Shown here: positions 1-33,920 of the stretch, piece by piece
Layout of the letters: each line of letters begins with the position of its first letter
How positions within the stretch are numbered: the stretch's first letter is position 1
The notes under the pieces: generated by a model
Seen by the model: the letters and a program-made list of their open reading frames with translations, nothing else
Told to the model about the DNA's origin: nothing
The model's database searches: none
DNA from: an uncultured Hyphomicrobiales bacterium
GTDB lineage: Bacteria; Bacteroidota; Ignavibacteria; Kapaibacteriales; UBA2268
Direction: 5' to 3'
Assembly (NCBI GenBank): GCA_964628675.1
Contig: CAZVPQ010000001.1
Coordinates: forward strand, 1-33,920
Length of the DNA: 33,920 nucleotides
Made by a program: the position numbers and the translations under genes

Positions 1-186
1 ATAAAGAGCAAAATAATCAAAACTATTAATGAAGTACAAAATGGTACCTCTTTTGACGAAGCCATAAGAAAATATTCAAACGATGAAGAACTTATTGGAA
101 AAATCAAATCTATAATTGCAAAAGTTAAATCAGGCGAATTTGACATCAATAAATATATGCAATTTTCGGAAAAATTTAGCAGATAA
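1..186 (+). CDS. 3' end of a small helical protein gene (start lies outside the window); paralog of the disrupted ORF at 26099-26303; possibly a Nif11-like leader/precursor family member
   Basis: Frame +1 is open from the window edge to TAA at 184-186: IKSKIIKTINEVQNGTSFDEAIRKYSNDEELIGKIKSIIAKVKSGEFDINKYMQFSEKFSR*. About 50 aa align with the reconstructed minus-strand product of 26099-26303. nt 52-90 match the reverse complement of 26162-26200 at 37 of 39 positions (hand count). Confidence 0.55.
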   Translation: MKSKIIKTINEVQNGTSFDEAIRKYSNDEELIGKIKSIIAKVKSGEFDINKYMQFSEKFSR

Positions 187-223
187 ATTTTAAATTAAAA
201 TATCCCATTTGAACAAGTTTTTC

Positions 224-249
224 AAGTCTATTAAATTAATTATAGACTT
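224..249. repeat. Perfect 8-bp inverted repeat AAGTCTAT-N10-ATAGACTT between the small ORF and the NRPS start; possible weak terminator or operator
   Basis: Read directly: 224-231 AAGTCTAT and 242-249 ATAGACTT, with a 10-nt AT-only loop. The stem is AT-rich and no clear T-tract follows, so the function is uncertain. Confidence 0.3.
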
Positions 250-285
250 AATTATGGTGTATTTAATACATAATTTTTAAGAGAA

Positions 286-3200
286 TTGAATTTATTGAAA
301 ATGTCAATAGCAAAGGTTAGTAATGCAATTAGCCAAGATTTTCCATTAATTCAAAGTTATATAGAATATTATGCTAAAGTAAATCCCGATTCGATTGCAT
401 TAGCTTCTGAAGAAGAAACTCTTACATACTTTGAGTTAAATAAGTCTGCAAACAATTTAGCAAATTATCTTATTTCGCAAGGAATAGGTCCTGAAAAAAC
501 TGTAGGTATTTTTTTAAACCCTTCTATTAATTTAGTTATAGCTGTTATAGCTGTATTAAAAGCCGGAGGGGTTTATGTCCCAATAGCTCCGACTCTTCCT
601 AAAAAAAGGGCTGAATATATATTAAAAGATTCAAAAGCAAAAATTTTACTAACAGATTTTAATTTGAAAAGTAAATTCTCTTTTGATTCTGTCATTTCTG
701 TTGCTGTTGACAATAATTCCTCAAATGAAATACTTACTAATCCAAAATATTCTGCTAATGAGAGTAATGCGGCATTTATTATTTATACATCAGGTTCAAC
801 CGGGAAGCCGAAGGGCGTAGTAATTGAACATAGGAATTTGTCCTATTATATTAAGTGGTATATCAAGAATATTTTCCAAAAAATGCAAGTTGATTTGCCT
901 TTAACCTCATCTATGAGTTTTGCCGCCGCTGTTACTCAATTTTATTCTTCATTAGTTTTAGGTAGAACACTTCATATATTAAATCCCGATTTGTTAAGAC
1001 AACCCGACGATCTTTTTGAATGGTATAATATCAATCACGATTTTGGTTTATATTGCGTTCCAACTCTATGGGAAGAATTAATTAATTATGCAGAAATTAA
1101 TAACAAGTCAAAGAAATTAAAAAGCCCGAAATGTGTTTTTCTTTCCGGCGAAGCAGTTTCGAATAGTTTGGTTAAGAGAACTTATAATTTATTTCCTAAT
1201 ATACAACTTTGGAATTTATATGGACCAACCGAAGCTACTGCTAATATTAGTGCAGGATTGTTATCTAATGATAAAGAAGTTGATTTGGGCGAAGTGATTG
1301 AAGGTAGTAAATTATTTATTCTGAATGACAATTTAGAGAAAATCGGGATTAATGAAACCGGTGAAATTTATATTGCCGGTGATGGTATTGCACGGGGGTA
1401 TCTCAATTTGCCGAGATTAACAGGGCAATATTTTTTCAATCATCAGTTCAACGACGGTCAAACATTACGATTATATAAAACCGGGGATTTGGCTAAATAT
1501 GATGAAAATAATAAAATAATATTTTTAGGCAGAAAAGATAGTCAGATAAAAATTAATGGCTATCGTATTGAACTAAGTGAAATTGAGAATATTTTGCTTC
1601 AACATTATGCGATTAGACAGACTGTTGTTATTAAAAAATCACAAGGCACAAATAATCAATTAATTGCTTATATTGTTGTTGATAAATCTAAAAGCATAAT
1701 CATTAACGATGTAAGAGATTATCTAAAAGAGCAATTGCCTGATTATATGATGCCTAATGTTATTGTTTTCTTGGATTCTTTTCCAAAATTAAAAAACGGC
1801 AAGATAAACCGCAAAAAATTGCCTCAACCCGGTATTCAAAGGCCCGATTTACGATATTCTTATGTCCCGCCGGGCAATGATTTGGAAAAAGAGCTTGTTG
1901 CAATTTGGGAGGATGTTCTCGGATATGCAGGATTAGGAATAAATGATAATTTCTTTGACCTTGGTGGAAATTCTCTTAAAATTATATCCATAATTTATAG
2001 AATTAATGGAAAGTTTAATGTAAAAATACCATTTAGATATTTCTTTAAATATCAAACTCCTTATAAATTAGCTAAAATTCTAAAAAATGAAGAAATTCAA
2101 GACAGAACGATAAATTTAGAAATCAAGAAAGCAATAAGTCCCTCATATAGCTATCCTTTATCCGTAAATCAAGAGAGCTTATGGTTTATTATGCAATCTA
2201 TTCCTAATAAATCCTTATATAATATTTTGCTTTCCATTGAGATGAAAGGCGAATTTAATTTATCATATTTACAACTATCATTAGAAGATTTAACAAAAAA
2301 ACATAAGCAATTAAATGCTGTTTTCAATAATATTGACGGTGAGTTAGTTTGTAGAATTAAAGAGAATAATTATATAGGTATTGAGTTTTTTGATTTGTCT
2401 AATATTGTTTCTAATGAGCAAATTAAATCGTCAATAGAAGATATACAAAACAGCGAACTACAATATATTTTTGATTTGGAAACAGGACCATTATATAAAT
2501 TCAAAGTGATAAAAGTTAATAAAAATCGACATATACTATTAGTGCTTATTCATCATATTATTTTCGACGGCTGGTCAGTAAATGTTTTTGTAAAAGAGTT
2601 GTCCGATTTATATAGTACCCTATTGAATAATAGTGAAGAAAATATTCAGGATTTAGATATTCAATTTACAGATTATGCTCATTGGCAAAAAGAGAATATA
2701 GATAGTTCTTATTATGCTCGAATGCTCAAATATTGGCAAGAAAAATTAAAAAATTCAAACTTTGTTTTGGATTTCCCTGCTGATTTTGCAAGACAAAAAA
2801 ATCAAACATTTAATGGGAATTATAAAAAAGTATTTATTAATAAAGATGTTCAAGAAAAAATTTGGAAATTTAATAAGAAAAATAATTTAACTCCTTTTAT
2901 GACTTTTCTTTCCCTGTTCAAATTATTATTATTTAAATATACAAAACAAAATGATATTCTTGTCGGCTGTCCCGTTGCCAATAGAAATCATAAAGAAGTT
3001 GAGAATTTAATTGGTTATTTTGTCAATACTATTATTATAAGAACAAATTTATCTGATGAATTAACTTTTAATGATTTACTATCGGAAATTAAAGAAACAA
3101 CTATTGAATCTCTTGACAATCAAGCATATCCTTTTGCTAAATTAGTAGAAAATCTCAATATTGAACGATCAGCAAGCATAAGCCCTGTGTTTCAAGTAAT

Positions 3201-5394
3201 GTTTGCTTATCACGATGCATTTTTGGATACGCAAGCAAAAGATAATATTTCATTTTCAGTTAGAGAAATTCATAATCCTGCCGCAAAGTTTGATTTAGTT
3301 TTGGAATTAGAAGATATTGGGAGTGGGCTTGAATTAAGATTAACTTATAATAGTGATTTGTTTAAAGAATCTACTATTAATAGACTGCTAAGTCAATATC
3401 AACATTTATTATCAAGCGTAATAAAAAATACGACCAAGCAACTTTCTGAATATTCACTAATTGATGAAAAACTAATTCTTGCAAAATATCAAGAGTTAAA
3501 TAAAACGCAAGCCGATTATTCAAGGAACAAAGGAATACATCAGTTATTTGAAGAGCAGGCAGTTAAAACTCCGAATTCAATTGCTCTTATATTTGAAGAC
3601 AAAAAAATTAGTTACAATGAATTGAATACACAAGCTAACAAATTAGCAAGATATATTTTGACAAAAAATGTTAATCGTAAAAGTCCAATTGGCGTTCAAA
3701 TGGAAACCTCAGAAAAAGTGATTATTTCATTGTTGGCAATTTTAAAGATAGGCAGTCCTTATATACCATTAGACCCTTATTATCCGAAAGATAGAAATAA
3801 ATATATCATTGAACATTCGGGGGTTGAATTAATCATAACCGACGACAACTATTGTGATACACTGTCAAATCTTGATATAACAATCTTAAATATAGATAAA
3901 CAAGAAGAATCAACTTCGTCTTTTTCAGATAACAATATTTCTCTTGATGATTTCTCATCTAATGATTTAGCTTATATTATTTATACATCTGGTTCAACAG
4001 GAAACCCAAAAGGTGTTATGGTTTCGCACCAACCGGTTTGTAATTATTTACAATGGATGCAAAGAACTTTTCCGATGAATGAAGTTGATAAAATATTAAA
4101 TAGAACTTCAATTAATTTTGACATATCTGTCTGGGAAATATTTTTGCCTATAATTTGCGGGGCTAAACTTGTTTTAGCACGAAAAGATATTCTGCAAGCT
4201 CCGGAAAGTCTTTATGAATTGATAAAGAATGAGGGGATTACAAATTTGCAATTTGTACCATCTTCATTAAAAATATTTTTGGATTCAGGTTTGCTTTCTT
4301 CTTGTAAATCAATAAAGAGAATTTTTTCAGGCGGAGAAAAACTTTCAATAAAATTACAAAATCAAGTTTCTTCTGAATTTGACGGTGAATTAATTAATTT
4401 TTACGGTCCGACTGAAGCAACGATTTATGCGACCTATTGGGAATGCCAAAGAGATTCAAAATTAAGTTATGTCCCAATAGGAAAGCCTATTTCAAATGCT
4501 GAAGTTTATGTTTTAGATGACAATTTAAAAGCTTTGCCACAAGGCATTGTTGGCGAATTATATATTGGTGGAGAAGTTTTGGCAAAAGGATATTATGATT
4601 CTCCTGAATTAACAGAAAAGAGTTTCATTCAGAGTCCTTTTGAGCAACATAAAACATTATATAAAACAGGTGATTTGGTTAAATTGTCAGATGACGGTAA
4701 TATAGAATTTCTCGGTAGAGTTGACAACCAAGTCAAAGTTAGAGGTTATAGAATTGAACTTGAAGAAATAGAATATTATTTAATAAGCCACCATAAAATC
4801 AAACAGGCTGTTGTTATCATACGAGAAGATATTGATAGTGATGTTAGAATAGTTGCTTATCTTATACCGCAAAATAGCAACCTGCCAAATGAAAACGAAT
4901 TAAGAAGCTATCTTAAAGAAAAATTACCATCTTATATGATACCATCATTTTTCATATCAATAGATTCAATTCCTTTTTTAGCAAATGGCAAACTAAATAT
5001 TAATGCTCTTCCGTCTATAAAAAGCATTACGATTGGGAAAACAAGAAATAATTATAATAATAAATACGAAGAAATGATTGCTGAAATATGGAAAGTAGTT
5101 TTAGGAACTGATAATTTTAAACCCGATGATAATTTCTATGAGGTTGGCGGTCATTCATTGTTAATGGTTAAAGTGCAAAATTTAATACAAGAAAAATTAA
5201 ATCTTAAAGTTTCAGTGGTTGATTTATTTCAATATCCTAACATACAATCATTAGCAAACTATTTTATTGAAAAATATAAAACTAAAGGTCATTTAAACTC
5301 TGATATAATGAAAAGAGTGGCGATGCGGAAAAAAGTATTAACTCCTAAAATTAAAAAAATAATTGAAAAGTATAATCATGACAAATCTAAATGA
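286..5394 (+). CDS. Non-ribosomal peptide synthetase, two modules: A-T-C-A-T (loading module plus one elongation module)
   Basis: A1 (~nt 358-1830): IIYTSGSTGKPKG, NLYGPTEAT, YKTGDL, GRKDSQIKINGYRIEL, NGKINRKKL. T1 (~1873-2085): FFDLGGNSL. C (~2149-3465): HHIIFDGWS. A2 (~3538-5016): IIYTSGSTGNPKG, NFYGPTEAT, YKTGDL, GRVDNQVKVRGYRIEL, NGKLN. T2 (~5062-5265): FYEVGGHSL. Position 286 is a TTG; the ATG at 301 (MSIAKV...) is the more likely start. The C-terminal ~40 aa are strongly basic, which fits a docking tail. Confidence 0.95.
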   Translation: MNLLKMSIAKVSNAISQDFPLIQSYIEYYAKVNPDSIALASEEETLTYFELNKSANNLANYLISQGIGPEKTVGIFLNPSINLVIAVIAVLKAGGVYVPIAPTLPKKRAEYILKDSKAKILLTDFNLKSKFSFDSVISVAVDNNSSNEILTNPKYSANESNAAFIIYTSGSTGKPKGVVIEHRNLSYYIKWYIKNIFQKMQVDLPLTSSMSFAAAVTQFYSSLVLGRTLHILNPDLLRQPDDLFEWYNINHDFGLYCVPTLWEELINYAEINNKSKKLKSPKCVFLSGEAVSNSLVKRTYNLFPNIQLWNLYGPTEATANISAGLLSNDKEVDLGEVIEGSKLFILNDNLEKIGINETGEIYIAGDGIARGYLNLPRLTGQYFFNHQFNDGQTLRLYKTGDLAKYDENNKIIFLGRKDSQIKINGYRIELSEIENILLQHYAIRQTVVIKKSQGTNNQLIAYIVVDKSKSIIINDVRDYLKEQLPDYMMPNVIVFLDSFPKLKNGKINRKKLPQPGIQRPDLRYSYVPPGNDLEKELVAIWEDVLGYAGLGINDNFFDLGGNSLKIISIIYRINGKFNVKIPFRYFFKYQTPYKLAKILKNEEIQDRTINLEIKKAISPSYSYPLSVNQESLWFIMQSIPNKSLYNILLSIEMKGEFNLSYLQLSLEDLTKKHKQLNAVFNNIDGELVCRIKENNYIGIEFFDLSNIVSNEQIKSSIEDIQNSELQYIFDLETGPLYKFKVIKVNKNRHILLVLIHHIIFDGWSVNVFVKELSDLYSTLLNNSEENIQDLDIQFTDYAHWQKENIDSSYYARMLKYWQEKLKNSNFVLDFPADFARQKNQTFNGNYKKVFINKDVQEKIWKFNKKNNLTPFMTFLSLFKLLLFKYTKQNDILVGCPVANRNHKEVENLIGYFVNTIIIRTNLSDELTFNDLLSEIKETTIESLDNQAYPFAKLVENLNIERSASISPVFQVMFAYHDAFLDTQAKDNISFSVREIHNPAAKFDLVLELEDIGSGLELRLTYNSDLFKESTINRLLSQYQHLLSSVIKNTTKQLSEYSLIDEKLILAKYQELNKTQADYSRNKGIHQLFEEQAVKTPNSIALIFEDKKISYNELNTQANKLARYILTKNVNRKSPIGVQMETSEKVIISLLAILKIGSPYIPLDPYYPKDRNKYIIEHSGVELIITDDNYCDTLSNLDITILNIDKQEESTSSFSDNNISLDDFSSNDLAYIIYTSGSTGNPKGVMVSHQPVCNYLQWMQRTFPMNEVDKILNRTSINFDISVWEIFLPIICGAKLVLARKDILQAPESLYELIKNEGITNLQFVPSSLKIFLDSGLLSSCKSIKRIFSGGEKLSIKLQNQVSSEFDGELINFYGPTEATIYATYWECQRDSKLSYVPIGKPISNAEVYVLDDNLKALPQGIVGELYIGGEVLAKGYYDSPELTEKSFIQSPFEQHKTLYKTGDLVKLSDDGNIEFLGRVDNQVKVRGYRIELEEIEYYLISHHKIKQAVVIIREDIDSDVRIVAYLIPQNSNLPNENELRSYLKEKLPSYMIPSFFISIDSIPFLANGKLNINALPSIKSITIGKTRNNYNNKYEEMIAEIWKVVLGTDNFKPDDNFYEVGGHSLLMVKVQNLIQEKLNLKVSVVDLFQYPNIQSLANYFIEKYKTKGHLNSDIMKRVAMRKKVLTPKIKKIIEKYNHDKSK

Positions 5395-8300
5395 AGTTGA
5401 ATTTGATCAACAAATAGCTATTGTAGGTATGGCTTGCCATCTCCCCGGAGCTAAAAACACAGAAGAATTCTGGAATAATTTGATAAACGGTGTTGAATCA
5501 ATTTCAACATTTACAGATGAAGAATTATTGGAAGCGGGCGTTGAACCTGAATTAATTCAATCACCAAATTATGTAAAGTCACGAGGGATTATTAATGGTG
5601 CAGAATATTTTGATGCATCTTTCTTTGGTTTTACTCCTCGCGAAGCCGAATTAATGGACCCACAACATAGGGTATTCCTCGAATGCGCCTGGCACGCTCT
5701 CGAAGATGCCGCTTATAATCCTGAAAAATCAAATGCCCGTATTGGAGTTTATGGTGGGACAGGAACACCATGGCATCTTTTCCAAGCTAATATGAATCCC
5801 GAAGTTAAAAAATTTGCGAGCGGAACTTCTATTGTTACAAGTAATGATAAAGATTATGTTGCAACAAGAGTTTCCTATAAATTAAATTTAACCGGTCCGA
5901 GCGTTAATGTTCAGTGTGCTTGTTCTACTTCAATGGTTGCGGTAATTTTAGGAATGAATAGTTTATTAAATTATCAGTGCGATATGGTACTTGCCGGAGG
6001 TTCGACAATAGAACTACCTGAAAAAAAAGGATATATATATCAACAAGGAGGACTTGAATCCCCTGACGGTCATTGCCGTACTTTTGACGAAGGAGCTAAT
6101 GGCACTGTATTTAGTCGAGGTGCTGGAGTTGTATTGATAAAAAGATTAAACGATGCTATCAAAGACGGAGATAATATTTATGCCGTAATAAAAGGTGGTG
6201 CAATTAATAATGATGGAAATAAAAAAGTAGGTTTTACAGCTCCAAGTATTGAAGGACAAATTGAAGTTATTACGGAAACTATTGAATTAGCTGATATAAA
6301 ACCTGAAACAATAAGTTATGTGGAAGCCCACGGTACTGCAACTCAAATTGGCGACCCAATCGAAGTATCCTCTTTGATCCAAGCATTCGAGCAATTTACA
6401 GACAAAAAACAGTTTTGTGCAATAGGGTCAGTTAAAACAAACATAGGACATACTGACTCTGCATCAGGAGTATCATCTCTGATTAAAGCGGCTTTGTCAT
6501 TAAAAAATCGCAAAATCCCCGCATCATTGAATTATTACAAACCAAATCCCCAGATTGACTTTGAAAACAGTCCTTTTTTCGTTAATACGGAACTTAGAAA
6601 ATGGATTCCTAACGGTTCTCCTCTAAGAGCTTTGGTTAATTCGTTTGGTGTTGGTGGCACCAATGCTTGCGTTGTACTCGAAGAAGCACCGGATATCAAA
6701 AGCGATGATATAGATATTCCGAATAAATTGCTTGTGCTATCGGCAAAATCAAGAGAAGCATTAGAGCAAAGCAAAAATAATCTTGCAAATTATATTGGAG
6801 ACAAGCAAAATGTTAATCTTAATGATTTAGTTTATACTTATCAAATCGGAAGGAAATATTTTAATAACAGAGGATTTTTGACTTTTAAGAATAGAGATGA
6901 GCTTCTTGAGAAATTGAATAATGAAAACAGCCTGCAAGTGAATCTTCTGGATAAGGAAGATAAACCTATTGTATTTATGTTCCCAGGGCAAGGCAATCAA
7001 TATGTTAATATGGGGCTTGAACTCTATAATAATGAAAAGGTTTTTAAAGATGCCGTTGATGAATGTTGCAAAATCATTCTTGAAGAGTTCGGATTTAATT
7101 TAAAAGATATTATTTATCCTAATAACGAAAATTATAATCTCGCAATTGAAAAAATCAATCAAACTAAATACACTCAGCCCGCATTATTTGTTATCAGTTA
7201 TGCACAAGCAAAATTATTAATGTCTTGGGAAATTGAACCTGATGTTATGATTGGGCATAGCGTTGGCGAGTATGTAGCCGCTTGTATTTCAGGTGTTTTT
7301 TCTTTGAGAGATGCGGTTAAAGCAATTACAAAAAGAGGCGAACTGATACAAAGTTTGCCGGGAGGCTCTATGTTAGCTATATTGCTGTCCAAAGACGAAG
7401 TCCAACCTTTTTTGTCTTCGACAGTTGAAATTGCCGCGATTAATAATCCTTCGTTAACAGTTGTTGCCGGACCTGACGAAGATATTGATAAATTAATCGA
7501 AGAATTAAGCAGCAAAAAGATATTCAATAAAAGATTATCTACTTCTCATGCTTTCCATTCCCAAATGATGGAAGCTATTATGCCCGAGTTTGAAAAATAC
7601 TTTTCTAATATTGATTTGCATCCACCACAAATACCGATTATTTCCACTGTAAGCGGTGATACAATGGCAGAGCAACAAGCACTTGATATACATTATTGGG
7701 TTCAGCATGTTAGAAAAGCAGTTGTGTTTGCTTATGCGGCAAAAACTTGTATTGATGATAAACCTTATGTATTTATAGAAGTAGGTCCCGGACAGTCTTT
7801 GGAATCTGCTGTGAAAAGACAATTAGATAGAGATTCCGAACATTCTGTTATCAGCACAATGCCATCTGCCAATGACGAGATTCCCGATTTGGAATATTTG
7901 ACAACTGCATTGGGACGACTTTGGATTTCAGGAGTTAGTATTTCTTGGCAAAATTATTATAAAGAACAAAATCGCAAAAGGATTTCCTTGCCGGGCTATC
8001 CTTTTGAAAGAAAACCTTATTCAATCGATTTTTCTAAAAATAAAGACATTAAAGTAGAAAAAGCTAATCAAAAAGAATCTGATATTGGAAAATGGTTTTA
8101 CTTGCCATCTTGGGCTAGGTCTTCAAGTTTAGATTTATTGATGAATGATCAAGATTATGAAAATAAGAATTGCTGGTTAATCTTTAACGATGACTTAGGT
8201 TTGGCGAAAACTATCAGTGAACAACTTAAAAACGATGGAAAAGATATAATCAACATATTTGCTTCCGATAAATATCATCAAGAAAATGAGAATACATTTT

Positions 8301-10948
8301 ATATTGAAGCCTCAAATTCTGAACAATATATTAAAGTTTTAGATGAATTAATTAAGCAAAACAGAAAACCTCAAATGATAATTCATTTATGGAATATTAC
8401 TCAACTTTCCGAAAAAGAATTTGATTTTGACGAAGTCGAGACAATAAAAACAATGAATTTTTACAGTATTATTTATACAGAACAAGCATTAATCAAGTTA
8501 AATCTTTTTGATGATGTGCACATTTCAGTTGTTGCAAATGGTACTTTTGATATAACAGGTGAGACGGTATTTTGTCCCGAAAAAGCACTTGCTATTGGAC
8601 CTTGCCGCGTAATAGGCAAAGAATTTCCATCTATGCAGGCAAGATTTATTGATATTACTATTCCTGATGTTGATATTTCAATGAAATATTTAGCTAACAA
8701 TCTAATTAAAGAGACTTTATATAAAGCTAATGAAACCGTTGTAGCATATAGAAAACATCATAGATGGAAGGAAGAATTTAATCAAGTCTATTTAGAAGAA
8801 TCAGATGATAATATTAGAAAACTAAAAGATAATGGAGTTTATTTAATTACAGGCGGTCTCGGAGGTCTCGGTTTATTGTTTTCAAAATTTATTGCAGAAA
8901 CAGTTAAATCAAAACTGATTTTAACTTATTATTCTGATATTCCCAAAAGAGAAGAATGGCAGAATTGGTTAGATACTCACGACAATAATAATTCTACGAG
9001 TGAAAAGATTAATGGGATTATTGAGTTAGAATCACTTGGTGCAGATGTAATGATTTATCAAGTTGATGTAAGCGATTTACAAGGAATGAAAAATTTAGTT
9101 CAAGAAGCGGAAGCTAAATTTGGTACGATAAATGGAATTATTCATTCGGCTGGTATTGCCGGCGGTGGAATTATTTCATTGAAAACACCTGAAATGGCTA
9201 ACCAAGTCTTAGACCCAAAAATTAAAGGAACTATTGTGCTTGATTCAATTTTTGATAAGAAAGAATTGGATTTTATGATTTTATTTTCTTCGATTACTGC
9301 AATTTTGGGAGAAGCCGGTAGAGTTGATTATTGTTCTGCAAATTCATTTTTAGATGCTTATGCTTATTATAAAAATCAAGAAGGACACACTTACACAAGC
9401 TCAATAAACTGGGGGCAATGGGGTGATGTAGGTATGGCTGTTCGTTGGGAAGAATCTCAAGCAAAATCAAAAGCTGAGCTTTTAAAAAAAGCAAAATCAA
9501 TTAATAAAAATGATAAAGCCAAAGAAATTATTCAACTTGTAAAAAAAGAAAATAATCTATCAATTTATCAAGTCAATTTAGACCCTGTTGAGGATTGGGA
9601 AGTAAACAGTCACTTTATTTATGGAATACCTACTGCTGTCGGAACAACATTTATTGATATTCTAAATAAGTATGCTAATTCAATTAATAGCAATGGGTAT
9701 AACATAATTTCAGATTTGTATTTTATGACACCATTAATGTTTCCCGATAGCAAAGAAAGAAAAGTTAGACTTTATGTTAAAAAGCAGAACGACAAATATC
9801 AATGTTCGATAAAGAGTCAGGAGATTGAAAAAGATAGCGATAATGATTCTTGGACTGAACATTGCGTTGCTAATATTCAGGTCGAAAGTCAACAAACAAA
9901 AGAAATTATAGATATTGAAAGTTTAAAAAATAAATTTGGCAATAATGTTCAGAGTGAGTCATTGACAAGGGTGGTAAAAGGAAACGGTGATATTCCACTC
10001 TTGGAATTAGGAGAAAGATGGAATTGCGAAAAACAAATTCATATAGGAGAAAACGAATGGTTGGCTGAAATCGAATTAGACAAAAAATATAATGACGATT
10101 TTATAAATTCTATTTTGCATCCTGCAATGCTTGATGTTGCTACTATGCTGGGCATTCAACACATTACGGATAATCAATTTTTGCCATTTCATTATTCGAG
10201 AATTAAAATCTATTCTTCGATACCTGCTAAGATATTTAGCCATATATACTTTACTAATAAATCAAATGATGATAGCGAAACTCTTTCTTTTGAAATAACA
10301 ATTTTAGATACGGCAGGTAATATTATTTTAGAAATTGAAAATTATACTTTGAAAAAAGTCAAAGAAGATATGCAAATTGGCGAGAGCAAAGACAAAATAA
10401 TAAATTTATCAAATAAATCAAAAAATACTATAACACATAATTTGAAATCAAAAGATATTTTCATTGAAGAAGGTAAAGAAGCATTTAAACGATTTTTATC
10501 GAAAAATAATATTGAGCAAATTGTTATTTCAACAAGTGATTTACATCAATCTATTATTGACAGTTTTCCTACTATAAAATCCGCTGAAGACGATGAAGAT
10601 GCAAGCAAGAAACAGAGTTCGGCGTATGAAAGACCTGCTTTATCTACTCCTTACGTTGAGCCGACAAATGAAATCGAAAAAGCAATTTCGGAAATTTGGC
10701 AATCTATACTCGGGATAGATAAAATCGGTATAAATGATGATTTCACTGAACTCGGGGGTAATTCTTTGCTTGCTATTCAAACTCTTGCTAATATTTCGGA
10801 TACGTTCCAAGTTGAAATGCAAGCCGAAGATTTTTTCAAGAATTCAACTGTTAAAGGTTTAGCGGAAGTAATTCTTGAATTATTGCTTTCTTTAACCAAT
10901 GAAGACGATTTGGAGGAATTAATTTCTTCTATTGACGATGAGGATTAA
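5363..10948 (+). CDS. Type I polyketide synthase module: KS-AT-KR-DH-carrier (KR precedes DH; the carrier has a PCP-like GGNSL motif)
   Basis: KS (~5411-6691): DPQHRVFLE, VQCACSTS (active-site Cys), EAHGTAT, NIGHTDSASG. AT (~6965-7852): FPGQGNQY, GHSVGE, HAFH (malonyl-type motif). KR (~8825-9397, preceded by a psiKR-like region from ~8084): ITGGLGGLG, HSAGIAGGG, YCSANSFLD. DH-like double hot-dog (~9560-10357): NSHFIYGIP and LHPAMLDVA. Carrier (~10664-10882): DDFTELGGNSLLAIQ. The C-terminus is acidic (NEDDLEELISSIDDED). Position 5363 is TTG; the ATG at 5378 (MTNLNEV) is the more likely start and overlaps the upstream gene by 17 nt. Confidence 0.93.
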   Translation: MKSIIMTNLNEVEFDQQIAIVGMACHLPGAKNTEEFWNNLINGVESISTFTDEELLEAGVEPELIQSPNYVKSRGIINGAEYFDASFFGFTPREAELMDPQHRVFLECAWHALEDAAYNPEKSNARIGVYGGTGTPWHLFQANMNPEVKKFASGTSIVTSNDKDYVATRVSYKLNLTGPSVNVQCACSTSMVAVILGMNSLLNYQCDMVLAGGSTIELPEKKGYIYQQGGLESPDGHCRTFDEGANGTVFSRGAGVVLIKRLNDAIKDGDNIYAVIKGGAINNDGNKKVGFTAPSIEGQIEVITETIELADIKPETISYVEAHGTATQIGDPIEVSSLIQAFEQFTDKKQFCAIGSVKTNIGHTDSASGVSSLIKAALSLKNRKIPASLNYYKPNPQIDFENSPFFVNTELRKWIPNGSPLRALVNSFGVGGTNACVVLEEAPDIKSDDIDIPNKLLVLSAKSREALEQSKNNLANYIGDKQNVNLNDLVYTYQIGRKYFNNRGFLTFKNRDELLEKLNNENSLQVNLLDKEDKPIVFMFPGQGNQYVNMGLELYNNEKVFKDAVDECCKIILEEFGFNLKDIIYPNNENYNLAIEKINQTKYTQPALFVISYAQAKLLMSWEIEPDVMIGHSVGEYVAACISGVFSLRDAVKAITKRGELIQSLPGGSMLAILLSKDEVQPFLSSTVEIAAINNPSLTVVAGPDEDIDKLIEELSSKKIFNKRLSTSHAFHSQMMEAIMPEFEKYFSNIDLHPPQIPIISTVSGDTMAEQQALDIHYWVQHVRKAVVFAYAAKTCIDDKPYVFIEVGPGQSLESAVKRQLDRDSEHSVISTMPSANDEIPDLEYLTTALGRLWISGVSISWQNYYKEQNRKRISLPGYPFERKPYSIDFSKNKDIKVEKANQKESDIGKWFYLPSWARSSSLDLLMNDQDYENKNCWLIFNDDLGLAKTISEQLKNDGKDIINIFASDKYHQENENTFYIEASNSEQYIKVLDELIKQNRKPQMIIHLWNITQLSEKEFDFDEVETIKTMNFYSIIYTEQALIKLNLFDDVHISVVANGTFDITGETVFCPEKALAIGPCRVIGKEFPSMQARFIDITIPDVDISMKYLANNLIKETLYKANETVVAYRKHHRWKEEFNQVYLEESDDNIRKLKDNGVYLITGGLGGLGLLFSKFIAETVKSKLILTYYSDIPKREEWQNWLDTHDNNNSTSEKINGIIELESLGADVMIYQVDVSDLQGMKNLVQEAEAKFGTINGIIHSAGIAGGGIISLKTPEMANQVLDPKIKGTIVLDSIFDKKELDFMILFSSITAILGEAGRVDYCSANSFLDAYAYYKNQEGHTYTSSINWGQWGDVGMAVRWEESQAKSKAELLKKAKSINKNDKAKEIIQLVKKENNLSIYQVNLDPVEDWEVNSHFIYGIPTAVGTTFIDILNKYANSINSNGYNIISDLYFMTPLMFPDSKERKVRLYVKKQNDKYQCSIKSQEIEKDSDNDSWTEHCVANIQVESQQTKEIIDIESLKNKFGNNVQSESLTRVVKGNGDIPLLELGERWNCEKQIHIGENEWLAEIELDKKYNDDFINSILHPAMLDVATMLGIQHITDNQFLPFHYSRIKIYSSIPAKIFSHIYFTNKSNDDSETLSFEITILDTAGNIILEIENYTLKKVKEDMQIGESKDKIINLSNKSKNTITHNLKSKDIFIEEGKEAFKRFLSKNNIEQIVISTSDLHQSIIDSFPTIKSAEDDEDASKKQSSAYERPALSTPYVEPTNEIEKAISEIWQSILGIDKIGINDDFTELGGNSLLAIQTLANISDTFQVEMQAEDFFKNSTVKGLAEVILELLLSLTNEDDLEELISSIDDED

Positions 10949-10993
10949 GATGTTATATCTAACAAATTTAAAATTAAGTTATTAAAAAATATT

Positions 10994-12145
10994 ATGGCTG
11001 ATTTATCAAATCGTTTGGCAAATTTATCTCCTGAGAAAAGGGCTTTGCTTTTACAAAAGCTTAAATCTCAAAAAAATGGAGATTTGAAACCAAGAGCAAA
11101 TATAAATAAAGGCACATTCGTCCCCGGAAAAGATGAGAATTTTAGTTGCGAGATTATCCAACCCGGAAATTTTACTAACTTGGATTTTCGCAGGGCAAAT
11201 TTAACAGCACCTAATCCTTGGCAAATTCAAATTAAAGCCAAAGCCGCAAGTTTGAATTTCAGAGATTTAATGATTGCTATGAATATGTATCCCAAGACTC
11301 CGGGAGTACCTTCCGTTATGGGGTCGGATTATTCAGGCATTGTAAGCGCTGTGGGAAATAATGTAAAGAATTTTAAAATTGGTGATGAAGTTATTGCTTT
11401 GTCCGCCGGAAATTTTTTAGAAAATGGAAGTATCGAAGAGAATAGCCATTTTTGTGGTTATTTCAATGGTTCCGAAAAACAAGCTGTACATAAACCTAAG
11501 AATATTAATTTTGAGGAAGCGGCTGGTATTCCTACTGTATTTCTTACGAGTTACTATTCATTGCTTAATGTAGCCAAATTACAACTGAATGAAAAAGTAT
11601 TGATACATACAGCCACCGGAGGTATAGGATTATCAGCTTTACAAATTGCCAAATGGATAGGAGCCGAAATATTTGCTACTGCCGGTTCAATTGAGAAACG
11701 TGATTATCTTAAATCATTAGGTATTAAAAACCCGATGGATTCACGTTCGACAGATTTTGCTCGAAAAGTTATGGAATTGACTAATAACGAAGGTGTAGAT
11801 GTTGTACTTAATACTCTTTCCGGTGAAGCAGGAAATATGGGTTTAGAGATTTTATCTGATTTTGGTTGTTTTTTGCAAATTGATAAAAAAGATATTGCGC
11901 AAAATAATAAGTTAGAGCTTAGATATTTTAACAAAGGTATAAGCTATACGGCTATTGATTTATCACTATTTTTAAAACAACCCGATAGATTGAATAAAAT
12001 TTTTAATGAAATAATAAATCATATAAGAGAAGAACATTTTAAACCGATAAAATATAAAGCATATTCTATTTGGGATTTGGGCGAAGCACTGACTTATATG
12101 TCCCGTTCACAACATATTGGTAAGATTGTTTTAAAATATGATTAA
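10994..12145 (+). CDS. Stand-alone enoyl reductase (MDR / quinone-oxidoreductase-like PKS_ER type) with an N-terminal docking-like extension
   Basis: MDR/ER motifs: SLNFRDLM, GSDYSGIVSAVG, IGDEVIAL, VLIHTATGGIGLSALQIAKWIGAEIFATAGS (NAD(P)H fold). The first ~30 aa (MADLSNRLANLSPEKRALLLQKLKSQK) are not part of the ER fold and resemble the N-terminus of the next NRPS. Confidence 0.85.
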   Translation: MADLSNRLANLSPEKRALLLQKLKSQKNGDLKPRANINKGTFVPGKDENFSCEIIQPGNFTNLDFRRANLTAPNPWQIQIKAKAASLNFRDLMIAMNMYPKTPGVPSVMGSDYSGIVSAVGNNVKNFKIGDEVIALSAGNFLENGSIEENSHFCGYFNGSEKQAVHKPKNINFEEAAGIPTVFLTSYYSLLNVAKLQLNEKVLIHTATGGIGLSALQIAKWIGAEIFATAGSIEKRDYLKSLGIKNPMDSRSTDFARKVMELTNNEGVDVVLNTLSGEAGNMGLEILSDFGCFLQIDKKDIAQNNKLELRYFNKGISYTAIDLSLFLKQPDRLNKIFNEIINHIREEHFKPIKYKAYSIWDLGEALTYMSRSQHIGKIVLKYD

Positions 12146-12182
12146 TCTTACTTACAATTTATAAAATAAAATATTAGAATAG

Positions 12183-15100
12183 ATGAAAAAAGAATTAGCA
12201 AATCGGTTGTCATCAATGACGCCGGAAGAAATAAGGTCTCTTCTGAAAAGAAATCCAAAAAAATCTTTGGATAAGGCAAAAGAAAAATTAAAAATGGAAA
12301 GAAATGAGAAAGAGAAATATCCACTTTCAAGCACTCAGGAAAGGACTTGGTTTTTATGTCAATTAAATTCGGGAAGCCCAATAAATAATAATGCTTTTGC
12401 CATTAAAATGAAATCAAAAACCAGAGTAAAACCGGAAATCTTTGAACAAGCTCTGAAATTACTTGCCGATAGACATGAAATTTTACGGACATCATTTCAT
12501 AGTAGGAAAGGACGACCATTTCAAAAAATTCATAAATCCGTTGATTTCAAAGTTGAATATTTAGATTTACAGCATTTATCCAAGAGAAATAGAGAGGATA
12601 AAATTATTGGGGAAGCGGTCAAAGAAGCACATAAAATATTTGATTTATCTAAATGCCCATTGCTTAATTTTAAAATATTACATATTGAAAAAAATGAATA
12701 TGTCTATTTGATAACTCCACATCATATTATTTCCGATGGCTGGTCAAATGCTATTTTTTCAAGAGAATTTATACAGATATATACATCTTTGGTAAATAAT
12801 ACATCATTAAATCTTCCTGAATTGAACTACCAATATGTTGATTATGTCAATTGGGAAAAACATTGGTTACAAAGTGATAAATATAAAGAATACTTAAACT
12901 ATTGGAAAAAACAACTTGAAAATATAGAAGTTTTAGAGTTCCCGAAAGATTTCCAAAGACCAAATATTATGTCCACTGATGGCGCGATGGAAAGCATAGT
13001 TCTTGATGATAATTTAGCAAAAGAATTAAAAGATTTTAGCCAGCAAAGAGCTGTAAATTTATTTTCTACGCTTTTATCAATATTTAATATTCTTCTCTAT
13101 AAATATACAGGGCAAAATAATATTACAATCGGTACTCCGATGGCTAATCATAATAAAAATGAATTCCAAAATGTTATGGGAATGTTTTTAAATACTTTGC
13201 CTATACCTACTGTAATCAATGAAAATAATACATTTGTGGAATATATAAATCAAACAAGTAAAATTAGTCAGGGGGCATTTATTCATCAGGAGTTACCTTT
13301 TGACAAACTTATAGAAGAATTAAAACCTCCACGTGATATGAGCAAGCACCCTTTGTTCCAAATTATGTTTGTTTTTCAGAATATTCCTTCTCTTTATAAG
13401 ACCAATGGTATTGATATGATACCATTGAAAATCGATTATCATTTATCCAAATTCGATATTGATTTATGGGTCGAAGAAGCTGACAATAAAATGATAATAT
13501 CTCTTAAATATTTTACTGATTTATTTAAAAAATCCACTATTCGAAGGTTTTTGAAGCACTATCAAATTTTAATGAATGATGCAGTTTCAAACCCAAATAA
13601 AATGATTGTTGATTTGAATTATATTCCTAATGATGAAAAAATATTTTTGTTATCAAATGCTTCAAAACAAAAATTTAAAAATAGTGATAAAACGTTTATT
13701 GATTATTTTGAAAAGCAAGCAAATTCGCATAAAGAAAATTTAGCAGTACAATATCTTGAAAAAACAGTTTCTTATCAAGAGTTGAATGCTCTTGCAAATT
13801 CATTAGCTCATTATCTCAGAAAAAAAGGTATAAAAAAGGGAGATATAGTAGGTCTTATGACAAAGCGTTCCGAAAAGTCAATTATTGCTATGATAGGAAT
13901 AATGAAATCCGGTGCCGCGTATTTGCCTATTGATTCATCTACTCCTGCCGAAAGATTAAAATATATTATTGATAATTCTAAAATTAAAACAATTCTTACA
14001 GAGAAAATATTTAGTAAGAAGTTAAGAGATTATGAAATAGAACAAGTCCTTATTGATGAAAATTGGCAAAAAATCATTAATGAAGATAAAAATAATTTGG
14101 ATATAGATATTAATCTTTCCGATTTAGCTTATATTATCTATACATCAGGAACTACCGGAATGCCAAAAGGTGTTTGTATTGAACATAGGCAATTACTTAA
14201 TTATACTTTGTCAATATGGAGCAAGATGAAACTCCCGGGTATTAACCGTTTTGCAACCGTTTCATCATTGTCGGCGGATTTGGGCAATACAATGATTTTC
14301 CCTGCTCTCTCCAATGGTGCCTCGGTTAATATCATAGATGATGATTACCTGACAAATTTAGAACTTTTTTCGTCTTATATTGCAGGAAATAAAATTGATT
14401 GTATTAAACTGACTCCTTCACATCTCAATAGTTTACTGACGAGTGAAAATAAATCTGTTTTGCCTGAGAAACTTTTAGTTTTAGGAGGGGAAACATTGTC
14501 TTGGCAATTAATTGACAGGATCAGAAAACTTAAACCCGAATTACGAATCATAAATCATTATGGTCCAACAGAAACTACAACCGGTGTTTTGACTTATGAA
14601 ATCCCATTGTCGAATTATAAGAAAAAAGAACAATTTTCAGTTCCGATTGGATTCCCACTTGATAATTCGCAAATTTATATTTTAGATAAATATTTGAAAG
14701 TGGTCCCTATCGGAGTTAAAGGCGAAATATATATTGGAGGTGAAAATCTTGCAAATGGGTATATGAATAATTCGGAGCTAACGCAAAAATATTTTATTCA
14801 AAATCCTTTTAACATAAATGAAAGATTATATAAAACGGGAGATTTTGCGAAGTACCTTGATGACAACACAATTCTTTTTCTTGGTAGGAAAGACAAACAA
14901 GTTAAAATACGTGGATATAGAGTTGAATTAGAAGGAATTGAACAAATAATTTCTAATCATCAAGATATTATGCAGGTTGTTTTATTAAAGAAAAGTAAAA
15001 CCGAACAGCTGATTGCATACATTAAGTTTAAAGAAAACACAATAATAACAGAAGAAAGTTTAAGGAATTATCTAAAACCCAAACTGCCTACATATATGAT

Positions 15101-16316
15101 TCCCGATATTTTCATTTTTGTGGACGAGATTCCGATTACGAAAAATGGGAAAATTAATTTTGATAAATTGATTGCAATTGGCGAGAGTAAATCTGTTGAC
15201 GAACCATCTTCTCAAGCTCCGAGAGATAATTTAGAGTTGGAAATAACAAACGTTTGGAAAAAAATATTAAGCATAAATAAAATTGGTATAAATGATAACT
15301 TTTTTGAAATAGGTGGTCAATCTTTGATTGCTGTTGAATTATTTTCCGAACTACATAAGAAATTTGATATTGATTTGCCACTGTCAGTTTTATTTGAAAA
15401 CGGAACTATTAAAGATTTAGCAGAAATTATCAGGTCAAAAAATAAATATAGTAATAACTCTCCATTGGTAACAATTCAAGAAGGGGATAATAAAAGTCCG
15501 ATATTTTTAGTCCACCCTGCCGGTGGAAATGTGTTAAGTTATTATGATTTTAGTCAATCAATGGGCAAATCTTATCCCGTTTACGGCTTGCAATCAACTT
15601 TGGAATTGGATTGGAATTCTCCTGATTTCTCCATTAATAAGATGGCAAGATATTATTTAGACGTGATATTATCTTCGGGATTTAAACCTCCTTTTATTTT
15701 CGGTGGCTGGTCAATGGGTGCATTAGTTGCTTATGAAATGGCAATTATATGCCAAAAAGAAAATATTTCAATGCCATTAGTTATTGTAATCGACCAAGTA
15801 GCACCTGAAAATGACAAAGTTAAAAATTATCGACAAATCAATGAATTAGATCGTCTAACAATTTTTGCAGATAAAGTAGGGCATCTAATCAAACACAAAC
15901 TTGATATAACAAGAGAGCAATTAAACAATCTTACTGCAAAGGAAACTGCGAATTTGTTTTTAAATGAATTTAAAAAACATAATCTTGTGCCAGCTGATGT
16001 GCAATTAGAAAAATTCAAAGATTTTCTTGATATTATGATAAAACATAATGAAGTAACGATGGATTACAATCCCGAAATATACAATGGCAAGGTTCTAATT
16101 ATTAAAGCAGAGCATTCATTTGAAATTGATTCTTCATTGAAAAAAGCTTCGGAATTATTTAGACCAAGAGCCAAAGATTTAGGTTGGCAAGTATATATTA
16201 AGAATAATGTAAATATCATTCTTGTACCGGGCGATCATATTTCTATGATGACAAAACCTAATATCAATATTTTAGCAGAAAAACTAAAACATTGGATTGA
16301 AGATAATAATTTATAA
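12183..16316 (+). CDS. Non-ribosomal peptide synthetase termination module: (docking)-C-A-T-TE; A-domain code resembles Asp
   Basis: C (~12315-13622): HHIISDGWS. A (~13695-15173): IIYTSGTTGMPKG, NHYGPTETT, YKTGDF, GRKDKQVKIRGYRVEL, NGKINFDKL. T (~15216-15437): FFEIGGQSL. TE (~15481-16307): FLVHPAGGN, GGWSMGA (GxSxG), VPGDHISMM. The hand-extracted specificity code is DLTKVGHTGK. Confidence 0.95.
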   Translation: MKKELANRLSSMTPEEIRSLLKRNPKKSLDKAKEKLKMERNEKEKYPLSSTQERTWFLCQLNSGSPINNNAFAIKMKSKTRVKPEIFEQALKLLADRHEILRTSFHSRKGRPFQKIHKSVDFKVEYLDLQHLSKRNREDKIIGEAVKEAHKIFDLSKCPLLNFKILHIEKNEYVYLITPHHIISDGWSNAIFSREFIQIYTSLVNNTSLNLPELNYQYVDYVNWEKHWLQSDKYKEYLNYWKKQLENIEVLEFPKDFQRPNIMSTDGAMESIVLDDNLAKELKDFSQQRAVNLFSTLLSIFNILLYKYTGQNNITIGTPMANHNKNEFQNVMGMFLNTLPIPTVINENNTFVEYINQTSKISQGAFIHQELPFDKLIEELKPPRDMSKHPLFQIMFVFQNIPSLYKTNGIDMIPLKIDYHLSKFDIDLWVEEADNKMIISLKYFTDLFKKSTIRRFLKHYQILMNDAVSNPNKMIVDLNYIPNDEKIFLLSNASKQKFKNSDKTFIDYFEKQANSHKENLAVQYLEKTVSYQELNALANSLAHYLRKKGIKKGDIVGLMTKRSEKSIIAMIGIMKSGAAYLPIDSSTPAERLKYIIDNSKIKTILTEKIFSKKLRDYEIEQVLIDENWQKIINEDKNNLDIDINLSDLAYIIYTSGTTGMPKGVCIEHRQLLNYTLSIWSKMKLPGINRFATVSSLSADLGNTMIFPALSNGASVNIIDDDYLTNLELFSSYIAGNKIDCIKLTPSHLNSLLTSENKSVLPEKLLVLGGETLSWQLIDRIRKLKPELRIINHYGPTETTTGVLTYEIPLSNYKKKEQFSVPIGFPLDNSQIYILDKYLKVVPIGVKGEIYIGGENLANGYMNNSELTQKYFIQNPFNINERLYKTGDFAKYLDDNTILFLGRKDKQVKIRGYRVELEGIEQIISNHQDIMQVVLLKKSKTEQLIAYIKFKENTIITEESLRNYLKPKLPTYMIPDIFIFVDEIPITKNGKINFDKLIAIGESKSVDEPSSQAPRDNLELEITNVWKKILSINKIGINDNFFEIGGQSLIAVELFSELHKKFDIDLPLSVLFENGTIKDLAEIIRSKNKYSNNSPLVTIQEGDNKSPIFLVHPAGGNVLSYYDFSQSMGKSYPVYGLQSTLELDWNSPDFSINKMARYYLDVILSSGFKPPFIFGGWSMGALVAYEMAIICQKENISMPLVIVIDQVAPENDKVKNYRQINELDRLTIFADKVGHLIKHKLDITREQLNNLTAKETANLFLNEFKKHNLVPADVQLEKFKDFLDIMIKHNEVTMDYNPEIYNGKVLIIKAEHSFEIDSSLKKASELFRPRAKDLGWQVYIKNNVNIILVPGDHISMMTKPNINILAEKLKHWIEDNNL

Positions 16317-16333
16317 ACAAAATTAATACTACG

Positions 16334-17383
16334 ATGGAAAAAACATCTAATAATAAAGATAAAACAAAAGAATATGCTTCGATGATTGACAATTTTATTT
16401 ATGGCAATTGGCTCACAAGTATAACTTATACCTTTGCCGAATTAGCAATCGCTGATATTTTATATAAAAATCCTTTGGATATTGATGAGATTAGCAAAAG
16501 GACTGATACAAATCCGAAATTACTTAAAAGATTTCTCAGATGTGCCGCTAATCTTGGTTTTGTCAGAACAAGCGAAAACAAATATTACATTGCACCAATG
16601 GGAGATTTGTTAAGAACTGAGCATCCTCTCAGCAGAAGGGACGCCGCAAGACTCAACGGTGCTAATTATCGCTATCAGCCTTGGGGTTATCTTGTTGACA
16701 TTCTAAGGCAAGGCAATAGTCAATCGTTCTCACCAACTTTTGAAAAAGGTAGTCTCAATTATCTATCCGATAAGCCTGAATTACTTGAAGTATTTCATAA
16801 TGCTATGACAAGAATAACCGAAGAAGAAAATTTGCCGATTGTGTCTTCTTATGATTTTTCAAAGTTTAAACATATTGTAGATATTGGTTGTGGTCTCGGT
16901 AGTTTTCTAAAAACTATTCTCAGAGAAAATGAGCATATTAAAGGCACAATGTTTGATTTGGAATCGACATTAAATATGGAAGATAATATTATTGAAGATG
17001 ATTTAAAAGATAGACTTGATAAGGTATCAGGCGATTTTTTTAATGACACTATTCCTAATGCTGATTTATATATTTTGAAAAATGTAATTCATAATTGGAA
17101 TGAAGAAAACGCTTTAAAATTATTGAAAAATATTTATACTTCTATGTCTTCAGATAAAAATAATGTTGCAGATAAACGATTGCTTATAATTGAAAATACT
17201 ATTAAAGATAATGATGATTATAATATTGCAAATTGGATGGACTTGAATTTTATGATTTTAGTTGATGGTGCCGAAAGGTCTGTTAACGACTATAAATCTT
17301 TTGTTCAGGAAGCCGGTTTTAAAATATCAAATGTTATTCCTACTCCAACAGGGAGAGATATTATTGAATTAACAATAGCATAA
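16334..17383 (+). CDS. SAM-dependent O-methyltransferase (COMT-like / Methyltransf_2 family)
   Basis: An N-terminal dimerisation-like region is followed by the SAM motif VDIGCGLGSF, then DLYILKNVIHNWNEENALKLLKN (catalytic His context) and a C-terminus typical of small-molecule O-MTs. It lies 17 nt downstream of the NRPS stop. Confidence 0.85.
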   Translation: MEKTSNNKDKTKEYASMIDNFIYGNWLTSITYTFAELAIADILYKNPLDIDEISKRTDTNPKLLKRFLRCAANLGFVRTSENKYYIAPMGDLLRTEHPLSRRDAARLNGANYRYQPWGYLVDILRQGNSQSFSPTFEKGSLNYLSDKPELLEVFHNAMTRITEEENLPIVSSYDFSKFKHIVDIGCGLGSFLKTILRENEHIKGTMFDLESTLNMEDNIIEDDLKDRLDKVSGDFFNDTIPNADLYILKNVIHNWNEENALKLLKNIYTSMSSDKNNVADKRLLIIENTIKDNDDYNIANWMDLNFMILVDGAERSVNDYKSFVQEAGFKISNVIPTPTGRDIIELTIA

Positions 17384-17390
17384 AATTTTT

Positions 17391-18122
17391 ATGAAAAATA
17401 TTCTTGAATATTCGACAATTTTGGAAATGGAACTTGATGGAGAAAGTATTAAGTCGGGATTGCACATCGTTTTCGAAAACAATTTTTACAAGAAAATAAA
17501 TCCGAATGAATATCTTCATAAAGATGAATTAATTGAATTTGATAAAATTTCGAGTGATATTGTAAAGCATAATTTTTGTGCCGGTCGATACTCCGCAAAG
17601 AAATCAATTAGTTTGATTACTGGCGAGCAAGATTTAAAAGAGATGATTATTGAGCATGGAGTTTTCGGTTTTCCTATTGTCAAAAACTCAGAGAATTTAC
17701 AAGTTTCGATAGCTCATACCGATAGTTCTGCAGTAGCGATTTGTTTTAACGAAAAATCCCCGATGGGCATAGATATAGAAATTATAAAAGAAAAACAAAT
17801 TGATGTTATTGAAACACAGCTGACTCAATATGAGAAAGAATTAAGTAAGGATTTGGATATAAGCACAAATATTTTCTTCCATCAATTATGGACAAGCAAA
17901 GAAGCACTTGGCAAGGCAATAAAAACCGGTTTTACAATTCCAATGCTATTGTTTGAGGTTAATTCTATTGAAGACAATAAACAATTTATGCTTTTATTCT
18001 TCAAACATTTTGAACAATTTAAAGCGGTTTCTCTAAAGATTAATGAGAACTATATATTATCTATTGTGCTTCCGAAAAGTATTGATATTAATAATTTATT
18101 TTCCATAAATCAAAATTATTAA
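17391..18122 (+). CDS. 4'-phosphopantetheinyl transferase (Sfp type)
   Basis: Motifs: MGIDIEIIKE (G-x-D-x-E) and WTSKEALGKA ((W/F)xxKE(A/S)xxK). The 243-aa size fits Sfp-type PPTases. It is the last gene of the plus-strand operon. Confidence 0.8.
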   Translation: MKNILEYSTILEMELDGESIKSGLHIVFENNFYKKINPNEYLHKDELIEFDKISSDIVKHNFCAGRYSAKKSISLITGEQDLKEMIIEHGVFGFPIVKNSENLQVSIAHTDSSAVAICFNEKSPMGIDIEIIKEKQIDVIETQLTQYEKELSKDLDISTNIFFHQLWTSKEALGKAIKTGFTIPMLLFEVNSIEDNKQFMLLFFKHFEQFKAVSLKINENYILSIVLPKSIDINNLFSINQNY

Positions 18123-19581
18123 TACCGTCGGGTTCACTTGGTAATTGCCCGATTTGATATTTCAAATTAACCAAATCAATAGCAATCTGAACTTTTAAAT
18201 TTTCATAAGTAATGTTTGCTTTTATATAATCTTGATGAGAATTTGTTACGTCAATTTGAGTAGCCAGGCCCATTTTAAATTTCTCATATTCGTTATAATA
18301 AACTTGTTCGTATAATTTCACATTTTCTTTTTGGTTATTATACATTCCCAATGCATCATTAATACCACTAATGATATTTTTAACATTATTTTTTACATCG
18401 AATGCGAATTTATTTAAACTAATATTTTGTGATTCCAACTCTGATTTCTTTGAAATATATATACCCTCATAAACTGCTTTTTGAAAAGGTAGCATATATG
18501 ACAAAGACAAAGTAAAACTGGAACCCGGAAAATGTCCGTCAATTGCACTCAATAATTTATTCCAATCCTCATTTTGTTTTAAACCGTAATAATTATATTG
18601 CAAATTCAGATTTATATCTTCTTTGAGGTCATTTGATGCGCCCTTTACTTCCAATCCAGTAGCTGAAACGTTCATTGCAAGACTTTGATAATCTTTTCTG
18701 TTTTTAATAAGAGAATCAATATTTGTATTTATAAATTGAAAATAATTTGTAAAATTCAATTTATCAAAGTCGGGATATTTATCTAAAAATGTAGGAATTG
18801 TCTTATTGTCAGTATGTCTTACGATACCTAAAATTTGATTTAAATTATACAATGAATTATGCAAAGATTTCTCGGCATTGGTCATTTCAATTTTGATACT
18901 GTTGTAATAGGCGTTGGTTCTAAGCATTTGAGATTTCGGGAGCTGGTCTTTATCCACTAAAGTTGCTATATCGTGTTTGTATTTCTCGACATATTCAGAT
19001 ATTTTTTTATAGAAATTATAAACATTAGTGTTACTGTAGGCAACAAGATAAGATTCGGAAATAAATTTAATCAATTGGCTAATTCTATAAGCGTAATCTT
19101 TCTTTTCGGCATTGTATTGAAGTTCAGATGCTTTTAAATTTGCATTATTTGCATTGTTTTCACCGAGACCTTTGAAAAGCGGCAAATCAAGCCCCAGCCA
19201 AACACCTTCCGAATTATTGATTGATTGAGGATTAATAACATTTGTCCTTGATAAGTTCAAACCTGAATTAAGCGATAAACCGTAATTAGTGGGCAGAACA
19301 AATTCAGTGTTGAAATCAAACATATCTTTGTAGGAAACAGTCGGGTCGTTGCCTGTATTTGTATTGAGACTATAATGAAAAAACGGGTCGAATCTCCCCT
19401 TGTTCCTCAAGACTTTACCTTTACTATTTTCGATTGCCGTTTTTTGTAATTTAATATCAAAATTATTACTTATACCCTCTTTAATTAAATTTTTTAAAGA
19501 AAGTTGCATTGTTGTATTTTCTTGTGCAACAAAATTAAAGCCGAGAAGCAAAATAAAATAAATTATATATCTTTTTTTCAT
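18088..19581 (-). CDS. TolC-like outer-membrane efflux protein
   Basis: N-terminal signal peptide (MKKRYIIYFILLLGFNFVAQ). The 497-aa length and the two-repeat helical/beta composition are typical of outer-membrane factor proteins. It is the last gene of the HlyD-ABC-ABC-OMP operon. Family assignment rests on context plus composition rather than sharp motifs. Confidence 0.7.
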   Translation of the reverse strand: MKKRYIIYFILLLGFNFVAQENTTMQLSLKNLIKEGISNNFDIKLQKTAIENSKGKVLRNKGRFDPFFHYSLNTNTGNDPTVSYKDMFDFNTEFVLPTNYGLSLNSGLNLSRTNVINPQSINNSEGVWLGLDLPLFKGLGENNANNANLKASELQYNAEKKDYAYRISQLIKFISESYLVAYSNTNVYNFYKKISEYVEKYKHDIATLVDKDQLPKSQMLRTNAYYNSIKIEMTNAEKSLHNSLYNLNQILGIVRHTDNKTIPTFLDKYPDFDKLNFTNYFQFINTNIDSLIKNRKDYQSLAMNVSATGLEVKGASNDLKEDINLNLQYNYYGLKQNEDWNKLLSAIDGHFPGSSFTLSLSYMLPFQKAVYEGIYISKKSELESQNISLNKFAFDVKNNVKNIISGINDALGMYNNQKENVKLYEQVYYNEYEKFKMGLATQIDVTNSHQDYIKANITYENLKVQIAIDLVNLKYQIGQLPSEPDGINNFDLWKINY

Positions 19582-19629
19582 ATTTTATTGAATCGTATCA
19601 TTAAACAATCAAAAATTAATAGTAAAAAA

Positions 19630-22527
19630 CTATGCTAACTGACGTTTAGCTAAATTCTCGAAAAATCCTTTTTGTACCATAAGTTCTTCATAGTTACCTT
19701 GCTCAACTACTTTCCCATTGTCCATAACGAAAATAATATCTGCATCTTTAATCGTACTTAATCTATGGGCAATAACTATTCTTGTAGCATTTAATTTATT
19801 AACGTAATCACTAACAATTTTTTGGGTTTCGTTATCCAAAGCCGATGTGGCTTCATCAAAAATGAATATTTTCGGATTTCTCACCAATGCACGGGCAATA
19901 ATTATTCTCTGTTGTTGACCGCCGGATAGTGTGCCACCACCTGCGGGGAGTATAGTTTGCATTTTCTGAGGAAGATTTTCAATATCTTTATCACAACCGG
20001 CCATTTTTGCCGCTCTCCAAGCATCCTCTTCTGTCAATGTAGAATTACCGATAATATTAAATAAAATCGAACCTTGCATTATTTTACTATTCTGCAAAAC
20101 CACGCCTAATTGTTCTCTTAAATCTCTAATATTAATATCAGAAATTTCTTTGCCGTCAAAGAAAATTGAACCTGAAGCGTATTTTTCAAACCCGAGTAAT
20201 ATACGCATCAATGTTGATTTTCCTGAGCCCGAACTACCGACAAGAGCAACAAATTGCCCGGCTTTCATTTTTAAGCTAACATCTTTCAATATTAAATCCT
20301 GATTATCCTCATATTTAAAATTAATATGCGATACTTCGATATTACCGTTCAAATCTCCCGGATCTTGTTTGTCGTCAGCTTCCATCGCGGCAGTTAATAT
20401 CGGTCTAATCAAATCAAACGTCGGTTTAATTGTAATAAATGGTACTGTCGCCATAGCCATCTGCAATAATGCACCTTGAAAACTACCAAACGCAGTATTA
20501 AAAGCCAAGAAATCACCCATTGAAATTAGCGAATGAGTAAATAAAGAATGAACTTTGATGAATATAACCATAGAGCCAAACACAGGAAATATTGATGTGA
20601 AAACCGCCGCCCAGACTAATAATTTTCTTTTTGCTACATAATTTTCTTTTTGCTTGGCAAATTTCTTAGTCCATAATGCAAAAACACTATCCTTGCTGTC
20701 CGTAATTCTAATCTTATTTATACCACTTAAAATTTGCAGAAGAAAACCCGATATAATGGCTTCCATTCTTTTAATTTGAACTATATATTTATATGCAAAG
20801 AAACTAATTGTTATCGTAAATGCAACAATAATTAATCCCAAGAACAAAGCAAAAATTGCTAATTCCCAACTATAATAAAATAGTAAAGCAAAATAGAAAA
20901 CCGAAAAAATTGCCGAGACCAAAGAATGAATAACTACATTTGAAATTGATTCTTTTATTTGCTCAATGCCCATACTTCTTTCAGCCAAATCACCCGGATT
21001 ATACTTTCTGAAAAAGTTCACTTCGAGAGATAAAATTCTGTCCCAAATAGCAGATTGCAATTTATAACTTGCCGTGCCTTGCGCCCTGAGTATAGCAATT
21101 GATTTGGCAAAATTAAGTATAGCCATTACGATAGCTACCGAAACAAGTAGTATTGCTATTTGCAATAGTTCAGGTGTACTCCCTGACGGAATAACATTAT
21201 TAAAGATATAACCGACAGAAATAGGCAATAGCAATGCTAACAATGCCGCCGCAATTCCAATTATGAAAAATGCTATTATGTCTTTATAAGTAAACTTCAA
21301 TGCAAATTTCATCATATCTTTGCCTGTGATTTTCTTCTTAGGCAAAGGCGTATAGAAGCTATAAGCATAAGGCAGCAGCTTTGTTGCTATATCTTCGTTT
21401 ACAATAGTTTTTGTATGATTTTGAATATCAATTAAATAATAAGATGAATTATTTTTCGGTATCAAAGCCACAGGAGTTTTATCTTCTTTCCAAAAACCGA
21501 GCAAAGCACCGTGAAAACTATTTTGCCAATTAAAATCAAGGTTTACTTTTCGACTTCTAATATTAGAAGTTTTTAAAATCATCTGGAACTGAGTTAATTT
21601 CGAGTTCTTTTTTGGTTTAGGTTTTTTAAATTCAATTTTTTCATATTCCCCGACGATAGAGCAAGCTTTGAATAATAAATCCAAAGAATTATCAATATGA
21701 TCTACGAATAGTTTTTGCTCAGTACTTTTTTCACCGGGAATAATTTCTTTTAAGTTATAAATAGCATTTGCTTTGGTTTTTTCCTTATATTTCGCCGCCA
21801 CATTAATCTGATTTAAAGAGTCTTGCAAATATTCCGTATGTAATGAATTGAGGATTTTATCAATTTCTTTGTTGAAATAAAATAAGTAGTCTGTAAAACT
21901 ATCTTTCTGGATAATTTCTTCAGTCGAAAATTGATTAATCTCGGCAGTTTCATAAAATTGATACCAAAAGTTTTTTGCACTTGGCAAATAAGTTTTTTTG
22001 TCTGATTTTATTTCATATTTATCAAACAATTTAATTGAAGTATCCGGTAGGTCAAACCATATAATTTCATCGAAATTAGGCGGACAAAAAACCGAACCTT
22101 TTTTAACTGTAATATTTTTTTGAGTATCACTAAAAGTAAAGAGCGAGGGCATACCGTATTTATTTATACGATTTGCCATTTTATCAATCCAACTATTGAT
22201 AAGTCCGCTAAACTCATCAATATTCTTTTTCGATATTTCATTAATTGAGATCTTGTCTAATTCAACAACTTCGGTTTCGGAACTAGTATTGATAACAATA
22301 TCATAATTTTCTTGCATCGGGGAAGAAGGTATTAGAAAAGGTGCTTCAATACGTGCAATAAAATTTCGTTTGCCATAGTCACCATCTTTTTTTTCTATAT
22401 AAAATATATCACTTTGACCTTCTGCTAAATAATAAAATACTTCTTCTTTGTTCTGCAGAGAAAACAGAGTGTTGCTTTTTAATTTATTATCAGCATTTGC
22501 AATATTTAATAATATTTCTTTTTCCAC
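19630..22527 (-). CDS. ABC transporter permease/ATPase with a ~400-aa N-terminal extension (NHLP/NHLM bacteriocin-export ABC2-like subunit)
   Basis: NBD: GSSGSGKST (Walker A), LSGGQQQRIIIARAL (signature), IFIFDEATSALD (Walker B), IAHRLST. Six-helix TMD from ~aa 408. N-terminal extension: beta-barrel-like segment (aa ~25-70), then a degenerate C39-like segment (LDFNWQNSFHGALLGFWKEDKTPVALIP...YAYSFYTPLP) as in this exporter family. GTG start at 22527, 1 nt after the upstream stop. Confidence 0.85.
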   Translation of the reverse strand: MEKEILLNIANADNKLKSNTLFSLQNKEEVFYYLAEGQSDIFYIEKKDGDYGKRNFIARIEAPFLIPSSPMQENYDIVINTSSETEVVELDKISINEISKKNIDEFSGLINSWIDKMANRINKYGMPSLFTFSDTQKNITVKKGSVFCPPNFDEIIWFDLPDTSIKLFDKYEIKSDKKTYLPSAKNFWYQFYETAEINQFSTEEIIQKDSFTDYLFYFNKEIDKILNSLHTEYLQDSLNQINVAAKYKEKTKANAIYNLKEIIPGEKSTEQKLFVDHIDNSLDLLFKACSIVGEYEKIEFKKPKPKKNSKLTQFQMILKTSNIRSRKVNLDFNWQNSFHGALLGFWKEDKTPVALIPKNNSSYYLIDIQNHTKTIVNEDIATKLLPYAYSFYTPLPKKKITGKDMMKFALKFTYKDIIAFFIIGIAAALLALLLPISVGYIFNNVIPSGSTPELLQIAILLVSVAIVMAILNFAKSIAILRAQGTASYKLQSAIWDRILSLEVNFFRKYNPGDLAERSMGIEQIKESISNVVIHSLVSAIFSVFYFALLFYYSWELAIFALFLGLIIVAFTITISFFAYKYIVQIKRMEAIISGFLLQILSGINKIRITDSKDSVFALWTKKFAKQKENYVAKRKLLVWAAVFTSIFPVFGSMVIFIKVHSLFTHSLISMGDFLAFNTAFGSFQGALLQMAMATVPFITIKPTFDLIRPILTAAMEADDKQDPGDLNGNIEVSHINFKYEDNQDLILKDVSLKMKAGQFVALVGSSGSGKSTLMRILLGFEKYASGSIFFDGKEISDINIRDLREQLGVVLQNSKIMQGSILFNIIGNSTLTEEDAWRAAKMAGCDKDIENLPQKMQTILPAGGGTLSGGQQQRIIIARALVRNPKIFIFDEATSALDNETQKIVSDYVNKLNATRIVIAHRLSTIKDADIIFVMDNGKVVEQGNYEELMVQKGFFENLAKRQLA

Positions 22528-22528
22528 T

Positions 22529-24712
22529 TTAACTAAGTTTTATAAGTTTATAATAATAACCTTCTTTGTCTTGAATCATCTCATCGTGAGTACCTCTTTG
22601 AACTACCTTGCCTCTGTCCATAACAATAATCTCATCACAATCCCTAATAGTACTCAATCTATGAGCTATAATAAGAGTAGTACAACCTCTTTTTCTTATA
22701 TTGCTATCAATGATTTGCTCCGTGTTGGGGTCTAATGCACTTGTAGCTTCGTCTAAAACAAGTAAAGTTGGATTTTTTGCCAAAGCTCTTGCTATCTCAA
22801 TTCTTTGTTTTTGACCACCGCTAAAATTAGCACCGCCCGGTGCAACCATACTATCATAAGCATTAGGTCTCACCGAAATAATATCGTGAATAGCGGCATC
22901 TTTGCTTGCTTCAATTATATCAGATTTTTTGACATTCTTATTCCACATCGTGATATTGTCATTAACAGTACCCATAAAAAGGAAAATATCTTGATCGACC
23001 ATAGCCATAGAATTGCTTAATACTTCCAATTGATATTCTTTTAATTCCTTGCCGTCAATAATAATTTTCCCGTCCCAAGGTTTATACAATCCCATAGCAA
23101 TTTTTGCTATTGTTGATTTACCGGAGCCTGAACCGCCAATCAAAGCAACTCTTTTACCGGGTTTAATATCTAAAGAAAAATCTGAAATTAAAGGTTCGGC
23201 AAAACTATCATATCCGAAGGTAATATTTTTTAGTTCCAAATGTCCCGTAAGTTTTGCTTCTTCCAATAGAAATTCTTTTTTTCCAATTCTTTCTTCATTA
23301 ATAAAAACCGGGTCCAGCGGATTGCTCATAGCGTCGTCAATAGTTCGTACATAGCTAATCGCTTCTTCGATTTTGCCACCCATTCCGACAAGTTCTTTAA
23401 TAGGTGCCGAGAAATTTGACATTAAACTTTGAAATGCTATTAGCAAGCCGATAGTAATTTCGCCGTGAATTATCAATAAAGCACCGAATGAAATAATAAT
23501 GATATTATTTAAATTTGTAAGAAAATCAGGCAAAGCATCTAGAAATCTATCTGTGAATCCCAATTCTTGGTCTTTGTTTACCATTTCGGCTTGATATCCT
23601 GACCACAAAGCAAAAAAATCATTTTCACTTCCTGTGGATTTAATTGTCTCTATCATCTCCAGACCGATACCACCCGTACTGAATGTTTTACCTCTATTCT
23701 GAAATTGTTTTTGATTTAATGTTATCTTTTTTGTAGAAATAATTTTCAATGTAATTAAATTTATTAAAGCGAACGAAACCCCGATGATAGTTAGAATTAC
23801 ATTGTAGTAAAACATTATTACAGCGAAAAATATTATTGAAAGTAAATTCAAAGTGTTCTTCGCTAAATCTTCAGAGAGTACTTGAGCCAAGGTATCATTG
23901 AGCTGTACTCTTTTAATAATCTCACCTGAATGTCTTTCTTGGAAAAAACTAAGTGGGAGTTTGAAAACATGCATAAAAAATTTAGCTGATTGGCTTAAAG
24001 CCATTTTTATTTCTAATTTCAATAATACTTGTTGCTGTAACCAAGTTACTAAAGCATTAAATACAAGGACAATGCCCATCGCCAGCATCAATGGTTTATA
24101 CCAATCGACTTGCCTAAATACCAAAACATCATCAATAAATACTTTGTAGAATCCGGGGATAAGAATACCCGGTATTATCAATAATAAACCGCATAACAGA
24201 ATAAAAATTAAATCTTTTTTACTACCTGATAATCTTTCGGCAAGAGAAGCAATAACAGATTTCTTCTTGCCACCTGCCACAAAATCATCATTAGTTTGGA
24301 ATTCCATAACCAAGCCGTTAAAAGAAGATTGAAACTCCTGTTTTGTAATTTTTTTTCTTCCGGAATCGGGATTATTGATTATATATTTATCATTTTTTAT
24401 TTCCGTTAAAACGGCAAAATCATTCTGCCCCCAACCGATAATCATTGGGAAATTTTTGTCTTTGATTGATAATAAATCACAAGTGGAAACTTGAGAATCA
24501 AAACCGTATTTTTTTGAAGCAATGATTAAACGTTCTTTGTTTGTTCCATTAGTTGTAACCCCACATTCGGAACGCATTTTCTCAGGTGGTATAAAAAGCC
24601 CATGATAAGCAAATATCATAGACAATGAAACAGCCCCTGATTCAGCGTTTTGAGTCTGTAATATTACCGGAACTTGTTTGCTTTTGTAACTTGTTTTATT
24701 CTTGTTTGCCAT
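22529..24712 (-). CDS. ABC transporter with an N-terminal C39-peptidase-like domain (NHLP/NHLM bacteriocin-export ABC1-like subunit); the peptidase catalytic residues appear substituted
   Basis: N-terminus: VPVILQTQNAESGAVSLSMIFAYHG...ECGVTTNGT...FPMIIGWGQNDFAVL...IINNPDSG, which is a C39 fold pattern. TMD follows. NBD: GGSGSGKST, FSGGQKQRIEIARAL, LLVLDEATSALD, IAHRLST. ATG at 24712. Confidence 0.9.
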   Translation of the reverse strand: MANKNKTSYKSKQVPVILQTQNAESGAVSLSMIFAYHGLFIPPEKMRSECGVTTNGTNKERLIIASKKYGFDSQVSTCDLLSIKDKNFPMIIGWGQNDFAVLTEIKNDKYIINNPDSGRKKITKQEFQSSFNGLVMEFQTNDDFVAGGKKKSVIASLAERLSGSKKDLIFILLCGLLLIIPGILIPGFYKVFIDDVLVFRQVDWYKPLMLAMGIVLVFNALVTWLQQQVLLKLEIKMALSQSAKFFMHVFKLPLSFFQERHSGEIIKRVQLNDTLAQVLSEDLAKNTLNLLSIIFFAVIMFYYNVILTIIGVSFALINLITLKIISTKKITLNQKQFQNRGKTFSTGGIGLEMIETIKSTGSENDFFALWSGYQAEMVNKDQELGFTDRFLDALPDFLTNLNNIIIISFGALLIIHGEITIGLLIAFQSLMSNFSAPIKELVGMGGKIEEAISYVRTIDDAMSNPLDPVFINEERIGKKEFLLEEAKLTGHLELKNITFGYDSFAEPLISDFSLDIKPGKRVALIGGSGSGKSTIAKIAMGLYKPWDGKIIIDGKELKEYQLEVLSNSMAMVDQDIFLFMGTVNDNITMWNKNVKKSDIIEASKDAAIHDIISVRPNAYDSMVAPGGANFSGGQKQRIEIARALAKNPTLLVLDEATSALDPNTEQIIDSNIRKRGCTTLIIAHRLSTIRDCDEIIVMDRGKVVQRGTHDEMIQDKEGYYYKLIKLS
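24293..24673 (-). other. C39-like domain with Ser at the catalytic Cys position and Asp at the catalytic His position
   Basis: Family consensus ...LQMEAxECGAA... reads LQTQNAESGAV here (Ser25, codon TCA at 24638-24640). Consensus ...NHFxVL... reads QNDFAVL here (Asp98, codon GAT at 24419-24421). The oxyanion Gln (LQTQ) and the downstream Asp (NNPDSG) are retained. The alignment was done by eye against remembered ComA/LagD/NHLP-exporter consensus. Confidence 0.7.
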
Positions 24713-24730
24713 AATTTTATGTATTTATTC

Positions 24731-25987
24731 TTATTCCCAATACTTTTTAAAGATTGGCACAATGAAATCAATAGGAGCTTTTTCTTTAACTGAAACCGAG
24801 CCTAAACATAATGTACCGCTAACAACAGTATAGGAAGGACCTTTTTTGCTTGTCCATTTAAATTTACTAACAGTCGTAGAATCTTTTTTCAACTGTATAG
24901 TTATTCTGTACTTTGGACCTTGGCTGTTTAACAAATTCACAAGCTCATCGTTTTCCAGACTTTCCATAATGCTCGCTGTCGGAGATGAAAAATGATTAAC
25001 TCTAATAACTTTTCCGATTATCTGACCGAATTTTTCTTTATCAACAGTAAACGGATTTATTTGAGCGTCCTGCCCTACTTTAACATCGGCATTGGAATTA
25101 AAAGGAATGTAAAGGTCAACTATATAATTTTTGTTTTTTCTATTTTCTAATTTTTCAATAATAAAAAGTGTCATAGAAGCACCAACAATATCGCCATAAG
25201 AAACCATTTGGGATACTATTATGCCGTCAGTTGGGGCTTTTATCATAGTTTGTCGGTTATATTCTTTATTTAAATCCGCAATTTTTTTCTTTAATACTTT
25301 TATCTGAGAAGCTAAATTATCCTTGTCCATTGATTTTGACAGTTGCCATTCTTCCATAGAAATAGCCAATTGCTTTTGCTGAGCATTAGTATTATTCAAT
25401 AATATTTTTAGGTCTTCAATTGCTTCTTTAGTTAACTCATATTCTATTTTAGTAACAAGTCCTTGTTTAAGAAGTTCTGTCTTTTTTTCTAAATTACTTT
25501 TTTTAAATGAAATTTTTTGTTTTATACTTTTTAATTGCTTTTCGATTTTCTCAGATTCGGTTTTATAAAAGTTAGCTTTTGAAACTCGCTCTTGAGAATC
25601 AGAATTCAGGAGAACGGAATCTTGGAGTTCCAAACCTTTTAATTGCAAATTTACTTCATTTATGGAAGATAAAAGTTCAGGTTGTGTCAATTGTAATAAT
25701 ACTGTCCCTTCTTTTACTGTATCTCCAAGTTCGTGGTATAAATCTACAACTGAACCTGAATACTTCGTATTTACTTTAAAAATACCTGATTTTAGTTTAA
25801 TCAAACCAATTCCATTTACTTTTTGTGGAATTGTTCCCCATAGTCCCCATATCACAGTTAGAAGAGTAAAGGCACTCAGTCCTATAAGCAATATCCAAAA
25901 ACCGGGTTTTGTAATTTTGATTAATCTGTCAAGTCCTTCCGGAGATTGCGTTTCTCTCTGATTCTCTTGGCTATTGTTGTTTTTCAT
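24731..25987 (-). CDS. HlyD-family membrane fusion / secretion protein
   Basis: N-terminal cytoplasmic tail plus a single TM helix (FWILLIGLSAFTLLTVIWGLWG). This is followed by a lipoyl-like segment, a long coiled-coil (aa ~100-240) and a beta-barrel C-terminus. It is the first gene of the exporter operon, 18 nt upstream of the C39-ABC gene. Confidence 0.85.
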   Translation of the reverse strand: MKNNNSQENQRETQSPEGLDRLIKITKPGFWILLIGLSAFTLLTVIWGLWGTIPQKVNGIGLIKLKSGIFKVNTKYSGSVVDLYHELGDTVKEGTVLLQLTQPELLSSINEVNLQLKGLELQDSVLLNSDSQERVSKANFYKTESEKIEKQLKSIKQKISFKKSNLEKKTELLKQGLVTKIEYELTKEAIEDLKILLNNTNAQQKQLAISMEEWQLSKSMDKDNLASQIKVLKKKIADLNKEYNRQTMIKAPTDGIIVSQMVSYGDIVGASMTLFIIEKLENRKNKNYIVDLYIPFNSNADVKVGQDAQINPFTVDKEKFGQIIGKVIRVNHFSSPTASIMESLENDELVNLLNSQGPKYRITIQLKKDSTTVSKFKWTSKKGPSYTVVSGTLCLGSVSVKEKAPIDFIVPIFKKYWE

Positions 25988-26098
25988 TTTTATTTCTTAA
26001 AAAAGTCCGATAAAATTTTTAAAACTACTCAGTATAAAAATAACATTGATTTGAATAAAAAAATATTAGCTACTAAATCTTTCTGAATATTGTATATA

Positions 26099-26303
26099 CC
26101 TAATTAATATCAAATTTGCCATCTTTTACCTTTTGAATCATTGCTCTAATTTTTACATTAAATTCTTCATCTTTTGAATATTTCCTTATGGCTTCGTCAA
26201 ATGATTTATCATTTTGAACTTCATTGTATAGTATTAATAATTTTGTTTTTCAACTCAGCATTTTGTGTGATTCCATTAAGGATAGCATCAATATTACTGC
26301 TCA
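26099..26303 (-). pseudogene. Small ORF paralogous to 1-186, interrupted by a 1-nt frameshift; it sits in the precursor-peptide position upstream of HlyD
   Basis: The minus-strand ATG at 26303 has GAAGGA (26313-26318) 9 nt upstream. It opens MSSNIDAILNGITQNAELKNKIINTIQ* (stop 26220-26222). A +1 shift at about 26225 continues as NEVQNDKSFDEAIRKYSKDEEFNVKIRAMIQKVKDGKFDIN* (stop 26099-26101). The joined product aligns with the 1-186 product across the junction (KSKIIKTINEVQN vs KNKIINTI-NEVQN). Relative to copy 1-186, this copy carries one extra base. Confidence 0.65.
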
Positions 26304-26882
26304 TTGCTATTAATCCTTCTGATTATATAACTAAATTAATACTTACTTAATAGGTTCTAAAAATGCAATTATTTAATAAATAAATGAAAAAGATATCAAG
26401 AACCCAGTAAATATCTATTAAGTATAAAACGTTTAAAATAACTAAATATTATTCGTATATATAAATAATTGATTTTTTTATTTGTTTAGATAATATTACC
26501 AAATATTTTAACATATTTTGCTACAAAATCAATCATTATTATTTTTTTATATTGAAATTTGCTTATTATCGGCTATGATATAATTGTTAATGAATTTACT
26601 TTCTTAATTGCTATTCAAATTCTTTCACCATTTGATTTTTATCTTTGTGATCCATTTGTTTGTTACTTTGTTTTTTGTTCTTTGGCATCTTCAAAAAACG
26701 GATATTCTATTACATTACATTAAGTTGTTTTTTAGAACGTCCAATAAATAATTATATGTTTTTTTGAAGTAAATTATTATATTTAAAATTGTGCAAGAAA
26801 CAGATTTGAAATATTAACTTATTTATTGATAGTAAGTTCTTAATTGTTATAATTAAATAATATAGATTTTTCTTTTCAAAAG

Positions 26883-29800
26883 GTGAAAGAAATGGGAACT
26901 CCAATATATAAATTAGGTATAGATGTAGGTTCTACGACGGCAAAGGCGGCATTAATAAACTCAGATTTATCAGTAGCTTTCTCGGATTATCAAAGACATC
27001 ACGGCTCAATAATAGATACTGTAATCAATATCATTAAAAAAGTACAAAGCCAATTTGGGAATATAGAGTTAAGTGTTGCAATAACCGGTTCGGCTGGTAT
27101 GGGCATCTCGGAAAAAACGAAAATACCATTCCTGCAAGAATTAATTGCTTCTTCTGAATTTGTTGATAAATTTCATCCTGAAATCAAAACTTTGATTGAT
27201 ATTGGCGGTGAAGATTCTAAAATTATTTTCTTTGATGATAAATCAGGGCACGATTTACGAATGAACGGTAGTTGTGCAGGTGGCACAGGCTCTTTTATCG
27301 ACCAAATGGCGAGTTTGCTTGATGTTACTTTGCCGGAGTTGGACGAGTTGGCTTCTCAATACAAAGAAATTCATTCAATAGCATCAAGGTGCGGCGTTTT
27401 TGCCAAAACCGACGTACAGAATTTGTTGAGTCGTGAAATACCAAGACCCGATATATGTGCTTCAATCTTTGACGCAGTTGCTTTACAAATAAAAAATTCT
27501 CTACTACGTGGTAAAGAAATAATTCCAAAAGTTGTTTTCGCAGGCGGTCCTTTAAAATTCCTATCTAATTTAAGAGAATCAATGAAAAGAATTTTTGAAA
27601 TTGACGAAGAAGATATTTTACATTTGGAACATCCCGAATTATTGCCTGCTATTGGCTCTGCTGTGGCTGATAATATTGACAGACCTATATGGGAAATCAA
27701 CACATTAATTGAGAATTTGATAAAATCAAAGAAGGTTTCTATTGTTTCCGATAGCAATATCAAACCCTTGTTTGAAGACAACATTGAATACTTGGAATGG
27801 AAAGAATTCAAATCCAATATCAAAGCTCCGAGAATTGATATTAGTGAACTGAATAATAAGGAATGTTTTTTGGGTATTGACTCCGGTTCAACAACAACTA
27901 AAATTGTGCTAATTGACCAAGACAATAAAATAGCTTTTGATTTTTATCAAAATAATAATGGTAAACCAATCGAAAGTGTAAAAAAAGGCTTGTTGGAATT
28001 AAAAAAACAATGTAATGAAAATAATATTAACCCTATCATAAAAACATCGACGGTAACAGGCTATGGTGAAGATTTAATCAAATCCGCTTTTAATATTAAT
28101 TATGGTATTGTTGAAACTATTGCGCATTATAAAGCCGCAAAAGTATTTGATGACAAGGTTAGCTTTATTCTTGATATTGGTGGTCAAGATATGAAAGCGA
28201 TTTTTGTTAAAGACGGTATAATTCAAAATATAGAAATCAATGAGGCTTGTTCTTCGGGTTGCGGTTCATTTATCGAAACATTTGCAAATTCTTTGGATTA
28301 TACTGTTGAAAAATTTTCAGAGATAGCTGTATCGGCTTACAATCCTTGTGATTTGGGAACTAGATGCACCGTATTTATGAACTCTAAAGTCAAGCAATCT
28401 TTTAGAGAGGGCGCCCCTGTATCGGATATATCAGCTGGTTTGGCATATTCAGTTGTTCAAAATTGTTTGCATAAAGTTCTTAAAATCTATGATAATTCGG
28501 TTTTGGGTAACAATATTGTTGTGCAGGGCGGAACTTTCAAAAATGCCGCTGTTCATCGTGCTTTCGAGAAAATATCAGGTAAAAAAGTAATATCACCCGA
28601 TATATCGGAATTGATGGGAGCTTATGGTTCGGCTATCATTGCAAAAAATTTGTATTATCAAGATAAAGCTATTATAAAAGAAGACTTTAATTTAGATAAT
28701 ATTGAAAATATTGGCAAGTACGATGTTAAATTTACTGTATGCAGAGGTTGCGAAAATCATTGCAAAGTCAGTCGCTTGAAGTTTGAGAATGGAAATATAT
28801 TTTTCACGGGGAATAGATGCGAAAGAGTATTTTCCAATAAAGGCACTAAAACGGAAAGAGGGCAAAATCTTGTTCAATATAAATATGATTTGTTATTTGA
28901 TAGAGAATTGAAACCCAATGGAGAAATAAAACAGAAAATAGGAATTCCAAGAGCTTTGAATATGTTCGAGAATTTCCCGTTTTGGACTACTTTGTTCACG
29001 GAAACAGGTTTTGAAGTTGTTTTGTCGGATAAGACAAGCGAAACAACAGCTCACATAGCTTCCGGTACATTGATGTCTGATAACATATGTTTCCCGGCAA
29101 AGATTACTAACGGGCATATCTTAAATTTGATTAATCAAGATGTCGATAGGATATTTTATCCTATTATAAATTTTGAAAAGAAAGAATTTAATGAAATGTC
29201 TAATAGCTTCAATTGTCCGGTCGTAACCGGTTATCCTACTGTTATAAAAAGTGCTATTAATCCCTCGGAGAAATACGGTATTCCTTATGATACACCGAAT
29301 ATAAATTTCAAAACCGAAAAATTATTAAAACAAGCCTGCTATAATTATTTTTCGACTCTCGGCGTTAGTAAAAAATCTTTCAATAAAGCTTTTAAGAAGG
29401 CATTAGCAGAGTTTAAAAAATTCAAACAATTGATTAGAACAAAAGCATCGGAGATTTTAATTCAATCTACTATTGATAATAGAAAAGTCATTGTATTGGC
29501 TCAAAGACCTTACCAAATTGACCCGATTGTTAATCACGGCATTCCCGAGATGATAGCCGATTTCGGCTACGATGTTATCACAGAAGATTCCTTGCCTTAT
29601 ACAGATGAAGATACTGTTGATAATTTGGTTGTGCTATCTCAATGGGGTTATCCAAACAGATTATACAGAGCGGCAAAATGGGCATTACGTTTTGATAATG
29701 TAGAATTCATACAGCTTAATAGTTTCGGTTGCGGTCCCGATACATTGGTGATAGACGAAATTGCTGATTTGATGGAGCTTTCGGGCAAGCCCCACTCCGT

Positions 29801-31211
29801 AATTAGAATTGATGAACAATCGGCACAAGGTTCGTTGAAATTAAGAATTAGGTCATTGATTGAATCCTTTAAATTGAGAGAAGAAAACAGCAGAGAAACT
29901 AAGGCAAAAGCTAAAAGGAAGATAACAAAAGTATTTACCGATGCTGATAAAAATAGAAAAATTATTGCACCTTTCTTCTCGCCATTCCATTCAGCCTATG
30001 CTACTGCAGCGTTCAAATCTCTTGGCTATGAGATTGAACAACTGCCCCCATCGGACAAGGAATCAATAGATTTAGGTTTGAAATATATCAATAACGAAAT
30101 TTGCTATCCTGCTACTTTGGTTGTGGGTGATGTACTCAGAGCTTTGAAATCCGGTGATTATGATTTGGATAATGTCGCTGTTGGTATCACTCAGACAGGA
30201 GGACAGTGCAGGGCATCGAATTATTTACCATTAATTAAAAAAGGATTAATCAAAAACGGATATTATAATGTGCCTGTTGTTGGGATAACATTATCCAATT
30301 TGGAATTAAATAAGCAACCCGGCTTTAAGATTAGTAAAACTAAGTTTATGAATCAAGCTATCTTGGGTTTGCTCTATGGTGATGCTATTTCGAGAATGTT
30401 CTACTCTCTTGCTCCGAGAGAAAAAGTCAAAGGGAGTGCCGAAAGGGTTTCCAATAAATACGCAGATTTAGCTCAAGAATTTATTGCTAAATCCGAGAAG
30501 AAAAAAATATTATCCGTATTGAAAGATGCTGTTGAGGAATTTAATCGTATTGAAGTTATCAGAGACAAAATCCCGAGAGTTGGTATTGTCGGCGAAATTT
30601 ATGTCAAATATAATCCAATCGGTAATAATCATGCTATAGATTATCTTATTGAGCATGGTGTGGAACCTGTTATTCCTCCATTGATAAATATGTTTACACA
30701 GTGGTTTGTCAATATTGATGTGAAAAATGATTATTTGATTGACCATAAACCCGTGATGAAGCAATTAGGTCATATATTTGAGAAAAAATACAACAAAATT
30801 GACGCTGAGTTTGAAAATATTATGTCGTATTTCAAATATAATCATCCAAAGCATAACATACGTCATATTGCAGACCTTGCTAAAAAGGTAGTTAATTTAA
30901 GTGTTCATTATTTTGGTGAAGGCTGGCTTATTGCAGGGGACATTCTTGCTTTCGAGGATTACGGAATTAATAATGTTTTATGCTTACAACCTTTTGGCTG
31001 TATTGCAAATCATATTGTAGCCAAAGGAATTGAAAACACATTGAAAAAAGCAAATCCGAAATTAAATGTATTATTCTTGGATATTGATTCCGGAGTTAGC
31101 CCTGTTAATCTTCATAATAGATTGTATTTATTAATGAAAAATGCAGAAAAAGAAATTAAAAATGAAGAAAAGACAGTGGAAATAGAACATTTAAATGAAG
31201 CGATAGTATAA
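26883..31211 (+). CDS. Large fusion protein: two BadF/BadG/BcrA/BcrD-type ATPase (acyl-CoA dehydratase activase) domains plus C-terminal 2-hydroxyacyl-CoA-dehydratase-like domains; substrate unknown
   Basis: ATPase 1 (~26904-27668): LGIDVGSTTAKAAL, IDIGGEDSK, GSCAGGTGSFID, ASRCGVFAKTD, FAGGP. ATPase 2 (~27861-28646): LGIDSGSTTTKIVL, LDIGGQDMK, EACSSGCGSFIE, GTRCTVFMNS, VQGGTF. Cys cluster C-x2-C-x3-C...C at ~28740-28820 (CRGCENHC...NRC). The C-terminal ~750 aa carry dehydratase-component-like motifs (ICFPAK, NEICYPAT, QTGGQCRASNY, QPFGCI). Position 26883 is GTG; the ATG at 26892 is an alternative start. Confidence 0.85.
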   Translation: MKEMGTPIYKLGIDVGSTTAKAALINSDLSVAFSDYQRHHGSIIDTVINIIKKVQSQFGNIELSVAITGSAGMGISEKTKIPFLQELIASSEFVDKFHPEIKTLIDIGGEDSKIIFFDDKSGHDLRMNGSCAGGTGSFIDQMASLLDVTLPELDELASQYKEIHSIASRCGVFAKTDVQNLLSREIPRPDICASIFDAVALQIKNSLLRGKEIIPKVVFAGGPLKFLSNLRESMKRIFEIDEEDILHLEHPELLPAIGSAVADNIDRPIWEINTLIENLIKSKKVSIVSDSNIKPLFEDNIEYLEWKEFKSNIKAPRIDISELNNKECFLGIDSGSTTTKIVLIDQDNKIAFDFYQNNNGKPIESVKKGLLELKKQCNENNINPIIKTSTVTGYGEDLIKSAFNINYGIVETIAHYKAAKVFDDKVSFILDIGGQDMKAIFVKDGIIQNIEINEACSSGCGSFIETFANSLDYTVEKFSEIAVSAYNPCDLGTRCTVFMNSKVKQSFREGAPVSDISAGLAYSVVQNCLHKVLKIYDNSVLGNNIVVQGGTFKNAAVHRAFEKISGKKVISPDISELMGAYGSAIIAKNLYYQDKAIIKEDFNLDNIENIGKYDVKFTVCRGCENHCKVSRLKFENGNIFFTGNRCERVFSNKGTKTERGQNLVQYKYDLLFDRELKPNGEIKQKIGIPRALNMFENFPFWTTLFTETGFEVVLSDKTSETTAHIASGTLMSDNICFPAKITNGHILNLINQDVDRIFYPIINFEKKEFNEMSNSFNCPVVTGYPTVIKSAINPSEKYGIPYDTPNINFKTEKLLKQACYNYFSTLGVSKKSFNKAFKKALAEFKKFKQLIRTKASEILIQSTIDNRKVIVLAQRPYQIDPIVNHGIPEMIADFGYDVITEDSLPYTDEDTVDNLVVLSQWGYPNRLYRAAKWALRFDNVEFIQLNSFGCGPDTLVIDEIADLMELSGKPHSVIRIDEQSAQGSLKLRIRSLIESFKLREENSRETKAKAKRKITKVFTDADKNRKIIAPFFSPFHSAYATAAFKSLGYEIEQLPPSDKESIDLGLKYINNEICYPATLVVGDVLRALKSGDYDLDNVAVGITQTGGQCRASNYLPLIKKGLIKNGYYNVPVVGITLSNLELNKQPGFKISKTKFMNQAILGLLYGDAISRMFYSLAPREKVKGSAERVSNKYADLAQEFIAKSEKKKILSVLKDAVEEFNRIEVIRDKIPRVGIVGEIYVKYNPIGNNHAIDYLIEHGVEPVIPPLINMFTQWFVNIDVKNDYLIDHKPVMKQLGHIFEKKYNKIDAEFENIMSYFKYNHPKHNIRHIADLAKKVVNLSVHYFGEGWLIAGDILAFEDYGINNVLCLQPFGCIANHIVAKGIENTLKKANPKLNVLFLDIDSGVSPVNLHNRLYLLMKNAEKEIKNEEKTVEIEHLNEAIV

Positions 31212-31254
31212 ATCAAGAATACTAACTCAAATTATATTGTGATTATTACGTCAA

Positions 31255-31281
31255 TTAATAAGTTTATTAATTAATAAGTGT
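31255..31281. repeat. 11-nt direct repeat AATTAATAAGT x2 (31255-31265 and 31271-31281) upstream of the S41 peptidase gene; possible regulatory site
   Basis: Read directly from the sequence; the repeat starts are 16 nt apart. An AT-only motif in AT-rich DNA has limited significance. Confidence 0.25.
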
Positions 31282-31307
31282 GGAAATATTATAAAAGAGT
31301 ACAATAA

Positions 31308-32945
31308 ATGAAAAAATTTATTTATATCATTCTTGCAATAGCCGTTGGCATATCAATAGGGTTTTTTATACAACCTCTGATATCCGGAGACAGTGTTTTT
31401 CAAGAAGTAAAAAAATTCAATTTTGTATTAAATACAACTAATAAAAATTATGTAGATAAAGTTGACACTCATAAGCTTGTTGAATCTGCAATACGAGGTA
31501 TGCTAAAAGATCTTGACCCCCATTCAGTATATATTTCCGCTAAAGATATGAAAGGTGTCAAAGAAGATTTCAATGCTAGTTTTGATGGTATTGGAGTTGA
31601 ATTTGATATAGTTAATGATACTATTATTATTGTTTCACCTATACCCGGTGGACCGAGTGAAACTTTGGGTATAATGGCTGGAGATAGAATTGTTAAAATC
31701 GACAATAAAAATGCCGTAGGTTTGAGTAGAAGCGAAGTTCCTAAAAGATTGAAGGGTCCTAAAGGGACACAAGTCAAAGTCGATATAAAACGGGAAGGAA
31801 TCAAAGATTTACTAACATATAATATTACACGTGATAAAATACCTATTTTTACAGTTGATGCTAGTTTTTTGATAGACAGTACGGATATAGGCGTAGTTGT
31901 AATTAATAGATTTGCGGCGACAACTTATGAAGAGACAGCCAAAGCTATCACGAAATTACAATCGCAAGGTATGAAAAAATTGATTATCGATCTCAGAGGA
32001 AATCCCGGCGGATATTTATCCCAAGCATATTATATAGCAGATAGTTTCATTGAAGGTGGGGATACAATTGTTTATACAAAGGGACGCAAACCAGAATTTT
32101 CAGAAGCTTTCACTTCGAATCCAGGTGGGAATTTTGAAAATTTACCATTGATAGTTTTAGTTAATGCAGGCTCTGCTTCTGCCAGCGAAATACTTTCAGG
32201 TGCAATTCAAGATTTAGATAGAGGATTGATAGTTGGAACAACAACATTTGGTAAAGGTTTAGTACAAAGGCAATATGAAGTTGGGGACGGTTCTGCTTTC
32301 AGATTAACTACTTCAAGGTATTACACACCATCGGGCAGATGTATCCAAAGATCCTATAAAGATAAAGATAAATATAGACATTTATTCGGTAGAGCTTTTC
32401 TAAAAGACGGCTCTTATATCAATAATTCGATAGAAAAAATTAAAGATGGATTAAAATCGGATATCCCCCAAGATAAAGCTTTGAATTTAGATTCTTTGCC
32501 TATTTATCATACTAAAAACGGAAGAATGGTGCTTGGAAGCGGAGGAATTACTCCTGATTATATTGTTCAAATGGATACTTTGACCTCCTTTGGAGTAGAT
32601 GTTAAAATCAAAAATTTATTTACTGAATTTGTAAATGATTTAGTAGATGTGAATAAGATTAAGAAAAAGTATTCTGAGAATTTCAAAGATTATTTACGCA
32701 ATTTCCATATTGATAAAAAAATGATTGATAGGTTCAAGAAATTAGCTATTAAAAAAGGTGTTAAATGGAACGACAAATTATTCAAAGTTGATAAAGATTA
32801 TATTACAACTGCTATTAAAGCGTCAATAGCACGTTCTATTTGGAATAGAAATAGATTTTTACAAGTCTTTTTTACTTTGGATAATCAACTTAAAAAAGCA
32901 TCTACTCTGTTCCCCGATTTAAAATTGTTGACAGAAAACAAGTAA
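31308..32945 (+). CDS. S41 family C-terminal processing (tail-specific) peptidase with a PDZ domain
   Basis: N-terminal signal-anchor (FIYIILAIAVGISIGFFI). PDZ segment: GIGVEFDIVNDTIIIVSPIPGGPSETLGIMAGDRIVKIDN. S41 catalytic motifs: LRGNPGG, GSASASEILSGA (Ser) and TFGKGLVQ (Lys). Confidence 0.9.
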   Translation: MKKFIYIILAIAVGISIGFFIQPLISGDSVFQEVKKFNFVLNTTNKNYVDKVDTHKLVESAIRGMLKDLDPHSVYISAKDMKGVKEDFNASFDGIGVEFDIVNDTIIIVSPIPGGPSETLGIMAGDRIVKIDNKNAVGLSRSEVPKRLKGPKGTQVKVDIKREGIKDLLTYNITRDKIPIFTVDASFLIDSTDIGVVVINRFAATTYEETAKAITKLQSQGMKKLIIDLRGNPGGYLSQAYYIADSFIEGGDTIVYTKGRKPEFSEAFTSNPGGNFENLPLIVLVNAGSASASEILSGAIQDLDRGLIVGTTTFGKGLVQRQYEVGDGSAFRLTTSRYYTPSGRCIQRSYKDKDKYRHLFGRAFLKDGSYINNSIEKIKDGLKSDIPQDKALNLDSLPIYHTKNGRMVLGSGGITPDYIVQMDTLTSFGVDVKIKNLFTEFVNDLVDVNKIKKKYSENFKDYLRNFHIDKKMIDRFKKLAIKKGVKWNDKLFKVDKDYITTAIKASIARSIWNRNRFLQVFFTLDNQLKKASTLFPDLKLLTENK

Positions 32946-33737
32946 ATGACTACAAATAGAAATATTTTTATCATAAGTTCATTAATATTTGTTTTAGTTA
33001 TTTTTCTAAATAATGCTAAATCTCAAATGTTATTTCCAAATGAACAACTTGAATACAGGGTTTCATTTTTAGGAATAACAATTGGACATATCTATATTGA
33101 TACGGAACAAGAAGAAGAATTAAACGGAAATAAAACGATTAAGACAAAGGGATATATGGAATCCAATCCGGATATCCCTTTTATTGATTTGCGGGCTATA
33201 TATTTGAGTTGGCTTGACCCATCAGGAAATTTCTCACATAAGTTTATCGGCAAAGTAAGATTAAGCGACGGCACTTGGGATTATCAACAAATAGATTTTG
33301 ATTACAAAGATAAAATAATTAAAAATGTTAAATTCGCTCACAAAAGAAAATTTATTGATACCTCTTTTCACACATCTCGCAAAACTCAAGATGGTTTAGC
33401 GCTATTCTTTTTTGCACGTCAAAACTTAAAAGTCGGTAAGTCTTTAAAAATACCAACTATCGTTGATAGAGATATAGTTTATACTAACATAGACTTTAAA
33501 AATATAAAACAAACCACTGAAATAGATGCTCTTGATTATAAAGTTCAAACCGTATATTTTTACGGAAAAGCTAACTGGACAGGGATATATGGTTTGACCG
33601 GTGAATTTGAGGGTTGGTTTTCAGATGACTCCGCAAGGGTACCAATAGTTGCAAGAATGAAAGTTTATGTAGGTAGTATTTATATTGAATTAATTAAGTG
33701 GAAAAGAGGAACTTGGCAACCTCCAAAAGAGAAATAA
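32946..33737 (+). CDS. DUF3108-like secreted/outer-membrane beta-barrel protein
   Basis: Signal peptide (IFIISSLIFVLVIFLNNAKSQ). This is followed by GEQLEY-like EQLEYRVSFLGITIGHIYID and beta-rich repeats ending in VGSIYIELIKW, a pattern I associate with DUF3108. The ATG directly abuts the upstream TAA (TAAATG at 32943-32948). Confidence 0.6.
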   Translation: MTTNRNIFIISSLIFVLVIFLNNAKSQMLFPNEQLEYRVSFLGITIGHIYIDTEQEEELNGNKTIKTKGYMESNPDIPFIDLRAIYLSWLDPSGNFSHKFIGKVRLSDGTWDYQQIDFDYKDKIIKNVKFAHKRKFIDTSFHTSRKTQDGLALFFFARQNLKVGKSLKIPTIVDRDIVYTNIDFKNIKQTTEIDALDYKVQTVYFYGKANWTGIYGLTGEFEGWFSDDSARVPIVARMKVYVGSIYIELIKWKRGTWQPPKEK

Positions 33738-33753
33738 GTCAAAAAGCAATTAA

Positions 33754-33791
33754 AACAAACTAACGTCTGTTCTCACTTCTGTTAGTTTGTT
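33754..33791 (+). terminator. Hairpin downstream of the DUF3108-like gene: 11-bp stem AACAAACTAAC / GTTAGTTTGTT with a 16-nt loop
   Basis: 33754-33764 is the exact reverse complement of 33781-33791. It starts 17 nt after the stop codon. No strong T-tract follows, so intrinsic-terminator function is plausible but unproven. Confidence 0.45.
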
Positions 33792-33920
33792 AGTTCATAA
33801 CATCTTACAATTTTATCAATTTGTGAAAATCTTTTAAAAATAAATAAACCTATAATAATTATTTTGGCTCTATATTGTATTGAGTGCGCAATTTTCAATT
33901 TCTAATTTTCAATGAATTGC

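Follow-up and report, generated by a model that had tools for sequence, protein, structure and literature searches.

An NRPS-PKS-NRPS operon with a stand-alone enoyl reductase, predicted to make a small hybrid peptide-polyketide, in an AT-rich Kapabacteria-like bacterium

The extension of NRPS-bound amino acids by PKS modules to gamma-amino acids is a general route that has been reviewed (PMC13096860). In the colibactin pathway, ClbB (C-A-T-KS-AT-KR-DH-ER-T) contains a KS-AT-KR-DH-ER-T module that turns Ala and malonyl-CoA into 4-aminopentanoate (PMC5490422). In the barnesin (brn), syrbactin (syl/glb) and thalassospiramide hybrids, KS-KR-DH homologation of an amino acid likewise leads to short lipo- or acyl-peptides, but these lines go no further than the enoyl (vinylogous) stage and finish at the PKS TE or in macrolactams (PMC13096860).

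The locus described here lies in a window of 33,920 nt, the whole stretch of DNA analysed, and shares features with both groups. Compared by description only, it resembles ClbB in the predicted fate of an NRPS-loaded amino acid, which would undergo one malonyl-CoA extension and full reduction to a saturated gamma-amino acid, in the unusual KR-before-DH(-ER) order and in the position of the module downstream of an N-acylated residue. It differs from ClbB in that the ER stands alone and bears a docking-like helix; the NRPS, the PKS and the NRPS that follows are encoded as three polypeptides; the starter would be a non-amino acid loaded by an A domain, as against a fatty acid loaded by a C-starter domain in the ClbB pathway; and the line stops after one further residue (Asp) with a TE, the cluster content being otherwise dissimilar. 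With brn it shares an in-cluster PPTase and transporter of its own, whereas brn is a trans-AT system with a C-starter (PMC13096860), and the window's loader type, split ER and terminal Asp module are absent from the brn, syl/glb and thalassospiramide systems.

Six genes, all on the plus strand, are tightly packed at positions 286-18122 (Table 1), with intergenic gaps of 45, 37, 17 and 7 nt and one overlap of 17-32 nt, and encode the string A-T-C-A-T / KS-AT(malonyl)-KR-DH-T / stand-alone ER / C-A-T-TE / O-methyltransferase / Sfp-type PPTase. A preliminary description had proposed this domain string in six co-directional genes with gaps or overlaps of 7-45 nt, and open reading frames, Pfam and motifs bear it out. 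The Pfam matches comprise two AMP-binding, two PP-binding and one Condensation domain in gene 1, KS, AT, KR, PS-DH and PP-binding in gene 2, ADH_N/ADH_zinc_N of an MDR protein in gene 3, C, A, T and Thioesterase in gene 4, and Methyltransf_2 with its dimerisation domain in gene 5; the E-values of the domains in the six genes range from 1e-12 to 1e-161, far beyond chance. The likelier start of NRPS 1 is the ATG at 301, and the gene-caller start of the PKS is the ATG at 5378, giving 1856 aa. The hallmarks of a thiotemplate NRPS-PKS-NRPS line are all present, namely A/T/C core motifs, an active KS with a cis AT, a TE and a PPTase: the three A domains carry the A3/A5/A10 motifs, the four GGxS carriers each have their Ser, and two C domains carry HHxxxDG. 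With all six reading frames open and all catalytic motifs intact, the gene cluster is, as judged from its sequence, real and intact, and would make a small hybrid peptide-polyketide.

Table 1. Positions of genes and domains in the window
Feature	Position (nt)	Strand	Remarks
Small ORF, 3' part, cut by contig start	1..186	+	heads operon; 61 aa visible; 79-aa family
NRPS 1, A1-T1-C1-A2-T2, loader and module 2	286..5394	+	1702 aa; Pfam and motifs
NRPS 1 domains (approximate)	A1 358-1815, T1 1882-2085, C1 2149-3468, A2 3547-4995, T2 5077-5262	+	Pfam, C-domain position
PKS module KS-AT-(psiKR)KR-DH-T	5363..10948	+	1861 aa; Pfam and motifs
PKS domains	KS 5408-6535, AT 6971-7936, KR region 8177-9424, DH ~9560-10372, PCP-like carrier 10682-10873, acidic C-terminal tail	+	Pfam, motifs
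Stand-alone MDR-type enoyl reductase (ER)	10994..12145	+	383 aa; Pfam ADH_N/ADH_zinc_N
NRPS 2, C-A3(Asp)-T-TE	12183..16316	+	1377 aa; Pfam, A code, motifs
NRPS 2 domains	C 12309-13649, A 13707-15152, T 15243-15428, TE 15498-16295	+	Pfam
SAM-dependent O-methyltransferase (OMT), PF00891 class	16334..17383	+	349 aa; Pfam
Sfp-type 4'-phosphopantetheinyl transferase	17391..18122	+	243 aa; Pfam ACPS and motifs
Convergent four-gene exporter	18088..25987	-	Pfam
Exporter genes	TolC-like OEP 18088-19581; ABC 19630-22527; C39-domain ABC 22529-24712; HlyD-like MFP 24731-25987	-	Pfam

The same genes occur undisrupted, and with 67-77% amino acid identity, in an independent assembly (L018), and dN/dS between the window genes and this relative is about 0.09-0.15; the operon is under purifying selection. 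The small ORF at its head is 74% identical to a complete 79-aa ORF ahead of the L018 NRPS, and ORFs of 95-101 aa occupy the equivalent position in two further clusters (L012 and L014) at only 21-25% identity to that of the window. A Pfam search placed these small upstream ORFs in no family, and an MbtH-like identity was rejected on that ground. Counts from a promoter and terminator scan were at or near chance and gave no operon-boundary signal. The host MAG has 31.6% GC, in keeping with the earlier suggestion of an AT-rich lineage outside the classical producers, and a flanking gene is similar to genes of Kapaibacterium/Ignavibacteria type. The family has a patchy distribution, occurring in 1 of 24 other genera of the host's family and in 1 of 400 sampled genomes of the phylum, as might be expected of a decaying or silent relic without a product; however, the six open reading frames with their catalytic residues, the low dN/dS, the native composition of the cluster and its own PPTase and exporter all speak against decay, and we regard this explanation as highly improbable.

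Comparison with other genomes shows that the cluster is a divergent member of an unstudied family, not a one-off, and that the family also occurs in Flavobacterium, Pectobacterium, Xenorhabdus, Vibrio and Shewanella. As defined in the present analysis, this 'AATYxSLANK-loader / Asp-terminator' BGC family is marked by a PKS of the form KS-AT-KR-DH-T, about 1,830-1,860 aa long, and by C-A(Asp code)-T-TE after it; the window has both. Flavobacterium poyangense (GCA_011751075.1, JAALLN010000015.1) and metagenomic Bacteroidota (L011/L012 and L018) show the gene order of the window, small ORF / A-T-C-A-T / PKS / ER / C-A-T-TE / OMT, with loader code AATYYSLANK, Asp code DLTKIGHIGK and protein identities to the window of 39-50%, or those given above for L018. 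The A2 domain of F. poyangense, unlike that of the window, has the canonical Ser code DVWHFSLIDK, and in the ENA version an OMT-AHSA1 fusion and a B12-radical SAM enzyme are encoded as well; an in-cluster PPTase, present in the window, is absent from both. Also related are the uncharacterised clusters of Pectobacterium and Xenorhabdus bovienii (A-T-C / A(-T) / KS-AT-KR-DH-T / C-A-T-TE), in which the second code, DVWQFGLIFK, is very similar to that of the window, the terminal Asp code (DLTKVGHVGK) is likewise present, and the PKS is homologous at 35-38% identity with KR before DH. They differ in that NRPS 1 is split over two or three proteins, OMT and PPTase are absent, and the exporters are of MFS/MFP type; a gammaproteobacterial protein of 207/208 aa has no Pfam family. 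A terminal Asp code was read in five of the seven related clusters examined; G016 and G135 are variants with other terminal codes.

The A-domain codes were read against the GrsA reference, for which the procedure reproduced DAWTIAAICK. The loader A1 has the code AATYFSLANK, with Ala in place of the amine-anchoring Asp235, and would therefore load a non-amino acid. This code recurs as AATY[F/L/Y]S[L/F]ANK in all 19 A-T-C-A-T orthologues; where the A-T-C gene is split off, it reads AATYFSLANK in Pectobacterium and AAAYFSLANK, substituted at position 239, in Xenorhabdus. A1 probably draws its substrate from the common acids of primary metabolism, among which a hydroxy-aromatic or keto acid is possible. 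The A2 code, DIWQFGFIYK, describes a tight pocket and is about equally close to a Gln code (DAWQFGLIDK, 6/10) and a Gly code (DILQLGLIWK, 6/10); the residue is probably small, with Gly or an Ala-like residue as the best guess from the code and Gln as a further possibility. Neither the A1 nor the A2 code matches any assignable code. The best solved-structure match for both A1 and the C-A part of NRPS 2 is LgrA module 2 (Gly), which was rejected as a clue to the A1 substrate, the pocket codes being unrelated and the similarity one of generic backbone.

In the PKS, the KR (aa 1158-1354) lies ahead of the DH (aa ~1400-1670), and this type of protein, of about 1,850 aa, occurs in many Gammaproteobacteria and cyanobacteria. 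The KS has its catalytic Cys and two His, the AT motifs GHSVGE and HAFH indicate malonyl specificity, the KR carries GGLGGLG and YCSAN, and the DH has the His of HFIYG and the Asp of HPAMLD. Across all 67 family PKSs, the catalytic residues of KS, AT, KR, DH and carrier are invariant and the H(A/G)FH malonyl marker is kept. The KR has neither the LDD nor the Trp stereochemistry motif by which its compatibility with the DH could be judged. Among solved structures, KS-AT is related to 8xju/8xjy and CurL, the KR to MlnE/PksJ, the DH to CurF/CurK and the carrier to NRPS PCPs.

In PUFA and enediyne synthases the KR also precedes the DH, and this order, together with a trans MDR ER, recalls iterative systems such as these and LovB/LovC. 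An iterative PKS with a trans ER would make a longer reduced chain and a product of more than four units, and the PfaA model TIGR02813 does match the KS-AT region, albeit under its cut-off. The KS-AT with its CurL-like and RhiE-like linkers is nevertheless closest to modular hybrid PKSs, a single PCP-like carrier feeds a canonical downstream C domain, and the documented ClbB-type module of equal order acts once (PMC5490422), which makes iteration very unlikely; a module acting once is the reading followed below.

Gene 3 would supply the enoyl-reducing activity: the catalytic residues of KR, DH and ER are all present, in the order KR-DH-ER, with the ER as a separate gene. Residues 1685-2004 of a cyanobacterial KS-AT-KR-DH-ER-T homologue (P0064), an in-cis ER between DH and T, are 41% identical to this stand-alone ER, whose best PDB matches are ER domains of PKS and FAS enzymes (MAS, CurK, JamJ, SpnB, CurF); a search for contigs encoding the window's ER gave no match. 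Its NADPH motif is intact, and a docking-like N-terminal helix of about 45 aa is conserved in four of four stand-alone ERs. Conservation extends to the helices at the N-termini of ERs and NRPS 2 proteins and to the acidic tails of the PKSs, and the ER gene sits exactly between PKS and NRPS 2 in four clusters. Were the ER inactive or only partially active on the carrier-bound intermediate, the double bond would stay in the product as that of an alpha,beta-unsaturated (vinylogous) amino acid and would form a Michael-acceptor warhead of the kind found in barnesin and the syrbactins. Vinylogous amino acids are made by modules of the plain KS-AT-KR-DH type (PMC13096860), recruitment of an ER on a separate polypeptide may be incomplete, and the Xenorhabdus relative has no ER at all, while Pectobacterium has an ADH_N_2 alkenal-reductase-type MDR instead of a PKS-type ER, so that saturation is not universal in the family. 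For the window, however, the close homology to in-cis ERs sited between DH and T in related PKSs, the conserved gene position, the docking-like helix and the NADPH motif render an unsaturated product quite unlikely and argue for reduction to the saturated level.

NRPS 2 begins with an LSPE-type helix, and its A3 code, DLTKVGHTGK, shares 9 of 10 positions with the canonical Asp code; the TE carries GWSMG and GDH. A pattern scan of genome contigs with NRPS 2 as query recovered only distant relatives, in a Chloroflexota MAG (31%) and Psychroserpens (23%). The OMT, with SAM site and catalytic His in place, has an orthologue at the equivalent position in F. poyangense, with 45% identity, and its best PDB relatives (6c5b, CalO6, MmcR, DnrK) all methylate aromatic or phenolic small molecules. 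The PPTase has the Sfp-type motifs GIDIE and WTSKEA and is the only homologue of its type found in the MAG. The functional unit reaches past 18122 to the adjacent exporter (18088-25987), which is syntenic in G016, where the same four genes directly adjoin homologous NRPS-PKS genes at 24-44% identity; this conserved linkage suggests that the exporter probably exports the product. A siderophore function was also considered, and no receptor or uptake genes were seen in the window.

Taken as a whole, the locus is likely, in our judgement, to be an intact, selected operon for a four-carrier assembly line that works as follows. The Sfp-type PPTase of the cluster would prime the four carrier domains, A1 would place a non-amino carboxylic acid onto T1, and C1 would couple this starter to the residue loaded by A2. 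As gene order and collinearity imply, the KS would accept the carrier-bound acyl-aminoacyl chain and condense it with malonyl, KR and DH would then act, and the split-off ER, docking by its N-terminal helix onto the acidic PKS tail, would saturate the double bond, to give a gamma-amino acid unit; Gly as residue 2 would yield 4-aminobutyrate and Ala 4-aminopentanoate. Asp would be added by the C domain of NRPS 2, the TE would free the product by hydrolysis or possibly cyclisation, and the neighbouring ABC/HlyD/TolC system would export it. Clusters with different residues at position 2 share the OMT, so the single O-methyl group would probably be added to a conserved part of the scaffold, a starter hydroxyl or a carboxyl. 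The predicted scaffold is R-CO-NH-CH(R')-CH2-CH2-CO-Asp, mono-O-methylated, of about 300-450 Da. We infer which substrates are used, that the ER docks, that the PKS works non-iteratively, where the OMT acts and that the product is exported, and assume a single extension on grounds of collinearity. The collinear four-unit logic first put forward for the locus (a non-amino-acid starter, an amino acid, one malonyl reduced to saturation and Asp, with TE release and one O-methylation) holds against Pfam, motifs, codes and ER homology, and its Asp-like terminal residue is supported by the A3 code.

The preliminary description had also called the cluster an orphan and had not recognised in its gene and domain string a characterised cluster. 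NCBIfam equivalogs all scored below their cut-offs (SolG of solanimycin 883 against 2200, AusA of aureusimine 1024 against 2500, MxcG of myxochelin 730 against 2300, EntF of enterobactin 653 against 2400, PfaA 411 against 1010), and the open-access literature on Pectobacterium, Xenorhabdus, Flavobacterium, Kapabacteria and KS-AT-KR-DH yielded no characterised family member, consistent with the absence of a characterised counterpart; the cluster is not unique, however, as the same loader and Asp codes occur in F. poyangense, several metagenomic Bacteroidota, Pectobacterium and Xenorhabdus. A Pseudoalteromonas flavipulchrin cluster was rejected as a relative, being that of an unrelated heptapeptide lipopeptide. 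With family members in genera as well studied as Pectobacterium, Xenorhabdus, Vibrio and Shewanella, and a literature search limited to open-access text, the cluster or its enterobacterial version might already be characterised under another name, in which case the finding would be a homologue of a known BGC. Against this stand the SolG, AusA, MxcG and EntF scores, far under the cut-offs, the lack of a match in the open-access text and a survey in which 61% of Xenorhabdus/Photorhabdus PKS/NRPS hybrids are unidentified, and we consider prior characterisation unlikely.

Biosynthetic clusters of Kapabacteria/Ignavibacteria-type FCB bacteria are essentially unstudied, and the present cluster, compositionally native, is the only NRPS/PKS (thiotemplate) locus of its MAG. 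An assembly line that keeps the same unassignable loader code and ends with Asp spans at least two phyla. It is conceivable, as a tentative proposal, that the products of this cross-phylum family are small capped pseudo-tripeptides (acid, gamma-amino acid, Asp) of a class not described before, made in Kapabacteria-like bacteria, Flavobacteriia and Beta- and Gammaproteobacteria, including plant-pathogenic and insect-associated genera, with a starter chosen by a new A-domain specificity class (AATYxSLANK, no Asp235) and, in the Bacteroidota branch, a split PKS ER whose docking helix is of the type that also recruits the downstream NRPS. On this view a single acidic PKS tail would serve both the ER and the NRPS, in competition or in turn. 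In some members of the family the ER is built into the PKS, in others it is a separate protein bearing a docking-like helix, and in others it is missing; this natural gradation offers a model for the trans recruitment of a reductive domain to a modular PKS. The family is present in the cultivable and genetically tractable Flavobacterium poyangense, Xenorhabdus bovienii and Pectobacterium, and its product might therefore be identified without the uncultured host, which makes the cluster a useful pointer to a widespread uncharacterised metabolite family.

The window spans the whole of C1, the longest contig in a fragmented MAG (2.5 Mb, 417 contigs, ~84% complete), and its biosynthetic locus is a divergent new NRPS-PKS hybrid of the kind that makes a homologated amino acid. 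The ORF listing places six co-directional plus-strand genes within 286-18122, genes 1 and 2 overlapping and the others spaced by 45, 37, 17 and 7 nt, and the translations retain all catalytic motifs: the KS Cys and two His; GHSVGE and HAFH, denoting a malonyl AT; GGLGGLG and YCSAN in the KR; the DH His in HFIYG and Asp in HPAMLD; four carrier serines across the NRPSs and PKS; two HHxxxDG motifs in the C domains; GWSMG and GDH in the TE; the SAM site and catalytic His of the OMT; and GIDIE and WTSKEA in the PPTase. Because ORFs, Pfam domains and motifs agree, the six-protein domain string of the preliminary description is confirmed as written, the sole refinement being that ATG 301 and ATG 5378 are likelier start codons than the TTGs (the gene caller's PKS product, P0001, begins at 5378).

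Features of the window cluster, its flanks and related loci
Feature	Position	Strand	Content or gene order
1702-aa protein (NRPS 1)	286-5394	+	A-T-C-A-T (Pfam)
1861-aa protein (PKS)	5363-10948	+	KS-AT-KR-DH-T (Pfam); KR (aa 1158-1354) precedes double hot-dog DH (~1400-1670)
383-aa protein	10994-12145	+	MDR-type reductase (Pfam)
1377-aa protein (NRPS 2)	12183-16316	+	C-A-T-TE (Pfam)
O-methyltransferase	16334-17383	+	PF00891 (Pfam)
PPTase	17391-18122	+	Sfp-type (Pfam)
Probable exporter block	18088-25987	convergent to cluster	OEP/ABC/C39-ABC/HlyD (Pfam)
1442-aa protein	26883-31211	+	two BcrAD/BadFG ATPase domains + DUF2229 fusion, CoA-enzyme activase type
Two ENA contigs			101-aa ORF / A-T-C-A-T / PKS / ER / C-A-T-TE / B12-rSAM / OMT-AHSA1
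L012 (ENA ERZ25039479 contig_42519)	20810-24321		after C-A-T-TE gene: B12-binding radical SAM enzyme (602 aa); OMT fused to AHSA1/START-like domain (537 aa)
Flavobacterium poyangense			95-aa ORF / A-T-C-A-T / PKS / ER / C-A-T-TE / OMT
Logan contig (L018; closest relative, 67-77% identity)			79-aa ORF / NRPS / PKS...
Pectobacterium brasiliense, split form			A-T-C (divergent) / A / T / PKS / C-A-T-TE / ... / MDR
L013 (P. brasiliense GCA_022172285.1)	20397-21413		ADH_N_2 alkenal/one reductase-type MDR, not a PKS-type ER
Xenorhabdus bovienii			A-T-C / A-T / PKS / C-A-T-TE / MFS
G135:C1 (L016+L017)	~1126500-1145400		PPTase / two ~1,500-aa NRPSs / homologous 1856-aa PKS / C-A-T-TE
L010 = G016:C33	3225-4217 = 23225-24217	- (L010)	ROK-family protein (330 aa), sugar kinase or regulator type

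Substrate codes were read after MAFFT alignment of all A domains, using a GrsA-PheA reference validated by its return of DAWTIAAICK (positions 235-517). The loader A1 code is AATYFSLANK, in which Ala replaces the amine-anchoring Asp235, so a non-amino carboxylic acid should be activated. The A2 code, DIWQFGFIYK, shares 6/10 positions with both a Gly (DILQLGLIWK) and a Gln code (DAWQFGLIDK), and its pocket lining of Trp, Phe, Phe and Tyr favours a small residue. At A3, DLTKVGHTGK matches nine of the ten positions of the canonical Asp code, supporting the earlier call of an Asp-like last residue.

A reading of the stand-alone reductase as a generic quinone oxidoreductase is rejected, its nearest solved structures being PKS-type ER domains (MAS, CurK, JamJ, SpnB, CurF). 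The protein aligns at 41% identity with residues 1685-2004 of P0064, a 2257-aa cyanobacterial homologue whose ER lies in cis between DH and carrier and whose first ~1680 residues are 42% identical to the window PKS, which argues that the window carries a KS-AT-KR-DH-ER-T module with its ER turned into a separate gene. The ClbB module, likened here by description only, has the same KS-AT-KR-DH-ER-T order and converts Ala and malonyl-CoA to 4-aminopentanoate (PMC5490422). Catalytic residues of KS, AT, KR, DH and carrier are invariant in 67/67 full-length family PKSs, arguing against a vestigial DH in the window. Neither the LDD nor the Trp stereochemistry motif is present in the KR, so motifs do not predict the configuration of its product. 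The PKS carrier is PCP-like (GGNS motif; PDB relatives are NRPS PCPs). An N-terminal helix, R(I/L)AxLSPExRxxL, is conserved in all four stand-alone ERs, downstream NRPSs start with a similar helix (LSxLSPExIKxL), and, where a cluster contains an ER, its PKS terminates in an acidic D(L/I)ExLxSS tail (window net charge -10 over the last 25 residues); we infer that ER and downstream NRPS may both dock on this tail.

All solved relatives of the OMT (6c5b, CalO6, MmcR, DnrK) methylate aromatic or phenolic small molecules. Its positional orthologue in F. poyangense (45% identity) is kept although the second A domain there, unlike window A2, carries a Ser code, making a methyl acceptor in a conserved part of the scaffold, starter or Asp, more likely. 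The previously assigned extent, 286-18122, holds for the biosynthetic genes, but the functional unit would reach further, into a probable product exporter that adjoins homologous synthetase genes in G016, a genome with a variant cluster. The PPTase (+) and TolC-like (-) genes overlap convergently at their 3' ends by 35 nt (18088-18122), where the hairpin scan reported no terminator-like hairpin. Just past the exporter, the 1442-aa gene has no evident link to the cluster.

We consider the following scheme, from starter acid through export, fairly probable as a whole. A non-amino acid starter would be joined to a small amino acid, which a single malonyl extension, processed by KR, DH and an ER docked in trans, would turn into a saturated gamma-amino acid. 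Asp would follow before TE release, one O-methylation after release and export through the neighbouring ABC/HlyD/TolC system, and the line would thereby yield a capped pseudo-tripeptide of 300-450 Da.

That some family member has already been characterised is improbable, as no NCBIfam equivalog passes its cut-off on the cluster proteins and the open-access full texts searched yielded no characterised counterpart; a survey of Xenorhabdus/Photorhabdus reports most PKS/NRPS hybrids there as unidentified. One set of deposited structures, PDB 8xju/8xjy/8xjz, whose entries bear just the names 'Polyketide synthase' and 'Peptide synthetase', ranks best or second-best among the solved relatives of KS-AT (2.8e-218), C-A of NRPS 2 and A1. 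The term orphan stands as regards characterised counterparts but not as regards singleton status, since a search using the KR-DH-T region of the PKS as query retrieved a large family of the same architecture (~1,830-1,860 aa) and related neighbourhoods.

Across these relatives the loader code AATY[F/L/Y]S[L/F]ANK recurs in 19/19 aligned A-T-C-A-T orthologues, with AATYFSLANK and AAAYFSLANK in the split A-T-C genes of Pectobacterium and Xenorhabdus, respectively. An Asp terminal code is shared by the clusters of the window, ENA, F. poyangense, Pectobacterium and Xenorhabdus. Two chemotypes occur at position 2, DIWQFG[L/F][I/V]YK and a Ser code. More distant variants in the genomes G016 and G135 have a Gly-type residue 2, other terminal codes and no loader. 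G135 is a complete genome of the host's class; split BLAST matches mark the A domains of its two NRPSs as interrupted, its C-A-T-TE carries the Gly code DILQLGMIWK, and no ER homologue was detected in its cluster. In G016 the ROK-family gene is inserted between first NRPS and PKS. The B12-binding enzyme and OMT fusion of L012 imply extra tailoring in that branch, possibly C-methylation. The Pectobacterium cluster also encodes a conserved 208-aa protein without Pfam family (207 aa in Xenorhabdus), which together with the MDR may take the place of the ER without being homologous to it. Candidatus Celerinatantimonas neptuna, a seagrass-associated diazotroph, has two paralogous KS-AT-KR-DH-T PKSs (P0043, P0048) on one 4.13-Mb contig.

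In a FastTree tree of 67 PKSs, those of Gammaproteobacteria form one clade, the window PKS sits on a long branch beside the F. poyangense group, and an Oxalobacteraceae PKS is nested within a set of metagenomic relatives of the ENA cluster, a placement suggestive of inter-phylum transfer. The cluster is rare in the host lineage (1/24 other genera of the family; 1/400 other genomes sampled across the phylum). The earlier picture of an AT-rich, non-classical producer is supported by the MAG's 31.6% GC, by a flanking S41 peptidase whose best named relatives (58-66% identical) are Candidatus Kapaibacterium/Kapabacteria, 'Bacteroidetes/Chlorobi group' and Ignavibacteria MAGs, and by the cluster being the sole NRPS/PKS locus, with the only Sfp-type PPTase. 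The locus is unlikely to stem from a binning artefact or from recent transfer; cluster GC is 30.8%, and its tetranucleotide profile lies nearer the genome mean than those of control windows (only three of that size). The independently assembled L018 is collinear and undisrupted over ~2,750 codons, with dN/dS of ~0.15 (NRPS) and ~0.09 (PKS) at dS near saturation.

The main value of the finding is that it brings to light a cluster family that is uncharacterised, widespread and amenable to experiment, offering a loader without assigned specificity and a naturally split ER.

Follow-up and report, generated by a model that had tools for sequence, protein, structure and literature searches.

The window, that is, the whole stretch of DNA analysed, is a complete contig of 33,920 bp, and all window searches cover this contig only. 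Its minus strand carries an export cassette of four genes (25987-18088) that encode, in this order, a HlyD-type adaptor (HlyD), two ABC proteins (ABC1 and ABC2) and a TolC-like outer-membrane factor (OMP), and that converge with a cluster of six thiotemplate genes on the plus strand (Table 1). ORF positions confirmed the coordinates and the order given in the original prediction for the HlyD protein, the 727-aa ABC protein and the 965-aa ABC protein, as well as their gaps of 1-18 nt (18 nt for HlyD/ABC1 and 1 nt for ABC1/ABC2), while ABC2 and OMP are separated by 48 nt.

Table 1. Features of the thiotemplate cluster, the export cassette and the adjoining intergenic region
Feature	Position	Strand	Basis or remarks
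Thiotemplate cluster, six genes	286..18122	+	Pfam
NRPS A-T-C-A-T (NRPS1)	286-5394	+	Pfam
PKS	5363-10948	+	Pfam
Zn-ADH-type reductase	10994-12145	+	Pfam
NRPS C-A-T-TE	12183-16316	+	Pfam
O-methyltransferase (O-MT)	16334-17383	+	Pfam
PPTase	17391-18122	+	Pfam
TolC-like outer-membrane factor (OMP), 497 aa, with signal peptide	18088..19581	-	Pfam OEP
ABC2, 965 aa, GTG start: tandem CNB-fold module, C39-like domain, membrane domain, ATPase	19630..22527	-	TIGR03797
C39-like domain of ABC2, residues 283-418	21274..21681	-	Fold comparison; not detectable by sequence
N-terminal extension of ABC2, ~residues 1-265: two cyclic-nucleotide-binding-fold domains in tandem	21733..22527	-	AF2 and Foldseek
ABC1, 727 aa: C39-like domain, type IV exporter membrane domain, ATPase	22529..24712	-	TIGR03796
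C39-like domain of ABC1, residues 13-145	24278..24676	-	Gln19 kept; Cys to Ser25, His to Asp98, Asp to Asn114
HlyD-type membrane-fusion adaptor, 418 aa	24731..25987	-	TIGR03794; Pfam HlyD_D23 and HlyD_3
AT-rich intergenic region, 895 bp, ~22% GC, divergent, upstream of the exporter operon	25988..26882	.	Only short low-complexity ORFs

As had been proposed, the cassette abuts the thiotemplate cluster, and Pfam and ORF screens found no RiPP precursor or maturase on the contig. Neither a cyclodehydratase nor a LanM or a radical SAM enzyme was matched by Pfam in the window, and no ORF for an RTX-like cargo or for a cargo with a C-terminal secretion signal, as used by CLD-type type I secretion systems (T1SS), was found in it. 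The AT-rich region upstream of the operon held no precursor gene, since both Gly-Gly-leader ORFs and Nif11-like matches were absent from it, and the small genes of the relatives' cassettes had no counterpart in any of its frames. No Rfam family was matched there or elsewhere in the window. A promoter and terminator scan of the window, run with models that do not include Bacteroidota promoters, gave counts equal to those of shuffled sequences. A gene for an S41 peptidase lies 5 kb from the cassette. With respect to the assembly line, the A-domain signatures, read against a fragment of GrsA-PheA, are indicative only: a starter domain without Asp235, a Gly-like domain and an Asp-like domain. Its product is probably a small acylated peptide-polyketide.

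Family assignment of the cassette

The contiguous order of HlyD, an ABC protein with a peptidase domain and a second ABC protein is that of the NHLP/Nif11 export cassette for RiPPs, whose members are defined by TIGR03794 ("Trans-Fuse"), TIGR03796 ("Trans-Cleave") and TIGR03797 ("Trans") (Haft, Basu & Mitchell, 2010; PMC2887384). In NCBIfam, the top model for each of the three proteins was the corresponding NHLP-exporter equivalog, and its curated cut-off was passed by HlyD (263.8 bits, cut-off 156.2), by ABC1 with a margin of just 53 bits (906.1 bits, cut-off 853.3) and by ABC2 (816.7 bits, cut-off 709.4). The HlyB model TIGR01846 gave 407.8 and 321 bits, against a cut-off of 725.55, the type I HlyD model TIGR01843 gave 59.4 bits (cut-off 208.65) and the DevB-family adaptor model TIGR02971 gave 31.3 bits (cut-off 129), which places the proteins outside the HlyB, type I HlyD and DevBCA-HgdD families. 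EmrA, DevB, MsbA and other generic models scored below the HlyB and type I HlyD models, all of them far under their own cut-offs. The three proteins thus belong by descent to the NHLP/Nif11 exporters, as predicted, and not to toxin, MacB or multidrug families.

The domain content agrees with this assignment. Pfam identified Peptidase_C39, ABC_membrane and ABC_tran in ABC1 and ABC_membrane and ABC_tran in ABC2, so that both combine an ABC_membrane domain (PF00664) with a C-terminal ATPase and not a MacB/FtsX-type membrane domain with an N-terminal ATPase. The Walker A/B, signature, D-loop and H-loop motifs of the ABC1 ATPase are intact, as are the ATPase motifs of ABC2. An exact match of the ABC1 protein was found only on a metagenome scaffold of 14.5 kb, which added no context. 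OMP matched Pfam OEP in two repeats (83.4 bits) and weakly TIGR01844 (26.5 bits), and an N-terminal signal sequence is visible. The outer-membrane factor said to complete the cassette is therefore present, although it is no peculiarity of this locus, given that a TolC gene also occurs in the canonical, LanM-linked cassette of Spirosoma. All related cassettes include orthologs of HlyD (26-52% identity) and, after ABC2, of OMP (27-42% identity).

C39-like domains and N-terminal modules of the ABC proteins

The C39-like domain of ABC1 is full-length, with 21 of its 133 positions conserved at 80% or more, and among PDB sequences it matches the LahT protease domain best (6MPZ, E=1.4e-23). The catalytic triad of LahT consists of Cys27, His101 and Asp117 (PMC6363468), with which Ser25, Asp98 and Asn114 of the window protein align. 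Cys and His are likewise missing from all 26 other ABC1s of the clade that were scored (a set that includes identical or nearly identical copies), and the Asp position is variable across the clade. To judge by these residues, the domain is catalytically dead. A proteolytically competent C39 domain (Cys/His/Asp) in ABC1 belongs to the definition of the NHLP/Nif11 cassette, and TIGR03796, the "Trans-Cleave" family, is defined by leader cleavage (Haft et al., 2010; PMC2887384); having lost Cys, His and Asp, ABC1 would be incapable of such cleavage. For the same reason, the label "RiPP-type" given to the exporter in the original prediction is functionally misleading.

Among the 150 closest representatives of the family, about 90% keep the triad, and in a neighbor-joining tree (without support values) the thiotemplate-linked ABC1s formed one clade apart from the bulk of proteins with intact triads. 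The TIGR03796 scores differ: canonical ABC1s reached 1039-1191 bits, while five relatives from the clade scored 737-848 bits, below the cut-off of 853.3, and the window protein 906.1. A plasmid search returned only canonical cassettes, with at most 34% identity, which were used as outgroups. Four outgroup ABC1s, those of L029, L031, Spirosoma L043 and Nostoc L044, retain Cys, His and Asp. Gly-Gly-leader precursors lie near the cassettes of L029, L043 (which has a LanM gene as well) and L044; at L031 no Gly-Gly-leader ORF was found, and the neighbours are a 2OG oxygenase, a P450 and an ORF of 87 aa.

The "long N-terminal extension" reported for ABC2 is real and could be identified, from alignments and folds, as an ancestral tandem CNB-fold module followed by a C39-like domain. 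Pfam at E<=1 gave no match in the first 400 residues of ABC2 or in the small neighbouring ORFs. The AF2 model of the extension (pLDDT 82.9, pTM 0.78) had as its top Foldseek matches regulatory subunits of PKA (6rsx, E=6.5e-8) and the sensor domains of CRP, CprK and CooA. Fold comparison alone revealed the CLD that follows: phmmer with residues 270-420 found no match in the PDB, and the best fold matches of the model (pLDDT 88.1) were HlyB CLDs, namely 7sgr_A (E=2.8e-4, TMq 0.58) and 3zua, entitled "A C39-like domain". Alignments placed the tandem CNB-fold module also in the ABC2 proteins of the Nif11-linked L029 and L031, and the C39-like module aligns with L029 too. The extension is thus an ancestral module shared with the Nif11-linked outgroup, and ABC2 is predicted by these models to be a second subunit with the N-terminal modules of its family and without peptidase activity.

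Genomic linkage and cargo of the exporter

Related cassettes were sought in genomes with a profile built from five sequences. In one sister clade, all 16 genome loci read HlyD-ABC1-ABC2-OMP-NRPS1(-PKS); they correspond to 13 clusters at 90% identity and represent conserved synteny within a single clade rather than independent events. Orthologs of NRPS1 and PKS adjoin the exporter in these 16 loci and in other clades. Four further clades are also linked to thiotemplate genes, and the five linked clades lie at 41-51% ABC1 identity. The other clades have NRPS genes upstream, NRPS and PKS genes downstream, or PKS and tailoring genes upstream, and one of them has the order O-MT ortholog, HlyD, radical SAM, ABC1, ABC2, OMP, NRPS. 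At least five arrangements were therefore found, including the convergent one of the window. In most linked clades the exporter and the NRPS genes are co-directional with short gaps, which is consistent with a single operon. Of all partners, only a thiotemplate gene set recurred in every clade whose flanks were adequate. The three nearest relatives of the window (L002, L003 and L041, 60-64% identity) lie on short contigs that have the dead-peptidase cassette and no NRPS/PKS genes in flanks of 0.6-4 kb, so the linkage may not be universal. The contigs recovered in a metagenome scan with the reductase were too short to reach an exporter. Since relatives across many Bacteroidota also have the exporter next to NRPS/PKS genes (16/16 sister-clade loci and four more clades), the original prediction withstood the neighbourhood survey it had called for.

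We consider it probable that the cassette is a peptidase-dead offshoot of the NHLP/Nif11 exporters, now dedicated to exporting what the adjacent NRPS/PKS genes produce. Its ancestor would have been an NHLP/Nif11 cassette that cleaved and exported RiPPs; peptidase activity would then have been lost, and the pump recruited for the product of the neighbouring assembly line. ABC1 and ABC2 may pair as a heterodimer in the inner membrane and form, with the HlyD-type adaptor and the TolC-type channel, a tripartite efflux machine spanning the envelope. Gene linkage suggests the thiotemplate product as the cargo, and the two C39-like domains and the tandem CNB-fold module could serve as non-catalytic modules for cargo recognition, docking or regulation. 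A broader proposal, to which we give somewhat less than even chances, is that a whole lineage of PCAT/NHLP-type pumps switched its cargo class from ribosomal peptides with Gly-Gly leaders to thiotemplate products, with the dead C39 domains and the CNB-fold module re-purposed for cargo recognition or docking to the assembly line; if so, this would be the first exporter of the PCAT lineage dedicated to NRPS/PKS metabolites.

In the best surviving alternative, a CLD-type type I system secretes a peptide or small protein without cleavage; this cargo would be encoded close to the cassette in the relatives or elsewhere in the genome and would act together with the NRPS/PKS product or be modified by it. 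In T1SS of the HlyB type, the CLDs bind cargo proteins in the unfolded state (PMC6363468, PMC8277102), and C39-like domains are retained in both ABC subunits of the window; because of this, by analogy, a peptide or protein would suit these domains as a substrate no less naturally than a small molecule. In addition, the 975-aa clade always has, immediately upstream of HlyD, a small gene whose C-terminal motif is conserved, and unannotated ORFs of 79, 96 and 102 aa adjoin the cassette in other clades. However, these small ORFs show no detectable kinship between clades, none of them was matched in the window, which also has no RTX-like or other candidate cargo, and the only partner shared by the adequately flanked clades is the thiotemplate set. 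We therefore regard this secretion as rather unlikely, at a chance of roughly one in five.

An ordinary NHLP/Nif11 exporter, with RiPP precursors and maturases elsewhere in the genome and the leader cut by another protease, would account for the HMM scores above the curated equivalog cut-offs, and the S41 peptidase gene might supply such a protease. Besides, some organisms encode their N11P precursors at scattered sites far away from the transporter (Haft et al., 2010; PMC2887384). We nevertheless judge it very improbable: the whole clade has lost Cys and His, which are kept in every outgroup with nearby Gly-Gly-leader precursors, and the screen for Gly-Gly-leader ORFs within +/-10 kb, which gave four hits in the positive control L029, gave none in the window and 18 clade loci, 16 of them with thiotemplate genes. 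Neither NHLP (TIGR03793) nor N11P (TIGR03798) precursors co-occurred with the cassette in the 33.9-kb contig or the 18 related loci, and the conserved thiotemplate linkage would be left unexplained. Slightly less probable still is that exporter and NRPS/PKS genes are functionally unrelated neighbours and the pump serves general efflux or detoxification, as their opposite strands in the window and the short contigs of L002, L003 and L041 might suggest, given their adjacency in five clades with 41-51% ABC1 identity and at least five gene orders, mostly co-directional with short gaps. Among the options left open by the original prediction, recruitment for the NRPS/PKS product is thus the best supported, and simple juxtaposition is effectively excluded by the conserved linkage.

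The literature searched contained no account of a thiotemplate cluster with an NHLP-type or C39-dead pump, and one may still exist. If recruitment for the NRPS/PKS product is correct, an export machine has changed its cargo class while keeping its architecture. The two states could then be told apart by a sequence rule, i.e., presence or absence of the C39 Cys and His together with TIGR03796 scores above about 1000 or below about 900 bits. Automated naming as "NHLP bacteriocin export" would wrongly imply that a RiPP system is embedded in these NRPS/PKS genes. The cassette is furthermore a marker of hybrid NRPS-PKS clusters that form an uncharacterised family, widespread among uncultured Bacteroidota, and it raises the question of what role non-catalytic C39-like domains have without a peptide leader.

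Comparison with known systems

The window cassette shares with the NHLP/Nif11 cassette the same three proteins, their order and top HMMs, the possible presence of a TolC gene (as in Spirosoma) and an ABC2 with tandem CNB-fold and C39-like modules, as in Nif11-linked L029. It differs in the lost triad of ABC1, in its neighbours, which are thiotemplate genes with no NHLP, N11P or Gly-Gly-leader precursor or maturase, and in TIGR03796 scores of 737-906 bits across the clade against 1039-1191 in canonical cassettes. Like the HlyB/HlyD/TolC system, a CLD-type T1SS, it is tripartite (ABC protein, membrane-fusion protein and outer-membrane factor) and has an N-terminal C39-derived domain without the catalytic Cys, and the best structural match of the C39-like module of ABC2 is the HlyB CLD. 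However, HlyB is a homodimer, whereas the window encodes two different ABC half-transporters; the window CLD is of the PCAT/NHLP lineage, with Cys replaced by Ser and not by Tyr; TIGR01846 scores are far under the cut-off, and there is no gene for a cargo with RTX repeats or a C-terminal signal.

With PCAT1, LahT and ComA, ABC1 has in common the C39-TMD-NBD architecture, and the peptidase domain LahT150 is its closest solved relative (E=1.4e-23). Those proteins are active Cys proteases that cut Gly-Gly leaders, mostly homodimers without an outer-membrane factor, whereas the active site of the window ABC1 is abolished. PvdRT-OpmQ and MacAB-TolC export NRPS products, among them pyoverdine, as tripartite ABC systems. 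The resemblance to these pumps lies in the proposed role, as a tripartite ABC pump that would carry a non-ribosomal product across a Gram-negative envelope and is encoded with the biosynthetic genes. Yet those are MacB-type pumps of the type VII fold, while the window pump has the type IV exporter fold with C39-derived domains, and the two are therefore of unrelated evolutionary origin.

Gene layout and family assignment

The GC content over the 33,920 bp of the complete contig was about 30%. ORF calling placed the four exporter genes on the minus strand at coordinates identical to those of the original prediction, with spacings of 18, 1 and 48 nt between HlyD, ABC1, ABC2 and the outer-membrane protein (OMP). 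Six plus-strand genes with Pfam domains were found at 286-18122. The last of them converges with the OMP gene, the two sharing 35 nt at their 3' ends (18088-18122), and no terminator-like hairpin was found between these ends.

Genes and intergenic region of the window
Feature	Position	Strand	Description
NRPS1	286-5394	plus	A-T-C-A-T, 1702 aa
PKS	5363-10948	plus	KS-AT-KR, DH-like region, ACP; 1861 aa
Zinc-ADH-type reductase	10994-12145	plus	stand-alone
Second NRPS	within 286-18122	plus	C-A-T-TE, 1377 aa
O-methyltransferase	within 286-18122	plus	between second NRPS and PPTase
PPTase	ends 18122	plus	last of the six genes
OMP	18088-19581	minus	497 aa
ABC2	19630-22527	minus	965 aa, GTG start
ABC1	22529-24712	minus	727 aa
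HlyD	24731-25987	minus	418 aa
Intergenic region	25988-26882		895 bp
BcrAD/DUF2229 activase-like protein	26883-31211		1442 aa, divergent from exporter
S41 peptidase	past 26882		divergent from exporter
DUF3108 protein	past 26882		divergent from exporter

The best NCBIfam matches were TIGR03794 for the adaptor (263.8 bits, cut-off 156.2), TIGR03796 for ABC1 (906.1 bits, cut-off 853.3) and TIGR03797 for ABC2 (816.7 bits, cut-off 709.4). The assignment to the NHLP/Nif11 RiPP exporter family in the original prediction was therefore correct. The generic models, for HlyB, type I HlyD, EmrA, DevB, MsbA and others, all fell far under their own cut-offs. The OMP, which has a signal peptide, belonged to the TolC-like OEP proteins.

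With respect to the thiotemplate genes, the NRPS1 and PKS ORFs overlapped by 32 nt and TTG was the predicted start codon of both. The Pfam order of the PKS was unusual, with a PS-DH match (residues 1547-1668) C-terminal to the KR (1158-1354) and a 'Beta-ketacyl_N' match between AT and KR. The stand-alone zinc-ADH gene apparently supplies enoyl reduction in trans. From their rough signatures, the A-domains may select a starter that is not an amino acid, a Gly-like unit and an Asp-like unit, with one reduced ketide joining them; this would give a small acidic acyl-peptide, a product in which our confidence is low.

The region between the divergent exporter and activase operons, with a GC content of about 22%, was unusually long given the compactness of the contig. 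It contained no credible ORF and no Rfam match, did not resemble the small genes of relatives, and is presumably regulatory. The adjoining 1442-aa protein had two matched stretches each for BcrAD_BadFG ATPase and DUF2229, which are typical of 2-hydroxyacyl-CoA-dehydratase activase-like proteins. Its adjacency to the exporter was conserved only in L001, an identical metagenome scaffold, and a connection with the cluster is therefore improbable.

N-terminal domains of the two ABC proteins

The N-terminal domain of ABC1 was closest to the double-glycine protease LahT (6MPZ, E=1.4e-23), whose catalytic triad is Cys27, His101 and Asp117, with Gln21 close by (PMC6363468). In the alignment, Gln21, Cys27, His101 and Asp117 corresponded to Gln19, Ser25, Asp98 and Asn114 of ABC1, and the peptidase is, as judged from sequence, dead. 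Both the catalytic Cys and His were missing in the 26 other ABC1 sequences of the clade examined (26/26), so that the loss is a trait of the clade and not a sequencing accident. The Cys position was occupied by Ser (Ala in L002, Thr in L023) and the His position by Tyr, Asn, Gly, Asp or Lys, while the triad Asp position was variable and many members retained the residue. TIGR03796 scores tell the two groups apart: canonical proteins reached 1039-1191 bits and five clade members 737-848 bits, under the cut-off, the window's ABC1 standing at 906.

PCAT-type N-terminal domains without the catalytic Cys are by accepted definition non-proteolytic C39-like domains (CLDs) (PMC6363468; PMC8277102). 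That of ABC1 evolved faster than the rest of the protein (44-47% vs. 72-74% identity to the nearest relatives). It is not decaying; its full length was retained, and conservation of at least 80% was seen at 21 of 133 positions, among them Gln...Glu-Ser-Gly of the former active site. In addition, the Walker A/B, signature, D-loop and H-loop motifs were intact in both ATPase domains.

Cys, His and Asp were all retained in the four outgroups. In L029, where the cassette lacks an OMP, the genes after it encode a sigma factor and three Nif11-domain precursors, which have ...TGG| cleavage sites; a Spirosoma oryzicola plasmid carries LanM, a TolC gene, the cassette and a Gly-Gly-leader (GG-leader) ORF; Nostoc punctiforme pNPUN02 carries two lanthipeptide precursors, a radical SAM gene and the cassette; and in L031 the cassette has as neighbours a 2OG oxygenase, a P450 and an 87-aa ORF, and the locus yielded no GG-leader ORF. 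Of the 150 nearest representatives of the family, taken from a library of 1.84 billion proteins, about 90% also kept the triad. Elsewhere in the TIGR03796 family, P0169, P0191 and P0261 showed an independent Cys->Ser change with His and Asp kept ('QSHD'), and may be serine-nucleophile C39 protease variants and not dead domains. A neighbour-joining tree, without support values, placed all thiotemplate-linked ABC1s in a single clade, apart from the bulk with an intact triad.

Pfam gave no match in the first 400 residues of ABC2. The AlphaFold model of residues 1-285 (pLDDT 82.9) showed two beta-barrel-plus-helix modules, whose best PDB matches were the tandem cyclic-nucleotide-binding (CNB) domains of PKA regulatory subunits and the sensor domains of CRP, CprK and CooA; no canonical phosphate-binding cassette was seen in them by eye. 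Residues 283-418 (pLDDT 88.1) were modelled as a C39-like fold, best matching the HlyB CLD (7SGR and 3ZUA), and a sequence search with this region returned no match. Both types of module aligned with those of the Nif11-linked L029, which indicates that they are ancestral to the family. The CNB-fold module has been lost in two clades, in which ABC2 is about 750 aa long. Many family representatives (P0121, P0123-P0125, P0127, P0128 and others) were single chains of 1300-1790 aa in which two stretches matched; these are apparent ABC1-ABC2 fusions and support the idea of an ABC1/ABC2 heterodimer.

Thiotemplate genes at related loci

A genome-collection scan with ABC2 minus its ATPase domain found 16 loci in Bacteroidota/Bacteroidales MAGs (13 clusters at 90% identity; pairwise identity 72-99%). 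In all of them HlyD-ABC1-ABC2-OMP was followed by a co-directional NRPS1 ortholog (36-42% identity) and, wherever the locus extended far enough, by a PKS ortholog (about 60%). Four more clades were linked, each with a different gene order: NRPS(C-A-T-TE), PPTase, a 102-aa ORF and NRPS before the cassette; a 79-aa ORF and the cassette before NRPS and PKS; a 2304-aa PKS, PhyH, MBL and two glycosyltransferases, then an opposite-strand PPTase and methyltransferase, before the cassette; and, in L042 (GCA_030641485.1, DAOWHJ010000169.1, 3302-12740), an O-methyltransferase 69% identical to that of the window, HlyD, a B12/radical-SAM enzyme, a 96-aa ORF, ABC1, ABC2 and OMP before NRPS. Counting the convergent layout of the window, there are at least five arrangements, and the conserved linkage whose absence would have spoken against the original prediction is present.

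The three closest relatives (L002, L003 and L041; 60-64% identity) lie on contigs of 11-12.5 kb, and no NRPS/PKS gene was found in the 0.6-4 kb of flank that these contain. In L042, where the cassette is of the dead-peptidase type, HlyD and ABC1 are separated by the 543-aa B12-binding/radical SAM enzyme and the 96-aa ORF; this insertion could provide a tailoring enzyme or form a RiPP-like module within the exporter operon. On the 27.6-kb contig L026, the 79-aa-ORF/HlyD cassette and NRPS/PKS genes have a Rep_1 (PF01446) replication-protein gene (198-1301) about 0.4 kb upstream of them; this copy of the cluster may be plasmid-borne.

In the clade with a 975-aa ABC2, a small gene (68-170 aa) was always directly upstream of HlyD (L004, 5947-6462; same place in L010-L014 and L017-L022), preceded by a conserved multi-pass membrane protein of 216-223 aa. 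Its product, with a variable Pro/Thr/Gly-rich N-terminus and a conserved C-terminus (...HHKKFHLDxNGxxKPxLKEKGxKxMKKF), matched no Pfam family, and the window has no counterpart of it. In that clade it may act as a partner or cargo of the pump.

Cargo of the exporter

A search of the window for Nif11-like sequences gave nothing better than E=1. The GG-leader ORF screen, which recovered four precursors in L029 as positive control, gave none in the window and none in 18 further loci of the clade; thiotemplate genes are visible at 16 of these.

Among the three options of the original prediction, export of the NRPS/PKS product is favoured. A peptidase-dead branch of the NHLP/Nif11 exporters would have been recruited to thiotemplate clusters in Bacteroidota, and the recruited pump would carry the thiotemplate product across the envelope; we consider this the most economical reading and a reasonably likely one. 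The main rival, export of an unmodified small protein, would be CLD-type secretion of an uncleaved cargo. It agrees with the retention of the CLDs and with the small ORFs that adjoin the cassette in other clades, including the conserved protein of the 975-aa clade, but these ORFs are unrelated from clade to clade and the window has none of them, and we regard it as unlikely. Canonical RiPP export with distant precursors is poorly supported and very improbable, as is, to a slightly greater degree, mere juxtaposition.

Our search of the full-text literature did not turn up any account of an NHLP-type or C39-dead pump in a thiotemplate cluster, which does not prove that there is none. To our knowledge, the known CLDs belong to RTX-type T1SS. 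The tripartite ABC exporters known for NRPS products, PvdRT-OpmQ among them, differ from the exporter studied here in being of MacB type (PMC8277102).

Follow-up and report, generated by a model that had tools for sequence, protein, structure and literature searches.

An NHLP-type ABC exporter whose C39 peptidase-like domain has lost the catalytic triad is encoded beside a hybrid NRPS/PKS cluster in Bacteroidota

The closest described relative of the exporter reported here is the NHLP/Nif11 system (TIGR03794, TIGR03796 and TIGR03797; PMC2887384), in which the TIGR03796 family has been described as 'ABC transporter with peptidase' (PMC2887384). The same fold as its peptidase domain is found in LahT150, PCAT1 and ComA (6mpz, 4ry2 and 3k8u), and Cys27, His101, Gln21 and Asp117 are the residues with catalytic assignments in LahT150 (PMC6363468). 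HlyB's C39-like domain (CLD; Lecher et al. 2012; 3zua) carries Tyr in place of the Cys, while its His is retained and stacked on Trp (PMC8277102), and it recruits cargo without cleavage (PMC8277102; PMC6363468). CLDs have been reported to correlate with large RTX cargo, and non-catalytic C39-like domains have so far been described for RTX-toxin exporters (PMC8277102). In the literature on C39-like domains and PCATs in connection with NRPS, polyketide, Bacteroidetes or NHLP, we found no earlier description of a case like the present one, and its new element is the genomic context, an exporter with a presumably dead C39 domain together with an NRPS/PKS cluster.

We analysed a 33.9-kb stretch of DNA, hereafter called the window, whose features are collected in Table 1. 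Its relatives, its GC content of 30% and the Por_Secre_tail neighbours present on related contigs point to Bacteroidota. Its exporter has three components above the equivalog cutoffs of the NHLP/Nif11 system, in the same order; the arrangement of domains also agrees, down to the long extension at the N-terminus of the second subunit, and canonical NHLP members are 43-51% identical to it. The subunit ABC1 matches TIGR03796 over its full length (906.1 bits, cutoff 853.3; aa 13-725 correspond to model positions 1-710) and stays below the cutoff of the HlyB-type model TIGR01846 (407.8 bits, cutoff 725.55). Pfam ABC_membrane and ABC_tran matches are present, as are canonical Walker A, Walker B, signature and H-loop motifs in the translation. 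Residues 14-142 match Pfam Peptidase_C39 (PF03412) with 92.6 bits (E 2.4e-26, cutoff 22). A preliminary description had placed the domain at 24293-24673, which corresponds to aa 14-140.

The ABC1 translation (...VPVILQTQNAESGAVSLSMIF...RSECGVTTNGT...IIGWGQNDFAVLT...YIINNPDSGRK) was compared with LahT150 by phmmer (PDB 6mpz; E 1.7e-23) and with homologs, gathered using full-length ABC1 as the query, in a 120-sequence MAFFT alignment. In the LahT150 alignment, Ser25, Asp98, Asn114 and Gln19 are the counterparts of Cys27, His101, Asp117 and Gln21, respectively, so that the triad is substituted at all three positions while the oxyanion-hole Gln is kept. The catalytic columns of the MAFFT alignment hold Cys in 89 and His in 90 sequences, and Gln stands at the Gln19 column in 109 of the 110 sequences ungapped there. 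Both alignments and the codons confirm the Cys-to-Ser and His-to-Asp replacements pointed out in the preliminary description, which had overlooked Asn114 as the third loss. It had also considered that a nearby Cys and His might realign into the catalytic columns; neither in the pairwise LahT150 alignment nor in the MAFFT alignment does any Cys or His from elsewhere in ABC1 fill them. Cys50 (RSECGV) was rejected as a substitute nucleophile, being equally conserved in active members. The domain has the papain-like alpha/beta fold and the PF03412 match of the C39 family, yet where the family has Cys on helix alpha-1 and His and Asp on the beta-sheet, and where the 'Trans-Cleave' definition of TIGR03796 has the Cys/His/Asp triad, ABC1 has S25, D98 and N114. 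Given the known catalytic mechanism, we infer that the C39 domain of ABC1 is catalytically dead.

Foldseek with the AF2 model of this pseudo-C39 domain (pLDDT 91.5) gave 6mpz (LahT150) as the best match (rmsd 1.1 A, TM 0.80/0.90, probability 1.00), and LahT150, PCAT1 and ComA share the fold at 1.1-2.5 A rmsd. Identity to LahT150 is 36% over the Foldseek structural alignment, compared with 17% to the HlyB CLD, for which the TM values are 0.65/0.73. As in the active enzymes, the E-x-G frame around the nucleophile is retained along with the oxyanion Gln, whereas the triad is wholly replaced and about half of the family-invariant positions are changed. By these values, the domain belongs to the active-PCAT lineage and not to that of the HlyB CLD. 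The likeness to the HlyB CLD drawn in the preliminary description therefore holds as a concept but not as a lineage. Each is an N-terminal, non-catalytic C39 fold in an ABC exporter whose partners are an MFP and a TolC-like channel, and both are retained despite the lack of cleavage; ABC1, however, has Ser for Cys and has lost the His (Asp here, variable across the clade). Unlike RTX exporters, the window contains no RTX-like cargo gene, every large ORF being accounted for, and the neighbourhood is NRPS/PKS.

In the 120-sequence alignment, the nearest 30 or so homologs (50-89% identity) have E-S-G at the nucleophile and lack the His. The Cys column of this Bacteroidota pseudo-peptidase clade holds Ser, rarely Ala or Thr, while the His column is Y, N, G, D, Q or K. 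Because the His column is free to vary, the S/D pair, which the preliminary description had proposed to look for in orthologs, is not common to the clade, and Ser alone is conserved. In the Asp column, losses are sporadic (N in P0001, P0018 and P0024; S in four others). The pseudo-peptidase sequences are monophyletic on the TMD and NBD columns alone, with subclades A and B plus P0113 grouped in 60/60 bootstraps. The loss of the catalytic Cys and His is a trait of one Bacteroidota clade and not a one-off.

Fifty-one positions that are at least 90% conserved in the 89 canonical Cys/His homologs served as the reference set for constraint. The window domain retains 24 of them and clade members retain 17-24, so that the preliminary description overstated how well the remainder of the domain is conserved. 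The family-invariant Q-M-E-A beside the nucleophile is altered, differently so between subclades; E24, G26, P89, N113 and G118 are invariant in the clade and Ser25 nearly so. Domain dN/dS is 0.077 between the window and its 89%-identical homolog (dS about 1.7, near saturation) and 0.12-0.27 within subclade B, compared with 0.02-0.085 for the rest of the protein. The pseudo-C39 domain is thus under purifying selection (dN/dS about 0.08-0.26), relaxed 3-4-fold compared with the remainder of the protein. Dividing the identity of the domain by that of the remainder gives a ratio of 0.57-0.72 in the clade versus 1.0-1.28 in canonical members. No truncation, frameshift or large indel was found in the domain of any member, across about 50% sequence divergence. 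The preliminary view of a maintained, dead and not decaying domain agrees with the confident model, the low dN/dS and the intact reading frames clade-wide, with the qualification that the identity ratio reveals a clearly relaxed constraint.

The genes of the TIGR03797 and TIGR03794 partners adjoin ABC1 with 1-18 bp between genes, and one operon encodes the ABC exporter, the HlyD-family adaptor and the TolC-family channel of a tripartite ABC-MFP-OMF system. The HlyD-ABC1-ABC2-OMP set is present in every related locus long enough to show it. The OMP gene follows ABC2 in the window, whereas it precedes HlyD in the out-of-clade P0026 and P0022 (canonical) and P0015 (Ser variant). ABC1 and ABC2 probably form a heterodimer. 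The N-terminus of ABC2 (aa 1-420) has no Pfam match at E<=10, and its best PDB-sequence match has E 0.97. Foldseek matched aa 1-260 to PKA regulatory subunits, CRP and CooA (E 1e-7 to 1e-5); these tandem cyclic-nucleotide-binding-like (CNB-like) folds, visible only via AF2 and Foldseek, had been overlooked previously. The secondary-structure order of aa 281-392 parallels that of the ABC1 C39 domain in the AF2 models, the hhalign match to the ABC1 C39 profile is marginal (probability 11.5%, E 0.0026, 46 columns), and the TIGR03797 and HlyB model alignments span the segment. The degenerate C39-like segment that the preliminary description had seen in the second subunit was thus not confirmed by hhalign.

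Table 1. Features of the 33.9-kb window
Feature	Position	Strand	Evidence or remark
Small conserved gene ahead of NRPS1, 3' part, cut by window start	1..186	+	tblastn
NRPS1 (A-T-C-A-T)	286..5394	+	Orthologs adjoin transporter in L005-L023, L028, L029
Type I PKS module (KS-AT-KR-DH-ACP)	5363..10948	+	Domain analysis
Stand-alone enoyl-reductase-like dehydrogenase	10994..12145	+	
NRPS2 (C-A-T-TE), terminating module	12183..16316	+	Orthologs in L028, L029
O-methyltransferase	16334..17383	+	53% identical ortholog right after OMP gene in L029
4'-Phosphopantetheinyl transferase (PPTase)	17391..18122	+	3' end overlaps convergent OMP gene by 35 bp
TolC-like outer-membrane factor (OMP), last gene of export operon	18088..19581	-	Pfam OEP, 83.4 bits
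ABC2 partner exporter subunit, 965 aa, GTG start	19630..22527	-	TIGR03797, 816.7 bits, cutoff 709.4
ABC2 aa 281-392, alpha/beta segment, C39-like topology, without catalytic residues	21352..21687	-	AF2 secondary-structure order
ABC2 aa 1-260, two tandem cyclic-nucleotide-binding-like folds	21748..22527	-	AF2 pLDDT 83, Foldseek
ABC1, NHLP-type exporter subunit, pseudo-C39 + TMD + NBD, 727 aa	22529..24712	-	TIGR03796, Pfam
C39-like pseudo-peptidase domain of ABC1 (aa 14-142)	24287..24673	-	PF03412, LahT150 alignment, AF2/Foldseek
Asn114 codon AAT, catalytic Asp column (third triad residue)	24371..24373	-	LahT150 and 120-sequence alignments
Asp98 codon GAT, catalytic His column	24419..24421	-	LahT150 and 120-sequence alignments, codon read directly
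Ser25 codon TCA, catalytic Cys column	24638..24640	-	LahT150 and 120-sequence alignments, codon read directly
Gln19 codon CAG, oxyanion-hole Gln retained	24656..24658	-	LahT150 and 120-sequence alignments
HlyD-type membrane-fusion protein, first gene of export operon	24731..25987	-	TIGR03794, 263.8 bits, cutoff 156.2

The same hybrid NRPS/PKS cluster borders or encloses the cassette in 19 loci belonging to one subclade, in two of a deeper one and in the window. The order HlyD-ABC1-ABC2-OMP-NRPS1(-PKS) is co-directional in 17/17 GTDB Bacteroidales/Bacteroidota loci and in L005 and L006; in L028 and L029 the cassette sits within the cluster (NRPS2-PPTase-small gene-NRPS1-HlyD-ABC1-ABC2-OMP); and in the window it is convergent with the abutting cluster. 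The window PKS shares 74% identity with the beginning of the L005 PKS located after NRPS1. An 83-aa gene of L028 matches window positions 10-156 by tblastn (41% identity, E 0.001) and shares the motif K-I-x-x-I-V-A-K-V-K-S-G-E-F-D with the truncated gene at the window start. Three short contigs of subclade A (L003, L004 and L026; 64-67% identity) show no NRPS within 0.6-2 kb past OMP and 1-4 kb upstream, and the 89%-identical homolog lies on a contig that breaks off within ABC2, so that in subclade A the NRPS link is seen only in the window. The canonical Cys/His relative P0026 is accompanied at its locus by a Nif11 precursor, YcaO and TfuA, in agreement with Haft et al. 2010 (PMC2887384). The window differs from that system in having S/D/N instead of C/H/D in the peptidase, in having no NHLP/Nif11 precursor, and in having NRPS/PKS genes, not RiPP maturases, as neighbours.

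Given this synteny of the cassette with a hybrid NRPS/PKS cluster, its likely cargo is a leaderless non-ribosomal peptide-polyketide. The preliminary description had left a choice between recognition without cleavage and a non-peptide substrate, and of these the non-peptide alternative comes nearest to the synteny. Adjacency alone does not prove a substrate, and from the locus we infer both the cargo and what the domain still does; on balance, we favour the explanation that a RiPP-type exporter was co-opted for a leaderless NRPS/PKS product and that its protease domain was kept as a non-catalytic module. ABC1/ABC2, the HlyD-like adaptor and the TolC-like channel would then constitute a tripartite, type-I-secretion-like exporter descended from NHLP/Nif11 RiPP exporters. 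In the ancestor of one Bacteroidota clade, the cassette may have joined a hybrid cluster of A-T-C-A-T, KS-AT-KR-DH-ACP plus ER, C-A-T-TE, O-methyltransferase and PPTase. As the product of such a cluster has no leader peptide, we propose that selection for proteolysis ended; the nucleophile would have become Ser, probably through a TGC-to-TCC change, the His column would have been freed, and the Asp would also have been lost in the window genome. The retained C39 fold most likely serves structure or gating where TMD and NBD meet, possibly with a part in cargo recruitment, and the cassette would carry the NRPS/PKS product through both membranes. That Ser and E-x-G are strictly retained speaks against this explanation, as a purely structural role does not account for it.

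The clade is an independent case of presumably non-catalytic C39-like domains inside the RiPP-exporter (NHLP/PCAT) lineage, in which the triad disappears together with a change of genomic partner, leader-bearing ribosomal precursors giving way to an NRPS/PKS assembly line. It offers a natural experiment on what C39 domains do in ABC exporters beyond cleavage, and it warns that automatic 'peptidase/bacteriocin exporter' annotation and TIGR03796-based RiPP calls mislead in these genomes. The clade also points to an NRPS/PKS product of Bacteroidota that is widespread and uncharacterised and would have its own export route across two membranes.

A rather unlikely alternative is that, as in HlyB, a ribosomal cargo is recognised or tethered uncleaved, that it is encoded elsewhere or is a small conserved protein, and that the NRPS/PKS neighbourhood reflects co-regulation. 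HlyB sets the precedent for recruitment without cleavage, the domain is under purifying selection, and the three subclade-A contigs carry the cassette without a visible NRPS. In favour of co-option, the 33.9-kb window lacks a leader peptidase of the double-glycine type, as the preliminary description had noted, and any plausible precursor with a GG leader or of the NHLP/Nif11 kind; NHLP/Nif11 precursors may be encoded far from their exporters, so that not finding one within 34 kb carries little weight. The only sizeable non-coding gap (25988-26882, 20% GC) holds no conserved or GG-containing ORF, and a tblastx and blastn comparison with the gaps of L002-L004 for a precursor or small ORF upstream of HlyD gave chance matches only. 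Small conserved genes do accompany the cassette, one of 73-93 aa upstream of HlyD in subclade B and one of 83-92 aa ahead of NRPS1 in L028, L029 and the window. However, the two families are unrelated to each other, neither occurs in all subclades, and no GG motif or Nif11, NHLP, RTX or MbtH signature was found in the relatives' small conserved proteins. The change of half of the canonical invariant positions, Q-M-E-A included, argues against a conserved leader-binding groove, and the synteny with NRPS survives three gene arrangements.

Co-option also admits a doubtful extension, in which the pseudo-C39 domain acts as a receptor for the finished NRPS/PKS product or for the terminal carrier-protein/thioesterase module, coupling release to export, with the CNB-like tandem of ABC2 as a ligand-gated switch. 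Were it true, a non-ribosomal cargo would be assigned to a C39-like domain for the first time, and the reported correlation of CLDs with RTX would be broken.

It seems quite unlikely that the domain is a functionless relic in slow decay, kept since the transporter would fold or be translated less well if it were deleted. Its evolutionary rate measured against the remainder of the protein, about double that of canonical members, the unconstrained His column, the sporadic loss of Asp and the 17-24/51 conserved positions kept would suit such a relic, whereas a dN/dS far below 1, uninterrupted reading frames, a highly confident AF2 model and the invariant residues around a nearly invariant Ser25 do not.

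Finally, it is highly improbable that Ser25 is a working nucleophile of a serine-type hydrolase or acyltransferase variant of C39 acting on a peptide or the NRPS/PKS product, for although Ser is almost universal at this column, with the oxyanion Gln and E-x-G frame retained and C-to-S changes repeated in the family, the general base is missing, some members have Ala or Thr instead of Ser, the Asp of ABC1 is gone as well, and Cys-to-Ser mutants of papain-like enzymes are essentially inactive. The repetition is seen in a 50%-identity representative library, yielding mostly canonical sequences with the pseudo-peptidase clade collapsed into a few representatives and thus showing the recurrence only, where the Cys column of the 150 best representatives holds Ser in 10 and Ala in one, and where two Ser variants keep the His. 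The distance of two changes from any Cys codon, stated earlier for Ser25, applies to the TCA of the window but not to the commonest Ser codon of the clade, TCC, which is one step from TGC; all four TCN codons are used in the clade, and the independent C-to-S variant P0015 has AGC, further independent C-to-S lineages being P0284, P0296, P0315, P0320 and P0386.

The main new result of our analysis is the NRPS/PKS context of the exporter. A tightly packed four-gene operon on the minus strand converges on a hybrid NRPS/PKS cluster, and its adaptor and both ABC subunits are assigned to the NHLP/Nif11 RiPP export system by scores above the curated NCBIfam equivalog thresholds. A pattern scan with one genome per GTDB species gave 17 loci, all from Bacteroidales/Bacteroidota MAGs, and the co-directional order HlyD-ABC1-ABC2-OMP-NRPS1 was found in 17/17 of them and in two metagenome contigs; in L005, whose contig is long enough, a PKS follows NRPS1. 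The NRPS1 proteins of these relatives are 33–42% identical to that of the window, and the PKS start is 74% identical. In the deepest branch (homologs P0113 in L028 and P0247 in L029) the cassette is embedded inside the cluster, in the order NRPS2(C-A-T-TE)-PPTase-small gene-NRPS1-HlyD-ABC1-ABC2-OMP, and in L029 the gene directly after OMP encodes an O-methyltransferase with 53% identity to that of the window. The window differs from relatives with a cassette co-directional with the NRPS genes and shows yet another order, the third, in which the cassette is inverted and lies directly against the PPTase gene. Cassette and NRPS/PKS genes have thus stayed together through three arrangements and about 50% protein divergence. 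No NRPS gene lies in the short available flanks of three contigs of the window's subclade (L003, L004 and L026), and the contig of the 89% homolog stops within ABC2. At the control locus of P0026 (canonical Cys/His, 50% identical), OEP-HlyD-ABC1-ABC2 precedes genes for a Nif11 precursor, YcaO and TfuA, an arrangement described for the NHLP family (Haft et al., 2010; PMC2887384). In the literature, of which our coverage was incomplete, we found no prior account of a C39-like/NHLP-type exporter tied to NRPS/PKS clusters.

Features of the export operon, the ABC1 catalytic positions and the NRPS/PKS cluster
Feature	Position	Strand	Details
HlyD-like adaptor	24731–25987	−	TIGR03794, 263.8 bits (cutoff 156.2)
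ABC1	22529–24712	−	TIGR03796, 906.1 bits (cutoff 853.3)
ABC1 Gln19			LahT150 Gln21, oxyanion hole
ABC1 Ser25 (TCA)			LahT150 Cys27, nucleophile
ABC1 Asp98 (GAT)			LahT150 His101, triad His
ABC1 Asn114	24371–24373	−	LahT150 Asp117, triad Asp
ABC2	19630–22527	−	TIGR03797, 816.7 bits (cutoff 709.4)
ABC2 aa 1–260	21748–22527	−	
TolC-like outer-membrane factor	18088–19581	−	
PPTase/TolC-like overlap	18088–18122	+/−	35 bp, 3′ ends
Intergenic region	25988–26882		895 bp, 20% GC
Small gene	1–186	+	61 C-terminal codons
Hybrid NRPS/PKS cluster	286–18122	+	
NRPS1		+	A-T-C-A-T; cluster member
Type I PKS module	5363–12145 (together with dehydrogenase)	+	KS-AT-KR-DH-ACP
Stand-alone enoyl-reductase-like dehydrogenase		+	separate gene 3′ of PKS module; zinc-dehydrogenase type
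NRPS2		+	C-A-T-TE
O-methyltransferase		+	cluster member
Phosphopantetheinyl transferase (PPTase)		+	3′ end at convergent TolC-like gene

Since the PKS module has no ER domain and a separate enoyl-reductase gene then follows, the organization of the cluster suggests trans-ER reduction in the PKS step. The window opens inside a small gene, ending ...IGKIKSIIAKVKSGEFDINKYMQFSEKFSR*, which is homologous to genes of 83–92 aa directly 5′ of NRPS1 in L028 (3311–3562) and L029 (3337–3615). Its product is helical, rich in Lys and Glu and without a Pfam family, and the gene appears to be a conserved, uncharacterised member of the cluster. The overlap of the PPTase and TolC-like genes leaves the two convergent operons no intergenic room in which a terminator could lie. 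The intergenic region separates the export operon from a divergent gene for a 1442-aa CoA-enzyme activase and presumably holds both divergent promoters. This sole sizeable non-coding gap of the window contains neither a GG-motif ORF that could be a leader-bearing cargo nor an ORF that recurs in the corresponding gaps of relatives. In the freshwater subclade, two more conserved genes lie immediately 5′ of HlyD (L005 7457–8080 and 8322–8543; equivalents in L007–L023), encoding a 207-aa multi-pass membrane protein (57–70% identity across loci) and a soluble protein of 73–93 aa; both lack a Pfam match and are absent from the window.

The C39-like domain of ABC1 matched Pfam Peptidase_C39 over aa 14–142 (92.6 bits) and was aligned by phmmer (E 1.7e-23) to LahT150, a double-glycine protease with a crystal structure (6mpz), whose Gln21, Cys27, His101 and Asp117 are named in the structure paper (PMC6363468). 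The preliminary description had reported Cys-to-Ser and His-to-Asp changes at aa 14–140; every motif it quoted is present, both codons read as claimed, and the alignment confirmed the two losses, but a third, Asp to Asn114, had been missed, so that the whole triad is substituted. The AlphaFold model of aa 1–160 (pLDDT 91.5) superposed on 6mpz at 1.1 Å (TM 0.80/0.90), with PCAT1 and ComA next and the HlyB CLD (3zua) much farther (TM 0.65/0.73; 17% identity).

Among the 120 best ABC1 homologs, the catalytic columns hold Cys in 89, His in 90 and Asp in 113. The nearest 30 or so (50–89% identity), all labelled Bacteroidota where the source gives a name, have E-S-G in place of E-C-G and Y, N, G, D or Q in the His column. 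The Ser/Asp pair is not an ortholog trait, as the 89%-identical homolog reads S/N/D against S/D/N in the window; only the Ser is conserved. The third column is mostly Asp within the clade, and its sporadic Asn (3) or Ser (4) show that the Asp is being lost independently in some lineages. In a neighbour-joining tree built from TMD and NBD columns alone, the Ser-bearing sequences and the deeper Thr-bearing branch P0113 clustered in 60/60 bootstraps, and the Ser variant P0015 branched among canonical sequences. All four TCN codons encode the Ser in the clade, mostly TCC, one step from TGC; the AGC codon of P0015 indicates an independent Cys-to-Ser event. When 1.84 billion representatives were searched with a profile, 11 of the top 150 matches had Ser or Ala where the catalytic Cys would stand, in various combinations; nucleophile loss is thus recurrent in the NHLP exporter family. 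P0015 (L025 3217–5391) also has His to Gln in an otherwise canonical-like NHLP exporter, and its locus, OEP-HlyD-ABC1-ABC2-periplasmic binding protein-unknowns, has no NRPS.

The reading we favour, and hold to be reasonably probable, is that a RiPP-type exporter was co-opted for a leaderless non-ribosomal peptide-polyketide. Leader removal would no longer be needed, which would free the catalytic triad from selection, and the C39 fold would be retained because it remains necessary to the transporter; its simplest role would be that of a module packed on the TMD/NBD when the transporter faces inward, as in PCAT1, and it may also recruit cargo. HMM scores and gene neighbourhood place the system in the NHLP export family, but neither of the functional traits that define this family, peptidase activity and an NHLP/Nif11 precursor, appears to be present in the window. 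A CLD-like role, in which the domain tethers an unlinked protein or a small one encoded at the locus, is unlikely. The system is predicted to work like CLD-bearing type I secretion exporters, but it lies outside the HlyB lineage (HlyB model score below cutoff, another substitution pattern, no RTX cargo). Reviews report a correlation between CLDs and RTX substrates (PMC8277102); no RTX-like gene is present in the window, and the pseudo-clade of Ser-bearing (rarely Ala- or Thr-bearing) proteins is an exception to that correlation.

That the domain is a functionless relic is less likely still. The earlier view of it as maintained, not decaying, agrees with its Nei-Gojobori dN/dS (0.077 between the window and the closest homolog, at a dS of about 1.7, near saturation; 0.12–0.27 within the freshwater subclade) and with the lack of truncations or frameshifts across the clade, but needs qualification, since constraint is relaxed relative to canonical members. 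The rest of ABC1 has a dN/dS of 0.02–0.085, and the identity ratio of domain to remaining protein is 0.57–0.72 in the pseudo-clade versus 1.0–1.28 in canonical members, where the domain is conserved equally with, or above, the rest. In canonical domains 51 positions reach a conservation of at least 90%; the window keeps 24 of these, and its losses include M-E-A after the oxyanion Gln, R-D in the CGVSRDG loop and N-F ahead of the His. The pseudo-C39 domain is therefore maintained under relaxed constraint, and the preliminary interpretation as a whole is partly supported. A Ser-based catalytic variant of the C39 domain is very improbable. The near-universal Ser in its E-x-G frame is accounted for neither by co-option nor by these three alternatives.

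The preliminary description had also assigned a degenerate C39-like segment to ABC2, which is plausible rather than proven. The N-terminal 420 aa of ABC2 have no Pfam match and no PDB sequence match, and were modelled by AF2 with a pLDDT of 83. In the predicted model, aa 281–392 form an alpha/beta segment with the secondary-structure order of the C39 domain, but at the profile level the segment resembles the ABC1 domain only marginally (hhalign probability 11.5%, E 0.0026, 46 columns) and no catalytic residue is conserved. The same model places two tandem cyclic-nucleotide-binding-like folds, with no detectable Pfam cNMP signature, in aa 1–260; Foldseek matched PKA regulatory subunits, CRP and CooA. 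The partner subunits at the P0026 and P0015 loci have the length of ABC2 (964 and 966 aa), so that its architecture is a family trait.

Follow-up and report, generated by a model that had tools for sequence, protein, structure and literature searches.

A twice-frameshifted small gene upstream of an NHLP-type exporter operon is probably a decaying duplicate of the first gene of the convergent NRPS-PKS operon

In the 33,920-nt window analysed here, which is an entire contig, a small minus-strand locus at 26304-26066 (hereafter copy B) lies upstream of an HlyD gene, and a paralog (copy A) lies at 1-186 on the plus strand. Judged from the sequence and its comparisons, copy B is probably a pseudogene, a redundant copy, in inverted orientation, of the gene that opens an NRPS-PKS operon; it occupies the start of the convergent exporter operon and is decaying there. 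Three explanations had been proposed for its frameshift in the original prediction, namely an indel error, a genuine pseudogene and recoding, and the evidence presented below favours the second.

Structure of copy B

The features of the locus are as follows.

26314-26319, minus strand: SD-like motif GAAGGA, 9 nt before the ATG of copy B, as read from the sequence
26221-26304, minus strand: segment 1, an ATG-initiated frame of 27 codons with a premature TGA, corresponding to ancestral residues 1-26
26226-26227, minus strand: first insertion, of a single base (A26227 or C26226), with a shift of frame; from the DNA alignment to copy A
26103-26225, minus strand: segment 2, 41 codons in the +1 frame (NEVQ...FDIN)
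26102-26103, minus strand: second insertion, of a single T, by which the TAG at 26102-26100 arises; from the DNA alignment to copy A
26066-26101, minus strand: segment 3, the ancestral C-terminal tail and TAA, in the third frame

The small minus-strand ORF that had been described as stopping after 27 codons is real and can be read directly from the sequence, with its start codon at 26304-26302 (one base away from the 26303 given before) and its stop at 26223-26221. Its product, MSSNIDAILNGITQNAELKNKIINTIQ, is 69% identical to residues 1-26 of P0001 (tblastn), an intact 79-residue protein. The GAAGGA motif with its 9-nt spacing had been counted among the few of its kind in the window, and it proved to be the sole AGGA-type motif among 14 gene starts checked.

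An extra base had been suspected near 26225, and the alignment to copy A places it at 26226/26227, where copy B reads ACTATACAATG and copy A reads ACTAT-TAATG. A second insertion at 26102/26103, where copy B has AATTAGG and copy A has AAT-AAA, had been overlooked. The continuation that was expected beyond the first insertion is indeed present in the +1 frame from 26225 to 26103; its translation is NEVQNDKSFDEAIRKYSKDEEFNVKIRAMIQKVKDGKFDIN, and it ends at the TAG at 26102-26100. The ATG of HlyD (25987) follows that TAG after 112 nt, rather than 111 nt. Past the second insertion, the DNA homology between copy B and copy A runs for another 36 nt to a common TAA (26068-26066) and then ends. Segment 3 comprises 11 codons, and in the repaired translation its tail is RYIQYSERFSS*, compared with KYMQFSEKFSR* in copy A and KYMQYSDKYGKR* in P0001. 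Because the homology crosses the second insertion to the common TAA, the ancestral ORF of copy B had 78 codons; removal of both extra bases gives a 78-aa protein (26304-26066), not the 67-aa product that had been assumed.

Homology thus flanks each frame disruption and the downstream parts have no start of their own, which is the pattern of a frameshift pseudogene. We rejected segment 2 as a separate downstream gene, since a search of its frame for ATG, GTG and TTG found none until the last 13 codons. An alternative genetic code was also rejected: with TGA read as sense, the zero frame meets another TGA and then a TAA within five codons.

Programmed recoding would require two +1 ribosomal frameshifts (at CAA-U-GAA and AAU-U-AGG), which together would restore the full-length product and place it under translational control. 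At both sites a zero-frame stop (TGA, then TAG) does stand exactly where a +1 shift restores the ancestral frame, and copy B has kept its ATG and SD-like motif. However, the P-site codons CAA and AAU could not re-pair after a +1 shift, neither site has an internal SD-like stimulator upstream of it, an Rfam scan at the gathering threshold returned nothing in the window, and the intact homologs need no shift. Moreover, off-frame stops near an insertion are expected by chance in a sequence of 31% GC. Recoding is therefore barely credible as an explanation.

Origin of the insertions

The exact HlyD protein is also encoded on a Logan contig (L001, from run SRR8443420), and this contig is identical to the window across the 404 nt upstream of HlyD, both insertions included. 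The second assembly comes from another pipeline and excludes an assembler artefact; a read-level artefact shared by the two assemblies is formally possible. Neither insertion lies within a homopolymer run, and two independent insertion errors outside homopolymers, both repeated by a k-mer assembler, are very unlikely.

The proposal that the frameshifts are sequencing or assembly errors and that the gene is intact in the organism can appeal to the fact that the two assemblies may share reads, and to the pairwise dN/dS of copy B (0.18-0.26; see below), which would fit a gene that was functional until recently. It would nevertheless need two separate errors, neither in a homopolymer run and both reproduced exactly by a different assembly pipeline, and the nonsynonymous rate on the copy B branch is independently elevated. 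We regard this proposal as highly improbable.

An orphan family of small helical proteins

An exhaustive HMMER search of 1.84 billion representative proteins with a two-copy profile revealed P0001 (79 aa, intact) as the only true relative (E 3.9e-34, profile positions 1-77); the two other matches were repeat proteins. A word-indexed search of 5.8 billion proteins with a three-sequence profile again retrieved only P0001, and a word-indexed protein search with the 67-aa repair retrieved nothing. No relatives were found when the small-protein profile was run against species-representative genomes, and JGI metagenome contigs yielded nothing either by profile or by a degenerate DNA pattern for FDEAIRKYSNDE. 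The known members of the family are thus three sequences, with about 15 billion proteins surveyed. Repaired copy B is 63% identical to P0001 over the full length, with all three frame segments matched end to end, and copy A is 74% identical to P0001.

The family protein is hydrophilic (GRAVY about -0.75), free of Cys and has a pI of 8-9. Its AlphaFold2 model, of low confidence (pLDDT 62), contains five short helices. An internal repeat relates residues 14-42 to residues 44-70 (p about 0.002 in P0001), and the most conserved stretch across the three members is the middle, with the C-terminal half also conserved. The protein has no significant match in Pfam or NCBIfam, a Foldseek search of the model against the PDB returned nothing below E=1.5, and a profile search of PDB sequences returned nothing below E=0.02.

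MbtH-like proteins (PF03621) are small partners encoded in NRPS clusters. The family resembles them in its length of about 70-80 residues and in lying beside, and codirectional with, an NRPS gene for an adenylation domain, but it differs in being predicted to be all-helical, in lacking the Trp/Pro signature and in having an internal repeat. No match to PF03621 was seen for P0001 or the 78-aa repair at E<=10; for the 67-aa repair and the fragment of copy A the limit was E<=1, again with no match. An MbtH-like identity was accordingly rejected.

Selection on the copies

Changes were assigned to branches by three-taxon parsimony over codons 18-78, and the counts are small (21 changes on the copy B branch).

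Copy A branch: 11 synonymous and 4 nonsynonymous changes, p=4e-6 versus neutral
P0001 branch: 9 synonymous and 12 nonsynonymous changes, p=0.007 versus neutral
Copy B branch: 6 synonymous and 15 nonsynonymous changes, p=0.16 versus neutral

As far as these codon changes can tell, the copy A branch shows purifying selection. The pattern on the copy B branch differs from that on the copy A branch (Fisher p=0.017) and cannot be told apart from neutrality; copy B thus evolves under relaxed constraint, a conclusion that is independent of the indels. The pairwise dN/dS between copy A and P0001 is about 0.10, and therefore the family represents a real protein-coding gene. For copy B, the pairwise values are 0.18 versus copy A and 0.19-0.26 versus P0001, well below 1, and the synonymous divergence of the copies is near saturation (dS about 1). 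Taken together, these values indicate an old duplicate that probably worked as a gene for some of its history before being inactivated; its disabling insertions may be recent.

With its multiple small indels, premature stops, raised nonsynonymous rate and homology across frames, copy B is like ordinary frameshift pseudogenes of redundant paralogs. It is unlike them in that its parent family is an orphan of three members and in that its ATG and SD-like motif are intact.

Genomic position of the intact gene

The two features at the beginning of the window are as follows.

1-186, plus strand: copy A, of which 61 codons and the stop are visible and undisrupted; it is truncated near codon 18 by the end of the contig
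301-18122, plus strand: NRPS-PKS operon headed by copy A, from Pfam scans

The paralog that had been pointed out at 1-186 is present as described: its visible part carries no disruption and is 70% identical to copy B at the amino-acid level. The longest inverted repeat in the window is formed by these two copies (28-150 versus 26103-26225, 123 nt ungapped, 80%). About 115 nt separate copy A from the NRPS start (ATG 301), and the operon that follows encodes an NRPS (A-T-C-A-T), a PKS (KS-AT-KR-DH-T), an enoyl reductase, a second NRPS (C-A-T-TE), an O-methyltransferase and a PPTase. On another Logan contig (L002), the gene for P0001 precedes that of a 1681-aa NRPS by about 180 nt; this contig is collinear with positions 1-8170 of the window (amino-acid identity of 74% for the small gene, 67% for the NRPS and 74% for the PKS). 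Given this collinearity, the conserved position of the intact gene is the first in the NRPS-PKS operon. Both intact copies are thus found directly upstream of orthologous NRPS-PKS operons, not of the exporter.

The original prediction expected a small ORF to be conserved at the exporter position in related genomes, and this is not what we found. In five related exporter loci with readable upstream DNA (L008, L009, L010, L011 and L013), neither a homolog of copy B nor a plausible small ORF was present upstream of HlyD. One of them, L008, comes from the same sample as P0001 and is orthologous (HlyD 81% and ABC1 85% identical); there, a 412-nt spacer upstream of HlyD neither resembles copy B nor contains a plausible ORF, and synteny with the window stops exactly at the HlyD start. 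The others are L009, L010 (52%), L011 (44%) and L013 (50%, a Bacteroidota MAG). Among the loci compared, a copy of the gene upstream of HlyD is thus peculiar to the genome analysed here. Two of the five show no NRPS on their contigs. A scan of species-representative genomes with ABC1 detected no close relatives of the exporter; together with the empty profile scan, this places the source lineage outside that genome set. The suggestion of an "orphaned exporter" is likewise wrong, because the cluster still contains an intact copy and no adjacent precursor gene is present throughout the exporter clade.

It is possible, though doubtful, that a duplication carried the 5′ module of the NRPS operon, with its promoter, SD-like site and first gene, to the front of the exporter operon and so brought the two operons under shared control. 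In that case only the regulatory DNA or the translation of a short ORF would still matter, and the coding sequence could decay freely. Both convergent operons are headed by a copy, an AAGGA is also found upstream of P0001 in L002, giving an AAGGA-N8/9-ATG context common to copy B and P0001, and the break of synteny with L008 falls where copy B lies. On the other hand, when the DNA preceding copy B was compared with that preceding P0001, no homology could be detected, the short AT-rich matches being of the kind expected by chance, and the upstream region of copy A lies outside the contig. The promoter scans were uninformative: searching 25900-26950 for sigma-70 promoters and terminators gave no more than chance would, and the Bacteroidetes -7 motif TAnnTTTG, with 69 matches against 57 expected, had none on the minus strand within 25988-26882. 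A duplicated 5′ module is compatible with copy B being a pseudogene, and the two explanations are not mutually exclusive.

With regard to function, the intact protein may serve the NRPS-PKS cluster within the cell, in an accessory or regulatory role, and not be a cargo of the exporter, because its NRPS-proximal position is conserved, the gene is absent beside related exporters and the protein has no leader-core architecture. On these sequence-level grounds we put the suggestion forward tentatively, as having a little less than an even chance of being correct.

Comparison with Nif11-type precursors

The N-terminus of copy B had been thought to resemble a Nif11-type leader, and the locus had been taken for the precursor gene of the exporter. 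Nif11-type precursors (N11P; TIGR03798, a subset of PF07862) carry a ELSDEELEAVAGG-type motif ending in Gly-Gly (motif 2) and, after it, a short core that is hypervariable and rich in Cys, Ser and Gly (Haft et al. 2010, PMC2887384). Against TIGR03798, repaired copy B scored 14.1 bits (E 0.041, or 0.069 for the 78-aa repair) with a cutoff of 32.3, and the alignment joined its residues 26-50 to model positions 10-34, a register different from that of the proposed N-terminal pattern. P0001 and copy A gave no match to TIGR03798, which leaves the broken copy as the only one with any similarity, and PF07862 gave no match at E<=10. When the same protein was shuffled, 3 of 10 shuffles scored 14-15 bits against unrelated families; a score of 14 bits is therefore noise for this composition.

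Other characters of the precursors were also sought. As had been noted before, copy B contains no double-glycine motif (GG/GA/GS). P0001 has GG at residues 10-11 and 31-32, which align with NG and ND, respectively, in copy B, and the latter pair with NG in copy A. In the three family members we found no ELSDEELEAVAGG-type motif, no acidic ELS..EL context, no variable core rich in Cys, Ser, Thr or Gly and no Cys at all, and the internal repeat covers both halves of the protein. RiPP-modifying enzymes (LanM, cyclodehydratase, radical SAM) were looked for among the large ORFs of the window and none was present. As to the neighbourhood, it is the broken copy that lies beside the TIGR03794/03796/03797 exporter.

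Copy B is similar to Nif11-type precursors in being a small ORF that starts with MS, is predicted to be helical, lies upstream of a TIGR03794/03796/03797 operon and has a paralog in the genome. It differs from them in its score below the cutoff, its conserved C-terminal half, its lack of Cys, the inactivity of the cognate peptidase and the position of the intact copies with an NRPS. We therefore rejected a Nif11-like precursor (TIGR03798/PF07862) on the profile, the Gly-Gly motif and the core. The position of the intact copies and the absence of such a gene from related exporter loci also speak against the site being that of the exporter's precursor gene.

The exporter and its C39-like domain

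The genes of the exporter operon are as follows.

24731-25987, minus strand: HlyD-type adaptor (TIGR03794, 263.8 bits, cutoff 156.2)
22529-24712, minus strand: ABC1, with a non-catalytic C39-like domain (TIGR03796, 906.1 bits, cutoff 853.3)
19630-22527, minus strand: ABC2, with a 283-aa N-terminal extension (TIGR03797, 816.7 bits, cutoff 709.4; match from residue 284)
18088-19581, minus strand: outer-membrane efflux protein (OEP/TolC-like), the last gene of the operon (PF02321, 83.4 bits)

The three equivalog HMMs that exceed their cutoffs on contiguous genes (25987-19630, minus strand) identify an NHLP export system. The N-terminal 400 aa of ABC2 had no match in Pfam.

The best alignment of the C39 domain of ABC1 was to LahT150 (PDB 6mpz; E 1.6e-23). 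The catalytic triad of LahT is Cys27/His101/Asp117 (PMC6363468), and the corresponding residues of ABC1 are Ser25/Asp98/Asn114. The earlier description of this domain as dead thus holds, and it extends to the whole exporter clade, in which 6 of 6 members have Ser at the Cys position (within an invariant AESG) and no His. An active PCAT (C39 peptidase) was rejected for ABC1 on the absence of the Cys/His/Asp triad. Across the clade the C39-like domain shows 44-76% identity. As these alignments indicate, the inactive C39 is a conserved, clade-wide state and not a sign that the exporter was orphaned by the loss of copy B.

Type I secretion ABC transporters of the HlyB type are described as having a non-catalytic C39-like domain (Lecher et al. 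2012, Kanonenberg et al. 2013, as cited in PMC6363468). ABC1 resembles them in its N-terminal C39 fold without the catalytic Cys and His and in being encoded together with an HlyD-type adaptor and a TolC-like protein. It is unlike them in belonging to the NHLP family (TIGR03796, 906 bits; TIGR01846, 408 bits against a cutoff of 726), in being paired with a second ABC protein (TIGR03797), in having no RTX-type substrate nearby and in the replacement of Cys by a conserved Ser.

Given that C39-like domains tether uncleaved substrates (PMC6363468), the small protein could be an uncleaved cargo or partner of the exporter, recruited by the C39-like domain of ABC1 as in HlyB, in which case copy B would be a recently lost second cargo gene and copy A would still supply the protein. 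Copy B does head the exporter operon and copy A belongs to the same 26-kb cluster; conservation of the C39-like domain in its inactive state points to a binding role that has been kept; GG 31-32 of P0001 is preceded by hydrophobic residues at -4, -7 and -15; and TIGR03798 is the second-best NCBIfam match of repaired copy B. Against these points, that GG is shared by neither copy A nor copy B, the intact copies are positioned with the NRPS, and the five related exporter loci lack such a gene, two of them with no NRPS on the contig. In addition, the internal repeat crosses the supposed boundary between leader and core, the middle of the protein is the most conserved part with no variable core, and the TIGR03798 score is at the level of shuffled sequences. 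We thus consider an uncleaved cargo unlikely. A more specific version, in which the orphan protein is a new kind of uncleaved partner or cargo of an undescribed NHLP-type branch with two ABC proteins, the C39 domain has turned into a Ser-substituted recognition domain and copy B is a recently inactivated second cargo gene, appears slightly less likely still. That version, if true, would tie together three things within one Bacteroidota-like cluster: a ribosomally made small protein, a type-I-like exporter and a hybrid NRPS-PKS pathway.

Proposed history of copy B and its significance

Returning to the pseudogene that we favour, its history may be outlined as follows. The parent gene would encode an orphan protein of 78-79 residues, hydrophilic, all-helical and Cys-free, whose home is the first position of the NRPS-PKS operon. 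A copy of the gene would have come to lie, inverted, in front of the convergent exporter operon, an event that was either lineage-specific or followed by loss without trace in the nearest relative. Copy B would then have come under relaxed constraint and gained its two separate one-base insertions, with the outcome that translation from its ATG can yield no more than an N-terminal fragment of 27 residues. We infer that copy B no longer makes a functional protein, although an intact ATG and SD-like motif may still allow synthesis of the fragment. The exporter would be independent of copy B, as a member of a clade with a uniformly non-catalytic C39 domain and without an adjacent small precursor gene.

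Our analysis carries a correction, in that proximity to an NHLP-type exporter together with a helical "MS..." start is insufficient to call a Nif11-type precursor. It also provides a clear case of paralog decay beside a biosynthetic cluster, with two insertions and relaxed substitutions. Copy B itself is an ordinary object, the frameshifted relic of a paralog, from an unusually rare family. The side results may outweigh the pseudogene, namely an orphan small gene that heads an NRPS-PKS operon and a clade with a Ser-substituted C39 domain. For a TIGR03796 exporter clade with a uniformly inactive C39, the substrate cannot be a conventionally cleaved double-glycine peptide. A further observation concerns translation initiation: the SD-like motif of this rare family stands in a genome that, at the 14 gene starts checked, is otherwise without such motifs.

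Conserved, non-catalytic C39-like domain of the exporter clade

In all six exporters of the clade compared (those of the window and of the related contigs L008, the closest relative, and L010 to L013), the catalytic cysteine of the C39-like domain is replaced by serine within an invariant AESG motif and the catalytic histidine is absent. Despite the missing residues, all six still match the TIGR03796 'peptidase/permease/ATPase' family. The C39-like domain of this clade is a conserved, non-catalytic domain within the NHLP exporter family.

C39-like domains (AESG present, histidine absent in each)
Window, 24230-24712, minus strand
L008, 9043-9520
L010, 5359-5840
L011, 4026-4505
L012, 1292-1771
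L013, 2293-2757

Synteny upstream of HlyD

Comparison of the regions upstream of HlyD (window 25988-26882 and L008 7358-7769) revealed that synteny with the closest relative is lost exactly at the HlyD start codon. L008 carries pstSCAB-phoU-phoBR in the same orientation at this place, and the window carries copy B, the frameshifted small gene, followed by a divergent gene for a 1442-aa CoA-enzyme-activase. Synteny stops at the HlyD start and the neighbours differ; therefore, the end-point of a rearrangement coincides with copy B.

The small gene and its copies

An SD-like motif, AAGGA, stands before the small gene wherever upstream sequence is available, namely at copy B in the window and on contig L002, which encodes the intact homolog P0001. 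Among 13 further gene starts of the window that were inspected, none has an AGGA, GGAG or GAGG motif, and the AAGGA of the small gene is an odd exception in an apparently SD-poor, Bacteroidota-like genome of 31% GC.

Window, 26314-26318, minus strand, AAGGA of copy B
L002, 566-570, plus strand, AAGGA of the P0001 gene
L002, 579-818, P0001, with its internal repeat (residues 14-42 versus 44-70)

The repeat unit of P0001 is about 28 residues long (NNEELKKKIVNTINEIQGGKSFDEAIRKY versus NDEKLISKIKSMIAKVKSGE-FD--IDKY), and its alignment scores 40, compared with a mean of 20.8 (sd 4.3) for shuffles. Copy B, the decayed one, shows this repeat less strongly. Copy A, the paralog heading the NRPS-PKS operon, is interrupted at about codon 18 by the end of the 33,920-nt contig (window position 1). 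Its full-length protein was not found in the protein collection searched, which suggests that assemblies break inside copy A, possibly due to a repeat or strain variation.

Operon layout and ABC2

The hybrid cluster comprises an NRPS (A-T-C-A-T), a PKS (KS-AT-KR-DH-T), a stand-alone enoyl reductase, an NRPS (C-A-T-TE), an O-methyltransferase and a PPTase. The NRPS-PKS operon (plus strand) and the exporter operon (minus strand) are convergent, their 3′ ends overlapping by 35 nt (18088-18122).

301-18122, plus strand, hybrid NRPS-PKS cluster
Ending at 18122, plus strand, PPTase gene, end of the NRPS-PKS operon
Ending at 18088, minus strand, outer-membrane efflux protein gene, end of the exporter operon
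21679-22527, minus strand, N-terminal extension of ABC2, residues 1-283

No Pfam match was found in the N-terminal ~283 residues of ABC2, the partner exporter protein, whose TIGR03797 match begins only at residue 284. Homologs of similar length are encoded on L010 (943 aa) and L011 (888 aa).
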